The position numbers and the translations under genes were made by a program. A stretch of 63,564 nt of DNA, filler included, from Octopus bimaculoides (taxonomy: Eukaryota), in NCBI RefSeq assembly GCF_001194135.2. It is 6 parts of 6 records of this genome, joined end to end, with 100 filler letters (N's around TTAATTAATTAA, not from the genome) between each part and the next. Parts side by side here need not be neighbours in the genome. Positions count along the whole stretch, not along the records: positions 1 to 13,825 come from NC_068988.1; positions 13,926 to 23,090 come from NC_069006.1; positions 23,191 to 47,999 come from NC_069000.1; 3 more parts are not named here. The stretch is one strand, 5' to 3'. How positions within the stretch are numbered: the first letter of the stretch is position 1; each line of letters begins with the position of its first letter. This document shows, piece by piece, positions 1 through 63,564 of the stretch. The notes under the pieces are model-generated. The model was not told the DNA's origin, ran no database searches, and saw nothing but the letters and a program-made list of their open reading frames with translations.

Positions 1-42
1 CTCTCTCTCTCTCTCTCTCTCACTCTCTGTCTCTCTCATAAA
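1..42. repeat. (CT)n microsatellite
   Basis: Direct CT dinucleotide run. Confidence 0.95.
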
Positions 43-289
43 TATGTGTGTATTTCTGAGTATGTGTACATATATATTACACGCATATACGTGTGTGCTT
101 TTATGAATGTATACATGTAGGTATTTGTGCATACGCTGTAAAAATTCTTGACGTGTAAATGCGACAATTGATAATTTGATTAGGTAAGCTTCACCGTATT
201 GCATACGGCAATGGTTTTCTGCAGCATTAGCTTTCTGTCCTGCTCATATATCCACTCAGCTTGTTGTCTGCTTCGCGTTCTTATTTATT

Positions 290-302
290 TATTTATTTAT
301 TC

Positions 303-361
<59 letters not shown>

Positions 362-378
362 CCTATCTATCTATCTGT
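290..378. repeat. (TATC)n microsatellite
   Basis: Direct tetranucleotide run; explains the YLSI-repeat ORFs. Confidence 0.95.
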
Positions 379-742
379 TCGCCTACAAACCTACCTGCCT
401 ATCCATCTATTGCCTCATCCACGCATCCACCCATCCTTTTCCGTCCTTCTCCGTCCATTCCTTCGACCGCCTGCCTGTCTGTCTGTCTGTCTATCTAGCT
501 AGCTATCCAATCGTCCATCCAGGTTTCGCGCCTTAACCAAAAGCCTGTAACATTCTCAAAACACCATAACTGGAGGAGCTTTCAATGCACTCAAGACTTG
601 TTGGCTTACCTATGATACTGATTACGAAGAAAGTAACGATATCATCACAAACAACATTTCTTTACTTACTAAACAATCTCCCCACCAACACACATACATG
701 TACATGTTACGGATCTTTCTGATTTGGCGAACACCATTTGTT

Positions 743-802
743 TTCTAACGAAACACTTTCTAACGAAACACTTTCTAACGAAACACTTTCAAACGAAACA
801 CT
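743..802. repeat. 15-bp tandem repeat x4 (TTCTAACGAAACACT)
   Basis: Units at 743, 758, 773, 788; the last has one substitution. Confidence 0.9.
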
Positions 803-1094
803 TGGGATACTGGTAGAATGTGTCATATAAAACATCTTTTTCTCTTAGCCTTGTTAAGAAAAGTTTCTATATTCCAAGTTATTTCATGTTAAAAGTTGTC
901 GTATTTCGGTAATTTCAACCAATCACTGACGTTTATTCAGGTGAAAACAATTACTGCTGTGGTTTGTCAACAACACGTTCTGGCGGTGTAATGGGATCTT
1001 TTCCCTTGAATAGAATTAGTGCAGTTGTTTGTCAACAACAACTATCGGCGGTACTGTTACTTATGACATCGTTCGTGCGTTTGTACTGGTTTTA

Positions 1095-1156
1095 GCTTTA
1101 GGGTTTTAGGGTTAGGGTTCTGGTTTTAGAGTTAGGGTTAGGGTTAGGGTTTTAGA
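1095..1156 (+). repeat. Interstitial degenerate (TTAGGG)n tract, probably inside an unclassified interspersed element
   Basis: TTAGGG/TTTTAGGG/TTAGAG units; a second short tract at ~1340-1375. Confidence 0.75.
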
Positions 1157-1599
1157 TAATCTCGTTTCGAACCACTCACCCAATGAGTATTTTTTCCAAA
1201 TTTGGTGAAAATCTATTCAACAATCTTTCGGTAATTTTCTATGTACTTTGTACTCAGTAGCACATTTTCTAAATGATGGTAGAGTTTAATTTGAGGAAGA
1301 TTTGGCTGCCATTTCTAGGAAATGAAGCAACTGTTTAGAGTTAGGGTTTAGGGTGAAGGTTAAGGTTAGGATTAGACTGCACGCTAAGGTGTAAATGGCT
1401 AGGTAGATGGCACGCTAAAGTGGAACCCTAATTATCATTATAATGCATTTGTATGCAAATGCAGAAACAATAATGCATTTTACACTCTTAATCTCCTCAT
1501 CTACATACCCGCATTCCACCCGGATTACTGTTGGGTATACTTATGGATTTCACTAATAAATCCATAAGTATGTTTTTGCTTATTCTGTTCTTTTTCTTA

Positions 1600-1790
1600 C
1601 TCCGTACGTTGTGTTTTTTCTTTTCATCCTCTCTCTGTTTATTTTCTCTTATTCCTTTCTATTGAAGAGCGTAGGCTCGAAGTGTAAAAGACTTTCTCAC
1701 CTTCCCGAGCGTCAAACTAATACACCTGCTTGTTGTTTATACACCTGTCTTCGTCTTTTGTTTTTCTGTAAACTTCAACTATATATATAT
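1600..1790 (+). mobile_element. Penelope-associated repeat with decayed minimal hammerhead (1654-1691)
   Basis: Homologous to 50250-50420; CTATTGA-A-GAGC-GTAG-GCTC-GAAG-TGTA-AAAGA. Confidence 0.55.
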
Positions 1791-2050
1791 ATTAATCAAT
1801 GAAATTCCAACTTAGCCTGATTTTCACGTTTTATTATTTGCAATTTTTACAGTTTTACAATATTGAAATGAACTGCTATTTTCATGTGTTATGCAATCAT
1901 CAGATTTATGCAGTGACAGTTGTGTTCCACTGTGGAACGTCGACTTCAGTGTTAAGCTAGTACTTATTTTTACCTCAAAATGATGAGAAAAAAAGACATC
2001 TCGGCGGAGTTTGAACTTGGAAGGTAAATAAGTTGTTAACAGTAATAATA

Positions 2051-2200
2051 ATCCTTTGTACTATTATGACAAGGCCTGAAATTTTTGAGGGGATGATTTA
2101 GTCGATTACACCGACCCCGTGCTTAACTAATACTAATATTTTCTACCCCGAAAGGATGAAAGGCGAAGTCAGCCTCGGCAGAATTTGAACTCTGGACATA
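2051..2200 (-). mobile_element. tRNA-derived SINE, family A (partial)
   Basis: Body CCCCGAAAGGATGAAAGGC and B-box complement GAATTTGAACTC. Confidence 0.75.
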
Positions 2201-2578
2201 AATGTAATTATCATTATCTTTCCATGTGAAAACTTATTTTCACCTGGCTCAGTGACGATGTTTGAATGTTTATAGTACCTATTTTCTGTATACACTGCGT
2301 CCACTTGTATGCCGGAAAATACGGTAACTTAAATGTATCAGGACAATTCAGATTTAGCTGACCTACGAATAAATGAGTTCCAGCTGTTATCACAGGATAT
2401 AATCTATCTTAGATCAGATAATCTAAGGTCAATACTTTTTTAATGACGTTAGAGCGAATTGAAGAGGATTTGGCTATTATTTCTGAACATCAAGCGATTG
2501 CGGAAAAGCCCCTTCGCTGGTTTGTCACTGGCGTAAGTTAACTGAGGCGGTTCCAACAAACTGATTGTCTCACTAAAG

Positions 2579-2908
2579 CAGGGTTTCTCAACTTTTTTTT
2601 TTACCTATGAATCCCTTTGATTATAATTTTATTCTGGTGGAGCCCCATAGTCTTCGATGTAGTTTCATAGTAGTTTCATAGGAACTTCTTTCAAAATTCC
2701 CTTTTCGTTTTTCACACATTAACTTGTGAAGGTTGAACTATGTAAAATGTTATAGAAAAAAAAACTAGCTGTTTCTTGCAAGATATAATACATATATCTA
2801 ATGCAAAATTTTTTCAGGGGCCCTTAAAATACTTTTGTGGCTCCCCAATTTTCTATTTTGTTGCATAGACCCCTGAAATTTAATATGGGCCCCGGTTGAG
2901 AACCACTG
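2579..2908. mobile_element. hAT/Charlie-type MITE
   Basis: TIRs CAGGGTTTCTCAAC / GTTGAGAACCACTG; 8-bp TSD CACTAAAG / CTCTAAAG. Confidence 0.85.
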
Positions 2909-3344
2909 CTCTAAAGCATCTTTTACAAAACTATTTCTTTTGAAATCATGAACCCTGATAACTTTAGGGGATGAGGAAATCGGTAAGTGTGACGTTCATG
3001 TGTCAAACTGCATTTGTCGTTTAAGGTGACACAAAAAGTTAAACACCGAATCGTGAAACCTCTTCAATTAACAGTCTTTTTCTACAGAGCTGCAGACGTC
3101 ACATGACTTAAAATAAGGCTCTCAGATTTCTGCAGAAAAAGGAAAGAGACTAAGAGACATTCAAACTTTCTTCTATATCAGCGGAGTATAAATGAAATAA
3201 ATCAACTGTAACTAGACTTTGAAATTTGATTACAGCCTCGAATCGGCAGAGAACGTACATCTGATTTACGATGTTTGTTCCCTAAATGGGAAAATAGCAA
3301 CACAAATATTATTTATTAGTTGCTTTGCGAGTAAGGGAGTTTAC

Positions 3345-3520
3345 ATGTGGTATCTAGGCCTACCAGAAATAAGAGGAAAATCTTCGAATCACTCCCTACC
3401 GTCTTAAAAAACGAACAAACGCACGGGATAACGTGGGTCCACTAAACATTTTGTCAAGGGAGAAAAAACCGGATGGTTACGGCTGAAGTGCCTACTCGAT
3501 CGGAGTTGACCTGGGTTAAT
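3345..3520 (+). mobile_element. Short interspersed repeat, family E (degenerate)
   Basis: AGAAATA...AATCAC.CCCTACCGTCTTAAAAAA...GACCTGGG; homologous to 39270-39700 and 41470-41665, with fragments near 1290, 2450, 12930. Confidence 0.55.
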
Positions 3521-3548
3521 GTGTTTTAGTTTCCATTATTTTTACCAG

Positions 3549-3607
3549 CACCAGAAGATCAAGAACAGACAGACCTACAGGCATCAGACTTCAAAGAGAT
3601 GAATTAA
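3549..3607 (+). CDS. Possible terminal coding exon (PEDQEQTDLQASDFKEMN*), unidentified
   Basis: Pyrimidine-rich acceptor ...ATTATTTTTACCAG, short open frame to TAA, AATAAA ~95 nt downstream; no recognised homology and no partner exon. Confidence 0.2.
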
Positions 3608-4481
3608 GAATTGGATTTGCTTGTTTTTAAAAGTGCTAATGTCATCAAGTACAGTCTATAAAATACAGCGCAGCAGTCATGAATGAGCAGAATTTGAAGA
3701 ATAAATAAAGTAAATAAATATAATTAAAGAAAAAATAATAAACGTGAAAAAATATATAAAATAAATTTTAAAACATTTTTTTAAAAGTTTTCAGTTAGAT
3801 TTTAAATTTTATTTAGTTCCGTTTTTATTATTTTTTTGTGTAGATTTTGATTCTATATAGAATTTTTTATTTGTTTTTCGCTTTTATATACTTTATATTA
3901 AAATGTTTCATTGCTTTTGACACTGAAATTAAGTTATTTGTTGACCTTTTACCCTCTAAAAATGAACTGGAATCGTTATTATATCCATACTCATTCACAG
4001 CATTAAAGGACAATTTTTTTATCATCATTGACATTTACGCAGGTTTATTAACCCTTCATATATTATTGCCAAGACCANNNNNNNNNNNNNNNNNNNNNNN
4101 NNNNNNNNNNNNNNNNNNNNNNNNNNNNNNNNNNNNNNNNNNNNNNNNNNNNNNNNNNNNNNNNNNNNNNNNNNNNNNNNNNNNNNNNNNNNNNNNNNNN
4201 NNNNNNNNNNNNNNNNNNNNNNNNNNNNNNNNNNNNNNNNNNNNNNNNNNNNNNNNNNNNNNNNNNNNNNNNNNNNNNNNNNNNNNNNNNNNNNNNNNNN
4301 NNNNNNNNNNNNNNNNNNNNNNNNNNNNNNNNNNNNNNNNNNNNNNNNNNNNNNNNNNNNNNNNNNNNNNNNNNNNNNNNNNNNNNNNNNNNNNNNNNNN
4401 NNNNNNNNNNNNNNNNNNNNNNNNNNNNNNNNNNNNNNNNNNNNNNNNNNNNNNNNNNNNNNNNNNNNNNNNNNNNNNNNN

Positions 4482-4513
<32 letters not shown>

Positions 4514-5137
4514 GTAGATAGATAGCTAGATAGATAAAACTTATTTGGAAATGGATGCGTGACGTTCGATCATATAATAATATAAATAATATGTATATGC
4601 ATATATGCATACATATATGTACATACCTACATATATATGTAAATATACATGCATATATGGGTACAGGGCGTCAAAAAACGTGAACAAAATGAAAAACGAG
4701 AACATTAAAAAACAAGAATATGGAAAACGAACTTTTTTTCGGACAACAAGCAACATAAAGAACAATCCCTTCATCAGTTGTCCCCTGTTTTATCTACTCC
4801 GCGTTTCGAAGGTTGGGACAAGACGCGACTTTGTTAAAACAGTCCTTCCCGCAAAGCAAATTAAATAAAATTTGGGATTTTTGCGGAGGGTTAAAGTGGT
4901 AACAAAAACAGGACAGTAAGAACAAAACTGTAAAAACAAACGGTGAGGGCTGTTAAGCTATAACAAGTGAAGTGGTGAACGCTGGAGAAAGGAGCTATTA
5001 CAAGAGACAGACAAAAGTAGGTTTTATCTCTTGTAAAGCGAGAGGGAAAAAGAACGATAGCCGCTGGTCACGTGTGAGCAACGAGAGAGTCAAGGAGGAA
5101 GAGTGAGGGGGAGAGAAAGAGAATGGTGAAGGGGAGA

Positions 5138-5544
5138 TTTAATGCACGTACATTATTGACAGACAAGTTACTGTATATATTAGCGTCAGAGGCAGTATTA
5201 ATACCGAGAGGTAATATTTATTCCCGCTTATACGTGGATGTTCTGTTAGAACAAACTTTACTGCCGTAGATACTAAGAAAGAAACCTTCATATAGGCTTT
5301 TGGTGCCGAGTGCACGCTTGCTTCTTTACATTGCAAGCGGGGATATAAATGCCCACCAACTCCAGCACCGAAACCACCAGATCATATGGTTTCGATCTTC
5401 CTCGATCTCATCGGTGATGGACGTTCGACCGCTAGAGATAGCAGAGACTCGTCTCCCCAGTAACGATATATAGAAAATCCGTACCTGAACAGGCACTGGT
5501 GTCCCGATTAGCCCATCCAGAGATAACATCTTTTATGAACGTGC
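5138..5544 (-). mobile_element. Retrozyme-like HHR-bearing non-coding unit (~390 nt)
   Basis: Contains HHR 5374-5420; sequence downstream of the cleavage site aligns by eye with 35576-35770 and 39888-40120. Confidence 0.65.
5374..5420 (-). ncRNA. Type I hammerhead ribozyme (U4C core variant)
   Basis: CCAUCA-CCGAUGA-GAUC(GAGGAA)GAUC-GAAA-CCAUAUGAUC^UGGUGG; stem I 6 bp with 1 GU, stem II 4 bp, AUC cleavage triplet. Confidence 0.8.
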
Positions 5545-5614
5545 TGCATTTAAAAGTACAGTATAAATTGGAGGAAGAGGAGAATCCTCCCAGCGGCAGC
5601 TGGAGAAAATGCTA

Positions 5615-5730
5615 GAATTTATCGACCCCGAAAGGATGAAAGGTAAAGATGACCACAGCAGAATTTGAACTCAGAATGTAAAGACAGATGAAATACCGCT
5701 AAGCATTTCGCCTGGCGTGCTAACGTTTCT
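5615..5730 (-). mobile_element. SINE family A, truncated second monomer of a dimer
   Basis: Body and head lacking the first ~15 nt, directly abutting the tail of 5731-5963. Confidence 0.85.
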
Positions 5731-5963
5731 CATTTCTTTATTGCCCACAAGGGGCTAAACGTAGAGGGGACAAACAAGGACAGACAAAGGGATTAAGTCG
5801 ATTACATCGACCCCAGTGCGTAACTGGTACTTAATTTATCGACCCCGAAAGGATGAAAGGCAAAGTCGACCTCGGCGGAATTTGAACTCAGAACGTAACG
5901 GCAGACGAAATACCGCTAAGCATTTCGCCCGGCGTGCTAACGTTTCTGCCAGCTCGCTGCCTT
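5731..5963 (-). mobile_element. SINE family A, full length (tail type A1)
   Basis: A-box-like TGGCAGAAACGTTAG, B-box GAGTTCAAATTCC, tail ...GGGCAATAAAGAAAT. Confidence 0.92.
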
Positions 5964-6162
5964 CCAGNNNNNNNNNNNNNNNNNNNNNNNNNNNNNNNNN
6001 NNNNNNNNNNNNNNNNNNNNNNNNNNNNNNNNNNNNNNNNNNNNNNNNNNNNNNNNNNNNNNNNNNNNNNNNNNNNNNNNNNNNNNNNNNNNNNNNNNNN
6101 NNNNNNNNNNNNNNNNNNNNNNNNNNNNNNNNNNNNNNNNNNNNNNNNNNNNNNNNNNNNNN

Positions 6163-6360
6163 GGGAACAAACAAGAACAGACGAACGGATTAAGTCGATT
6201 ACATCGACCCCAGTGCGTAACTGGTACTTAATTTATCGACCCCGAAAGGATGAAAGGCAAAGTCGACCTCGGCGGAATTTGAACTCAGAACGTAACGGCA
6301 GATGAAATACCGCTAAGCATTTCGCCCGGCGTGCTAACGTTTCTGCCAGCTCGCTGCCTT
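6163..6360 (-). mobile_element. SINE family A (near duplicate of 5731-5963 across a gap)
   Basis: Almost identical sequence and the same CTTCCAG flank; may be a haplotype or assembly duplicate. Confidence 0.85.
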
Positions 6361-6387
6361 CCAGATTACATATATTGTAATGCAAAT

Positions 6388-6608
6388 GATATTGGCTGCA
6401 AATTTTGGCACAAGGCCAGCAATTTTAGGGATGGGTTAAGTCAATTACATTGACTCCAACGTTCAACTGGTACTTATTTAATAGACACTGAAAGGATAAA
6501 AAGCAAAGCTGACATCGGAGGAATTAGAACTCAGAACGTATAGACGGACGAAATGCCGCCGAGCATTTTTTCCCCGGTGTGCTAACAATTCTGCCAGATC
6601 GCTTCCTT
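6388..6608 (-). mobile_element. SINE family A (tail type A3), older copy
   Basis: Tail complement AAATTTTGGCACAAGGCCAGCAATTT plus body and head. Confidence 0.8.
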
Positions 6609-7132
6609 TGTAAATAACATTGATATAACAAAAGAAAACCACCGGGCAAGAAATGAATGTCTTCCAACCCTCCTGGTCAAAATTTGTGGATGTTTTCTTC
6701 TTTAGACTCAGGGTCCATTTATGACCATTATATCTTACTATCTAACAATTTATCCAGTATTATTTATGCAAACAATATGCGCGTTCTTTGTTTTATTTTT
6801 TTCTAATATTGTAATGTGTTTATTTTTAACAAATTCAGTGATCACGTAGAGACTTCCCCATTGGTTAAGTTTGAGTCAAATGACATTTTCGTTGTTTCTG
6901 TATGTGCAAAGCTGTGTGGTTAAAAACTTCGTTTTGCGACATGATTAGTATTCGATTCCATTGTAGGTCACCTTAGGCATGTCTTTCACTAAAGACCAGG
7001 TTGATTAATATCTTGTGAGAGAGTGAGTGTAATTTAGTTAGCAATAGCTGTGCAGAAGCTCAAAATATGTGCTTGAGTGCACACACACACACACACACAG
7101 ATAGATAGATAGATAGATAGATGTAATTATCT

Positions 7133-7285
7133 TAAGTGCAGGTATGATTGTGTGTAAACAGTTTGCTTCCCAACCATGTGGTTCCGGGTTCAGTCTCATT
7201 GCGTGGCACTTTGGGCAAGTGATTTCTGCTACAGCCTCGAGTCGACTAAAGCTTTGTGAGTGGACTTAGTAGCCGGAAACTGTAA
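7133..7285 (+). mobile_element. SINE family B, 5' half
   Basis: tRNA-like head GGTTCCGGGTTCAGTC and CTTTGGGCAAGTG domain. Confidence 0.75.
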
Positions 7286-7461
7286 TAGTTCGACTCGAAA
7301 GCTTTACCTTAATTTAATTTACTTTAATTTGATTTATACATTTTCTTCTTTCTACACTTATCCTTAATTATTAACCGAAAGACAATTTGTTAATACTAAA
7401 ACTGAAAAGGAAATATTTTGCCTTCAGAACACCAAAGAAAGTAGATTTTATCCATTAATTT

Positions 7462-7606
7462 TTACTTTTATTTGACTCCAGTCATTCTGGGCACCGCCTT
7501 CATACGTTTAGTCGAACAAATCGATCCCAGGAATTGGTGTTTTTTTTTTGTTTTTTTTTAGGTATGGTATATATTCTATCGGTCTCTGTACCGAACCGCT
7601 AAGTTA
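7462..7606 (-). mobile_element. SINE family B, 3' half
   Basis: Complement of TAACTTAGCGGTTCGG...ATAGAAT and tail. Confidence 0.7.
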
Positions 7607-8059
7607 NNNNNNNNNNNNNNNNNNNNNNNNNNNNNNNNNNNNNNNNNNNNNNNNNNNNNNNNNNNNNNNNNNNNNNNNNNNNNNNNNNNNNNNNNNNNNN
7701 NNNNNNNNNNNNNNNNNNNNNNNNNNNNNNNNNNNNNNNNNNNNNNNNNNNNNNNNNNNNNNNNNNNNNNNNNNNNNNNNNNNNNNNNNNNNNNNNNNNN
7801 NNNNNNNNNNNNNNNNNNNNNNNNNNNNNNNNNNNNNNNNNNNNNNNNNNNNNNNNNNNNNNNNNNNNNNNNNNNNNNNNNNNNNNNNNNNNNNNNNNNN
7901 NNNNNNNNNNNNNNNNNNNNNNNNNNNNNNNNNNNNNNNNNNNNNNNNNNNNNNNNNNNNNNNNNNNNNNNNNNNNNNNNNNNNNNNNNNNNNNNNNNNN
8001 NNNNNNNNNNNNNNNNNNNNNNNNNNNNNNNNNNNNNNNNNNNNNNNNNNNNNNNNNNN

Positions 8060-8350
8060 GCTATGTGGTAAGAAGTTTGCTTCCCAGTAGACGGAAACTG
8101 AAAGAAGCCTGTCGAATATATATTATAGGTATATATTTGTCTGTTTGTCCCGTATCACTGCTTAACAACCGTGTTGATGTATTTACATCCCCGTAACCTA
8201 GCTTTTCAGCAAAAGAGATCGATAGCACAAATATCAAGCTTTAAAAAGTAAGTTCTGGAGTCGATTCATTCGACTGAAAATTCTTGAAGGTGGTGCCCCA
8301 GCATGGCCGCAGTCTAATGACTGAAACAAGCAAGAGATAAAAGGTAAAAG
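8060..8350 (+). mobile_element. SINE family B, internally deleted
   Basis: GACGGAAACTGAAAGAAGCC...GGTGCCCCAGCATGGCCGCAGTC. Confidence 0.8.
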
Positions 8351-9096
8351 AAGGTTGTGCGTGCGTGTGTGAACACACGCACATAAACCATTAAAGTCGT
8401 TGCTCTAGCATGGCCGCGATCCATTAACTGAAAACATTAAAAGAAAGGAAAAAGAATTTAGGCCATTTTCTCAGCACATGTCAACAACTCCATGTAAACA
8501 ATTGAGTCAATAGTCAGTCAAACACGTCAGTGTCAACAATTTAATCTCGATAAACAGGAATATGTTCTATAATTGTAGCTTTCATTAATGGCCCTGTCAT
8601 GTTTTTCACCCTGTTGTTTCAGCTTCTAAACATCAAGGGAAAAAGAAAACAAAAATCAACCGAACCATTGCTGCTGCTGCTTCTGCTGCTGCTGCTTCTG
8701 CTGCTGACACTACAATTGTCATTATAGAGACAAATCTTTCGGTTTATCATTATTTGTTACCTTACCTCCCTCTCCTCTCTATGTGCGCGCGTTTGCGTGC
8801 ATATATATATATATATGTATATATATATAAATTTATACAGAGAAAGAGAGAATGAGAATGTGAGTGTGTGTATGTGTACATGAGAATATATAGAATATAT
8901 ATAAATTATATTTCATAATGCTGAGACAACTTTGTTGTTGTGCTCAGAATTTTGCTGATAGAGTTGTTTTTCCCATCATTTACACACACATACACACACT
9001 CACTCACACACACACATGCACACGCTCAAACACATACATATATATGTATGTGTGTGTGTGTGTGTATGTATGCTTGTATGTAGGCATATGCAATTT

Positions 9097-9262
9097 TACT
9101 CTTTTACTTCCTTCAATCATTGGACTGCGGCCATACAAGAAAACCGGCTTGAAGGGTTCTTCAAACAAATTGACACCAGTACATATTTTAAGTTTAGTAT
9201 TCTTGTGCCTAATCGCCAAGTTACGAGGATGTAAATGAAGCAACACCGGTTTGAAGCGCTGT
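9097..9262 (-). mobile_element. SINE family B, 3' half
   Basis: TTTTACTCTTTTACTT...GACTGCGGCCAT. Confidence 0.7.
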
Positions 9263-9646
9263 GGGAGAAACAGAAAGACATGCACATAGATAGTTAGACA
9301 GACAGACAGACATATAGATAAATGCGCTTATTCTGCAATACAATGGTAACAGAAAACCATAAACCAGCACCATGCTTCCCCTTGACCAGTACCTTAGTGT
9401 TTCTCTAGTCCAAATATTAGTGTACAAATGCAAGGGTGAGTTGTGTGTTTTACAATGTCATCACGGTTTCTCGCCGCATCCCCTGTCTTTAAAAAACACA
9501 GACGGACAATCCTGTAGGCTTTGCTGTGTAGGATGGCGCATACTTCTTGTCATGCATCAGATGAGGCCTTTTCCAGATGCACGTCTGAAGGTAAACAAAA
9601 ATCCTCCACTATTTTAAGCATTCATAATTATATGAATGTATAATTT

Positions 9647-9810
9647 AGGCGCCGGAGTGGCTGTGTGGTAAGTAGCTTGCTTTCCAACCACATGGTTCCA
9701 GGTTCATTCCCACTGCGTGGCACCTTGGACAAATGTCTTCTACTATAGCCTCGGGCTGAACAAAGCCTTGTGAGTGGATTTGGTAGATAGAAGCTGAAAG
9801 AAGCTCGTCG

Positions 9811-9865
<55 letters not shown>

Positions 9866-9875
9866 NNNNNNNNNN

Positions 9876-9924
<49 letters not shown>

Positions 9925-10112
9925 TCCCACCATCGCTTGACAACTGATGTTGGTGTGTTTACGTCCCCGTCACTTAGCGGTTCGGCAAAAGAGACCGATA
10001 GAATAAGTACTAGGCTTACAAAGAATAAGTTCTGGGGTCGATTTGTTGGACTAAAAGGGCGGCGCTCCAGCATGGCCACAGTCAAATGACTGAAACAAGT
10101 AAAAGAATAAAA
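9647..10112 (+). mobile_element. SINE family B, full length with internal (TA)n(TG)n
   Basis: Head GGAGTGGCTGTGTGGTAAG, B-box, internal microsatellite, AAAAG-type tail. Confidence 0.92.
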
Positions 10113-12487
10113 TAATACGAGTGTCTCCGTTATCAGTTCTAAAGTATATTCTTTATGCAAGCGAAGACTATGTAGCTTGACATAATTATGCGAAGTCACT
10201 TGTTTCTGCAAAAACTTTCACGTAAAGCTTTTCTGCTGCACTTGTGACATTGGAGAAACTGCCGTCTTAAAAAATACTTTTAATAATTACAATGATTTGT
10301 TTTCTTACCATAATGGTGATGGGTAAGGAAACATTACAGGAGCAAATAGCAGAAACGATGAAGGTTTACATAGAATAGAGTGTAGAAAATCATAAAAACC
10401 AACAATATGAAAGAAAAGAAAGATTCCTTTTAGGTAGCAGTTATCTGAGTTAAATAAAGTAACTCCACAATTCCAGGCTTACCCTTACTGCATTGGGTAA
10501 ATGACCTCCTCCAGCTGTCATTTTCTGGTCTTCTGCTGAACTGAAGCCAGATTTTTTACTCACCGTTTCTAATTTCCACGAATGAAGCGAAGGTTACTGC
10601 TGAAGGCGAGGATCTGCACTTTCCCAACTACATAACCAACGGCAAGCACATCAGGCTCTTTACTAGCAGCTTGACCAAAATCTTAAACTCTACGCTCAGC
10701 CAAAAAAATATCAATAATGTTTCTCGCATTCTTTTTTAACACTACATCTCAACTGTTGTCATTGACATTTTGCACTACCTCATGTCTTCCGCCGTGTGTT
10801 TCGTTAGGCTGTTAACATCGGCACTAAGATCCACCACTGCTTGATGTCCATCGTTTGCTCCAAACAACTGAACAAAGTGCCGCTGGGAAGCCGCATACAC
10901 ATGTCAGTAATTGAATAATACACGTTTGTGCAGCTTCATCAAAGACTGTGTTATTGCTTTGTTGCTATGTCACACATCGCTTCTGCGGTATGGATCCATA
11001 GAAATGCTTTCATTTTCTAGTGCATTAGAGCACAAGACTTATGTCTGACAAAGCAACCATCGCGTTAAAGAAATAGGTGAAGACTATTATTGCCGCTAGA
11101 ATGTCGGTTGCTATGTCTTTCCTAAGCGTCTTTTCTGACTTATTCAGTAATTATTTCTCTACTTCTCGCTACTTCTTTGCTGAGTCCTATCGATTCTCCT
11201 CTAATCGTCCACTTCAGAGCACGCTGCCATCGAATGTTGACAGTCGTCCCCGAAAACTACTGCTGAACGAATTCGCTAAATAAGTCACTGAAGACTTTAC
11301 GCAGAGAGACCCTGTCGTTCAGCTTCCACTAGCCGGGCCCCTATCTAAACGTTCTATGTAGGTTAACTGACTGACCACACATTTCTGGTTTGTGTAAGCA
11401 GTCTCCTTGAAAATGTAGACATGTGACACTATTTCTATCCGCTGACCAAACAAATTGGTTTATCTAGATACGATTTGGGTCATCTGACGGAGTCGCTCCA
11501 TGTCCATATTATAGAAATCCTGTTAACAGAAATAAGAAATAGAAATCCTGTTAATAACTATAAGGCAGTCGGAATTGTTTAAGTATGTCAGTGAGGTTTA
11601 CACACCCGCATCTTATCAGCTAATGCCACACAATCTCAGCAGGAGACTAAAATGCCATTCGTTTTTCACTAGTGTCAGAGAGTGGGGCGTTCCAAAGAAC
11701 ACTTCTAGACACTTGAAGTAATCCGACGTGTACCAGTACTCCGAAGAAACATAGCCTTTGCTGCTGCTCACGCCCAGCAGCAGCAACAACTTTTAGTCCG
11801 CGACCGGGAAGATCACCTTCACATCAGGATCCATACAGATCTTGTATATCGATACTTGATATGGGTCAGACATAAAGACACATCCATCGCGTAGCCGTCG
11901 AATATATGCATAAATACATGTCTCTCCAAACACTATGATGTGTCAATCTCATGTTTAGAAGTCCTCAGCTGTTCAACTGCCAACTTAAAGAAATCAGAAA
12001 AATAAAAAGGATCCTCTACTAAAACATTTAAAAAAGACATTAGATAAACTCTTAACGACGAGACCGGACCAGCCAACCATTTAAACATACACACATAGAA
12101 GAGCAGCTGCTGCAAACTCAATCATTAAATATCTTCCAACTATAAAGCGACAACAGAATTGAAAGAAAATAAATTAAGGTGGTGCTCCAGCTTGGCTGCA
12201 GTCCTACTACTGAAATCGCTGAAAGAATAAAATCCCGCTGATAGGTACCACAACTGTATATATTGTCCTGTAGCCTTGTCTAAGACAACCTTAGGCCAAG
12301 TACATTCAAACATCCTACTCTGAGTTTGTCATACTTGCCGGAGAAAGATAAAGGCAATCTAATCTTCTCAGTACTGGAAAAGAGGATCCTTTGAAAGGTC
12401 TTTCAAAAATTTCTTCGCTGTCCTTTTTTTTCCCCCCGAAGTAGTTCCCATATCATAATGGTATTTTGATATGAATGTCATGTAGAT

Positions 12488-13318
12488 CAATGGTTCTCAA
12501 CAGGAGTCCATGTGATCTTTGGTGGGTTCACATATAATATTTTGGACGGAATTCTGGTTTAAGCATCCTATATAATCCCTCATAACTTCTTTATTTTTTG
12601 GAATTTTCAGAAAAGTTTTTGCGCGTTTGTCTTCTACACACGGGAATTCATACGATTATGAAAAGAAAAAAAAAAACTTTAAAAATCTTTTTTAACCCCA
12701 TCTCACTAAATCCTAAAAGTTCCACTCTTTTCCATTTTTTAAAATCAGAGTTTAAAATACGGATAGTCAGATTTTTCTTTTTTTCTTTTATTTTCTTTTT
12801 TTACTTGAATCCCAGCAGTGGACCACCCTTGAGTGCATCATCATTCCATTAAATGTGTTTATGGGGAGAAAAATGTTGAAAAACATCAATACATGTGACA
12901 AACGAAGATGGTATCAGGTGGTCGTGAGATGTGCTAAAAAAAACAGCCAAATTACCTTTAAATCACACGCAATTTTTTTTTTTTTTTTCATAATCGTATG
13001 AATTCCCCGTGTGTAGAACACAAATACGCAAAACTTTTCTGAAAATTCAAAAAAATTGAAAGAAATGGAAGTTATGTTGGATTACATAGGATACTTAAAC
13101 CAGAATTCCGCCAGCTTTTGTAAAAATTTATACGCTATAAATTGGTTGTACTTCTACAATACACAAAATATTTTAACAATTTTTTAATGCAATCCCTAAA
13201 AATATTAAATCATAAAATATAACGGGATTTTTATCAAACATCGAGTGGCTAGAGGTCCATTCGGGTAAAATTGGAATCAAAGAAGGTTATTAAGCAAAAT
13301 AATGGTTATGAACCGTTG
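12488..13318. mobile_element. hAT/Charlie MITE (family of 2579-2908) with nested inverted-repeat insert
   Basis: TIRs CAATGGTTCTCAAC / GGTTATGAACCGTTG; perfect TSD ATGTAGAT (12480-12487, 13319-13326). Confidence 0.8.
12545..13112. repeat. Element with ~125-bp terminal inverted repeats
   Basis: 12547-12670 is the reverse complement of ~12982-13110 (CGGAATTCTGGTTTAAG...GAATTCATACGATTATGAAAA). Confidence 0.8.
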
Positions 13319-13326
13319 ATGTAGAT

Positions 13327-13530
13327 CAATGGTTCTCAACCGAAATCCATATGGCCCCTGAGGATCCATTTAAGATTTGGTGGGGGGGCGGGCGTCCTAA
13401 TAGCAAAACAGTAGATTGGGGATCGACAATAGTATTTTAAGGGGCTCTGGAAAAATGTTGCTTTAGATGTATGTATTGATATGTATTGCAAGAAACAGCT
13501 AGGTTTCTTTCACTAACGTTTTACTAAGTT
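13327..13530. mobile_element. Second hAT MITE starting right after the shared TSD, truncated
   Basis: CAATGGTTCTCAAC at 13327; body matches the reverse complement of 2700-2890. Confidence 0.75.
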
Positions 13531-13534
13531 CTGT

Positions 13535-13825
13535 GGAGGCGCAATGGCCCAGTGGTTAGGGCAGCGGACTCGCGGTCATAGGATCGTGGTTTCGATTCCC
13601 AGACCGGACGTTGTGAGTGTTCATTGAGCGAAAGCACCTAAAGCTCCACGAGGATCCGGCAGGGGATGGTGGCGAACCCTGCTGTACTCTTTCACCACAA
13701 TTTTCTCTCACTCTTACTTCCTGTTTCTATTGTGCCTGTAATCCAAAGTGTCAGCCTTGTCACACTGTGTCACGCTGAATATCCCCGAGAACTACGTTAA
13801 GGGTACATGTGTCAGTGGAGTGCTC
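13535..13825 (+). mobile_element. tRNA-derived SINE family C
   Basis: TGGCCCAGTGGTTAGG A-box, GGTTTCGATTCCC B-box, CCTTGTCACAC...GAGAACTACGTTAAGGGTAC body; cut by gap. Confidence 0.9.
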
Positions 13826-13869
13826 NNNNNNNNNNNNNNNNNNNNNNNNNNNNNNNNNNNNNNNNNNNN

Positions 13870-13881
13870 TTAATTAATTAA
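13870..13881. other. Artificial gap spacer TTAATTAATTAA (also ~23136, ~48044, ~56128, ~58494)
   Basis: Same 12-mer centred in a 100-nt N block (44N each side at this site); stops in all six frames. Confidence 0.9.
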
Positions 13882-13925
13882 NNNNNNNNNNNNNNNNNNN
13901 NNNNNNNNNNNNNNNNNNNNNNNNN

Positions 13926-14088
13926 TATATATATACGATAGGCTTCTTTCAGTTTCCGTCTGCCGAATCCACTCGCAAGGCTTTGGTCGGCACGAGGCTA
14001 TAGTAGAAGACACTTGCCCAAGGTGCCACGCAGTGGGACTGAAGCCGGAACCATTTGGTTGGTAAGCAAGCTACTTACCACACAACTC
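13926..14088 (-). mobile_element. SINE family B, 5' half
   Basis: Complement of head and body up to the internal microsatellite. Confidence 0.88.
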
Positions 14089-14141
14089 CCTTTTTTCTTT
14101 TTTAACTCTCGTTGTACATATGGATATATGTATGAATATAA

Positions 14142-14194
<53 letters not shown>

Positions 14195-14546
14195 CGTGTA
14201 AATACATACATATACATATCTACATATACACACACATACATACATACAAATACATATACATTCATACATACATACATACATATATATAAAGGCATCATAA
14301 AGATGAATGGAAAATTATACATCTTCAAAATTAGTTTATTACAGTATTATTCTCATTAAATTCACATTAGATTCCAATCCGACACGTGTTTCTGCTGCAT
14401 AAGTGTCTTAATGTCCTTTGATGTAGCATTTATTTGCGTTTAGTTGGTTCAGTTGAAGTACATATTGATTGATCCTGAGTAGACATTTCTATGCAGCTTT
14501 GTTCAAGGTTTTACCCATGCGGGTAGGTGAAGCGAACCCATATGTG

Positions 14547-14605
<59 letters not shown>

Positions 14606-14629
14606 ACATACATGCACACACTCACATAA

Positions 14630-15870
14630 ATACTTAGATAAACTTTCACCAGAATTGGCCCAGGCCATGATTAACTTAATAGCAACACGTAGAAAAGATA
14701 TTTAATGATGTCTCATATTACAGTCATTCTTTGGGCACCACAGGCCATTCGAATAACGAGTTAGTAGGTGGCTTATTTGGAATTTGTTGAAGATATTCAT
14801 CCAGGAACCATCTGGATGTTAAGAGATCTTTTTCTTCTCTAATCTGTCTTAGCATGACGTTAAAGAGAGCAGGGCCAGTTGAGGGGATTTAGTTCTGTCT
14901 TAGTGTTGGGATGGGACACAAGCATGATTTTTGTAGAGGACGGATAGCATGGGGACCAAGCGTTGGATGAACTTTAAATCTGGTGCCTACATCAGTTGGG
15001 TTATGCTGTTGGATCATCTTTCACATCATACAAATGATATAGTGCTCAAGGAGGGAATAAAGTTGGGGCTTCTTAAGACGATCGAAATAATCTAGGCCTG
15101 TCATGATATCTATTTTTTTTTTCTTCTTTTATGATTGATCTCTGGACTGCTTCAATTTTTATAATATTTTGTTTCATGTAGGGAAACCACAACGGTATTC
15201 AAGGTGAGAACGGGCGAAGGTAGAGAAGAGAAGGATAATGGTAGGAGTGTCTCTAGACCCAAAAGTCCTGAGCTTTGAAAAGCGCCCCCTGCGGGCCATG
15301 TCGACTATGTTGTTTCTGTGGGCACCCCAGCTAAAGTTGCTATCGACAGTTACTCCTAGGTCCCTAGAAGTGTTTGATGCCACGAGGTTTTCCCCCGAGG
15401 GAAGAGTGTATGGTAGTTTAAGTGTAGCCTCTTTACCAAAGTGGATTAATTCGAATTTATTCTCGTTTAGCTACGTTTTGTGCTTATCGGGCCATCAAAT
15501 AACAGCAAACAGGTCCGATTGGAAATTAGTTCGGTCTCCTGTTCTATTGACGAGCTTCAGAGGCGTAGAATCATCCGCGAAAATCTAATGTTGATGAGTT
15601 CGATGACGTCAGCGGTGTCATTGGTATAAATAGGAAAAGGAGTGACCCCAATACAGTCGTTTGTGGGACTCCACTGATGATTCTTGCCGAGCTTGATCGA
15701 ATATCATCGATTACCACATGCTGGATTCCGTTCACCAGAAAACTCTCAATCCCCTTCAATAGTTTCCCTCGGACTCCAGTGTTTGATAGTTTCTTTAACA
15801 GGGTGTTGTGGTCAACCTTGTCGAAGGCTTTGCTGAAGTCGAGATAGATGACATTTGCACTGATGATCTA
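14630..15870 (-). pseudogene. 5'-truncated CR1-group LINE; reverse transcriptase and C-terminal region, disrupted
   Basis: VIYLDFSKAFDKVDH, SGVPQTTVLGSLLF, FADD, RDLGVTVD, RSHLEY, IEAVQR, GPALFN motifs with stops and frameshifts. Confidence 0.9.
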
Positions 15871-15889
15871 TAAATCATTCTCTTCCTAG

Positions 15890-15892
15890 TTC

Positions 15893-15938
<46 letters not shown>

Positions 15939-16170
15939 AATAAATATATGTGTGTAGAGAGAGAGAGAAAAAAGAGAGAGAGAGAGAGAAAAAGAGAGAG
16001 AGAGAGAAAAAGAGAGAGAGAGAGAGAAAAAAAGAGAGAGAGAGAGAGAAAAAAGAGAGAGAGAGAGAAAGAGAAAAAAGAGAGAGAGAAAAGAAAGAGA
16101 GAGAGAGAGAGAGAAAAAAAAGAGAGAGAGAGAAAAAAAGAGAGAGAGAAAAAAGAGAGAGAGAGAAGAT
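15890..16170. repeat. (GA)n/(CT)n compound microsatellite
   Basis: Direct inspection. Confidence 0.95.
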
Positions 16171-16462
16171 GAAGCATAACAGTAGCAATAATAATAAAAA
16201 TGATAATAATAATAGTATGTGTGTGTATCTACCTATATATATATATATATATATACAAACACACACGCATCCACACATACACACACACACGCATACACAC
16301 ATATATATAATGTGCTTCCCCAAAATAAGACAGGGCTTATATTAATTTTCACCCCGAAATGACCCTTAGGGCTTATGTTCAGGGGCGTTCATATTTTTTT
16401 CATGTACCGAAAAGCGATATTACGAAATAGAAAGTTACGAAATTACTAAATAAACAGAAATT

Positions 16463-16678
16463 CTTTTCTTCTCTAAGCACAAGGCCCGAAATTTTGGGGG
16501 ATGTGTGGGCCAGTCGATAAGATCGACCCCAGTACACAGCTGGTACTTAATTTATTGACCCCCGAAAGGATGAAAGGCAAAGTCGATCTCGACGGAATTT
16601 GAACTCAGAACATAAACACAGACGAAATACCGCTAAGCATTTCGCCCGGCGTGCCAACGTTTCTGCCAGCTCACCACC
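16463..16678 (-). mobile_element. SINE family A (tail A2) nested in the pogo element
   Basis: 20-bp TSD TTACTAAATAAA(C/G)AGAAATT at 16443-16462 and 16679-16698. Confidence 0.92.
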
Positions 16679-16766
16679 TTACTAAATAAAGAGAAATTAC
16701 GAAAAACGATCTACATTTACTTGACGATTTACCTGTTCTTTTACTTAGAAACTCATTAACAACAAT

Positions 16767-18056
16767 TTATTCAAAAATAATCATGTCATCGTCCTCTGGA
16801 ATATCATTGTTCTGCAAATCACCGATTCTAAAATTCCTGCGGAGTTTTCGTGTGACTCCATTTCCTGCAGAACTTTCGTCCCCAATCTCTCATGTCGATC
16901 AACAGAGGTCTCATTGAATGAGAAGTTCTTATCCAGGCAGCCTACTCGTAGTGCATTGCCAACACAGCTGTCTGTGATTTTGTTTCATGAATTCTTCACC
17001 CAAGACACGATCTCTTGCAGGCTGGGTTTCACAAAATTTCCACGCTGATTTCTCATCATTCTGTTTTCAATGTAGTCATTGATTTCCACGCGTAAATGGT
17101 CCTTGACTGGTTTATTTATTGCAATGTCAGGAGCCTGGAGATAGGCAGTCATTCCTGCAGGAATCATGATTTGATCTATTCTTCTTTCTGTACGGAAGTT
17201 CTTCATGTCTTTTGCGCGGTGCGTGCTGGCTAAAAGCCAGACTACCAGACCTCTTTGGCCTCCTCGCAAAATAAGTGGCAGCATGAAATCTATCCATTTC
17301 CTTAAAACTGCCTGTGTACACCATGCCTTTTCAGTTTCCACAACACAGATGCCTGAAACGCGTTCAATTTCATCCTTCCTGCCTTTAGTGATGATTAGAG
17401 GTGAGGTTTACTTCCATTGAGACGAACTGCCAAAATACATGTAACTCGTGCACTTTCGTAACCAGTGGAGGGAATGTAGATTGATGACGCAGCCCTTTGA
17501 TCGATTGTTGATTGAGATCCTTGGCCCATGAATACTGCGGTTTCATGTTGGAGAGACAGTATTTAGAAAAGTCTATCCCATCAACAAAGGACTTAAATGC
17601 AAGTGCACATTTAATAATCTGCGTATCTTCCAATTTGAACAATGTTGTCGGCCATCTCAGAGAAAGTTCATGTCGCTGAAGGAAGCCATCCAGCCAGTGT
17701 TTTGAAACTTTGAATTCTTCTGGAAATATACCAAACTGTGGTGCATTTGCAACGGCAAATGCTTGAATATCAGTCCTGCGAACAACCGAAGCCTTTGTTC
17801 TCTCGTCAGCAACCCATTCATAGATGACGTCTTCCAGCTCAGAAAATGGTGGTCGCCGACCTAATCCACACTTGCGTTTCTTTGCATTTCTCTCATCCAC
17901 TTCTTGACTGAGTTTATCGTAGTCTACTCGCCATTTTCAAAACATTCGGAGATTCAAATTCTTTTCTTTGCAGAAAACAGTAAGATTCTTGCCCAGAGAT
18001 TCCTCCATGATTCCTTTCTAGTATTCGATGGAATATCTCCTTCTTCTTGCATTCAT
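16767..18056 (-). pseudogene. pogo-type transposase (CENP-B-like HTH + DDE_1), inactivated
   Basis: GRRPPFSELEDVIYEWV, FKVSKHWLDGFLQRHELSLR, KAWCTQ, IPAGMTAYLQAPDIAINKPVKDHLR; several stops and frameshifts. Confidence 0.9.
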
Positions 18057-18511
18057 CTTGTCTTGGGATGAAAACGAATGACTTGACAAACGATTTCCCA
18101 TTCAATTTCATAATGCTGTTTTCTGGGAGGTTTTTTTTTTTTACCTTGAAAGAAAATGTGTATTTTATTGTTTTTTTTGCATTTACTAACCAGTGCTGAC
18201 CATTGAGGAAAATGTTACCCGACACATTTAAAAGCTCCGAAAATGGTCTGTCGATTGATGTATATAGTTGGTTTATATTTAAGTTACGAAAGAGACACCA
18301 GGATAAATTTTGTGACGTTATTTCTAGCCGCCAAAAAGATATTTTGAACAGTGTATTATACATCGCAACAAAGCGGTTTGAATCAATGTCAAGACGCTGC
18401 TTATTTCTTTCGTCTGCTGCTCTTAACTTGAGCCTATTTTAAGGGAAGGTCTTATATTAAAATCACCCAGAAAAATCTTGCTAGGTTAGGTCTTATTTTC
18501 GTGGAAACACG

Positions 18512-18554
<43 letters not shown>

Positions 18555-18674
18555 TATACTACCGGCACCCGGATATATTTTCGCAAAAGCACCACCTCCC
18601 TTCTCTAAATGGCAAAACGATTTGACTGACTATTCCACGCTATACTCTGTGTGTGTGTGTGCGTGCGTGTGTGT

Positions 18675-18705
<31 letters not shown>

Positions 18706-18976
18706 CGTGCGTGTGTGTGTGTGTGTACGTGTGTGTTGTGATTGCGTTTACGTATGTGCTGTGTTATACATAGATATGTATATATTGTTCTCTCTCTTTC
18801 TCCCTACACACACACACATACACACACATATGTATATCGACGTATATATATTTATATTTATGTATATATACATATATATATATTTATTATTATTATGCAT
18901 ATATATGCGTGTATGTGTATGTGTGTGTATGCATTGCATACATATATCTATACGTACATATGTAAATAAATGTATA

Positions 18977-19020
<44 letters not shown>

Positions 19021-19857
19021 NNNNNNNNNNNNNNNNNNNNNNNNNNNNNNNNNNNNNNNNNNNNNNNNNNNNNNNNNNNNNNNNNNNNNNNNNNNNNNNN
19101 NNNNNNNNNNNNNNNNNNNNNNNNNNNNNNNNNNNNNNNNNNNNNNNNNNNNNNNNNNNNNNNNNNNNNNNNNNNNNNNNNNNNNNNNNNNNNNNNNNNN
19201 NNNNNNNNNNNNNNNNNNNNNNNNNNNNNNNNNNNNNNNNNNNNNNNNNNNNNNNNNNNNNNNNNNNNNNNNNNNNNNNNNNNNNNNNNNNNNNNNNNNN
19301 NNNNNNNNNNNNNNNNNNNNNNNNNNNNNNNNNNNNNNNNNNNNNNNNNNNNNNNNNNNNNNNNNNNNNNNNNNNNNNNNNNNNNNNNNNNNNNNNNNNN
19401 NNNNNNNNNNNNNNNNNNNNNNNNNNNNNNNNNNNNNNNNNNNNNNNNNNNNNNNNNNNNNNNNNNNNNNNNNNNNNNNNNNNNNNNNNNNNNNNNNNNN
19501 NNNNNNNNNNNNNNNNNNNNNNNNNNNNNNNNNNNNNNNNNNNNNNNNNNNNNNNNNNNNNNNNNNNNNNNNNNNNNNNNNNNNNNNNNNNNNNNNNNNN
19601 NNATATATATATATATATGCATACATACATTCATACATGCATACACATCACATCCGAAGTTTCATTTCGCTGATCATTTACCCCCGTCCCCCGACACACA
19701 CATACATTCAGAGAGACACCTTCCCAATTTAATTATACAATAATGAAAGAAAAATGATGTTGTTATTGCAGCTGTTTTCTGACACACACACAATTACTCA
19801 CAGATACACACACATACACATAGATAAACACATACTCGATTACACCAACACATACAT

Positions 19858-20170
19858 AAACTGGTACTCCGTCGGTTACGACGATGAGCGTTCCAGTTGA
19901 TCCGATGAACGGAACAGCCTGCTCGTGAAATTAACGGGCAAAGTGGCTGAGCACTCCGCAGACACGTGTACCCTTAACGTAGTTCTCAGGGAGATTCAGC
20001 GTTCCACAGAATGTGACAAGGCCGGCTCCTTATTTTTGCCAGCTGAGTGGAATGGAGCAACGGGAAAATAAAGTGTCTTGCCGAAGGATACAACACAACT
20101 GCCGGGAATCGAACTCACAACCTTACGATTGTGAGCTCAATACACTAACCACTAAGCCACGAGCCTTCAC
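19858..20170 (-). mobile_element. SINE family C
   Basis: Complement of head (CACTAACCACTAAGCC, GGAATCGAACTC) and 3' body CTGGTACTCCGTCGGTTACG. Confidence 0.85.
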
Positions 20171-20199
20171 GCCAACATGCTCATTAGTGGAGCGGTGCC

Positions 20200-20625
20200 C
20201 CGTTCATGGGTGGGGAGTATTGTAATCTCTGTCCCTTATATGCCATGGAAAACGGGTTAACCTGCAAGCCTTCTGAGTCCCGTGATTCGTGAAATATCCT
20301 GCGGTTCTATATTTTTGAGATGAGGAATTATGTGCATTATTGACAATGGACGAATAGGTATCCTCACCTTGTTTGTTGTTACCACAACGTTTCGGCTGAT
20401 GTATTCTCCAGCCTTCATCAGGTGTCCCGGTGGAATTTCGAACCCAACCCTTTATTTGACTAATGGGGTACACTGTTCTCAATCCTAAGGTATTTTTTGG
20501 TTGATGTTATCATTATTTATTCAAGTCACTGCCTGGGATTGAACCCAGAATCTTGGTCAGTGGTTAAGAACGTGGGCTTCTAACGCCAAGATTCCGGGTT
20601 CAACCTCAGGCAGTGACTTGAATAA
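20200..20625 (-). mobile_element. Penelope-associated repeat with minimal HHR and terminal hairpin
   Basis: CTGATGAAGGC...GCCGAAACGTTG signature; 40-bp inverted arms at 20517-20625. Confidence 0.55.
20383..20424 (-). ncRNA. Minimal (Penelope-type) hammerhead ribozyme
   Basis: CAC-CUGAUGA-A-GGCUG(10 nt)CAGCC-GAAA-CGUU^GUG; palindromic AACGUU replaces stem III; stem I only 3 bp. Confidence 0.65.
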
Positions 20626-20723
20626 ATCCGCCTTACTATTCTCTTCTGCAACATTCTAATCCCATGTCTGAAGTACAAGAGCTGTGACTTCTTAATGCGG
20701 AAATGTAGCGGCTCAGCCTAGAC

Positions 20724-21058
20724 CAGGGCTGGCCAACCTGAGGCCGGCGGGATACATGCGACCCACCGACTTTTGTCTTGCGGCCCGCTTGATACTTTCT
20801 TGAAATGGATTTGTTTAAACAAACATTTTAAAAATTTTATCAAAAATTAAAGACAGTAATGAAAAGTAAAAAAGAAAGATACTACTGCTTTCGTAACGAT
20901 CCTATTTCATGTTGAATCAACGACGATCACTCATTCATTATTGTAATAATAAACATAAGAAAGCCAAACGCTTTCAATTCTGTCGGTATACAAGCGGTCC
21001 TCAAAAAACTTTCTGTGATTAAAGTGGCCCGCAATGTAATCCAAGTCGGCCAAGCCTG
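20724..21058. mobile_element. hAT/Charlie MITE nested in the RTE fragment
   Basis: TIRs CAGGGCTGGCCAAC / GTCGGCCAAGCCTG; TSD GCCTAGAC / GCCTACAC. Confidence 0.85.
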
Positions 21059-21398
21059 GCCTACACGGACTTCCTTATGTCCGAGCTTTGCACACTTCAA
21101 GTAACGTTACTCCAGTGACCCTTCTGAGGGACCCTACTTCGGCTGCTTGTCTTCGCGATTTGTAATTTTTCGGCTTTTACTCAGCATTCATGACCATAGG
21201 TGAGGATAGACACGAAAACGGAAATGAAGATATCGAGCTTGGCTTTTTGTACCAACCCTCCCTTTTCTGAAGATCGAATGCCAGAGCTAGGGCATTACTG
21301 CACCAGCAGCACTTGCACTTCCGGCATCCATTTCAGCCTCCTTGCTTCCCACAACTTGTGAATAAGGCCCTGAGATACTGGAACTTCTCCACTTGTCT

Positions 21399-21480
21399 CA
21401 TGCAGAATGCTCTAACATGCAGAATGCTCTAACATGCAGAATGCTCTAACATGCAGAATGCTCTAACATGCAGAATGCTC
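21399..21480. repeat. 17-bp tandem repeat x4.8 (CATGCAGAATGCTCTAA)
   Basis: Perfect units at 21399, 21416, 21433, 21450 plus a partial fifth. Confidence 0.95.
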
Positions 21481-21721
21481 AGGGACAAATTTCTGGAAAG
21501 AACCAATATCTCAGTCTTCGCAACACTAAGTCTCATCGCTGACTTCAGCCCTCGACAGAGAACCCATTCTGTGCATGTTGGAGACAATCTCCTGATGAAC
21601 CAAAGTAGCACCATGTCGTCTGTAAATTTCAGCCGACCAATACTACACCCACCGATTGTGATACCATTTCCACAATAGTTGCGTACGACAACCCAGTTCA
21701 AAGATCAATACCGATAGTGAT

Positions 21722-21868
21722 TTCAAATTTTAGCACAAGGCTAGCAATTTCGGCACAAATCGTCCCCTAGAGGATGAAAGACAAAATCGACCTCGGCGGA
21801 ATTTGAACTCACAACCTAGAGACGGACGAAATGCCGCTAAACATTTTGTCAGGTATGCTAACGATTCT
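21722..21868 (-). mobile_element. SINE family A (tail A3), head-truncated second monomer
   Basis: Abuts the tail of 21869-22102. Confidence 0.8.
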
Positions 21869-22102
21869 TATTTCTTTATTGCCCACAAGGGGCTAAACAT
21901 AGAGGGGACAAACAAGGACAGACAAAGGGATTAAGTAGATTACATCGACCCCAGTGCGTAACTGGTACTTATTTAATCGACAGGATGAAAGGATGAAAGG
22001 CAAAGTTGACCTCGACAGAATTTGAACTCAGAACGTAGCGGCAGACGAAATACCGCTAAGCATTTCGCCCGGCGTGCTGACGATTCTGCCAGCTCACCGC
22101 TT
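21869..22102 (-). mobile_element. SINE family A full length (tail A1)
   Basis: Head, B-box, body and tail recognisable. Confidence 0.9.
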
Positions 22103-22119
22103 GAGGATGTATAAAAATT

Positions 22120-22336
22120 AATATTGGTTTCAAATTTTGGCACAAAGCCAGCAAGTTCGGGGGCTACTCGATTACATCAACCCCAGTGTTCAATTGGTAT
22201 TTATTTTATCGATCTTGAAAGAATAAAAAGCAACAGCCGACCTCAGCGGAACTTGAACTCACGACCTAGACACAGACGAAATGCCGCTAAACATTTTGCC
22301 CGGTGTGCTAACGATTCTGCCAGCTCGCCGCCTTAA
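22120..22336 (-). mobile_element. SINE family A (tail A3)
   Basis: CCAGCTCGCCGCCTTAA 5' end; TTTCAAATTTTGGCACAAAGCC tail complement. Confidence 0.88.
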
Positions 22337-22369
22337 GTTACTATCAATATGGAGATGTTTCAAACTTTC

Positions 22370-22757
22370 TTTTAATGGACAGAAAATTAACTTGTTGAAA
22401 TAGATAGATGCACCAAGAAGCTGTTATTAGCGCACAATGGAAAACATGTACGACATGATGTAAGGAAACGTACTGAGATAGTTGGCAGGCAGTGAAATAT
22501 TCAATATAATAGATAGAAATACATTTGTTGATTACTGGACGAGGGCAGCAAGTTAAGAGACGTAAAGAGAATCTAATGATATGAGCAGCGACGAAGATCG
22601 ATGGTAAAAACTTAGAACATAGAAGGGAGAGAATGGTTAAAGAAAAAGTGTTACATGACCAGTTTGTCAAGGAACAATGGGCTTGGGTGAATGATGGTGG
22701 AGTAAAGAATTTAAAAGAGAAAGATTTGATTCTGGGTGCACAAAAATAAACGATTAG
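22370..22757 (+). pseudogene. R4/Dong-clade (RLE-type) non-LTR retrotransposon fragment
   Basis: WTEN*LVEIDRCTKKLLLAHNGKHVRHDV and KEKVLHDQFVKEQWAWVNDGG...DLILGAQK*TIR resemble the post-RT region (DRKTRKLLTMH; K.LHGQF; W.WL; LI.AAQ) as I recall it. Confidence 0.6.
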
Positions 22758-22759
22758 AG

Positions 22760-22983
22760 AGAGGAAGAGAGAGGGAGCGAGAGAGACAGACAGACAGAAA
22801 ATGGAAGAGTGAGAGAAAAAGAGAGAGACAAACAGACAGACAGAGACAGAAAATGGAAGAGTGAGAGAGAGAGAGAGAGAGATAGAGACAAACAGACAGA
22901 CAAAGACAGAAAATGAAAGAGAGAGGAAGAGAGAGACAGAAAATGAAAGAGTGAGAGAAAGATATAGAGAGAGAGAGAAAGAT

Positions 22984-23014
<31 letters not shown>

Positions 23015-23021
23015 AAGAGAA

Positions 23022-23090
<69 letters not shown>
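22760..23090. repeat. GA-rich microsatellite / low complexity
   Basis: Direct inspection. Confidence 0.9.
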
Positions 23091-23210
23091 NNNNNNNNNN
23101 NNNNNNNNNNNNNNNNNNNNNNNNNNNNNNNNNNTTAATTAATTAANNNNNNNNNNNNNNNNNNNNNNNNNNNNNNNNNNNNNNNNNNNNTAAAAGCACC
23201 CACTACACTC

Positions 23211-23372
23211 TCTGAGTGGTTGGCGTTAGGAAGGGCATCCAGCTGTAGAAACTCTGCCAAATTAGATTGGAGCCTGGTGTTGCCATCCGGTTTCACCAGT
23301 CCTCAGTCAAATCGTCTAACCCATGTTAGCATGGAAAGCGGACGTTAAACGATGATGATGATGATGATGATA
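23211..23372 (+). mobile_element. Family D retroposon 3' end with (GAT)n tail
   Basis: AAAAGCACCCACTACACTC...GGTTGGCGTTAGGAAGGGCATCCAGCTG...GGACGTTAAACGATGATG. Confidence 0.85.
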
Positions 23373-23672
23373 TATATATATATATATATATATACATACC
23401 GGAGTAAGCACATGAAATGTGCAACAAGGTGGAAAAAAGAGTACTCAAATACCAGAGGTAGAGTAATATGCTTTATTTAAAAGCAGCAGAAATATAACAA
23501 AAGTCTGTTACTCTGAGTTTCACGTTCCCGTTCATCGGACAGTTTTGTTATATATATATATATACATATATATATATACACACACACACATACTGTATAT
23601 ACTTATATATGCAGCTGTTTTTATATATATTTATATATGTATGTATATGTATATATATCTATCTATCTATCT

Positions 23673-24041
23673 ATCCGGATACGTTCGTGCTGCTGGTCGT
23701 GGTGAGAGGGATAACTCCCTTGGCAAACAGGACACAGTCGTGTGTCGATAAGCCAGCTGGAGGAGATGTCCTCCTGGGGCTAAAAGCAACAGTAACATCC
23801 ACCCCTAGGGGTCAGCCACACTTAAGTGGCAATATACTACACTTTATCGTGCAGTTACTGTTAATACTTCATTTAGAGAATTAACATTGCTTGTTTTCAC
23901 CTTTTCAATATCAGTGAAGAATGTCACTGGAAAAGAAGATATAAGATTTTGCCAGGTTTTTCTCTCTCACCAAGGTCATCAGCTGTCGAACGCCGAAGAA
24001 GGGAAATAACCCTGAAATCCGGATACGTTCGTGCTGCTGGT
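23673..24041 (+). mobile_element. Retrozyme-like tandem unit, period 344 nt
   Basis: 25-nt direct repeat ATCCGGATACGTTCGTGCTGCTGGT at 23673 and 24017; complete HHR at the junction; followed by a 330-N gap. Confidence 0.8.
23987..24031 (+). ncRNA. Type I hammerhead ribozyme (U4C core variant)
   Basis: CGAACG-CCGAAGA-AGGG(AAAUAA)CCCU-GAAA-UCCGGAUA^CGUUCG; stem I 6 bp, stem II 4 bp, palindromic stem III AUCCGGAU. Confidence 0.85.
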
Positions 24042-24397
24042 NNNNNNNNNNNNNNNNNNNNNNNNNNNNNNNNNNNNNNNNNNNNNNNNNNNNNNNNNNN
24101 NNNNNNNNNNNNNNNNNNNNNNNNNNNNNNNNNNNNNNNNNNNNNNNNNNNNNNNNNNNNNNNNNNNNNNNNNNNNNNNNNNNNNNNNNNNNNNNNNNNN
24201 NNNNNNNNNNNNNNNNNNNNNNNNNNNNNNNNNNNNNNNNNNNNNNNNNNNNNNNNNNNNNNNNNNNNNNNNNNNNNNNNNNNNNNNNNNNNNNNNNNNN
24301 NNNNNNNNNNNNNNNNNNNNNNNNNNNNNNNNNNNNNNNNNNNNNNNNNNNNNNNNNNNNNNNNNNNNNNNTATATGTATGTATGTATGAGCTTATG

Positions 24398-24482
<85 letters not shown>

Positions 24483-24500
24483 GCACACACACACACACAT

Positions 24501-24541
<41 letters not shown>

Positions 24542-24561
24542 TATACATATACATATATATA

Positions 24562-24840
24562 GTGAGAAGGCACATGGCCTAGAGTTCAGGTTGTTGCACT
24601 CACGATCGCAAGATCATGGCTTCAATTCCCAGATCAGGCAGTGCATTGAGTCCTTGAGCAAAACACTTCATTTCACATTGCTCTGCAATCCTTTCAGGAC
24701 CTGACGCATGGCACATTTGTGCACCTGTACAGACAATGTGAATTTGATAGACCAGGTGAGTTTATGTGCCACACAAACATTTGATCCCTATAAATAAATC
24801 ATGTGTGTGGTTGTTGAGCAAGCGATTGCAGAATCCTCAT
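24562..24840 (+). mobile_element. SINE family C-related, degenerate
   Basis: ATGGCCTAGAGTTCAGG head, GGCTTCAATTCCC B-box, TGAGCAAAACACTTCATTTCAC. Confidence 0.6.
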
Positions 24841-24874
24841 ACATTGTCTAATGACAAAGGAGTACATAATATAT

Positions 24875-25085
24875 TAGTTTCAAATTTTGGCACAAGGCCA
24901 GCAATTTCAGGGAAGGGGTAAGTTGATTACATCATCCCCAATGTTCAATTGTTACTTATGTTAACCGACCCCAAAGGATGAGAGGCTGAGTTGACCTCAG
25001 TGGAATTTGAACCTCCAGTATAAAGAAAGATGAAATGCTGCTAAGCATTTTGTCCAGGAAATGATAATGATTCTACCAGGTTGCC
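24875..25085 (-). mobile_element. SINE family A (tail A3)
   Basis: Tail, body and B-box complement. Confidence 0.8.
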
Positions 25086-25307
25086 ACCTTGGGAAAGACC
25101 CAAATATATTAGATACAAACTTACACATAATTCTTTCTCTCTATCCTCTCTCTTTTTATCCTATCGCCTTTCAACCGAGATCCATCTTCTGCCCATCCAT
25201 CCATCCATCCACCCATCCACTCTTCCATCCAATCATCCATTCATCTCTCCATTTCTTCCATCCATCCATCCATCCATCCATCCATCTAATAAGTGCACTG
25301 ATATATA

Positions 25308-25351
<44 letters not shown>

Positions 25352-25639
25352 GACACACACACACACACATATACTGACATATATGTATTGACTCACACAC
25401 TGACATACACTGACAAACGCATATCATCAATACAGACATGCTGACACATGCATTAACACACACATAGATACTGTGCTAATGTACTCTTACACAAACTCAC
25501 ACAAATGCACAAAGACATACACACACACACACACACATGCACAAACATGCATAAGACAAACAAGAGCGATTATTATGATTGAGAATATCAATTTTAACTA
25601 ATTAAATATTGAAATTATTTAGAGATATAAAGCATATTT

Positions 25640-27520
25640 ATTGTGTTGTGGTGGTGGTAGTGGTGGTGGTGGTAAGTGTAGGGACGGACGTGCATGTGGG
25701 GGTGGCATGAGTGTGAGTGTAAGTGTGAGTGTGAGGGGTGGGTGGAGGTTGAGAGTGGGAGTGTAAAAAAGAAAGAAGCAAAGATATAGAGAGAGTGGAA
25801 GGAGGCTTGAGTGGGAAAAGGAGTAGAGAAAGAGATGGAGTGAAGGAGGGAAAGTAAGAGTGGGAAGGGAGGAAGGAAGGAAGGAAGGAATGAAAAAGGT
25901 AAGAGTGGAACAATTTGGAGAAAAATTAGGAGTGAAAAGGAAGAGGATGGAGAGTAGTGTTAGGAGTGAGAGGGACGATGGTGGTGGTTAGAGGGATGGA
26001 TTGCGGTAGTGGGAGAGAGAAGGATGGGGTGATGGGAGAAGGAAAGTTTGTGTTGTCCTGAAAGAGAAGGATTGTGATGGTGGGAGAGATGGTTGGGGAA
26101 GGATTGTAGTTGTAGGAGGGAGAAGGAAGGATAGTGGAGGTGAGAGAAGGAAGGAAAGAGATGGTGGGAAAGAAAAAAAGGTTAGAAATGGTTGGGGAGG
26201 GACTGTAGTGGTGGGAGAGAGGGAAGGTTAGTGGGAGTAAGTGAAGGAAAGATAGTGGTGGTGAGACAGGAAAGGATAGTAAGTTGCCGTGCTCCCACGT
26301 CGCCTTTTGCTTGGCGTTGTGCCGCCGGGCACCGGAACACGTCTTCACGTGAAGCGGTGGATTAGTATGGGGCTGTAGTATTGGTGTCGGACTCGGCATC
26401 CAGGGCACCATTCCGGCCATTGCTGCTGTCACGGCGGGCACCCCACTTTGTGCTGGTGCGTGGTTGCGCCTTTGGCCAATGGGGATCGGCTTCAACACAC
26501 GTTCCATTGTGTCACCTACGCCGCGCCTTCCCGGTGCAGCGGAAAGTACTCATGGCAGATGCCACCAGGCCCATGCATGGCCTTTTCTTGTGTCGGTGCT
26601 CTGTGCCTTCCAGCACGGTTTCATATGGGGCACCTGGAGCATAGTGGGTGCGAACAACATGGCTCCACACCCGGGATGTCGTGGAGCAACATGGCTTTGT
26701 CGCATCGGTGTGCGTGGCCTGGCTCCTCCTTGTGTGGGGTTGGTTATTGCACTGTGACGCGCAACAGCCGTTCGGACAGCGGCGAATGGTTGACTTGGAA
26801 ATGGTAATGGTGGGAGAGAAGAAAGGTTAAAGATGGTTGGGGAAAGATTGTTGTAGTGAGAGAGAGAGGAAAAGATTGAGGAAGTAAGAAAAAGAAGGAT
26901 AGAGGTGTGAGAAAGAAGAATAGGGGAGAATGCAAAAGGTAAGGATAGGAAGGTGAAGAGAGAAATATAATGGTGGTGGGAGGGAGTGGGAAGAATAGCA
27001 GTGGTGAAAAGGGTATGAGTAGTAGTGGCAAGAGAGAGGAAGGTGGAGAAAGGGAAGATAAAATAGAAGGATATTAGATGTGGGAGAGGTTGAATGATAG
27101 AGCTAAGGTTAGGCTGAAGGACAGATGGGAATAATAGAGAGAAGGATACAAAAGAAAGGATAGAAAAAATGTAGAGTAAAAGTAGAGGAGATAAAGAAGG
27201 ATAGGGGATGAGGGATTAAAAAATAGAGTCAAGAAAGAATAAAGAAAAGGATACAGAGAAGGATAAGGGAATCAAGTGTGAGTGAAGAATAATAGAAGGA
27301 TAAAAGGGAGGATACAAGAGAAGAATAAACTGCAAGGTAGAGGTGGAAGAATAGAGCAAAGACCAGGGAAAGATAGCAGAGGAGTTAGAAGGAAGGATAA
27401 AAAAGGTAGGAGGAAGTATAGAGGAAAGGTTAAAAGTGGAAAGGCTGAGGCAAGCATAAAGAAGATACCAGGTAGGATAAAGACAAAGATACAAGAAAGG
27501 ATGCAAGCAAGAGATACAGA
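25640..27520. repeat. Purine-rich low-complexity tract enclosing a GC-rich unique island (26282-26790)
   Basis: Strong G/A bias on + strand; abrupt composition change at the island edges. Confidence 0.7.
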
Positions 27521-27728
27521 CAGGAAAGGAAAGACGAAGGAGTAACAGAAAGGAAAGGAAAGACGAAGGAGCAACAGAAAGGAAAGGAAAGACGAAGGAG
27601 TAACAGAAAGGAAAGGAAAGACGAAGGAGCAACAGAAAGGAAAGGAAAGACGAAGGAGCAACAGAAAGGAAAGGAAAAACAAAGGAGCAACAGAAAGGAA
27701 AGGAAAGACGAAGGAGCAACAGAAAGGA
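27519..27728. repeat. 29-bp minisatellite, ~7 copies (GAAAGGAAAGGAAAGACGAAGGAGYAACA)
   Basis: Direct repeat units. Confidence 0.9.
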
Positions 27729-27959
27729 TAGAGGTGAAGATGGAAAGTGAAAACATTGAGAAATACTTAATTTACAAAATCAACTGTAACAACAACAGAC
27801 AAAAACAATAGCAATAAAAAGCATAAGAAACACCATCAAACAACGTAAACAACAAACAAACAATAACATCATAACCACAACAAAAACAACAACAACAATC
27901 ACTTTACTGTGGAAGTTCTTGACAAGTGGAATTTAATTTACATGGAGTATTTTATGAAG

Positions 27960-29044
27960 TGGAAATGTTGTTGTTGTTGTTAGTGGTGTTGATGGTGGGG
28001 ATGAAGGGAGTGGTGATCATGGTAGAAGAGGTGTTAGTGATGACGGTTGCGGTTATAGTGGTTGTGGTGATAGTACTTGTATTAGCTTGTATGGTCGGTA
28101 ATAGTGGTGGTAGTGGTGTTGATGATGCTGGTAGGGATGATAATAACCATATTGCTGATAGTGGTAACTGTTGTAGTGGTAGTGGTGGTAGTGACTGTTG
28201 TGATAGTGATGGTAGTGGTTGTGGTAGTGGTGATGGTGGTAGTGTTGGTGTTGGTGGTTAGGGCTGTTGTTGTTGGGGTGGTAGTAATGACTGTTGCTGC
28301 TGCTGTGGTGGTGTTTTGTAGTAGTGGCTGTTGTGATGGTGGTGGTTGTGGTGGTAGTAGAGATAGCAGTGTATGACTGCTGTATACTAGTGAAGAGCTA
28401 GTGTTAGCTGTATGGGTTGCAGCAGCAACAGTTGTAGTAGTGTGGTACTGGTGATAGTGTGGTGGTATGGATGCTAGTAGTCTAGATGATAGTGATGATA
28501 GTGGTGGTGGTCGAGTAGTGGTGGCGGTGGTAGTGGTAGGGCCGGTTGTGGTGGTGGAGTAGTGGTAGTTGTGGTAGTAGTGGTGGTGGTAGTGGTGGTA
28601 GTGGTGGTGGTGGTAGTAGTGGTGGTGGTAGTAGTGATGATGGTGGTGGTGATGATGGTAGTGGTGGTTGTGGTAGTGGTTGTGGTGGCGGTAGTGGTGG
28701 TGGTGGTTGTGGTGGTGGTAGTTTTCTGTAAAGGTGGGGGAACACTGTGTTATCTGTTCAATTGGTTGTCATGACATTATGCAAATGAAATTGGATTATT
28801 TGTGAAGGGAGCTTGATTTTGTTGTGTTGTTGTGGTTGTTGTTGTTCATGTTGCTGTTGATGCTGCTGCTGCTGCTATTACTGATGTTTATTGTTTATGC
28901 TGCTGTTGAGGATGTTATTTTCTTTTTGATGTTATTGTTAATATTTTTGTTGTTATTGTTGCTCTTGCTTTTGATGATATATTTAAAGGAGTAAGGGCTT
29001 CCAAGTGTCGGTCGCAAGAGGAGGTGGTGGTGGTGGTGGTGGTG

Positions 29045-29082
<38 letters not shown>

Positions 29083-29124
29083 GCTGCTGCTGCTACTGTG
29101 CTGCTGTTGCTGCTCCTACCACTG

Positions 29125-29171
<47 letters not shown>

Positions 29172-29212
29172 GCTACTGCTGTTGCTGCTGCTGCTACTAC
29201 CTCTACTACTAT

Positions 29213-29262
<50 letters not shown>

Positions 29263-29320
29263 GTGCTGCTGCTGCTAATGCTGCTTCTACTACTACTACT
29301 ACCACCTCTACTACTACTAT
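27960..29320. repeat. Compound trinucleotide repeats (GTG/GTA/GAT/GTT, then CTA/CTG)
   Basis: Explains the poly-V/L/S/G/P ORFs. Confidence 0.9.
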
Positions 29321-30021
29321 TTATATGATACACAATTACATGCTTGCATACTTTTGCTGCAGACATGCATATCCATGTACGCATGTGCATGTTTACTGAT
29401 GTAAATCTGCTGCACTCACATACATGTAAACACAGACAATCATGCAACATGTGCACTATTACATGTGCACATGCATACATACATATATACATATATATAT
29501 ACATACATACATATACGTAAGTATGTATATATGCATACATGTAGTCAACCATGCGTACTTTACCAAGCATAATTTTCCTTCATTCAAACACCTACATGGT
29601 TGCAAACATGTATACATGTGCACACACACACACACACACATGCATGTATACATGTTTGCATAGATGCATCTCATACACATTAATATGAAACTGATGGGAT
29701 AATTATATCGGTGTGAGATATTAGATATCCCAGATAGTTTCATATTAATTATGGTTAGATTATTAATTAGTTAGTAATTGGATATTAATGAGATATTAAA
29801 TATCAATCATTCCCAGTTGAATAACAGTGATGTCATGTGACTACAGATTGGATATTAGACAATGAGATATTAGTTATATCAATCATGATAACATGATGTA
29901 TGGATAATGGATATTGAAAAATGAGATATGCCCTGGATATTAGATAACATATAAATCTGTTAAATATATTAGTTTGCATATGATATATAAGATAGTGAAT
30001 ATGCCATATATATATGTGTGT

Positions 30022-30052
<31 letters not shown>

Positions 30053-30752
30053 NNNNNNNNNNNNNNNNNNNNNNNNNNNNNNNNNNNNNNNNNNNNNNNN
30101 NNNNNNNNNNNNNNNNNNNNNNNNNNNNNNNNNNNNNNNNNNNNNNNNNNNNNNNNNNNNNNNNNNNNNNNNNNNNNNNNNNNNNNNNNNNNNNNNNNNN
30201 NNNNNNNNNNNNNNNNNNNNNNNNNNNNNNNNNNNNNNNNNNNNNNNNNNNNNNNNNNNNNNNNNNNNNNNNNNNNNNNNNNNNNNNNNNNNNNNNNNNN
30301 NNNNNNNNNNNNNNNNNNNNNNNNNNNNNNNNNNNNNNNNNNNNNNNNNNNNNNNNNNNNNNNNNNNNNNNNNNNNNNNNNNNNNNNNNNNNNNNNNNNN
30401 NNNNNNNNNNNNNNNNNNNNNNNNNNNNNNNNNNNNNNNNNNNNNNNNNNNNNNNNNNNNNNNNNNNNNNNNNNNNNNNNNNNNNNNNNNNNNNNNNNNN
30501 NNNNNNNNNNNNNNNNNNNNNNNNNNNNNNNNNNNNNNNNNNNNNNNNNNNNNNNNNNNNNNNNNNNNNNNNNNNNNNNNNNNNNNNNNNNNNNNNNNNN
30601 NNNNNNNNNNNNNNNNNNNNNNNNNNNNNNNNNNNNNNNNNNNNNNNNNNNNNNNNNNNNNNNNNNNNNNNNNNNNNNNNNNNNNNNNNNNNNNNNNNNN
30701 NNNNNNNNNNNNNNNNNNNNNNNNNNNNNNNNNNNNNNNNNNNNNNNNNNNN

Positions 30753-30803
<51 letters not shown>

Positions 30804-30834
30804 TAGATAGATATATGTGTTTGTGTGTGTGTGT

Positions 30835-31150
30835 TATGTGGCTTAGTGGTTAGAGTATTTGTTTCACTATTGTCAGATCGTGAGTTCGATTCCTGGCCGC
30901 ATGTTGTGTGTTTGAGTAAGGCTCTTTATTTCACATTGCCCCAGTTCACCCAGCTGGCAAAAATGAATAGTATTTGTATGTCAAAGGGCTGACCTTGTCA
31001 CATTCTGTGTCACACTGAATCACCCTGAGAACTTTGTTAAAAGTGTATGCATGTCTGTAGAGTACTCAATCGCTTGGACAATAATTTCATGGTCAGAGTG
31101 TTCTGTTGATCAGATCAACTGGAACCCTTGTCACCATAACTGACCAAGTG
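30835..31150 (+). mobile_element. SINE family C
   Basis: GTGGCTTAGTGGTTAGAG, GAGTTCGATTCC, CCTTGTCACATTCTGTGTCAC, GATCAACTGGAACCC. Confidence 0.82.
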
Positions 31151-31595
31151 CCAGTTTATACATGTATATACATATATACTCATGCACACACATACACCCA
31201 GAGATGCACACACACACACCGTGCTTGAGAAGACCTTTGAAGCTAAGTGAAACCGGCACCTATGTTGGTGGCAGGTAAAAGCACCCTTTGATCATTGGGC
31301 CTCATGGAGGCAGTGACAAGTGACCGAGACCTTTGGTGATATACCGTGCTTGAGAAAACCTGTCAATCTAGGTGAGATCATAGTCATGGCTGATGCCAGT
31401 GTTATGTAACTGGCACCCATGCCAATGGCATGTAAAAAGCGCCATTCAAACATTGGGCCTCTTGATGGAGGCAGTGACAGGTGACTGATCCCTTTGGTAA
31501 TATACTTTTCTACTCTAGGCACAAGGCCTGAAATTTTTGGGGAGAGGGCTAATCAATAAGAGCGACCCTTTGGCAATATACTGTGCATATATATT

Positions 31596-31830
31596 AAGGC
31601 TGTGAGCTGGCAGAAATGTTAGTACACCGGGCAAAATGCTTAGCAGTATTTTGTCTGCCGTTACGTTCTGAGTTCAAATACCACCGAGGTTGACTTTGCC
31701 TTTCATCCTTTCGGGGTCGATAAATTAAGTACCAGTTACATACTGGGGTCAATGTAATCGATTTAATCCCCTTGTCTGTCCTTGTTTGTCCCCTCTATGT
31801 TTAGCCCCTTGTGGGCAATAAAGAAATAAG
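31596..31830 (+). mobile_element. SINE family A full length (tail A1)
   Basis: AAGGCTGTGAGCTGGCAG...GGGCAATAAAGAAATAAG. Confidence 0.9.
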
Positions 31831-32028
31831 AAATGTTAGCACGCCGGGCAAAATGCTTAGCGGTATTTCATCTGTCTTTATGTTCTGAGTTCGAATTCTG
31901 CCGAGGTCAACTTTGCCTTTCATCCTTTCAAAGTCAATAAAGTAAGTACCAGTTGCGTACTGGGTTCGATCTAACCAACTGGCCCCCTCCCCCAAAATTT
32001 CAGGCCTTGTGCTTAGAGTAGAAAAGAA
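31831..32028 (+). mobile_element. SINE family A (tail A2), head-truncated second monomer
   Basis: Starts AAATGTTAGCACG; ends GTAGAAAAG. Confidence 0.88.
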
Positions 32029-32844
32029 TATACTGTGCATGTGTAGACCTGTCAAGCCAAGTGAGATCGTTGTTGTGATAAATGCTGGTGTTACATAACT
32101 GGAACCTGTCCAGGTGGCATGTAAAAAGCACCCACTACACTCTTGGAATGGTTGGCATTAGGAAGGGCATCCAACTGTAGAAGCCATATCAAATCAGATT
32201 GGAACATGGTGTAGCTCCACAGCTTACCAGTTTTCAGTCAAACCGTCCAATCCATACCAGCATGGAAAACAGACGTTAAATGACAATGATGAATAGTCAG
32301 GCATCATCAATGATGTAAGTTGTATATCAGTTAGATTTCATAACTGTATGGATATTATTCCTGTGGGACAGGAGTGTTCATTATAAATTAGAAAACAGAC
32401 TCTTTGAGGCAATAATAATTATTGCTACAAAGAAGTTTTGGTTTGAGCACCACTGCAGTCCATATTTATGAGATGTTGACAAGTGAATTTTCAATCTATT
32501 TTTGGAGATGATGATCAAGTGTTGTAAAAATATATCCTGGCGTGTACTGTTGTTAATTAATTTATTACATTTGTTCTTGTTTCTCATCGTCACCACCACC
32601 ACCACCGCCACCGCCACCGCCACCGTCATCATCATCGTCATCGTCATCGTCATTGTCACCACCACTACCACTACCACCACCACCACCACCACCACCACCG
32701 CTGCTGCTGCTGCTGCTACTACCATCATCATCATCATTGCCACCATTACCACTACCACTACCACTACCACTACCGCTACCACCACCACTGCCCCCTTCCC
32801 CATCATCATCATCATAATCTCATGACCACTATCATCATCACTAT

Positions 32845-32988
32845 CATTATTATTACATCTAACATACTCAGCTTGTTGCTGGAAGTGTCATTAATGTTCC
32901 AGCTGTCCGATTCCCATGAACTAAAGTGGTACGTTCTTTTCAAGTCCCGAGAACTTTGTGGAGACTCCTTGCACTGCCAAGTAATTCT
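32845..32988 (-). mobile_element. Extreme 3' end of an R4/Dong-like LINE within (AAT)n
   Basis: LLGSARSLHKVLGT* resembles the LLGTARILRKVL C-terminus; flanked by AAT-type repeats. Confidence 0.45.
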
Positions 32989-32996
32989 ATTATTAC

Positions 32997-33042
<46 letters not shown>

Positions 33043-33479
33043 GTTATTGTTGTTGTTGTTGTTGTTGCTGTTGATGTTGTTGTTGTTGTTGTTGTTGCTG
33101 TTGTTATCACAGACTGATATATGCTGCCTGCCAGCAATTTTGCTGAATAGTGGGTGAATATGGCAAGTGCAGTCTGAGAAGAATGGTCTTATTCTCACTA
33201 TGTGCCTACAGGATGGAAAGCACTGCAGAGAGTGAGTGAGAGAGAGAGAAAGAGAGAGATAGCTCTTGCCCCTAGCTATAACAGTAATTCAGCAGTAATT
33301 CAGGTTCCCTGATTGAGCCCAGGTGGTTGTCCCCCATTGTTAAAATCTCTCATTAGGTCCCTTTTGAATATCATTAGTTTTCCATGCCTGATTTTGTTTT
33401 CCATAATTGATTTTGCCTAAATGCCCTCTATTCGGATAATTTATACTTAAAATATCCTGTTTTCCGTTGCAAAGTAGAA

Positions 33480-33870
33480 GTGTTGAACAAAATACTTGGT
33501 AGCATATCTTCTGGATCTTTATGATCTGAGTTCAAATCCTGCTGAGGTCAACTTGGTCTTTCACCCTTCTGGAGTTGACGTAATCGACTAAACCCCTCCG
33601 TCAAAAATTGCTGAGCTTATGCCAAAATTTGAAATAATTATTATTAATATTATTATTGCTGGCAGAATCATTAGTGTGTCAGTTAAAATGCTAAGCACCG
33701 AATCTTCTGTGTTTTTTTATGTTCTAAGTTCGAATTCTGCAGAGGTCAGCTTTGCATTTCATCCTTCAGGAATCGATAAAATAAAATACCAGTCATGTCC
33801 TTGAGTTGATGAAATTGACTAATTCTCTCCCTCTAAAATTGCTGTCCTTGTGCCAAAATTTGAAACAAGT
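33480..33870 (+). mobile_element. Two degenerate SINE family A copies (tail A3)
   Basis: GAGTTCAAATCC / AAGTTCGAATTC B-boxes; GCCAAAATTTGAAA tails. Confidence 0.75.
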
Positions 33871-34171
33871 TGGAAGGATGAAATATACCTGTGATTAAAT
33901 ATGGGTGCAGCAGAAAGGTTGCCCCAATTTCGATGGTTAATAAAAAGCAAACACATGAAGATACAAGAAAAAAATGATGCTCTCCACTCCAGGCCACGGT
34001 GGGTACTATCTAAAACAGAAAAAAATGTGGCATTTAATGAACTTCATAGAAATACAAAGTTTTTTCATACGTCTTCATGTGTTTGTTTTTTATTAACCTT
34101 TGAAATTGGGGCAACCTTTCTGCCACACCCTGTATTTGTGCATCATTAAATGGGCAAAAAAACAACAACAC

Positions 34172-34583
34172 AGTGGCTGTGTGGTAAGTAGCTTGCTTAC
34201 CAACCACATGGTTCCGGGTTCATTCCCACTGTGTGGTACCTTGGGCAAGTGTCATCTACTATAGCCTCGGGCTGACCAAAGCCTTGTGAGTGGATTTGGT
34301 AGATGGAAACTGAAAGAAGCCCGTCGTATATATGTATATATACATGTGTGTGTGTATGTTTGTGTGTCTGTGTTTGTCCCTTGAAAATTGCTTGACAACC
34401 GATGCTGGTGTGTTTACGTCCCCGTAACTTAGCGGTTCGGCGAAAGAGGCCGATAGAATAAGTACTAGGCTTCCAAAGAATTAGTCCTGGGGTCAATTTG
34501 CTCGACTAAAGGCGGTGCTCCAGCATGGCCGCAGTCAAATGACTGAAACATGTAAAAGAGAAAAGAGAAAAGAGAAAGAGAAA
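34172..34583 (+). mobile_element. SINE family B full length
   Basis: Head, internal TA/TG tract, (AAAAGAG)n tail. Confidence 0.92.
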
Positions 34584-34775
34584 GACATTGGGTATAGTGA
34601 ATGAAGATCAATAGCTAGTTGTGACTATTGTGTCACAGTATAGATAGTACTTTGTCAAAATGGACTTGCCAGAAGGCCACAGAACCATATTGGAACTATG
34701 CCCAGTGGAAAGTACTGAGAAAGAGAGCATGAGGTTGGTCAGAGTAAAACATACTTCAGAGTTGAAAATCTAGAA

Positions 34776-35060
34776 CAGGGGTTTTCAAACTGTGGTCCGC
34801 GGACCACAAGGGGTCCGCAAGGACAAGACAGGGAGTCCGTGGAAAGCTAAGACAGGGGTCCGTGCAAAGCCAAGTAAACACATCCTTCTCACTAAGTATG
34901 TATTAAAAAAATCCTGTGTGTATAATTGACAATAAACCTATTTGTTAAATACTGTTAAATAAATGTTATTTTAAGCAAATATTTATGTATAAATTTCATA
35001 AGCATTTGTAAAGCCTGAAAGGTAAAGGGGTCCGCAAGTCAAAAAGTTTGAAACCCCCTG
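34776..35060. mobile_element. hAT/Charlie MITE (second family)
   Basis: TIRs CAGGGGTTTTCAAAC / GTTTGAAACCCCCTG; perfect TSD ATCTAGAA. Confidence 0.92.
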
Positions 35061-35207
35061 ATCTAGAAGAACTGAGAAGACTAAGTAAAAACAAAGAAAG
35101 CAAAATGATGAAAATTAACATCAGAAAAATCAACATCAACAACAGGTCCCAGTTTCCAGAGCACCAGCAACCATAATTCTGGGGATAACAAAGAAAGTAT
35201 CTTTAAG

Positions 35208-35800
35208 TTAGGAAACTAGTCTGTTATAAATCCATGTTCAAGATAGAAGCAGTATATGAACCAAAGGTAGTGTTTATCCTCATTTTAATGTGGGTGTTCA
35301 CTAAAAGACAACGATACTGCAACTTTAACCCCAGGAAGACATCTCCAGCTGGTTTATTTAGTGTGCTTTCCGCACTCAATATTTATTGCAAGTGGGAGAT
35401 AACTCCTGCCATCCGAGCAATAAATATCGAGATTTTCTAATGGACTAGTTTCCTAATTACAAAATCAGTGGTTGTATGACACTGTATTTTCTGTATCTTG
35501 CAAGCGAGGTTAAATTACTGCCATGCTTAGCAAATGAGTGCCCCCCACTGAAGAGATCCAATAAGATTGAAATTATGGGGTGTAGTGGTCTCAAAGCTAG
35601 GATGGCAGGAGTTATCACCCACTTGCAATAAATATTGTGTGCAGAAAGAGCACTGAATAAAACCAGCTGGATGATATGTATTCTTGGGGTTAAAATTGCA
35701 GTATCGTTGTCTATTACAGGACACCCACGTTAAAGTGAAGATAAACACTACATTATCTTTAGGCTTATTATCATAAATAAATAAGCAAGTTTCTCTTCTA
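35208..35800. mobile_element. Head-to-head pair of retrozyme-like units (partial minus copy plus ~355-nt plus copy)
   Basis: 35264-35415 is the reverse complement of ~35600-35752; HHR at 35543; body homologous to the units at 5138, 23673 and 39847. Confidence 0.7.
35543..35580 (+). ncRNA. Minimal type I hammerhead ribozyme
   Basis: CCCCA-CUGAAGA-GAUC(CAAUAA)GAUU-GAAA-UUA^UGGGG; canonical core, stem I 5 bp, stem II 4 bp with 1 GU. Confidence 0.8.
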
Positions 35801-36584
35801 ACAGCAACAACATGTAGTATCATACTTTCATCGTGTTACAAAGGAGAAATAATTACAGACGAAAATTCCCAAATACTTGGTGAAATTACAAAGGGAAAAA
35901 AGAGAGAAAAAAACCTCAGAGAATGAAGACTCAATATTAAACAATGAAAAATGATGAGAAAACCTGGCCAGTCTTACACTGCCATTAGGTCAAATGTGAA
36001 ACCATCTAACAATCTTTTTAACCTCCACAGCTACATCGGTATCCAAAGACTGATGTATCTCTACCTATTCTTTTGACATATTTTTCACTTATAGATTTCG
36101 GTATCTATTGGCAACAGGATATGCTTCAAAACTGCCTTCTATTTGATTAAGCTTTTGTTTTCTTTTTCTTTTTTTTTTATCTATTCCTCAGGAATTCATT
36201 TTACAAATAGACAGGCTGGTAAGCAGACAGATGTTTGTCAGGAAAACATCAATCAAAACTAGCTAGCCTATGTATATAGTGCAACTGCTCTGAAGCTCCA
36301 AGACCTCTCAAGCTTCTGTCAATAATTTCAAGATTCTAGTCACCTACAATGCGCTACTAATGGAAATAGTCTTGATACTGTGGTGAATATGTTTTCACAT
36401 AAAAGGCATATCTATCATAAGTAATACTTGGTTGTTTTTATTTTACTCAATTTAGTAATTAGGTTTGGCCAAATGATTAAGATGCTTGTTGCACAGCCAT
36501 AAATTTTTGGGTTCCACTCCACAACGTTAAGTATAGGGAAAGTACGAGCTTCTATGATCTTTGGTTGTTGAGTCTCAAGGAGGT

Positions 36585-37030
36585 GATGACAAGTGACTGA
36601 GACTTCTGGCGGTTTGCTGTGCTTGAGATAACACATTGTGACAGTGACACGTAAAAGGCACCTGTGCTGATGACATGTAAAAGATACCCATGCTGGTGAC
36701 ATGTAAAAGGGCACCTGTACCAGTGACACATAAAAGACACTCATGCCAGTGACACGTAATAAGCACCCATGCTAGTGACATGTAAAAGAGTACACGTGCC
36801 AGTGGCATGTAAAAGGCACCTGTGCCAATGACATGTAAGAGGCACCTGTGCCAGTGATACATAATAGGTACCCATCCCAGCAAAACATAAAAAGGACACC
36901 TGTGCTGGAGACACATAAAAGGATACTTGTGCTGGTGACATGCAAACCACACTTAGTACACTCAGTAGAGTGGTTGGCATCAGGAAGGGCATCCAGCTGT
37001 AGAAACCAAGTTAAAACAGACTGGAGCCTA
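36585..37030 (+). mobile_element. Family D retroposon with ~30-bp tandem array (GTGACATGTAAAAGGCACCTGTGCCA-like)
   Basis: About 10 degenerate units followed by GGTTGGCATCAGGAAGGGCATCCAGCTG. Confidence 0.75.
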
Positions 37031-37044
37031 GTGCATATATCCAT

Positions 37045-37228
37045 ACACGTCTGCCGTTACGTTCTGAGTTCAAATTCCGCCGAGGTCGACTTTGCATTTC
37101 ATCCTTTCGGGATCGATAAATTAAGTACCAGTTATGCACAGGGGTCGATGTAATCAACTTAACCCCTTTGTCTGCCCTTGTTTGTCCCCTCTATGTTTAG
37201 CCCCTTGTGGGCAATAAAGAAATAAGAA
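37045..37228 (+). mobile_element. SINE family A (tail A1), 5' truncated
   Basis: B-box, body and tail. Confidence 0.9.
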
Positions 37229-37523
37229 ACTGTATGGAAGCTCATCATGAAAGCTTCTGATACATTGCATTTTTTGAAAGGGTTATTTTGAAGTACAAGA
37301 GTCTGAGAAGTACTGAGCCATTTACTTACTAACTTCAATGAGCAGGGAATTCAGTTAATCCAACAACTGAAGTACTCACAGTTAAAGACCAGGGCAGGAT
37401 CTGACTTACTTTTACCCAAGTTGGCGAAACTAGTCAAGTTAGATGCTACGTGTATAGTCATGCACCATCCTACAATAGTTCAAGCACCTTAAAATCATTT
37501 ATTAATACAGCTGCACACACATG

Positions 37524-37568
<45 letters not shown>

Positions 37569-37577
37569 GTTCTAAAT

Positions 37578-37855
37578 CAGGGGTTTTCAAACTTTTTGAC
37601 TTGCAGACCCCTTTATATTTCAGGCTTTACCTTAGGGACCCCCTTATACATAAACATTTGCTTAAAATAACATATATTTTTACATTTATTTATTTAACAG
37701 TATTTAACAAATAGGTTTATTGTCAATTAAAAGATTTCGATTAAAAAACATATATAAAATCAAATTGCCCATAAAAAGTATTTGCTGTCCACGGACCCCC
37801 TGTCTTGTTCTTGCGGACCCCCTGTGGTCTGCGGACCACAGTTTGAAAACCCCTG
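37578..37855. mobile_element. hAT/Charlie MITE, same family as 34776-35060 in opposite orientation
   Basis: TIRs CAGGGGTTTTCAAAC / GTTTGAAAACCCCTG; perfect TSD TTCTAAAT. Confidence 0.92.
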
Positions 37856-38364
37856 TTCTAAATCATGCATGCATACGCATGTTTACATACTCATGTACGT
37901 GTATTTACATGCATACATGTATACGCAACAACAACACTATGCTAATAAATAATGCTATAACAAACTGAGATGGGTGGGAGGAAGAAGACGGAGGATGAAG
38001 ATGATGGCGATGGTGGTGATGACGATGGTGGTGATGACGATGATGATAATGATAATGACAACGACGGCGAAGGCAAGGAGGGGAGGAGGAGGAGGAGGGG
38101 AAAAGAAGAAGAAACAACTTTATCATTTTAGTAATTAAGTCAAACTGTGGAAGCTGAGCAGTTTCTCTAATTTCTCGATGCTTATATATGCATATGTATG
38201 TCTCTCTCTTATTGTCTCTTTGGGTTTCTTTCTCTCTACATAAATACATACATACATTAATATGCACACACATACACATATGTATATATATATGTGTGTA
38301 TGGATATATGTATGTACGAGGGGAAGTCAAAAATTATCCACACTTTCGCCATGACATATCTCTT

Positions 38365-38748
38365 TTACTCTTTTACTCTTTTACTTGTTTCAGTCATTAG
38401 ACTGCGGCCATGCTGGAGCACCACCTTTTGTCAAGCAAATCGACTTATTCTAGTACTTATTCTATCGGTCTCTTTTGCCGAACTGCTAAGTTACGGAGAC
38501 GTAAACACACCAGCATCGGTTGTCAAGCGATGGTGGTGGGACAAACACAGACGCACAAACACACACATATATATATACATATACATATATACGATGGGCT
38601 TCTTTCAGTTTCCATCTACCAAATCCACTCACAAGGTTTTGGTCGGCCCAAGGCTATAGTAGAAGACACTTGCCCAAAGTGCGATGCAGTGGGACTGAAC
38701 CCGGAACCATGTGGTTGGTAAGCAAGCTACTTACCACACAGCCACTCC
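38365..38748 (-). mobile_element. SINE family B full length
   Basis: Complement of head, body and (TTTTACTC)n tail. Confidence 0.92.
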
Positions 38749-38953
38749 TGGTCACACTGCCTTGTACACATGCATGCTTATAGTTGGTACTATTGTGTTC
38801 ACGTGATACAAGTTTGAGCCTGATCGAGCCATTTTTCTTTCTGGCTTTACACTGTAAAGCCAGAAAGGTCACTCCACTAGCAATTCATATATGTATATAT
38901 TTATATGCAAACACACATATACATGTATGTAAGTATCTATTTATACATGTGTG

Positions 38954-39012
<59 letters not shown>

Positions 39013-39269
39013 TTTATTATTATGCACAGAGAAATTAGGGAAACCACTCAGCTTCTACAATTTGACTTAATTACTAAAATGATAAAGCTGTTTCTTCTTC
39101 TTTTCCTCCTCCTCCTCCTCCTTGCCGTCGTCGTCATCGTCGTCATTGTCGTTGTCATCGTTATCATCATCATCACCACCAACACCGCCACCACCATCGT
39201 CATCATCCATTTTCTTCCTCCTCCAACCCATTTCAGTTTGTTATATCATTATTTATTTGCATAACGTTG

Positions 39270-39700
39270 TTGTTGTTTAACCCTCGATCAACCTTGATTG
39301 ATAGACTTATGATCCAAGAGCTTCCAATCATGGCCACCCCATCGTTTTCTCTCTACAAAGAACCCATGATTACATTATCCATTATATTAAGGCGACGAGC
39401 TGGCAGAAACGTTAGCATGCCGGGCAAAATGCTTAGCGGTATTTCAACTGTCTTTATGTTCTGAGTTCAAATTCCGCTGAGGTCAACTTTGCCTTTAATC
39501 CTTTCGAGGTTGATAAGTTAAGTACCAGTTGTGTATTGGGTCGGTCTAATCGACTGGCCCCCTCCCCCAAAATTTTGGGCCTTGTACCTAGAGTAGGAAA
39601 GATTATTCATTATATTCCTTTTAAGACATTAATGTGTGATTTGAAGAAAGCTTTACTACTTTTTCTAGCATTTCAAGTGACCACACATAAGCTTCCCCAT
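39270..39700 (-). mobile_element. Family E repeat interrupted by a SINE
   Basis: TTGTTGTTTAACCC tail complement; TTAAGACATTAATGTGTGATTTGA. Confidence 0.6.
39389..39601 (+). mobile_element. SINE family A (tail A2)
   Basis: 15-bp TSD ATTAT(C/T)CATTATATT at 39374-39388 and 39602-39616. Confidence 0.92.
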
Positions 39701-39846
39701 TAGCTTGATTGGTTTCCTCTATAATATTATGTTCTTTGGCATTTTGTACAGCTGTTGTTGCTTCAACTCAGGTCAGCTCTTGGACATTGGCTGTTCTTTC
39801 TAGTATACTGATACTTGTAGAAGCACCTGTATTAACATATTTTTTA

Positions 39847-39894
39847 TATATTACCGAAGAAGTCCAGCAGACTGAAATCACTTGATTTGGTAGA
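39847..39894 (+). ncRNA. Type I hammerhead ribozyme, partly decayed (U4C)
   Basis: UAUUA-CCGAAGA-AGUC(CAGCA)GACU-GAAA-UCACUUGAUU^UGGUA; stem I has 2 GU pairs. Confidence 0.7.
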
Positions 39895-40179
39895 TTTTGG
39901 TGCCTATAATGGATGATTCTCATCTGCTACGATATTTGTCTGTCCTTTTATGCATCATGCATCTCTATGAGAGGATCTCATAATGCTAATGTCACGGTAT
40001 TCAGCGTTCTTACAAGACAGCCACATTAAATTGGGTATAAAGATTTCCTTTTGGTGCTAATATAGATGCCGTCACGCATAATTATTTTTCAATAAACTTG
40101 CTGGCTATTTGTGACTGGAAAGACACTAATATTCTACATACTGTGTCAGTGAGATTTGGCTGATATGAGGCCACTGGAT

Positions 40180-40229
40180 ACCTGCCACTGAAGAAGTCCA
40201 GTAGACTGAAATCACCTGATCTGGCAGGT
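40180..40229 (+). ncRNA. Type I hammerhead ribozyme, canonical
   Basis: ACCUGCCA-CUGAAGA-AGUC(CAGUA)GACU-GAAA-UCACCUGAUC^UGGCAGGU; stem I 8 bp, stem II 4 bp, AUC triplet. Confidence 0.9.
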
Positions 40230-40429
40230 CCAGCACCCATAGCAATTGGTTCTTTGTCTACTACAATATGTCAGTGCTGTTTTGCACCATGTTTCTATAT
40301 GAGAGGACCTGTCAATGCTAATACTGCAGTTTTTTGGAATTTCAACAAGTCATCCTCATTAAAGTGGATATAAAAATTGCCCTTTGGTACTGATATAAAT
40401 TCTGTTACTGATACTTATTATTTAATAAA

Positions 40430-40855
40430 TTCGGCTTGCGAAGACCTGTTGGGGCAAGCGAAAGTGAAATCGTGATGACACCTGTGCCCAGCGTCGCCTT
40501 CCTGGTACTTGTGCCGGTGGCACATGTAAAGACATTTGAGCGAGATCGTTGCCAGTGCCGCTGAACTGGCTCCTGTGCAGGTGACACGTAAAATACACCA
40601 TTTTGAGTGTGGCCGTTGCTGGGAGTGGTTGGTATTAGGAAGGGCGTCCAGCTGTAAAAACCTTGCCAAATCAGATTGGTGCATGTAAAAGCACCCACTA
40701 CACTCTCGGAGTGGTTGGCATTAGGAAGGGCATCCAGCTGTAGAAACTCTGCCAAATCAGATTGGAGCCTGGTGTAGCTATCTGGTTCATCAGTCCTTAG
40801 TCAAATTGTCCAACCCATGCTAGCATGGAAAGCGGATGTTAAACGATGATGATGA
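40430..40855 (+). mobile_element. Family D retroposon inserted in retrozyme unit 2
   Basis: Duplicated GGAGTGGTTGG.ATTAGGAAGGGC block and (GAT)n tail; flanks rejoin to match unit 1. Confidence 0.85.
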
Positions 40856-41469
40856 CTGACTATTTGTGACAACAGTGACTGAAAGGACACTAATGGCAGC
40901 AAGAATTAGCTGAAATCATGTACTCTGGCAGTTCTGGTACCTATAAAAGATGCTTCTTGTCTGCTATAATATATATCTGTACTTTTATGCACTTTTATGC
41001 TTCTATATAAAAGGACCTTGCAAGGTGAGTACTGCAGTATTTGGCACTCTAACAAGACGTCTATGTTAAGTTTGGATATAAAGATTGCTTTGGTTCTAAG
41101 ATTGCTTCCATCGTGAATAACTGTTTTTTATTATTGTTCTTGTTACTATTGTTATTTTTGTTGTTGTTGCAGATATTAAGATTAACCCTTCTGTTACCAT
41201 ATTTCTGTAGAAAACCACTGCTTTCGTTTCAACTAATTTTGAAAATTATGAAGAATTTAGTTAAATAACCTTATCATTATTAAGCTGGTGGTTTGGCGCA
41301 TAAATTAACATGAAATTTTGATGGAAGGTTTTAACTGAGATCCCTTCAAAGCTGAAGCTTCTGTCATAAAACCAAGGGTCGTCTCAGGCAGGTTTGCATT
41401 AAAAACCTGTGCTGTTCCTGTCATTGTTGTGGTTGTTATGACTGTTGTTAATGTTGTTAGTGCTGCTGT

Positions 41470-41665
41470 TGTTCTTGTGATTATTTAATCCCAGGTCAGC
41501 CCCTATTCCGTAGATCTGTCATCAAAGCCTTTCTAGCCATGACCTTCCTAACCTTACCAATAACTACGTCTACACAGTGTATAATCTGCCCTTCCTTTTC
41601 AAAAAGGGTCATTTGTTGATTTCACGAAAACTTTGACTGTTATTTCTAGCAGGTCAAGCGTTCGT
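41470..41665 (-). mobile_element. Family E repeat
   Basis: CCCAGGTCAGCCC...TATTTCTAGCAGGTCAAGCG. Confidence 0.6.
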
Positions 41666-42107
41666 GGTTCATGTTCTTGCTTTATATTTTCTTTCCATAT
41701 TGTGACAGGGCAGCTTATTCCACAATTACTGACCCACATGTCATGTAATAATAGATTGGGAAGAGTTTGTAGCATGGTCCACTGGATTACTTTAATATTT
41801 AAACTAGTATTGAAGCCACACCTCCACTTTCTCTTCCACTCACTGACGATCTTCTGGTATTCTAAACACACGCATACAAATATGCATACACACACACACA
41901 CACACACACATGCAAACTTAAGGAAATAAGAACACTGCATATAGCTGTATGCGTGTGTGTATGTGTTTGTGTGTGCATGCATGTGCATGTGTATGTGTGT
42001 GTATGTGAGTGCATAGCAATCTCACTCTCTCTCTCTCTATCCATCCATCCATCCATCCATCCATCCATCTGTCTGTCTGTTTATGTATGTATGTATGTAT
42101 GTTTGTA

Positions 42108-42196
<89 letters not shown>

Positions 42197-43380
42197 TTTT
42201 CTCTCTCTCTCTCTCTCTCTATCNNNNNNNNNNNNNNNNNNNNNNNNNNNNNNNNNNNNNNNNNNNNNNNNNNNNNNNNNNNNNNNNNNNNNNNNNNNNN
42301 NNNNNNNNNNNNNNNNNNNNNNNNNNNNNNNNNNNNNNNNNNNNNNNNNNNNNNNNNNNNNNNNNNNNNNNNNNNNNNNNNNNNNNNNNNNNNNNNNNNN
42401 NNNNNNNNNNNNNNNNNNNNNNNNNNNNNNNNNNNNNNNNNNNNNNNNNNNNNNNNNNNNNNNNNNNNNNNNNNNNNNNNNNNNNNNNNNNNNNNNNNNN
42501 NNNNNNNNNNNNNNNNNNNNNNNNNNNNNNNNNNNNNNNNNNNNNNNNNNNNNNNNNNNNNNNNNNNNNNNNNNNNNNNNNNNNNNNNNNNNNNNNNNNN
42601 NNNNNNNNNNNNNNNNNNNNNNNNNNNNNNNNNNNNNNNNNNNNNNNNNNNNNNNNNNNNNNNNNNNNNNNNNNNNNNNNNNNNNNNNNNNNNNNNNNNN
42701 NNNNNNNNNNNNNNNNNNNNNNNNNNNNNNNNNNNNNNNNNNNNNNNNNNNNNNNNNNNNNNNNNNNNNNNNNNNNNNNNNNNNNNNNNNNNNNNNNNNN
42801 NNNNNNNNNNNNNNNNNNNNNNNNNNTATATATATATATATATACATGTATATACATACATATATATGTATGTATATATATATGCACACAACAGACATAT
42901 ATACATACGTACAGTTGTGTTCATACATCCAAACACATACACATACACACATATATACACACATATATACACACACAGTATTTCTTTTAATTATTATCTT
43001 CCCCTCCTTCACTACCATCATGTAGGGTTGTAGTAGGAGGAGAGAAGTTATGAGTTTCCTGATTTATTTCATGGATGACTGCATTTGTTGGAAATAATGT
43101 CAATTCTAAGAACATTGGAAAATTATCTCATACCAGAATCATCTATAGAATATATATATGTACGCTAATATGTTTAAGTATAAATATATATATAAATACA
43201 CGCATATATATACATATATTCATATATAAATACGTCTCTTTAAACACACCTGCATGGATAGGTACGTGTGTTTCTGCAAATGAATATGTATGTATATGTG
43301 TGTGTATAGAAATATATACATATACATATACACCCATGCTAGCATGGAATGCAGACGTTAAACGACGATGATGATGATGA

Positions 43381-43415
<35 letters not shown>

Positions 43416-43910
43416 NNNNNNNNNNNNNNNNNNNNNNNNNNNNNNNNNNNNNNNNNNNNNNNNNNNNNNNNNNNNNNNNNNNNNNNNNNNNNNNNNNNNN
43501 NNNNNNNNNNNNNNNNNNNNNNNNNNNNNNNNNNNNNNNNNNNNNNNNNNNNNNNNNNNNNNNNNNNNNNNNNNNNNNNNNNNNNNNNNNNNNNNNNNNN
43601 NNNNNNNNNNNNNNNNNNNNNNNNNNNNNNNNNNNNNNNNNNNNNNNNNNNNNNNNNNNNNNNNNNNNNNNNNNNNNNNNNNNNNNNNNNNNNNNNNNNN
43701 NNNNNNNNNNNNNNNNNNNNNNNNNNNNNNNNNNNNNNNNNNNNNNNNNNNNNNNNNNNNNNNNNNNNNNNNNNNNNNNNNNNNNNNNNNNNNNNNNNNN
43801 NNNNNNNNNNNNNNNNNNNNNNNNNNNNNNNNNNNNNNNNNNNNNNNNNNNNNNNNNNNNNNNNNNNNNNNNNNNNNNNNNNNNNNNNNNNNNNNNNNNN
43901 NNNNNNNNNN

Positions 43911-43951
<41 letters not shown>

Positions 43952-44191
43952 GTATATTAATAAATATTTTGTGTTTAACATTCTAAGCTAAATTTAATGT
44001 AGTTAAATGACAGTTTTTAAAGCAACTGCTGTTGAACTTAAACAAATTTAAATGCATCTTGTTCTCTTTGCATATTGAAAAAGAAAATTTCTGAGTGTGA
44101 AGAAAACAAGACATATATGTGTTTGTGCATGTATATACATACATACATGCATACATACATACATACATGCATACATACATACATACATGCA

Positions 44192-44227
<36 letters not shown>

Positions 44228-44598
44228 TAAATGTATGTACATACACACATATATATGTGTATGTATATGTGCTTACCTGTATGTATGTGTCTGTGTCAGT
44301 GACTCATTGTCTTCACATTTGCATAATTGTTGTAAATGGGTGTCATCATTATACAAGCAATGTTGTAGGTTTCCAGTCTTCCATGAAAATATGTTTGGCC
44401 TGGATGAAAGGTTATCTTACTGGGCAGCAAGGGAGTATGAGTGACAAAAGATAAAATGTTTGCTATACTGTACCTAGTAAGTTAATATTTCTCCATGACC
44501 GGACATGTTTTCACAGAAGATTGGATATGAAGGACACTGGTTGTATAATGATGCTCATTTTACAACTATCACGCAATGTCAAGGCAAGGAGACACTAA

Positions 44599-44634
<36 letters not shown>

Positions 44635-44669
44635 CACACATGCATGCACACACACATACACACAATGAG

Positions 44670-44815
44670 CTTCTTACAGTTTTCATTCACCAAACTCACT
44701 TCCAAGCCTTGGGTTGGCCCAGGGCTGTAATTGAAGACATTTGCTCAAGGTACCATGCAATGGGACTGAACCCCAAAACATGTGGCTGGGAAGCTAACTT
44801 CTTACCACACAGCTA
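44670..44815 (-). mobile_element. SINE family B, 5' half, degenerate
   Basis: GGGACTGAACCC, CTTACCACACAGC. Confidence 0.75.
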
Positions 44816-46056
44816 CTCTCAAAATAACCCTCTGACTGAGTCAGTGAGAATAGAATGATAAAGACAGAACTTTGAATTTCAGAAGTAATACGGAAAAATT
44901 TGGATAAGTACTGTTTTCACTTTGCTAAAGATTTTCTACTATTTGAAAATAATATGTATTCTTGTTTTTATACTATTCATTTGGTTCTTTATAGATTATT
45001 TTAATAGATAACTTATTTAACACTATATTATTTAGAAGTTATAGTTTCATTTCAACATAATATTAGAACTTCGATTGGAATAGTGTTGATATATTTTCGA
45101 TTATTTNNNNNNNNNNNNNNNNNNNNNNNNNNNNNNNNNNNNNNNNNNNNNNNNNNNNNNNNNNNNNNNNNNNNNNNNNNNNNNNNNNNNNNNNNNNNNN
45201 NNNNNNNNNNNNNNNNNNNNNNNNNNNNNNNNNNNNNNNNNNNNNNNNNNNNNNNNNNNNNNNNNNNNNNNNNNNNNNNNNNNNNNNNNNNNNNNNNNNN
45301 NNNNNNNNNNNNNNNNNNNNNNNNNNNNNNNNNNNNNNNNNNNNNNNNNNNNNNNNNNNNNNNNNNNNNNNNNNNNNNNNNNNNNNNNNNNNNNNNNNNN
45401 NNNNNNNNNNNNNNNNNNNNNNNNNNNNNNNNNNNNNNNNNNNNNNNNNNNNNNNNNNNNNNNNNNNNNNNNNNNNNNNNNNNNNNNNNNNNNNNNNNNN
45501 NNNNNNNNNNNNNNNNNNNNNNNNNNNNNNNNNNNNNNNNNNNNNNNNNNNNNNNNNNNNNNNNNNNNNNNNNNNNNNNNNNNNNNNNNNNNNNNNNNNN
45601 NNNNNNNNNNNNNNNNNNNNNNNNNNNNNNNNNNNNNNNNNNNNNNNNNNNNNNNNNNNNNNNNNNNNNNNNNNNNNNNNNNNNNNNNNNNNNNNNNNNN
45701 NNNNNNNNNNNNNNNNNNNNNNNNNNNNNNNNNNNNNNNNNNNNNNNNNNNNNNNNNNNNNNNNNNNNNNNNNNNNNNNNNNNNNNNNNNNNNNNNNNNN
45801 NNNNNNNNNNNNNNNNNNNNNNNNNNNNNNNNNNNNNNNNNNNNNNNNNNNNNNNNNNNNNNNNNNNNNNNNNNNNNNNNNNNNNNNNNNNNNNNNNNNN
45901 NNNNNNNNNNNNNNNNNNNNNNNNNNNNNNNNNNNNNNNNNNNNNNNNNNNNNNNNNNNNNNNNNNNNNNNNNNNNNNNNNNNNNNNNNNNNNNNNNNNN
46001 NNNNNNNNNNNNNNNNNNNNNNNNNNNNNNNNNNNNNNNNNNNNNNNNNNNNNNNN

Positions 46057-46097
<41 letters not shown>

Positions 46098-48956
46098 CAT
46101 ACACACACACATATATATATATATGTTACAGAGTGAACAAAAAGATTTACCTTTATCATTCACACTGTAACGATGAACTGTATTTCATTCTGTTCTCAGA
46201 GAATCCTCTTGTAAACACGTTTAAAGAACGCATTTATCATTGCAAGCATTGGCAAAGACATACCTTTAGTTACTATAAATGATTTCTACCATTCTATAAA
46301 ATTCGACCTTTTACTGTCTTCTTACATTTCACTTCCACTAAATATATCTATTTCCGCACCTTTAATCTTTATTCCTATTCATCTATTGCACTATATTTCT
46401 CCACTTTTAATTGTCTGCTAATTTCTTTCTTTCTCCTCTTTCTCTTTCTATAAACTGCCTTTGATGTTATATCTATTAACGGTTTTTTTATAACGTACCA
46501 GCGTCCCCTTCAACATATATGGAGTAATCACATTCATTTAAAATGTCTTATTGATGCGTTTTGTTTTATCTATGTTACAAAACCATTTCACCAAGACCTG
46601 GAATTTCTCCCTTTATAAGTAGGCTGTTACATCTTCGGTACTTATGTGAATTTTCGCTACCCTGGTAACTATTTATTTATTTTTTCCATGTTATTTGTAA
46701 AAACACTGATAAAAAGACACATACATTTATATATATATATATAAATGTATGTGTTGTCAACATTCCTGTCACAGCGTGGGACCTAGAGGACTGCTAAAAT
46801 GCAAGAAAGTATACTAGTCCCTTAATATTTAATACTTAATATTTAATATTCAATATTCAATATTTCATTTATTCAATAAGACAATCAAAACTTCATTTCA
46901 TTTTACTGAATATATTATATATTCTATATCCTACATTAATATTATAAGAATATAAATAAAACATAAAAAAACAGACAGATTTGGAATTCCTTTGAATAAT
47001 ATATTCCTCAATACTATCATACANNNNNNNNNNNNNNNNNNNNNNNNNNNNNNNNNNNNNNNNNNNNNNNNNNNNNNNNNNNNNNNNNNNNNNNNNNNNN
47101 NNNNNNNNNNNNNNNNNNNNNNNNNNNNNNNNNNNNNNNNNNNNNNNNNNNNNNNNNNNNNNNNNNNNNNNNNNNNNNNNNNNNNNNNNNNNNNNNNNNN
47201 NNTATATATATATGTATATAGTTCATAGATGAGAATCAAATATTCTCTATAAAGAATACACTTAAGAGGTTTTAAAGATGAGTAGATAGAGAAGTATATG
47301 TAAGGATAAGCAAGTTAGGCAGGTCAATATACAAAGTATATTAAATTCATGAAATATGAAAAATGTATGTGTGTTTACATACAAAAAAATGTCTGGCTTA
47401 CACAGAATAGAAATGATATCAAGAATTAAAGGCGCTGAAGAAAAGTATTACAAAGCCAACTGTTGTTTCTGGGGACTCAGTGGTCCAAAATAATGTTTGT
47501 AGATTGATTCCATCATTGGATGAGACAAACCTCCATTATCAAGGTAAGAGGTCTTACATTTCAGGTGTTGACAGAAAAAAATTCAAAGAGGGAAATTTCT
47601 TTATATTTTACACACACACACACACACACAATATATATATATATACATAGTATATATACATATATATGTATGTGTGTCTGTATATGAATACATATATATC
47701 TATCTATCTAATACCTACATACATATATTTCAGTTTCCTATTACCAATTCCACCAACACAGTTTTGGTTGATCCAGGGATATAGTTGAAGATACTCACTT
47801 ATGGTGCTACACAGTAGGACTTATATATATATATATGAATCATATTTTGAAGAACCTATAAGAATAGGTGCAAGCGCTAATATTTATAAAACATATGACA
47901 TATTAATAAAAATCTGTAAATGTACAACCATCCAGATATTTGAGTACCTTATTATTTTTTCCAATATATAATTCCTGTACAACACCTCCAAACCTTCCAN
48001 NNNNNNNNNNNNNNNNNNNNNNNNNNNNNNNNNNNNNNNNNNNTTAATTAATTAANNNNNNNNNNNNNNNNNNNNNNNNNNNNNNNNNNNNNNNNNNNNT
48101 GTACAAAATTTCATGAAAAAATATTCATTTTCCTGGAAGTTATGAGGAATTTAAGTGGAATTTCCGAATATTGTACCCCACCCCCTTCCAAAACACTTTC
48201 ACCGAAAATCTTTGTATATTTGGAATCTACATAATAAATAATATATGCATAGAAAATTTCATTAAAAAATATTCATTTTTATGAAAGTTATGACCTTCCA
48301 AAGTTGGGGGATACAACTCTGTAGTTATGCCATCAATGTTTTGTAAATATACCACGATGTGAATGATTGTTTACTTGCACGTGTATACGTTTGAGAGAGC
48401 GAGAGAGGAAGAGGGGGAGAAATGAATAGAGATTGAGAGCAATGTGTATGTTGTTGTCACAGCTTTAGATAGTAGTAACAATTATAAAGGAAAAATAAGG
48501 ATAGCAAAGATAGTAATAACGTGAAAAGAATGCGGAAATATCATAAAACTCTTTGTATACATAACCAAAGAGATATCTACACTAATTCATGAGAGTGTGT
48601 TCAATTTGTGGAAGTGATTGTTGTGCACTAAAAATTGCTGTAAGTATAACCATATATCATTTATAAGAATTTAGTTAATATAGGTAGATTTGTAAGAGAC
48701 ATAAAAAAAGAATTTTAAAAAAAATGTGATAGAGGAAGTATTTTTTTTCAAGAAATACATATATAAATGGAAAATATTAAGTGTAAGAAGGAAGAATAAA
48801 AATAGAGAGAAGGGAGTAAAAATAATAAAGGAAAATAAAAATAAAGAAGATATGTTAGGTTAAAAATATACACCGAAAAATATTAAAGAATGTTGTGTAT
48901 ATCAATAGTAAATATAAAGGTTAAAATATCAAATAGATTGGCAACAATTGATTATG

Positions 48957-48998
<42 letters not shown>

Positions 48999-50063
48999 GT
49001 AGTAATATTTATAATAGGTGAGAGATGTGTATTTAAGTACGTATTGTGAAAAAATAGATTACATACAAAAAATGTATATATGTGTGTATATATTTTTAAG
49101 TGGTGGTCAAAAATTTGTCTAAAATATGTATTGAGCAAGAGAGGAAGATATATGAATTTTCGGAATAGGTTTTATAATTAATAAAAAAGTAAATAAAAGT
49201 CATATAATATTTGGGCGGTGGGGTAGAATAGTATATGAATAACCAGGTAGTATAAGATAATTAAAATAGAGAGAATTAAAGGATAGAAATCTTATATAAA
49301 GGAAGTAATTATGTAGAGAGAGGCAGTATACATCAACAACTGTATCGGTGGCACCTCACTCTCCTGAGAACATCTTGACTCGTTCCTCTCTTTCGTTCAA
49401 TCCTTCCATCCTGCCCTCCACTTCTCTCTCCCCCCTGCCTCTCTCCTCCTNNNNNNNNNNNNNNNNNNNNNNNNNNNNNNNNNNNNNNNNNNNNNNNNNN
49501 NNNNNNNNNNNNNNNNNNNNNNNNNNNNNNNNNNNNNNNNNNNNNNNNNNNNNNNNNNNNNNNNNNNNNNNNNNNNNNNNNNNNNNNNNNNNNNNNNNNN
49601 NNNNNNNNNNNNNNNNNNNNNNNNNNNNNNNNNNNNNNNNNNNNNNNNNNNNNNNNNNNNNNNNNNNNNNNNNNNNNNNNNNNNNNNNNNNNNNNNNNNN
49701 NNNNNNNNNNNNNNNNNNNNNNNNNNNNNNNNNNNNNNNNNNNNNNNNNNNNNNNNNNNNNNNNNNNNNNNNNNNNNNNNNNNNNNNNNNNNNNNNNNNN
49801 NNNNNNNNNNNNNNNNNNNNNNNNNNNNNNNNNNNNNNNNNNNNNNNNNNNNNNNNNNNNNNNNNNNNNNNNNNNNNNNNNNNNNNNNNNNNNNNNNNNN
49901 NNNNNNNNNNNNNNNNNNNNNNNNNNNNNNNNNNNNNNNNNNNNNNNNNNNNNNNNNNNNNNNNNNNNNNNNNNNNNNNNNNNNNNNNNGCACACACTAC
50001 AACTGACCAACTCCTTTCTCCCATCCCCATTTTCACACATGCATATGTCAAGATCACCAGCAT

Positions 50064-50094
<31 letters not shown>

Positions 50095-50249
50095 GCTCCT
50101 CGTTCTTTGGTCACCGTACTTTCTTCCCCTTTTGTTATCTCCCCCTTTTCTTAGCTCTCCTGTGTGAACTTTCTAAACTTCCCCACTTCCTGTCCGCAGA
50201 AGCCATGACAGTAGTCATGATAGATCATTGACCAGAGACCATTCAATTT

Positions 50250-50420
50250 TTTTTACTCCGTGTTTTTCTCCTTATTTTCTCCGTATTCTTTCTGTTGAAG
50301 AGCGTAGCTCGAAACGTTAAAGACTTTCTGTATTCCTGAGCGTCAAACTAATACATCCTTTTGTTGTTTACACCACCTGTCCTCGTCTGTTGTTGTTTTT
50401 TTTCGTACATTCTCCCACAT
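50250..50420 (+). mobile_element. Penelope-associated repeat (same family as 1600-1790)
   Basis: GAGCGTCAAACTAATACA...CACCTGTC shared; HHR-like motif at 50287. Confidence 0.6.
50287..50323 (+). ncRNA. Minimal hammerhead-like motif with variant core CUGUUGA
   Basis: UCUUU-CUGUUGA-A-GAGC(GUA)GCUC-GAAA-CGUU^AAAGA; stem I 5 bp; A6U departs from consensus. Confidence 0.55.
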
Positions 50421-50990
50421 TATACCTAGAACTAAATTATAAGGAGGAATAATAATAAGAAAAAAGGTTGAGGAAGTAGGGTGTAGATAATAGGTTGATA
50501 AAAAGGAATTTTGACATGTTTACAAGAAAAAACATATTCATCTCTCGAATTTAAAAGAGACTATTCATTTTCTTAATATTATAAATCTCTTCTAAGCATC
50601 AATAGCAGATGCCTNNNNNNNNNNNNNNNNNNNNNNNNNNNNNNNNNNNNNNNNNNNNNNNNNNNNNNNNNNNNNNNNNNNNNNNNNNNNNNNNNNNNNN
50701 NNNNNNNNNNNNNNNNNNNNNNNNNNNNNNNNNNNNNNNNNNNNNNNNNNNNNNNNNNNNNNNNNNNNNNNNNNNNNNNNNNNNNNNNNNNNNNNNNNNN
50801 NNNNNNNNNNNNNNNNNNNNNNNNNNNNNNNNNNNNNNNNNNNNNNNNNNNNNNNNNNNNNNNNNNNNNNNNNNNNNNNNNNNNNNNNNNNNNNNNNNNN
50901 NNNNNNNNNNNNNNNNNNNNNNNNNNNNNNNNNNNNNNNNNNNNNNNNNNNNNNNNNNNNNNNNNNNNNNNNNNNNNNNNNNNNNNNNNN

Positions 50991-51057
50991 CATAATAGCT
51001 GATGAGAATGCATCATAGTTCTTAGCTCTAGCATTTGAAACTGTGAGTCCTATTATG
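50991..51057 (+). ncRNA. Type I hammerhead ribozyme, canonical GUC site
   Basis: CAUAAUAG-CUGAUGA-GAAUGC(19 nt)GCAUUU-GAAA-CUGUGAGUC^CUAUUAUG; stem I 8 bp, stem II 6 bp. Confidence 0.88.
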
Positions 51058-51140
51058 ATAACTTACTGATTGTCCTAAACTATACATATATAAATTCCTC
51101 TATGTACCTAATATCGAGGTCTCATTCTTTTGTTGTCATT

Positions 51141-51213
<73 letters not shown>

Positions 51214-51225
51214 CATATACATATA

Positions 51226-51275
<50 letters not shown>

Positions 51276-52022
51276 CACACGCATATATATACATATAAGT
51301 ATAGAGTGTTAGAAATGGTGTACAGATATTGAATATTGAGGAAAGGATGTTACCAGAATTTTGGAAAAAGAATTTTTTTATTTAGATATTATTATTAGTG
51401 CTTTTGTTCGTCTTCAAATCTGTCAAATAAAATTGTGAATGCGCAAACAGTTTGTTCATTTATATAAATCAGGGTTTTTTTGTTTTGTTTAGTAGAGGAG
51501 AACATTGTTTTTGTTTTTTTGTTTTTTTTAGGGTGAGGTTTCAGGATAATGGGAATAGACAGATAGATAGGTAGAGAGAGAGAGAGAGAGGGAGGGATTT
51601 CTTTTCAATTTGGAATGTTTTTTACCATTTATTTATTTAGTATTTTTACCATTGTATAGCTACTGGCATGAGACATGAGTTCATGGATGGTAACCTCTTT
51701 TAGGATAAGGAAAATAAAGAAAAAGGATGGGGTGCAGTCATTACTAAAATAATTTTTTCTCTTTTTTCTTAAGGTACCAAGGAGGAAGATAAGAAGTTTC
51801 CTGAAAAACTAAATATATATATACATTTGTGTGTATGCATGTGTGTGTGCATATGTGTACCTGTGAATTTATGTGTTTGAAAATATGTCTATGTCTACAC
51901 TGTGTAATTTTGATGTTTTGCATTGAAAAAGAAAGTCAGGTTTCTTTCAATTTCATGTTTTGTATGAAAAGACAATATTTTCAAATTAAAAAAATATGTA
52001 AGGTTAGAATATCCCAATGTTA

Positions 52023-53760
52023 TCTATAATATAAAGCCTGTTCTGTGTGTGTGTGTAAAAGAGTATAACGGCCGTATTTTTCAACTGATTTTCTCCAAAC
52101 TTTGAACATACATTACTTATGTTCCAGGGATGGTTTTAGACTCTTAAAATTTTTCACATTATGTGTATCAAGCCCCCTGGGGTCAGAAAACACCCGTTCC
52201 TGGGTTACATGGAGAAGGGCGGTAACACTTTGCAAAGTAACTTTCAGAAATTGGTTGTCTCTCTAGCATCCATTGGTCCTAAAAAAACATTAAAAGCATT
52301 GCTTTTTATATTAGATTCATGTCTTTGAAAGATTAAAAAAATATTTACTTCCGGTTTCTAGCATCAGTGACGTCTATATCTCTCTATCCATCTCTCCCTA
52401 TATCTCTCTAACCATATCTATCTCTTTTTCTATCTATCTCTCTGCATCTATCTGTCTATATCTTATCTATCTATATCTATCTTATTTGTCTAACTAGGTA
52501 GCTCTCTCTCTCTCTCTCTCTCCCACTCTCTCTATATCTCACTCACTCTCTTTTGTTTTCACTTTCATTTTTCAGACACTATTGTTTTCACTTTAAGCTC
52601 AATCACTATTGTTTTCACTAAGTTTTCAATCACTATTTACAAACAACAACGACAAATTACTGACAGAAAAAAGTTCACAATTACTGATGAATGTTATTTC
52701 ATACATAATTTACTGACAGAAGTAACTTCATAAATTTCACTATAATCCGTACACTTCATTAAATTTGCCTACAAATTCCTTATTTACTTTTGCAACATTT
52801 TGTGATTTTTTGTTATTGACAGATTTACTGATAAAAGTAAGTTCATAATTTACTGACAGAAGTAACTTCAAATTTTCACTTAAATCCATACACTTAGTTA
52901 ATTTCCTAAAAAAATTTTTATTTACTTTTGCAACAGTTTTATGTTTTTCTGTTGTTAATGACTTTATTCTGGTTCCTTTGATACGAGCACTTTGGTTCAC
53001 TGACAAATTTTGCTTCAACCCATACAGTTCTTTATTTTCCTTAAAAATTTCATATTTACTTTCTGCCCGTCATATTAAGAAATATAATTTCCATTACCCA
53101 GTTATATTCCTTGTTTACTATCTTCTGCAACTGTGTATTTCTGCATACATATATGACCATGCCTAAGAGTGTCAAATCTGTCTACAATATCATGGACAAC
53201 TAAAAGAGAGGCAGCTGAAGAAAGGGAAGTATACCAAGAAACAAACAGACTGTGCACTACAAAAGCCAGAGCATCTCAAAGTGATGAACAGAGGTATATA
53301 CGGCTGACAAGGAATAGGATCTCCACTGTAGAACGAAGAGCAGTTGCAACTACTCAGAGAAGCAACTTTTATGAAGCAGCTTTCAATTATGATCCAGCAG
53401 TTCATTATGCAGATGACACTAGAGTTTCCATTGGTACAATGACAACTGAATGCATACATTGTAAAGCTAGGAAGTGGTCTAGAAAGACAACTGCACTGTG
53501 CTGCAGTGGTGGAAAGGTTAAACTCTTTGAAATCCCCCAGCCTCCAGAGCCATTGAAGAAACTGTTGTCATCAACTGACTAAAATTCCAAGCACTTCCAA
53601 AACAAAATTAGACTATACAATGCTGCACTACAGATGACATGATTTTGAGCCACACAAGATTTAACTGAGCCAGGATTCATGCAAACTTTCAAGATCCAAG
53701 ATCAGATTTATCATCAGATTGGCTCTCTATTACCTCTGTCAAACGAATCACCAGAATCGG
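52023..53760 (+). mobile_element. Helitron, 5' portion
   Basis: A^TCTATAATATAAAG 5' terminus followed by a TG tract and ...TTTTCAACTGATTTTCTCCAAACTT; Rep fragment downstream; ~142-bp internal duplication at 52702/52844. Confidence 0.8.
53169..53757 (+). pseudogene. Helitron RepHel N-terminal region, inactivated
   Basis: AFNYDP, IGTMTTECIHCKARKW, CCSGGKVKL, PPEPL, SKHF..KIRLYNAALQMT, GFMQTFKIQDQIYHQIGSLLP; three in-frame stops. Confidence 0.92.
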
Positions 53761-54625
53761 CCTTTCACTGTTTATAATCTGTACCTGTTTTTTTGGATAC
53801 AAAATAAGCTACACAAAACGTGTTTTTGAATTTCTTTATATGTATTTACTTTATATACATATATGAATTGAAAACTTTCTTTTAACATTTTACTTAACGT
53901 CTATGTTCCATGCTGGCATGGGCTGGAGAGTTATTAATGTAGAAAGTTGGTATCTCAGCTACTAGCAGTTGAGATCTACGTAATCTAGATGGTGTTTCTA
54001 AATTTCATTATTCTCTTTAACCTAGGCAATGCCAAGTATTTATACCTAAATATTTATAGAGATGAGTATCATGTTTGCAATATTGGAGCTACATTTAGAA
54101 TCAAAAATGCAAGTTCTCCGCTTTTCTTTCAAACATTCAATTTTGGACATAATTTTTTGATGAAGTGTAACTCCATTGCTTTTTGGTATTGTGTGTCATA
54201 CCGTGAACATTTATAAAAGGGAAAGATTTTGAATTTTCCGTCACTGCATATTTCCAGATTCTTGCTTAATGCACACACATGTATTTCCAAACACATGAGC
54301 TCACAGGCACGCACACAGACACACACACACATATTTCTGAACATATGATCTCACAGGCACACATACATACACACGCACGCATGCGCGCACATACATGTGT
54401 ATATATATATGATTAATAAATTCAAAAAGGGATAAAACTCTTTTACAAGAATTTTATCAAGAAGCCAGAGTGTAAAAAAATTCATAAGGGAAATTTCTAT
54501 TCCCAAGAATATAATTATACGTTTATATTTATATAAGGGGCATTACTACAGAATAATAATGCCACACACTGGACTTCTCAAAATAAAACAACACATTTTT
54601 TTAGTACCGAATGCGAAATAACTCA

Positions 54626-54687
54626 ACTATGAATCGGCCGATTTCGCGATTACTAGAATGAATCTAGACTCCGCTCGTCAGCATAGT
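54626..54687 (-). ncRNA. Type I hammerhead ribozyme with extended stem II
   Basis: ACUAUG-CUGACGA-GCG(...CUAGA UUCAU UCUAG...)CGC-GAAA-UCGGCCGAUU^CAUAGU; palindromic stem III AUCGGCCGAU. Confidence 0.8.
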
Positions 54688-55544
54688 ATTGTTTATGAAA
54701 AACATATACAAATAAACAGAATTCTCACCTTACCAAAAACGAACACCTTCCGTAAAGCAAAGGGAATGAAGTTTATCNNNNNNNNNNNNNNNNNNNNNNN
54801 NNNNNNNNNNNNNNNNNNNNNNNNNNNNNNNNNNNNNNNNNNNNNNNNNNNNNNNNNNNNNNNNNNNNNNNNNNNNNNNNNNNNNNNNNNNNNNNNNNNN
54901 NNNNNNNNNNNNNNNNNNNNNNNNNNNNNNNNNNNNNNNNNNNNNNNNNNNNNNNNNNNNNNNNNNNNNNNNNNNNNNNNNNNNNNNNNNNNNNNNNNNN
55001 NNNNNNNNNNNNNNNNNNNNNNNNNNNNNNNNNNNNNNNNNNNNNNNNNNNNNNNNNNNNNNNNNNNNNNNNNNNNNNNNNNNNNNNNNNNNNNNNNNNN
55101 NNNNNNNNNNNNNNNNNNNNNNNNNNNNNNNNNNNNNNNNNNNNNNNNNNNNNNNNNNNNNNNNNNNNNNNNNNNNNNNNNNNNNNNNNNNNNNNNNNNN
55201 NNNNNNNNNNNNNNNNNNNNNNNNNNNNNNNNNNNNNNNNNNNNNNNNNNNNNNNNNNNNNNNNNNNNNNNNNNNNNNNNNNNNNNNNNNNNNNNNNNNN
55301 NNNNNNNNNNNNNNNNNNNNNNNNNNNNNNNNNNNNNNNNNNNNNNNNNNNNNNNNNNNNNNNNNNNNNNNNNNNNNNNNNNNNNNNNAGAAAACTTTTA
55401 ACTACCTCTATTCCTTTCTCCCCCTCTCTGTACCTCTTCTTCTCTCGCTCTCTCAAACGCATACACGTGCAAGTACACAATCATTCAGTAAAATATAACT
55501 CATGTTCATCAATGTTTTGTAAATATACCACGATTTTCACTAGG

Positions 55545-55700
55545 GTGTTAGGGTTAGGGTTTTAGGGTCAGGGTTAGGGTTTAGGGTTAGGGTTACGGTT
55601 AGGGTTAGGATTAGTGTTACGGTTTTAGGGTCAGGGTTAGGGTTTTAGGGTTAGGGTTAGGGTTTAGGGTTAATGTTAGGGTTAGTATTAGGGTTGGGTA
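55545..55700 (+). repeat. Interstitial degenerate (TTAGGG)n tract
   Basis: About 20 TTAGGG/TTTTAGGG/TCAGGG/TTACGG units. Confidence 0.85.
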
Positions 55701-56645
55701 ATCGTGCGGGTGTTAATGTGAAAAATTACAGATACGTGAAAAGTACCGACCCTGCCATCTATTATAACTTTTGTTGTTCTGTTTAATATATACATAGATT
55801 ATGCCTCCAAAGAAGAGAGTTTGCTGGGGAAAGAAAGCAACCGGTTTAAAATGACGGCAACAGACTGCAGCAATTCACCACATTCCAGAAGCTTCTTTCA
55901 ACATAATGCAAAATGGTGCATCAACATCTACTGCCCAATCTGATAGAATTCTGGCAGAACTGTGTAGCAACAGATCACCAGCAATTGCTTCATCACAAAT
56001 TGCCGTCCTAGCTCCTGCAAAAAGGGATTACCCTGCTATGTATAATCAGGGCAGCGCAAAAAGTTGTTTTGCACAAGCATTTNNNNNNNNNNNNNNNNNN
56101 NNNNNNNNNNNNNNNNNNNNNNNNNNTTAATTAATTAANNNNNNNNNNNNNNNNNNNNNNNNNNNNNNNNNNNNNNNNNNNNGTGTGTGTGTGTGTGTGT
56201 GTGCGCGTGTGTGTGTGTGTGCGCGTGTGTGTGTGTGTACGCGCACGTTTGTGTCTCACATAACTTATGAACGATTTACCAGTTGCGAAGAGGTTATGCA
56301 ACTGAAGAGATAGACAGTGGAATGAATCTCAAGGGTGTTAAAAGGTAACAACAAACGAAGGGTAACAGTTGAGCCTCGTTTATACACAAAGAAAGAATCT
56401 TCAATCATATACAAAGTCACACATAGGCCCATGCACACAAACACAAATACACACACACACACCACATCACATACAAAAAAACAGACATGCAAATGCGTAC
56501 ACACGTCCAGACATTTATATATAAGCGTATTATTAAACCGAAAATTTATGCGGGTGGGCACGTTTACACCGGGGGTATATAAACCATTGAAAGAGACGAA
56601 CGAATTAGAACTAGATAAGTTTATAGGTATACCAATACATACATT

Positions 56646-57835
56646 TGTGCATGTGTTATAGTAAGCTTGATAGTGTGTGATTACGAATCAATATACATGC
56701 ACACACAAACACACACGCATATACATAAATATATATATTTGTATATGTATGTATATATAAATATATATACATATTCACACAAACACACAGATACGTATAT
56801 AAATGCATACATACATACATGTGTGCATGTGTTATAGTAAAGCTTGATAGCGTGTGATTACGAATCAATATACATGCACACACAAACACACACGCATATA
56901 CATACATATATATATTTGTATATGTATGTATATATAAATATATATACATATTCACACAANNNNNNNNNNNNNNNNNNNNNNNNNNNNNNNNNNNNNNNNN
57001 NNNNNNNNNNNNNNNNNNNNNNNNNNNNNNNNNNNNNNNNNNNNNNNNNNNNNNNNNNNNNNNNNNNNNNNNNNNNNNNNNNNNNNNNNNNNNNNNNNNN
57101 NNNNNNNNNNNNNNNNNNNNNNNNNNNNNNNNNNNNNNNNNNNNNNNNNNNNNNNNNNNNNNNNNNNNNNNNNNNNNNNNNNNNNNNNNNNNNNNNNNNN
57201 NNNNNNNNNNNNNNNNNNNNNNNNNNNNNNNNNNNNNNNNNNNNNNNNNNNNNNNNNNNNNNNNNNNNNNNNNNNNNNNNNNNNNNNNNNNNNNNNNNNN
57301 NNNNNNNNNNNNNNNNNNNNNNNNNNNNNNNNNNNNNNNNNNNNNNNNNNNNNNNNNNNNNNNNNNNNNNNNNNNNNNNNNNNNNNNNNNNNNNNNNNNN
57401 NNNNNNNNNNNNNNNNNNNNNNNNNNNNNNNNNNNNNNNNNNNNNNNNNNNNNNNNNNNNNNNNNNNNNNNNNNNNNNNNNNNNNNNNNNNNNNNNNNNN
57501 NNNNNNNNNNNNNNNNNNNNNNNNNNNNNNNNNNNNNNNNNNNNNNNNNNNNNNNNNNNNNNNNNNNNNNNNNNNNATATATATATTTGTATATGTATGT
57601 ATATATAAATATATATACATATTCACACAAACACACAGATACGTATATAAATGCATACATACATACATTTGTGCATGTGTTATAGTAAAGCTTGATAGTG
57701 TGTGATTACGAATCAATATACATGCACACACAAACACACACGCATATACATACATATATATATTTGTATATGTATGTATATATAAATATATATACATATT
57801 CACACAAGCACACAGACACGTATATAAATGCATAT
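56646..57835. repeat. ~176-bp tandem repeat, partly in a gap
   Basis: GTGCATGTGTTATAG...GATTACGAATCAATATAC at 56647, 56823, 57671. Confidence 0.88.
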
Positions 57836-57953
57836 GTATGTACGTACATACATAAATGCACACATACATGTATATATATGTGCAATGACAAGCAAACCGC
57901 CAGAAAACAGCCAGCCGTTAAATTACTATACGTATATGTGTATGAGCGCGCAG

Positions 57954-58003
<50 letters not shown>

Positions 58004-58227
58004 AAATGCTTGTATCCCTATATGATCACCAAAATAAACAACTATATGAGGTCCGCGTATAATAACATGGTAGCAGAACAAAAAGTTAAAACAAACATTT
58101 TACTCACACACACCGTAACACGCTCACACATACATTCATACACACACACACACACATATATATTACAAGCACACATACGTACATTCATGCATACACATGC
58201 ATGAATCTACGTAAAAATATCATTATT

Positions 58228-58261
<34 letters not shown>

Positions 58262-58589
58262 TATATATATTCATATGTGTATGCGTTGTCCACCTACCGT
58301 ACGTAGCGTGTAAATACCGCATTCAACTGTAAGAAAAAAAGTAATAAGAGTAGTAGTGGTAGTAGTAGTGGTGGTGGTGGTGTTAATGGTGACGATGTCG
58401 GTGTAGTTGTAATCGTAGTAGTAATGGTAGTAGTCGTAGTAGTAGTAGANNNNNNNNNNNNNNNNNNNNNNNNNNNNNNNNNNNNNNNNNNNNTTAATTA
58501 ATTAANNNNNNNNNNNNNNNNNNNNNNNNNNNNNNNNNNNNNNNNNNNNCTGTATGGATGGATTTATTGAGTTCACATGATCTAGCAGC

Positions 58590-61500
58590 ATTTGGACATA
58601 CGTACATACGTAAATTCGTACATACGTACATACAGACATACATGCATACATACCTACATACTTACATCAGGTACGTACATACGCACATACGTACATTACG
58701 TACTTATATACGTACATAAGTATATACATACATACATACTTACATATATACGTGCATCACGTACGTACATACGTACATACATACGTACATATATACACAC
58801 ATACATAAACACACACGTAGATTACGTACGTGAGTACGTACGTACATTCGTACATACGTACAAACGTATATACATGCATAGATACATACGTATATTACGT
58901 ACGCACGTACGTCCGTACGTACATACGTATATACATACATACGTACATACATACATATGTACATTACGTACTTACGTACGTACATACATACGTACATACG
59001 TACGTACATACATACATACATANNNNNNNNNNNNNNNNNNNNNNNNNNNNNNNNNNNNNNNNNNNNNNNNNNNNNNNNNNNNNNNNNNNNNNNNNNNNNN
59101 NNNNNNNNNNNNNNNNNNNNNNNNNNNNNNNNNNNNNNNNNNNNNNNNNNNNNNNNNNNNNNNNNNNNNNNNNNATACGTGCATACGTACATACGTATAT
59201 CCATACATACATACATACGTACATGTGTACATACATACATACAAACGTAGATACGTACATTTATTACGTATGTACGTACATACGTACATACGTGCCTACA
59301 TACATAATACATAAGTACATACGTATATTACATACGTACATACGAAAATACGAACATACATACATACGTACATTACGAACGTACGCACGTACGTATTTAC
59401 ATGCGTACATAAATACATACATACATACATGCGTACGTACGTACATACGTACATACGTACAAACGTATAAACATACATACATATATACATACGTATACTA
59501 CGTACGTACCTACGTACGTGCGTGCATAGGTACATACGTATATACGTACATACTTACATACGTACATACATAAATGCATATGAACATACGTACATTACGT
59601 ATGTACATTACGTACGTACATACATACATACATAGATAGATACATACGTACATAGGTACATTACGTACGTAGATAGGTACATACGTACATAAGTACATAA
59701 CTATATACGTACATACATACATACGTACATTACGTACGTGCGTACGTACATACGTACATACGTATATACATACGTATATTGTGTACGTATGTACGTACAT
59801 ACGTATATACGTACATTCGTACATGCGTATATACATACTTACATATGTACATACGTACATTACGTACGTACGTAAGTACGTACATACATATATACGTATA
59901 TATTTACATACATAAATACATACATACATTACGTACTTACGTACATATGTACATAGGTAAATATATACAGGCATACATACGGACATACGTACGTTAAGTA
60001 AGTACGTCAAAGGTACGTCCATACGTACATACGTACATAAGTACATACCTGCATACATACATACGTACTTACATTACGCACGTACCTACATACGTACATA
60101 TGTACATACATGCATACGCACATACATACATTACGTACGGAAGTACGTACTTACATACGTAAATACGTATATAGGTACATACATTCACACATTCATACGT
60201 AAATACGTACATTACGCACGTACGTAGGTACATACATTCATACCTGCATACGAACATACATACATATATTACGAACGTACATACGTTCATAGGTACAAAC
60301 ATACATGCATACATACGTATATTAGGTACGGAAGTACGAACGTACATACATACGTAAATACCTACTTCCATACATATATATATACGTACAATACGTACAT
60401 ACGTACGTACAAACGTACATACATACATACGTACATATGTGCATTACGTACGTACTACGTACGTACATAGGTACATACATACATACATAAATACATATAT
60501 ACGTAAGTACATTACGTACGTACGTACATTATGTACGTACGTACATACGTACATTACGTATATACATACATACGTACACACGTACATTACGTACGTACGT
60601 ACATACGTACATACGTGAAAACGTACCTACATACATACGTAACGTACGTACGTAATTACATACGTACATGAATATATACGTGCATACATACATACATTCA
60701 TCCATATATACATGCGTATATTACGTACGTACACACAAGTTCATACGTACATTCGAACGTTTATTCGTACATTTATATATACATACATACATACGTACAT
60801 TACGTAGTTACGTACGTGCCTACNNNNNNNNNNATATATACATACATACATACGTACATTACGTAGTTACGTACGTGCCTACATACGTACATACTTACAT
60901 ACGTATATACATACGTACATACGTACATGACATACGTGCGTACGTACGTACATACGAATATACATACATACATGCGTAGATTACGTACGTGCGCATGTAC
61001 ATACGTACATACGTAATACCATAAATATATATATACATACATACATACATACATACATACATACATACANNNNNNNNNNCATACATACATACATACATAC
61101 ATTCATACGCACATTACGTACGTAGGTACGTACATAAATATATACGAACATACATATATACATACATTACGTACGTACGTACATACGTACATACGTACGT
61201 ACATACGTACATACATACATGCAAACATACGTACATGCGTACATTAGGTACGTACGTTTGTACGTACGTACATACGTTAATACGTACATAAGTACACACC
61301 TACATGCATACATACATATATACATACATACATACGTACATAACGTACGTACATACTACATACGTACATACATACATANNNNNNNNNNACATACGTACAT
61401 AACGTACGTACATACTACATACGTACATACATACATACGTACATACATACGTACATACCTACATTACGTATGTACTTACATACGTACACACCCACATATG

Positions 61501-63564
61501 TACATTAGGTACGCAATTATGAACGTACTTACATACGTACATACATACATACAAACACAAATACGTGCATTACGTACCTACGTGCGTACCTATATACTAA
61601 ATACGTGCATACGTACATACATACATACATACATATATACGTGCATACGTACATTACGTACATACGAACGTACATACGTACAAACGTATGTACATACATA
61701 CATTTCGTACGTACGTACATACATATGTACATAGGTACATACGTACATACATGCATTCTTTCATTCATACACACATACATNNNNNNNNNNTAGGTACATA
61801 CGTACATACATGCATTCTTTCATTCATACACACATACATACATACATACATACGTACGTACATTACGTACGGACGCACGTACGTTCAAACGTACATATGA
61901 ACATTTATACGTACATTTATATATACATACATACATACGTACATTACGTACGTACGTACATATGTACATACGAACATAAGTACATACCTACATACANNNN
62001 NNNNNNCATACATACATACATACTTACATACATACGTACGTACGTAGTTGCGTACGTACATACATACGTACATACGTACATACGTACGTAGTTGCGTACG
62101 TACATACATACGTACATACGTACTTACATATGTATACACATACACACATGCATAGTACATTACGTACGTACATAAGTACACACATGCATACAGACATACA
62201 TACANNNNNNNNNNTACATTACGTACGTACATAAGTACACACATGCATACAGACATACATACATTACGTACGCAAGTACGTACTTACATACGAAAATACG
62301 TATATACGTACATACATACAAACATACATCACATACGAACGTACGTACATAAGTCCACACGTACATTCAGACATACGTGCATACGTACATACAAACATAC
62401 ATACATACATTCATATATACATACATTACGTACATACGTACAGACGTACATACGTACAGACCTACATACGTACAGACATACATACGTACAGACATACATA
62501 CATACATGCATACATACATACATACTAACATTAGGTACGCACGTACGAATGTACGTACATACGTACCTGCCTACATACATACATACATACATACATACAT
62601 ACATACATNNNNNNNNNNACATACATACATACATACATACATACATACATACATAGGTACATCACGTACCAACCTACGTTCATACATACTACATACGTAC
62701 ATACGTACATGCATACACACATATATACGCACATACTTACATACGTACATACAGAAATGAATATATACATACATACGTGCTTACGTACATTACGTACGTA
62801 CGTACTACGTACTTACGTACATATGTAAATACGTACGTACAATCGCATATCCGTACATAAGTGCATACCTACAAACATACATACATACATACGTTCGTAC
62901 GTAATTACTTACGTACCTACATGCGTACATACGTACATATTTACATACGTACAAACATACATACATACGTACATAGATACATACGTATATTACGTAAGTG
63001 ATGANNNNNNNNNNCATACATACATACGTACATAGATACATACGTATATTACGTAAGTGATGACGCACGTACATACGTACATACGTATATACATACATAC
63101 ATACATATATTATGTACGTACGTATGTACATACGTACATTCGTACATATGTATATAGATACATACATACGTACATAAGTAGAATACGTACGTACGTACGT
63201 ACATACGTAACAATACGTACATACAATACATAAGTACATATACGTACATAAGTATATACATACATGCCTACATACGCATATACGAGCATTAGGAACGTAC
63301 GTACGAACGTACGTACATAACTACATACGTTAATACGTACATAAGTACACACCTACATACATACATACATACATACGTAGATTAAGTACGTCCGTACATA
63401 CTACATACATACATACGAACATACGTACATACGTAGATTACGTACGTACTTACATACGCACATACGTACATAAATGCATACATAAATACATACATTATGT
63501 ACGTACATACATACAACATACGTGCATACATACATACATACATACATACATACATACATACATA
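58590..63564. repeat. ~5-kb degenerate TACA/TACG/TATA satellite
   Basis: Continuous ACAT/ACGT tetramer mosaic with recurring TACATTACGTACGTAC; explains all ORFs in this region. Confidence 0.95.

Follow-up and report, generated by a model that had tools for sequence, protein, structure and literature searches.

The window analysed here, 63,564 nt of Octopus bimaculoides DNA (GCF_001194135.2) in six joined parts, contains four loci that carry type I hammerhead ribozymes: A (5138-5544, minus strand), B (23673-24041), C (35208-35800) and D (39847-41130).

Hammerhead motifs and unit anatomy

At all four loci the ribozyme folds are present. The type I core with stems I and II surrounds each of the cut sites predicted in an earlier note on this DNA (5380|5379 on the minus strand, 24025|24026, 35575|35576 and 40221|40222), and a fifth core with both stems lies at locus D (cut 39887|39888). 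A descriptor search, with a descriptor that was written after the loci had been seen and that allows U4C, gave 8 distinct hammerhead cores in the window, where 200 shuffled windows gave 0.015 on average; it found the family ribozyme in one polarity only. The features are as follows, with unit positions counted from the cut site and the three copies at locus D called D1 to D3.

5374-5420, minus: locus A type I hammerhead, cut 5380|5379; Rfam HH9 21.5 bits (E 0.008), under the cut-off
5155-5379, minus: locus A body, +1 to about +225, conserved block included; leave-one-out match at 5266-5158
5421-5511, minus: probable tail of the locus A unit, upstream of its ribozyme; weak, aligns with the C tail, core included
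23673-23681, plus: 5' end of locus B, the final 9 nt of the preceding unit, beside a (TA)/(TATC) microsatellite
23682-24025, plus: locus B complete 344-nt monomer of an apparently young, high-copy subfamily (from repeats, profile and public runs)
23987-24031, plus: locus B hammerhead, cut 24025|24026
24026-24371, plus: start of the next B unit (24026-24041), followed by a gap of 330 N, roughly the length of a unit
35198-35205, plus: candidate 8-bp target duplication TATCTTTA (weak), second copy at 35754-35761
35208-35424, minus: locus C inverted, 5'-truncated copy, about +21 to +231; leave-one-out E 1.1e-15
35434-35757, plus: locus C forward copy, with tail from about +209, ribozyme, and body to about +180
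35543-35580, plus: locus C hammerhead, cut 35575|35576; Rfam HH9 14.6 bits, E 2.6
39849-39892, plus: D1 hammerhead, degenerate, cut 39887|39888
39888-40221, plus: D1 unit, 334 nt, decayed; circular fold z -0.9
40180-40229, plus: D2 hammerhead, cut 40221|40222; Rfam HH9 26.6 bits, E 2.3e-4
40222-40924, plus: D2 unit, split by an unrelated dispersed repeat (about 40432-40855)
40925-41133, plus: D3 body, +1 to +209; of the ribozyme before it only the 3' half is present

The locus A motif has a U4C core, a 6-bp stem I, a 4-bp stem II and a near-palindromic helix III with one mismatch. Locus B likewise has a U4C core (C at 23994), together with A10.1-U11.1 and a helix III that is a perfect 8-nt palindrome of the dimer type. 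The C motif consists of a U4 core and a 5-bp stem I, with helix III absent. At locus D the first motif has either U4C or a small deletion and a weak 5-bp stem I with two G-U pairs, and the second, the best preserved of the locus, has a U4 core and an 8-bp stem I. U4C, which reduces hammerhead activity in vitro (PMC3088659), is thus found in three of the five cores. In the family motifs stem II is 4 bp long and A9 is not followed by a bulge, and their architecture agrees with the canonical metazoan type, in which helix I is about 6 bp, helix II 4 bp and helix III short and palindromic (PMC4209133). As helix III is palindromic or absent, dimers would be needed for cutting. Across A, B, C and D2 all four stem II pairs, and four of the first five stem I pairs, change on both sides.

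The Rfam search proposed earlier returned no match at gathering score anywhere in the window; all HH9 scores lie below the cut-off of 52, and locus B has no Rfam hammerhead match at all. When the whole window was searched at E up to 1, the best 150 of 471 matches were microsatellite noise and were set aside. Hammerheads at 23509, 51049 and 54632 were left out, having no alignment to the family bodies at z > 3, as was that at 20386, where there is no family-profile match. The 20386 motif, unrelated to the family, has a long stem II and a bulge, as in the minimal hammerheads of pLTRs.

Periods of 344 nt (B) and 334 nt (D) had been described as exact. The periods themselves stand, but exact repetition at B is limited to 25 nt (23673-97 = 24017-41) and the D copies are about 70% alike; locus A is a single copy and so has no period of its own. 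Locus D is a head-to-tail trimer of short units, the second of which is deleted ahead of the third ribozyme. Since the first cut site at B lacks the 5' half of its ribozyme, D1 is degenerate and D3 is halved, no locus shows two intact consecutive cut sites, and the proposal that consecutive cleavage would release monomers was overstated. Two consecutive units with complete hammerheads, by which Li, Clavereau and Pollet (bioRxiv 10.64898/2026.07.22.740005) recognize a putatively active locus, are seen only if the degenerate D1 is counted with D2; A, C and the visible part of B have one complete motif each. The locus B insertion crosses a cut-site junction, and the gap that follows probably holds a further unit copy. 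The units are ORF-less as described, the longest ATG frame on the circularized unit being 72 aa (B) or 43 aa (D1), with a GC content of 0.38-0.45 and no Pfam match in frames over the loci. The circular fold of the B unit (-115.7 kcal/mol) has a z of -5.1, where each z is from 40 shuffles and two control stretches gave -2.6 and 0.1.

Locus C is not the simple permuted monomer that had been supposed; its permuted sequence belongs to an inverted composite, from which a unit of 350-354 nt is implied. The forward copy is longer than one unit and is joined to the inverted copy, whose end its first 23 nt overlap with 20 of 23 identical. The two arms (the inverted copy and 35596-35754) are 85.5% identical over 159 nt, and the inverted copy carries 56 nt beyond the shared arm at its 3' end. 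The second copy of the candidate target duplication may lie partly inside the element. Elsewhere, the words shared at A and D either have low complexity or lie in the wrong place, and the right end of B falls in the gap. Self-BLAST of the window revealed no LTR pair, and of the 162 TRF rows the 150 listed include no array with a period of 334 or 344 nt. The general repeat search was dominated by N runs and microsatellites.

Homology, copy number and probable RNA

The three body strings quoted in the earlier note are present where it placed them, and its claim that the bodies align holds when they are compared by profile. Direct alignments are not significant for A-B (p 0.25) or B-D1 (p 0.22), and BLASTN by itself connects A with none of the other three loci, so profile tests were needed. 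A profile built without a given locus still finds that locus, with E values of 1.1e-10 for A, 1.4e-9 for B, 1.1e-15 and 1.8e-11 for the two C copies, and 1.4e-7, 1.4e-4 and 0.21 for the three D copies. The bodies are collinear, with only 36-50% identity between loci. Homology of A to D1 stops at +225. The unit tails are barely alignable (one of six pairs at p about 0.01, the rest mostly not significant), and without the core the A tail gives p 0.10 against C and 0.04 against D1. On these sequence comparisons the loci constitute one homologous family with a head-to-tail arrangement.

The family is multi-copy and not, as the earlier note had allowed for, single-copy: there are 7 body copies at the four loci, and 11,535 contigs of one DNA run match the 344-nt unit 23682-24025, of which 4,714 do so at 99% or better. 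Head-to-tail joints of the B unit occur among these contigs. The B subfamily therefore has a high copy number, to be read only as an order of magnitude of about 800 to 49,000 copies on the assumptions of at most 31-fold overlap and a single-copy depth of 58; summed contig depth is not usable as a copy number. One DNA contig, of depth 46.6, has an extra G at the 24025-to-23682 joint, which may be chance. Among the core positions listed, the most variable is N7 (23997; 72% A>C in the DNA run), which is the free position, and among the 40 rows listed 23989 A>G retains stem I as a G-U pair.

A share of 0.88-1.00 of B's words is present in 19 of the 24 public runs listed; 12 of these are possible sources of this DNA, leaving 7 runs from 6 studies. 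Runs X20 (share 0.06) and X21-X24 (0.00) lay outside the contig comparison. Three runs that are guessed to be RNA cover the B unit, judged from contigs only and with no silent control stretch. A 374-nt contig in X18 (344+30) wraps round the unit with one difference, and a 387-nt contig in X17 (357+30) does the same for a related unit; such closed cycles, seen in two of the three runs, would equally be given by tandem DNA or uncut multimers. Several contigs of these runs continue into unlike flanks.

In X18 record 17, a contig of depth 2, 18 of the 19 changes listed (26 differences in all) are A>G, and for none of them does the DNA run show the change at more than 1.5%. The 5' neighbour is U or A at 16 of the 18, compared with 15 of 42 unedited A (p 1.4e-4), as is seen with ADAR; depletion of 5' G alone is not significant at these sites (p 0.17). 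The cluster points to plus-strand RNA. It is likely, then, that the ribozyme strand is transcribed and that some molecules are A-to-I edited. The edited A's are paired in the monomer fold no more often than the unedited (7 of 18 and 17 of 42), so that this fold leaves the editing unexplained; that an inverted or antisense copy provides the pairing would be a guess. The A>G excess in X15 and X17 was not counted as editing since DNA shows the same (4 of 13).

Proposed mobilisation and alternative readings

The earlier note interpreted the loci as a cephalopod family of non-LTR retrozymes probably mobilized in trans, with Penelope as the candidate partner. This reading is supported, in that the units align, are multi-copy and show no Penelope ORF adjoining them among the frames scanned, and we give it a probability of roughly 0.7. 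By analogy with the known class, tandem source loci would be transcribed into multimeric RNA, paired hammerheads would cut the multimers to monomers and a host ligase would circularize these. The anatomy of the copies suggests the remaining steps: a Penelope RT-endonuclease may begin reverse transcription inside the unit, at a point roughly 180-240 nt downstream from the cut site, and read back through an intact cut-site junction. Such copying would produce insertions that are permuted, exceed one unit in length or are inverted. A candidate protein-recognition site is the conserved block, at about +105 to +190. The 3' ends of the copies lie at +180 to +231 and not at the cut site, which fits the internal initiation downstream of the hammerhead described for PAc (PMC11167929). 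An inverted 5'-truncated copy with a one-sided extension is also described for Penelope-like insertions (PMC8557442); locus C, one locus of the four, is alike, with an extension of 56 nt against the 30-40 described. Thirty recently active Penelope families are reported from O. vulgaris (PMC13282606). Weighing against the reading, only one of nine retrozyme dimers in Xenopus was cleaved (bioRxiv 10.64898/2026.07.22.740005), PAc insertion does not need cleavage, U4C stands in three of the five cores, the unit tails barely align and all Rfam scores are below cut-off. Loci A, C and D are best explained as old dead copies and B as a young one.

The same Penelope-like structure at C would be expected if the units were pLTRs or truncated ends of autonomous Penelope elements, with no self-standing circular RNA family. 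Penelope pLTRs bear type I hammerheads, their copies are mostly truncated, Xenopus retrozymes are homologous to pLTRs (bioRxiv 10.64898/2026.07.22.740005), and 7,716 bases of the window are hidden in gaps, one of them directly after B. We regard this as unlikely. In the 150 longest frames out of 216 (each of at least 63 aa, gaps being outside view) Pfam found no GIY-YIG or Penelope RT domain, and no autonomous partner element was identified in the window; the matches found were RVT_1 (15574-15867), DDE_1 with HTH_Tnp_Tc5 (16988-17936) and three weak, unrelated ones. Locus D repeats short units head to tail, the share of matched sequence in the DNA run that continues into unlike sequence is 0, the 6 loose ends listed for that run are variants of the unit itself (163 loose ends over all runs lie outside the listing), and the family ribozymes have neither the long stem II nor the bulge of the pLTR minimal hammerheads.

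Alternatively, the family may now be satellite-like and spread as DNA by unequal crossover and local inversion, its ribozymes slow or dead relics and its RNA read-through. U4C and A10.1-U11.1 in B, the decay at A, C and D, the joints standing in DNA and the unlike flanks of several RNA-guess contigs would all suit this, and a staggered break subsequent to insertion could account for the inversion and the 23-nt duplication at C. It is nevertheless quite improbable, as the copies are dispersed on both strands, the stems covary across very diverged subfamilies, the most variable core position listed for B is the free N7 and the change listed at 23989 keeps the stem I pair, and the B fold is far better than its shuffles. 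An infectious viroid-like RNA captured into the genome would match the size, the circular fold and the nearly identical single-variant cycle in X18, a run labelled as a different organism (organism B), but is very improbable: host DNA contains the unit as thousands of variant contigs, the window has diverged subfamilies of some age, the ribozyme occurs in a single polarity, a 22-nt ribozyme stretch has no exact match in viral and metagenome collections (a narrow test), and X18 may be a close relative or carry-over.

A more far-reaching form of the retrozyme reading, which we consider doubtful, is that B is a currently mobile, abundant circular RNA and an ADAR target in octopus. Its amplified consensus would carry a U4C hammerhead that is weakened, works only as a dimer and is kept slow, which lets the circles persist; insertions of the locus C type would then record Penelope enzymes that prime on both strands and copy a longer-than-unit template. 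If true, this would provide a direct footprint for the mobiliser and a natural test of how circles escape recutting.

Relation to known systems

In newt satellite 2 and schistosome Sm-alpha, tandem units a few hundred bases long carry a type I hammerhead and are transcribed. The octopus units, for which transcription is likely, share this plan by description. The newt hammerhead repeat is also mentioned by Cervera and de la Pena (2020; PMC7229834), who give non-LTR retrozyme units of 220-245 nt in coral, 350-390 nt in mussel and 353 nt in axolotl. The octopus family resembles these in its tandem non-coding units (334-357 nt in octopus) of GC below 50%, each bearing a single type I hammerhead, in its large number of genomic copies, perhaps, for the B unit, in a self-paired circular fold and, in the case of the mussel, in a mollusc host; the likeness to the mussel family is one of description. 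In contrast, cleavage and circles are demonstrated there and the octopus family is known from sequence alone, with U4C in three of five motifs and subfamilies 36-50% identical within one 64-kb window. The canonical hammerhead, head-to-tail units within 150-450 bp, non-coding sequence of GC under 50% and many copies are features of the class that the octopus family shows, and it joins this already known class. The class also lacks LTR, PBS and PPT, and its target duplications, where there are any, exceed 4 bp.

The preprint of Li et al. (bioRxiv 10.64898/2026.07.22.740005) argues a Penelope origin of non-LTR retrozymes from co-occurrence and pLTR homology in 31 vertebrates, 3 insects and 1 coral, with no mollusc. 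Its retrozymes occur as monomers, dimers and multimers, with trans mobilization proposed as for octopus; the octopus argument is based on insertion footprint and not on pLTR homology. With Penelope pLTRs (PMC4209133, PMC11167929, PMC8557442) the family shares a dimer-requiring type I ribozyme, an inverted 5'-truncated copy, 3' ends that lie downstream of the ribozyme and AT-rich or microsatellite targets, and differs in its short tandem unit, the absence of an RT-GIY-YIG ORF from the frames scanned and a canonical rather than minimal ribozyme. Given the mussel publication, the 235 Rfam hammerheads reported from giant squid and the Penelope link already proposed, the class itself is not surprising. 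The literature searched contained no octopus description of this family, whereas the class is published for mussel (PMC7229834) and a Penelope origin is argued in the 2026 preprint.

The family would extend non-LTR retrozymes to cephalopods and makes a probably very abundant, so far apparently unlabelled octopus repeat a ribozyme-bearing one. Which enzyme moves animal retrozymes becomes testable, as insertion footprints can be counted genome-wide, and so does the way in which circles avoid self-cutting, through a U4C core in a successful family. The family may also supply edited RNA in an animal with very high RNA editing.

Hammerhead motifs and the repeat family

Four loci in the window carry hammerhead repeats, and these repeats are a real feature:
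locus A, about 5155-5511, minus strand
locus B, 23673-24041
locus C, 35208-35760
locus D, 39849-41133, with successive copies D1, D2 and D3

A structure descriptor based on the hammerhead consensus, with C allowed instead of U at core position 4 (U4C), detected eight distinct cores in the window, where 200 shuffled windows gave 0.015 on average. A second descriptor that allowed a bulge also detected eight (background 0.07), gaining a motif cut at 20386 and losing one cut at 23509. Five of the cores in the window are members of the A-D family, and the four cut sites named in the earlier note proved to be exact. Comparison of A, B, C and D2 shows both sides altered in all four pairs of stem II and in four of the first five pairs of stem I. 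The Rfam search proposed alongside those sites lends weak support: at gathering score there is no match in the window, the HH9 matches at D2 (26.6 bits), A (21.5) and C (14.6) all lie below the cut-off of 52, and locus B has no Rfam hammerhead match. The core is U4C in A, B and D1, and U4 in C and D2. U4C reduces activity in vitro and still permits viroid infectivity (extracts of PMC3088659). Locus B has an 8-nt palindrome as its helix III and locus C lacks this helix, features that point to dimer-dependent cleavage (extracts of PMC4209133).

The bodies of the units share 36-50% identity between loci in a multiple alignment, and within loci 64-68% (D copies) and 70% (the two C copies). A profile built with one locus left out at a time recovers A at E 1.1e-10, B at 1.4e-9, the C copies at 1.1e-15 and 1.8e-11 and the D copies at 1.4e-7, 1.4e-4 and 0.21, which bears out the claim of alignable bodies forming one family; the pairwise body alignments A-B and B-D1 are not significant. 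A common block lies at equal distance from the cut site in the loci, at about +105 to +190 (counted from +1, the first nucleotide after the cut); ahead of the ribozyme, the unit tails can hardly be aligned between loci. The units are non-coding, as the description of them as ORF-less had it, with a GC content of 38-45%. Upstream of locus A, 5507-5590 (minus strand) is more like the beginning of the D1 body (z 6.8; profile E 0.24) than like locus A's own body, and locus A may be a composite.

Anatomy of the loci and insertion

Locus B consists of one full 344-nt unit. On its left are 9 nt of the previous unit, adjoining a TA/TATC microsatellite; on its right come 16 nt of the next unit and then 330 N, a gap in which we infer a second B copy. 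Locus D is a decayed trimer: the first ribozyme is degenerate, unit 2 is interrupted by an unrelated repeat and the third ribozyme is only half present. In locus C an inverted copy (+21 to +231) stands head to head with a forward copy that runs from +209, through the ribozyme, to +180; the two overlap by 23 nt and imply a unit of 350-354 nt. Identity is 85.5% in the arms they share and 87% in the overlap, values consistent with sequences that would have been identical at insertion and have decayed equally since. None of the four loci displays two consecutive intact ribozymes in the sequence visible (330 N follow B), so the earlier proposal that these loci would release monomers is not supported.

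By analogy with the retrozymes in extracts of PMC7229834, tandem loci would give transcripts that are cut into monomers and then closed into circles, probably by RtcB. On their 3' side the insertions stop at +225 in A, at +180 and at +231 in C, and at +209 in D3. In two sequencing runs guessed to be RNA, one contig each exits the unit past +211, the two continuing into different flanks, and other contig exits from the B unit lie at 23782-23867. In PAc, a Poseidon-type Penelope element, reverse transcription begins at an internal point downstream of the hammerhead; cutting and extension take place on both strands, and insertion has no need for cleavage (PMC11167929). Penelope-like insertions often comprise an inverted 5'-truncated copy and a one-sided tail of 30-40 bp (extracts of PMC8557442); locus C fits this arrangement, its extension measuring 56 nt. 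If locus C arose in one event, the template would have been more than a unit long and have spanned an intact cut site, and would therefore have been a circle or an uncut multimer. Alternatively, the structure could result from twin priming, a mechanism of L1 elements, or from a later inversion. As to whether the units are merely termini of intact Penelope elements, an objection foreseen in the earlier note, Pfam found no GIY-YIG domain in the best 150 by length of 216 filtered frames (7,716 window bases being N), which speaks against it. The same 150 frames gave a reverse transcriptase fragment, a pogo-type transposase and three weak unrelated matches.

The B unit in public sequencing runs

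Between 0.88 and 1.00 of the 33 words of the B unit are present in 19 of the 24 listed runs. Twelve of these are flagged as runs from which this DNA may itself derive; of the remaining seven, from six studies, five are guessed to be RNA and one stands under a second organism label. Contigs were matched to the B unit in four of the seven (X4, DNA; X15, X17 and X18, guessed RNA). X4 holds 11,535 matching contigs, 4,714 at ≥99% and 4,621 at 95-99%; head-to-tail joints are present and the share continuing into unlike sequence is 0. A rough bracket for copy number is 800 to 49,000, the summed depth itself being no copy number. In one X4 contig (depth 46.6) an additional G stands precisely where two monomers join, between 24025 and 23682; it could be chance, or a base added without template during ligation or template jumping. 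The unit is covered by 53 contigs in X15 and by 59 in X17, and X18 (organism B, the second label) has two, of 374 and 231 nt. The 374-nt contig wraps round (344+30, which would be a closed cycle given words of 31 letters), and a 387-nt contig of X17 equals 357+30, from a related unit; in such cycles circles and tandem multimers are indistinguishable. X18 has the B unit with one difference and almost no variants, which may reflect a close relative, carry-over or transfer.

U4C is probably the consensus of the B subfamily, since C>T at 23994 is absent among the 40 table rows listed, an X17 contig covers this position without a difference, and N7, the core position free to vary, varies at 23997 in 72% of the DNA depth. 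The 231-nt contig of X18 (depth 2) has 26 differences, and 18 of the 19 listed are A>G, each at ≤1.5% in X4 DNA and five at zero. U or A lies 5' of 16 of the 18 sites and of 15 of the 42 A's left unedited (p 1.4e-4); depletion of 5' G alone gives p 0.17. Octopus has very high hyper-editing, with G depleted upstream of edited sites (extracts of PMC5625713), and the cluster, in one low-depth contig with unmatched DNA, has the pattern expected if ADAR hyper-edits the ribozyme strand.

The A-D family probably belongs to the known class of non-LTR retrozymes, of which a mussel member measures 350-390 bp (extracts of PMC7229834). Extracts of a preprint covering 35 genomes, with no mollusc, argue that animal retrozymes are non-autonomous Penelope derivatives and report cleavage of one of nine dimers (bioRxiv 10.64898/2026.07.22.740005). 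The giant squid genome paper tabulates 235 Rfam hammerhead 1 loci, without analysis in its extracts (PMC6962438). For O. vulgaris, the repeat annotation gives 30 Penelope families as recently active, and "ribozyme" and "hammerhead" have 0 occurrences in its extracts (PMC13282606); "octopus" likewise has 0 in the main texts of PMC7229834, whose supplement may name further taxa, and PMC7761336. No description of an octopus retrozyme or edited retrozyme RNA was found among the top-ranked papers of the literature searches, which covered non-subscription papers. Three features merit further attention, each on limited data: the U4C core carried by the young and abundant B subfamily, the footprint at locus C that resembles Penelope insertions, and the editing signal.

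Other elements in the window

The window also contains:
1088-1156 and 55547-55699, interstitial TTAGGG-like arrays
15177-15867, minus strand, LINE-type reverse transcriptase fragments (RVT_1 at 15574-15867, E 2.6e-5, Pfam)
16988-17936, minus strand, broken transposase of the pogo/Tigger type (Pfam HTH_Tnp_Tc5 and DDE_1, split over two frames)
20380-20425, minus strand, minimal hammerhead of the Penelope terminal repeat (pLTR) type, cut at 20386
23375-23550, minus strand, short solo element with a compact U4C hammerhead, cut at 23509
50992-51057, plus strand, well-formed type I hammerhead with long stem II, cut at 51049
54626-54690, minus strand, well-formed type I hammerhead with long stem II, cut at 54632

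The motif cut at 20386 has a bulged A after A9, a 6-bp stem II, a palindromic helix III and a 3-bp stem I, and is probably a solo Penelope end. The hammerheads cut at 51049 and 54632, each near an N gap, face each other 3.6 kb apart and are unrelated to the A-D bodies; they are possibly termini of young Penelope copies that the gaps conceal. The element at 23375-23550 lies between TA microsatellites, on the strand opposite to locus B and about 130 nt away from it, and has no homology to the A-D family. A frame at 53157-53760 (plus strand), with no Pfam match among the best 150 of 216 frames, resembles by eye a Helitron protein fragment. SINE-like dispersed repeats are very frequent (5616-5960, 40432-40860 and many more), one family occurring at at least 15 places, and their spurious frames match Octopus 'hypothetical proteins'. 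One such repeat-derived frame, 38401-38718, supports Octopus as the host genus: it has four matches among seven candidates, three of them from Octopus, the best with 85% identity in O. vulgaris.

Follow-up and report, generated by a model that had tools for sequence, protein, structure and literature searches.

Type I hammerhead motifs with diverged but paired stems in probable non-LTR retrozymes of Octopus bimaculoides, and a CCGA core in several of their subfamilies

Small type I hammerhead ribozymes in animal genomes are known from two related settings. The class of non-LTR retrozymes comprises repeats of 350-390 bp in mussel, 330/350 bp in axolotl and 220-240 bp in coral (Cervera and de la Pena 2020, PMC7229834), and a Penelope origin of retrozymes has been reported, together with the failure of 8 of 9 predicted Xenopus retrozyme dimers to cleave (10.64898/2026.07.22.740005). 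Inverted 5'-truncated copies and microsatellite insertion sites are Penelope traits (PMC8557442). Hammerheads of Penelope elements and of retrozymes have already been described with compensatory change and a palindromic helix III (PMC4209133, PMC7229834); paired stems across diverged hammerhead families are therefore known and expected for the class. Replacement of U by C at core position 4 (U4C, CCGA instead of CUGA) is a natural but rare hammerhead variant that lowers activity in vitro, and viroid variants carrying it remain infectious (PMC3088659); a mutational scan recorded low activity when one position of the CUGA turn was altered (PMC9901934). The elements described here are of a known kind, and the notable part is the core variant.

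We analysed a stretch of 63,564 nucleotides of O. bimaculoides DNA (the window) with a descriptor requiring C[U/C]GANGA, a stem I of at least 4 and a stem II of at least 3, without a palindrome filter; the C4 option was added after hits had been seen. Eight type I hammerheads were found, whereas 200 local dinucleotide shuffles gave a mean of 0.025 and at most 1. Restricting the search to the canonical core left 4 matches (0.015 in shuffles), and the control cores CAGA and CGGA gave 0 matches in the same search. No motif scored at or above the Rfam gathering score; with the Hammerhead_HH9 model, HH4 reached 26.6 bits and HH1 21.5 bits (gathering 52), HH2 had no hammerhead match, and no other ribozyme was found by Rfam in the HH2 and HH1 regions. 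A whole-window Rfam scan by E-value was set aside, as all matches among the 150 of 602 listed were miRNA-like artefacts of microsatellites.

The motifs have the type I layout, with three helices around the core and H17 not G. HH1 (5374-5420, minus strand) has the core CCGAUGA, a near-palindromic helix III of 10 nt and predicted cleavage after C17 at position 5380. HH2 (23987-24031, plus strand) has a perfectly palindromic helix III of 8 nt and predicted cleavage after A17 at position 24025; its core is CCGAAGA in the window copy vs CCGACGA in most family copies. HH3 (35543-35580, plus strand; core CUGAAGA) has only AUU as helix III and is probably a decayed copy, because these 3 nt are one base under the published minimum of 4 nt. 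HH4b (39849-39892, plus strand; core CCGAAGA, stem I eroded to G-U pairs) and HH4 (40180-40229, plus strand; core CUGAAGA, stem I of 8 bp, helix III AUC/GAU around ACCU) are the first and second units of an array. HH5 (50991-51057, plus strand), with a canonical core and a long stem II, shares a second family with HH8 (23505-23542, minus strand; core CCGAUGA), as their flanks match with z 7.7; HH8 lies in an element of ~150 bp (about 23398-23550) between (TA)n tracts. HH6 (54626-54687, minus strand) has the canonical core CUGACGA, a perfectly palindromic helix III of 10 nt and a flank unrelated to those of the other motifs. HH7 (about 20383-20425, minus strand), a Penelope-type minimal hammerhead, was read from the sequence and lies outside the hits of the descriptor search. 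Its extra base after A9, helix III ACGU and short stem I match an arrangement in the supplement of PMC4209133, and its flank is likewise unrelated to the others.

The original prediction concerned HH1 to HH4 and held that their stems differ in sequence but remain paired. All four motifs were found where predicted, and their stems I and II agree fully with the listed ones (stem II, for example, GAUC/GAUC, AGGG/CCCU, GAUC/GAUU and AGUC/GACU). When the motifs were anchored on the core alone, all 36 cells, i.e., five stem I and four stem II pairs in each of four motifs, could pair, vs 65 of 108 cells in chimeras that join the 5' strand of one motif to the 3' strand of another. Comparison of motif pairs gave 28 cells changed on both sides, 5 changed on one side, 21 unchanged and none broken. 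The listing of stem III also stands, except for HH3, where A14 of the core had been counted into the stem to give AAUU; the real helix is AUU (A15.1-U-U16.1).

That ribozyme structure was under selection while the subfamilies diverged is likely, but motifs chosen for pairing will always look compensated. Evidence independent of motif choice is modest and consists of flank homology, the inner palindrome pairs and neutral variants. Inner palindrome pairs, which are impossible in a monomer, form in 8 of 10 cases (p 0.009), and both variant sites in the HH2 family are structure-neutral, which is weak evidence taken alone. The comparison comprises only five homologous ribozymes. A paired-column count over five motifs gave 92.5% paired columns and 8 pairs with both sides changed (0/500 shuffles, slid controls 23-37%); it was given little weight, as the 3' half of HH3 is out of register in the alignment and pairing had guided the choice of motifs.

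Cleavage as a dimer through the palindromic stem III, also proposed originally, is favoured by calculated energies for HH1 and HH2, but HH4 would not need it, as it is predicted to close a 3-bp helix III alone. For HH2 the calculated helix III duplex contributes -10.9 kcal/mol and the monomer stem costs 2.8. The predicted local minimum fold of HH1 and HH4b is not a hammerhead, and in the predicted circular HH2 monomer C3-C4-G5 is paired with the palindrome.

Comparison of the flanks supports the assignment of HH1 to HH4 to one diverged superfamily of repeats of ~335-345 bp. With the ribozyme letters excluded, flank homology gives z 4.4-12.8 along the links, at 35-54% identity across the superfamily. 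The hammerheads are thus related, as had been claimed, on flanks alone, but HH2 is joined only via HH3 (z 12.0), its direct matches being weak (z 1.0 to HH1, 2.4 to HH4). The 3' flank of the HH1 element (5145..5373, minus strand) is homologous to those of HH3, HH4 and HH4b with z 7.8-12.8 (300 shuffles each). A flank-only profile recovered 7 members in the window, 6 of which were its training set, and 0 beyond. No second conserved structure was found by RNAalifold in the common flank (-0.65 kcal/mol). Metagenomes gave 0 matches to the exact HH2 pattern; 11 metagenome loci matching a degenerate flank pattern were dismissed as chance, the match being limited to the pattern and lacking a hammerhead. 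Viral contigs gave 0 matches.

HH2 lies in a 344-bp repeat unit (23673..24041, plus strand) of a very high-copy tandem family. The unit begins and ends with the same 25 bases, its start precedes the cleavage site by 6-9 bases, and it is flanked by microsatellites, with a gap of 330 bases after it. It is strongly self-paired (fold z -5.9; 0/100 shuffles as stable), unlike the old HH4b unit (z -1.0). The old HH4b-HH4 array has a period of 334 bp and a unit identity of 71%; a third unit (40895..41150, plus strand), past an insertion of ~400 bp, lacks the 5' half of the ribozyme. The tandem repeats carry one type I hammerhead per unit within the 150-450 bp range. At the HH3 locus an inverted, 5'-truncated copy of the unit without the ribozyme (35199..35424, minus strand) adjoins the 5' side of the forward copy (about 35434-35798). 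The HH2, HH5 and HH8 loci are microsatellite insertion sites, and no clear target-site duplication was seen at four loci, where microsatellite flanks obscure them. Frames inside the units had no Pfam match, and no coding capacity was seen.

Contigs from sequencing runs document the abundance of the HH2 family. In the DNA run X4, 11,597 contigs lie on the 369-base HH2 unit, and there are contigs that cross from the end of the unit to its beginning, giving head-to-tail joints. The share of contigs running on into unlike sequence was 0 in X4 and X8, a weak result because repeat contigs are short. Variants at a frequency of 4% or more are confined to two positions of the 45-nt ribozyme: N7 (72% in X4, 82% in X8) and a stem I pair changing from A-U to G-U (19% in X4). 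Run X18, whose RNA status is a guess, yielded one 374-base contig (344 + 30) forming a closed cycle; all run data are contigs, and such a cycle can also come from tandem DNA. One contig of X18 is rich in ADAR-like A>G changes. In the fold of the unit itself, edited sites are paired no more often than unedited sites (0.32 vs 0.40), and they show no preference for a 3' G. In the RNA-like runs depth is low at the ribozyme.

Core position 4 is C instead of U in four of the eight motifs (HH1, HH2, HH4b and HH8), and the canonical CUGANGA ... GAAA ... UH is present in HH3, HH4, HH5 and HH6. The original prediction did not mention C4 in HH1 and HH2. In the 344-bp family C4 (position 23994) is the family state and not decay, since no variant reaches 4% there in any of four runs. 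C4 occurs in three branches with differing, fully paired stems (HH1, HH2, HH4b) and in the second family (HH8). On the flank tree, counted by hand, a C4 ancestor requires 2 changes, both C-to-T at CpG, and a U4 ancestor 3. The C4 core probably makes for a slow ribozyme. A general role of C4 in keeping the core locked to the palindrome was rejected, as this is true of HH2 only and not of HH1, HH4b and HH8. We tentatively entertain, at somewhat below even chances, a retrozyme lineage, probably of cephalopods, built on the CCGA core, in which C4 would be ancestral in several subfamilies, U4 copies would result from CpG decay, and the ribozyme would be active but cut slowly and only as a dimer; within the 344-bp family, the core would be locked by the palindrome in the monomer circle until released in the dimer, and sense RNA would be hyper-edited by ADAR. 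If so, standard CUGA descriptors miss such families and counts of animal hammerheads are underestimates.

The motifs are best explained as type I hammerheads in several subfamilies of non-coding mobile repeats of ~335-345 bp that are probably non-LTR retrozymes, most likely non-autonomous Penelope-like offshoots; the tandem units, the inverted 5'-truncated copy and the microsatellite insertions lead to this assignment. By analogy with the published class, tandem units would be transcribed, the palindromic helix III would join two hammerheads (HH4 could do without a partner), and the RNA would be cut to unit length and possibly circularised. A Penelope reverse transcriptase/endonuclease acting in trans would then copy it back, often into microsatellites. 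Stems would still be paired across subfamilies because each master copy required the fold. Several points weigh against this reading: the low activity of U4C and of other changes in the CUGA turn, the Xenopus dimers that did not cleave, the missing RT or GIY-YIG partner among 110 of the 208 candidate frames, the missing target-site duplication, and the predicted folds of HH1, HH4b and the circular HH2 monomer.

We give practically no credence to the idea that the motifs arose by chance and look compensated through the choice of ones that pair. The four motifs were indeed picked by pairing and none reached the Rfam gathering score, but no shuffle (0/200) matched the observed density, the control cores gave no matches, and motif position is constant relative to homologous flanks. 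The shuffle comparison refutes chance motifs and bears out the original prediction on this point, including its proviso that shuffled sequence should not give similar motif density. The units could instead be mere 3' ends (pseudo-LTRs) of autonomous Penelope-like elements after 5' truncation and not separate retrozymes, as the HH7 layout, the inverted truncated copy at HH3, the microsatellite sites and the long palindromic helix III of Penelope hammerheads in Aedes and Drosophila willistoni (PMC4209133 supplement) would allow. We consider this unlikely. Among 110 of the 208 candidate frames of the window, no Penelope RT or GIY-YIG partner was found, hence no RT plus GIY-YIG ORF between pseudo-LTRs and none adjoining a motif; the additional base that typically follows A9 in Penelope minimal motifs is missing from HH1 to HH4; and the HH2 unit joins itself head to tail, with the absence of unlike sequence in X4 and X8 adding a little, given the short contigs.

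It is more improbable still that in the C4 families the ribozyme is dead and the repeats are satellite-like, selection for the fold having acted in a U4 ancestor before a later spread that needed no cleavage. The harm done by U4C in vitro (PMC3088659, PMC9901934), the predicted sequestration of the core in the circular monomer and the low depth at the ribozyme in RNA-like runs agree with such a history, as does the spread of Naiad elements without canonical hammerheads (PMC8557442). Against it stand the infectious U4C viroids (PMC3088659), the smaller number of changes from a C4 ancestor, and the presence of C4 both in branches with different paired stems and in the HH8 family. Cleavage by the C4 family would widen the natural hammerhead core and mean that descriptor searches overlook whole retrozyme families; if it does not cleave, such elements can amplify without cleavage, which would bear on the role of hammerheads in Penelope-like elements. 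The new contribution is a very abundant genomic family with a consensus that deviates from the CUGA turn, a turn regarded as almost invariant.

The repeats resemble animal non-LTR retrozymes (PMC7229834) in having tandem units of 334-344 bp that code for no protein and contain a single type I hammerhead, a stem I of about 6 bp, a stem II of 4 bp, GC below 50%, a strongly self-paired unit and very high copy number. They differ in the CCGA core of the main family, the 8-10 nt palindrome of helix III, the A10.1-U11.1 pair in HH2 and HH4, and the lack of a detected target-site duplication; circular RNA and cleavage are predictions for the present repeats. With Penelope pseudo-LTR hammerheads (Cervera and de la Pena 2014, PMC4209133) they share a palindromic helix III (10 nt in Aedes) and compensatory changes among the numerous sequence families of one genome, and with Penelope-like elements (Craig et al. 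2021, PMC8557442) inverted 5'-truncated copies and microsatellite sites. Unlike the pseudo-LTR hammerheads, they have no adjoining RT/GIY-YIG frame (110/208 window frames), and HH1 to HH4 have neither the extra base after A9 nor a long stem II. All 56 aligned examples compared from the PMC4209133 supplement have CUGA or UUGA, and none has CCGA. Among viroids, the identical core change occurs in the U4C hammerhead variant (cited in Perreault et al. 2011, PMC3088659), but there it is a rare variant of an RNA pathogen, whereas here most copies of a large family of genomic repeats carry it and it occurs in several subfamilies.

The four hammerheads of the original prediction, HH1 (5374-5420, minus strand), HH2 (23987-24031, plus), HH3 (35543-35580, plus) and HH4 (40180-40229, plus), were all confirmed at their positions. 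Their stems I and II pair as described; the AAUU proposed as helix III of HH3 borrows A14, and the helix is AUU. With an alignment anchored by the core alone, 36 of 36 stem I and II cells are paired across the four motifs, whereas chimeric strand combinations paired in 65 of 108 cells. Comparison of motif pairs gave 28 cells with two-sided change, five with one-sided change and none broken. The window was also scanned with a descriptor for the core C[U/C]GANGA that set no filter for palindromes; its option of C instead of U at core position 4 (C4) was introduced after the matches were known. It found eight motifs, against 0.025 on average and never more than 1 in 200 local dinucleotide shuffles. 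With the canonical core only, there were four motifs versus 0.015 in shuffles, and control cores gave no match in the window. The claim that these are not chance motifs is thus upheld. None matched Rfam at gathering level; scores with Hammerhead_HH9 were 26.6 bits for HH4 and 21.5 bits for HH1, and HH2 matched no hammerhead model.

Kinship was examined on 230 bases of 3' flank per motif, with the ribozyme left out and 300 shuffles as reference. The flanks of HH1, HH3, HH4, HH4b (39849-39892, plus) and HH4c (40895-41150, plus; the third unit of the HH4 array, which has lost the ribozyme 5' half) are linked with z scores of 4.4-12.8 (0-1 of 300 shuffles). The HH2 flank is tied in via HH3 (z 12.0), its direct z being 1.0 to HH1 and 2.4 to HH4. 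HH5 (50991-51057, plus) and HH8 (23505-23542, minus) form a second family (flank z 7.7), and HH6 (54626-54687, minus) and the Penelope-type HH7 (20383-20425, minus) are each without kin among the motifs. A six-flank profile run over the window matched its own six flanks and an inverted arm at HH3, with no further match. Flank homology therefore bears out that the hammerheads are related; with flanks 35-54% identical between subfamilies, the two-sided changes in the stems span real divergence. Next to HH7 lies an inverted repeat (20515-20627) whose 42-nt arms are 93% complementary.

Whether such compensation indicates selection on ribozyme structure, as originally proposed, is a separate matter. 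Apparent compensation was inevitable because the motifs were picked for pairing; the automated count of paired cells (92.5%; 0 of 500 shuffles) has the same selection bias and one misaligned row, and five homologues are too few for a tree-corrected test. Selection on the fold is instead jointly favoured by three lines that are less circular, though each is modest. The ribozymes lie in register with independently homologous flanks, two of seven flanks being without a ribozyme through truncation or deletion. At the inner positions of helix III, which are unpairable in the monomer and not demanded by the descriptor, complementarity holds in 8 of 10 cases versus 0.38 expected (p 0.009). The HH2 family has thousands of copies, yet variation at 4% or more is confined to two of the 45 ribozyme positions, namely N7, which is free, and an A-U to G-U change.

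HH2 lies at the end of a 344-bp unit (23673-24041, 369 bases with the repeated end) that has the same 25 bases at either end and is set between microsatellites, followed by a 330-base gap; microsatellites and gaps are abundant across the window, which is animal sequence. The end repeats and the gap put the insertion at about two units. With its start 6-9 bases upstream of the cut predicted for HH2, the unit was presumably copied from a template that ran across this site, either a multimer or a circle. HH4b, HH4 and HH4c form an old trimer with a period of 334 bp and a later insertion; this insertion (40430-40855, about 400 bp) splits the array and belongs to another repeat family with relatives near 23214-23360, 32142-32292 and 36640-37030. 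The HH3 copy is slightly longer than a unit and is preceded by an inverted, truncated copy, and the HH8 element spans about 150 bp within a (TA)n tract. A scan of 110 of the 208 candidate frames showed no reverse transcriptase or GIY-YIG frame adjoining the elements. A reverse transcriptase fragment distant from every hammerhead (15574-15867, minus; RVT_1, E 2.6e-5, below the curated cut-off) is probably a LINE relic.

On the model published for this class, the hammerheads would cut tandem transcripts to unit length, a host ligase may close the unit RNA into a circle, and a Penelope element acting in trans would reverse-transcribe it; for the present elements, all steps beyond the DNA anatomy are inferred. 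Predicted energies favour a dimeric helix III for HH2 (dimer duplex -10.9 kcal/mol; the monomer stem costs 2.8), HH1, HH6 and HH8, and HH4 is predicted to be able to close a 3-bp helix III by itself. An alternative hairpin, which would be inactive, can form in HH1 (5364-5397, minus) and HH4b (39870-39905, plus), where the GAAA/helix III segment is complementary to the bases directly 3' of stem I.

At least 88% of the HH2 unit words occur in 19 of the 24 public runs listed, under two organism codes. In the DNA run X4, from which the window's DNA may derive, 11,597 contigs fall on the 369 bases, and contigs cross from the unit end into its start. With the threshold at 4%, no run examined had a variant at 23994; C4 thus characterises the HH2 family, whose majority core is CCGACGA. 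Among the eight descriptor matches, four carry C4; they fall on three branches of the main superfamily and also include a member of the second family. Counted along the flank tree, an ancestral C4 takes two changes, both C-to-T at CpG, and an ancestral U4 three; CpG observed/expected is 0.59, i.e., the sequence is CpG-poor, and the count is only suggestive of C4 as the ancestral state. In a viroid, U4C is described as lowering activity in vitro with infection still possible (PMC3088659), and a mutational scan as giving low activity for single changes in the CUGA turn (PMC9901934). In a circle of HH2, C3-C4-G5 is predicted to pair with its own palindrome, a possible lock on the core that is absent in the other C4 motifs.

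In run X18, RNA by guess, one 374-base contig equals the unit plus 30 bases as a closed cycle, which a circle and a tandem array both fit. A second contig (record 9, depth 2) has 26 differences, 19 of them listed; taken on the ribozyme strand, 18 of those listed read A>G (23750-23883), changes that reach at most 1.5% in X4. The 5' neighbour is U or A at 16 of these 18 sites, against 9 of the 27 adenosines left unedited (p 0.0003). Clustered A>G changes with a 5' U/A bias are the signature of ADAR hyper-editing, and the pattern matches it, a hint that comes from a single contig with no DNA to match. Four of the same sites recur in a low-depth contig of X8, which may be a run of DNA or of RNA. 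The middle block 23751-23832 is about 80-85% identical among sister subfamilies, with divergence upstream of it, and the RNA-like run X17 has its depth maximum there.

Other repeats also occur in the window. A dispersed repeat of about 200 bp (73-94% identity) lies at 5616-5960, 6163-6365 and at least 10 further places, e.g., 16462-16664, 21759-22318, 31612-32031, 37050-37230 and 39405-39600; it resembles a tRNA-derived SINE, and ARAGORN found no tRNA in it. A broken Tc5/pogo-type transposase (16988-17936, minus; HTH_Tnp_Tc5 and DDE_1) has relatives 62-78% identical in octopus, a bat, lizards and a spider, Octopus vulgaris making up three of 20 homologues, and this host spread may point to horizontal transfer. 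The three Octopus vulgaris entries, together with the repeat landscape, suggest that the window probably comes from an octopus, although the transposase family is also represented in bat and lizards. Interstitial TTAGGG-like arrays are present at 1088-1156 and 55547-55699. An open frame at 53157-53579 (plus), with no Pfam match, has a Cys/His motif of a kind known from Helitron-like proteins. A long degenerate ACAT/ACGT-rich satellite (58500-63564) is the source of many false Rfam miRNA matches.

The feature is thus real and the original reading broadly right, but the property is already known for this known class: the accessible text of PMC4209133 reports families rich in compensatory changes, helix III as a palindrome, and dimers that cleave weakly. 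Animal retrozymes are defined in PMC7229834, whose main text, as accessible, is without octopus or cephalopods, and inverted copies and microsatellite sites are given as Penelope traits in PMC8557442. In 10.64898/2026.07.22.740005, as far as its accessible part goes, retrozymes are derived from Penelope pseudo-LTRs, one of nine dimers cleaved and no mollusc was sampled; giant squid has 235 Rfam hammerhead matches (PMC6962438). In the accessible literature on octopus/cephalopod or variant-core hammerheads, surveyed mostly at the level of listed records and with most subscription papers outside it (Lunse et al., who treat Penelope hammerheads that cleave as dimers, may hold such variants), no C4 repeat family was reported. 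The family-wide C4 core, together with the hint of editing, makes this a variant worth a bench test; the 56 aligned examples seen in PMC4209133, in contrast, have CUGA or UUGA cores.
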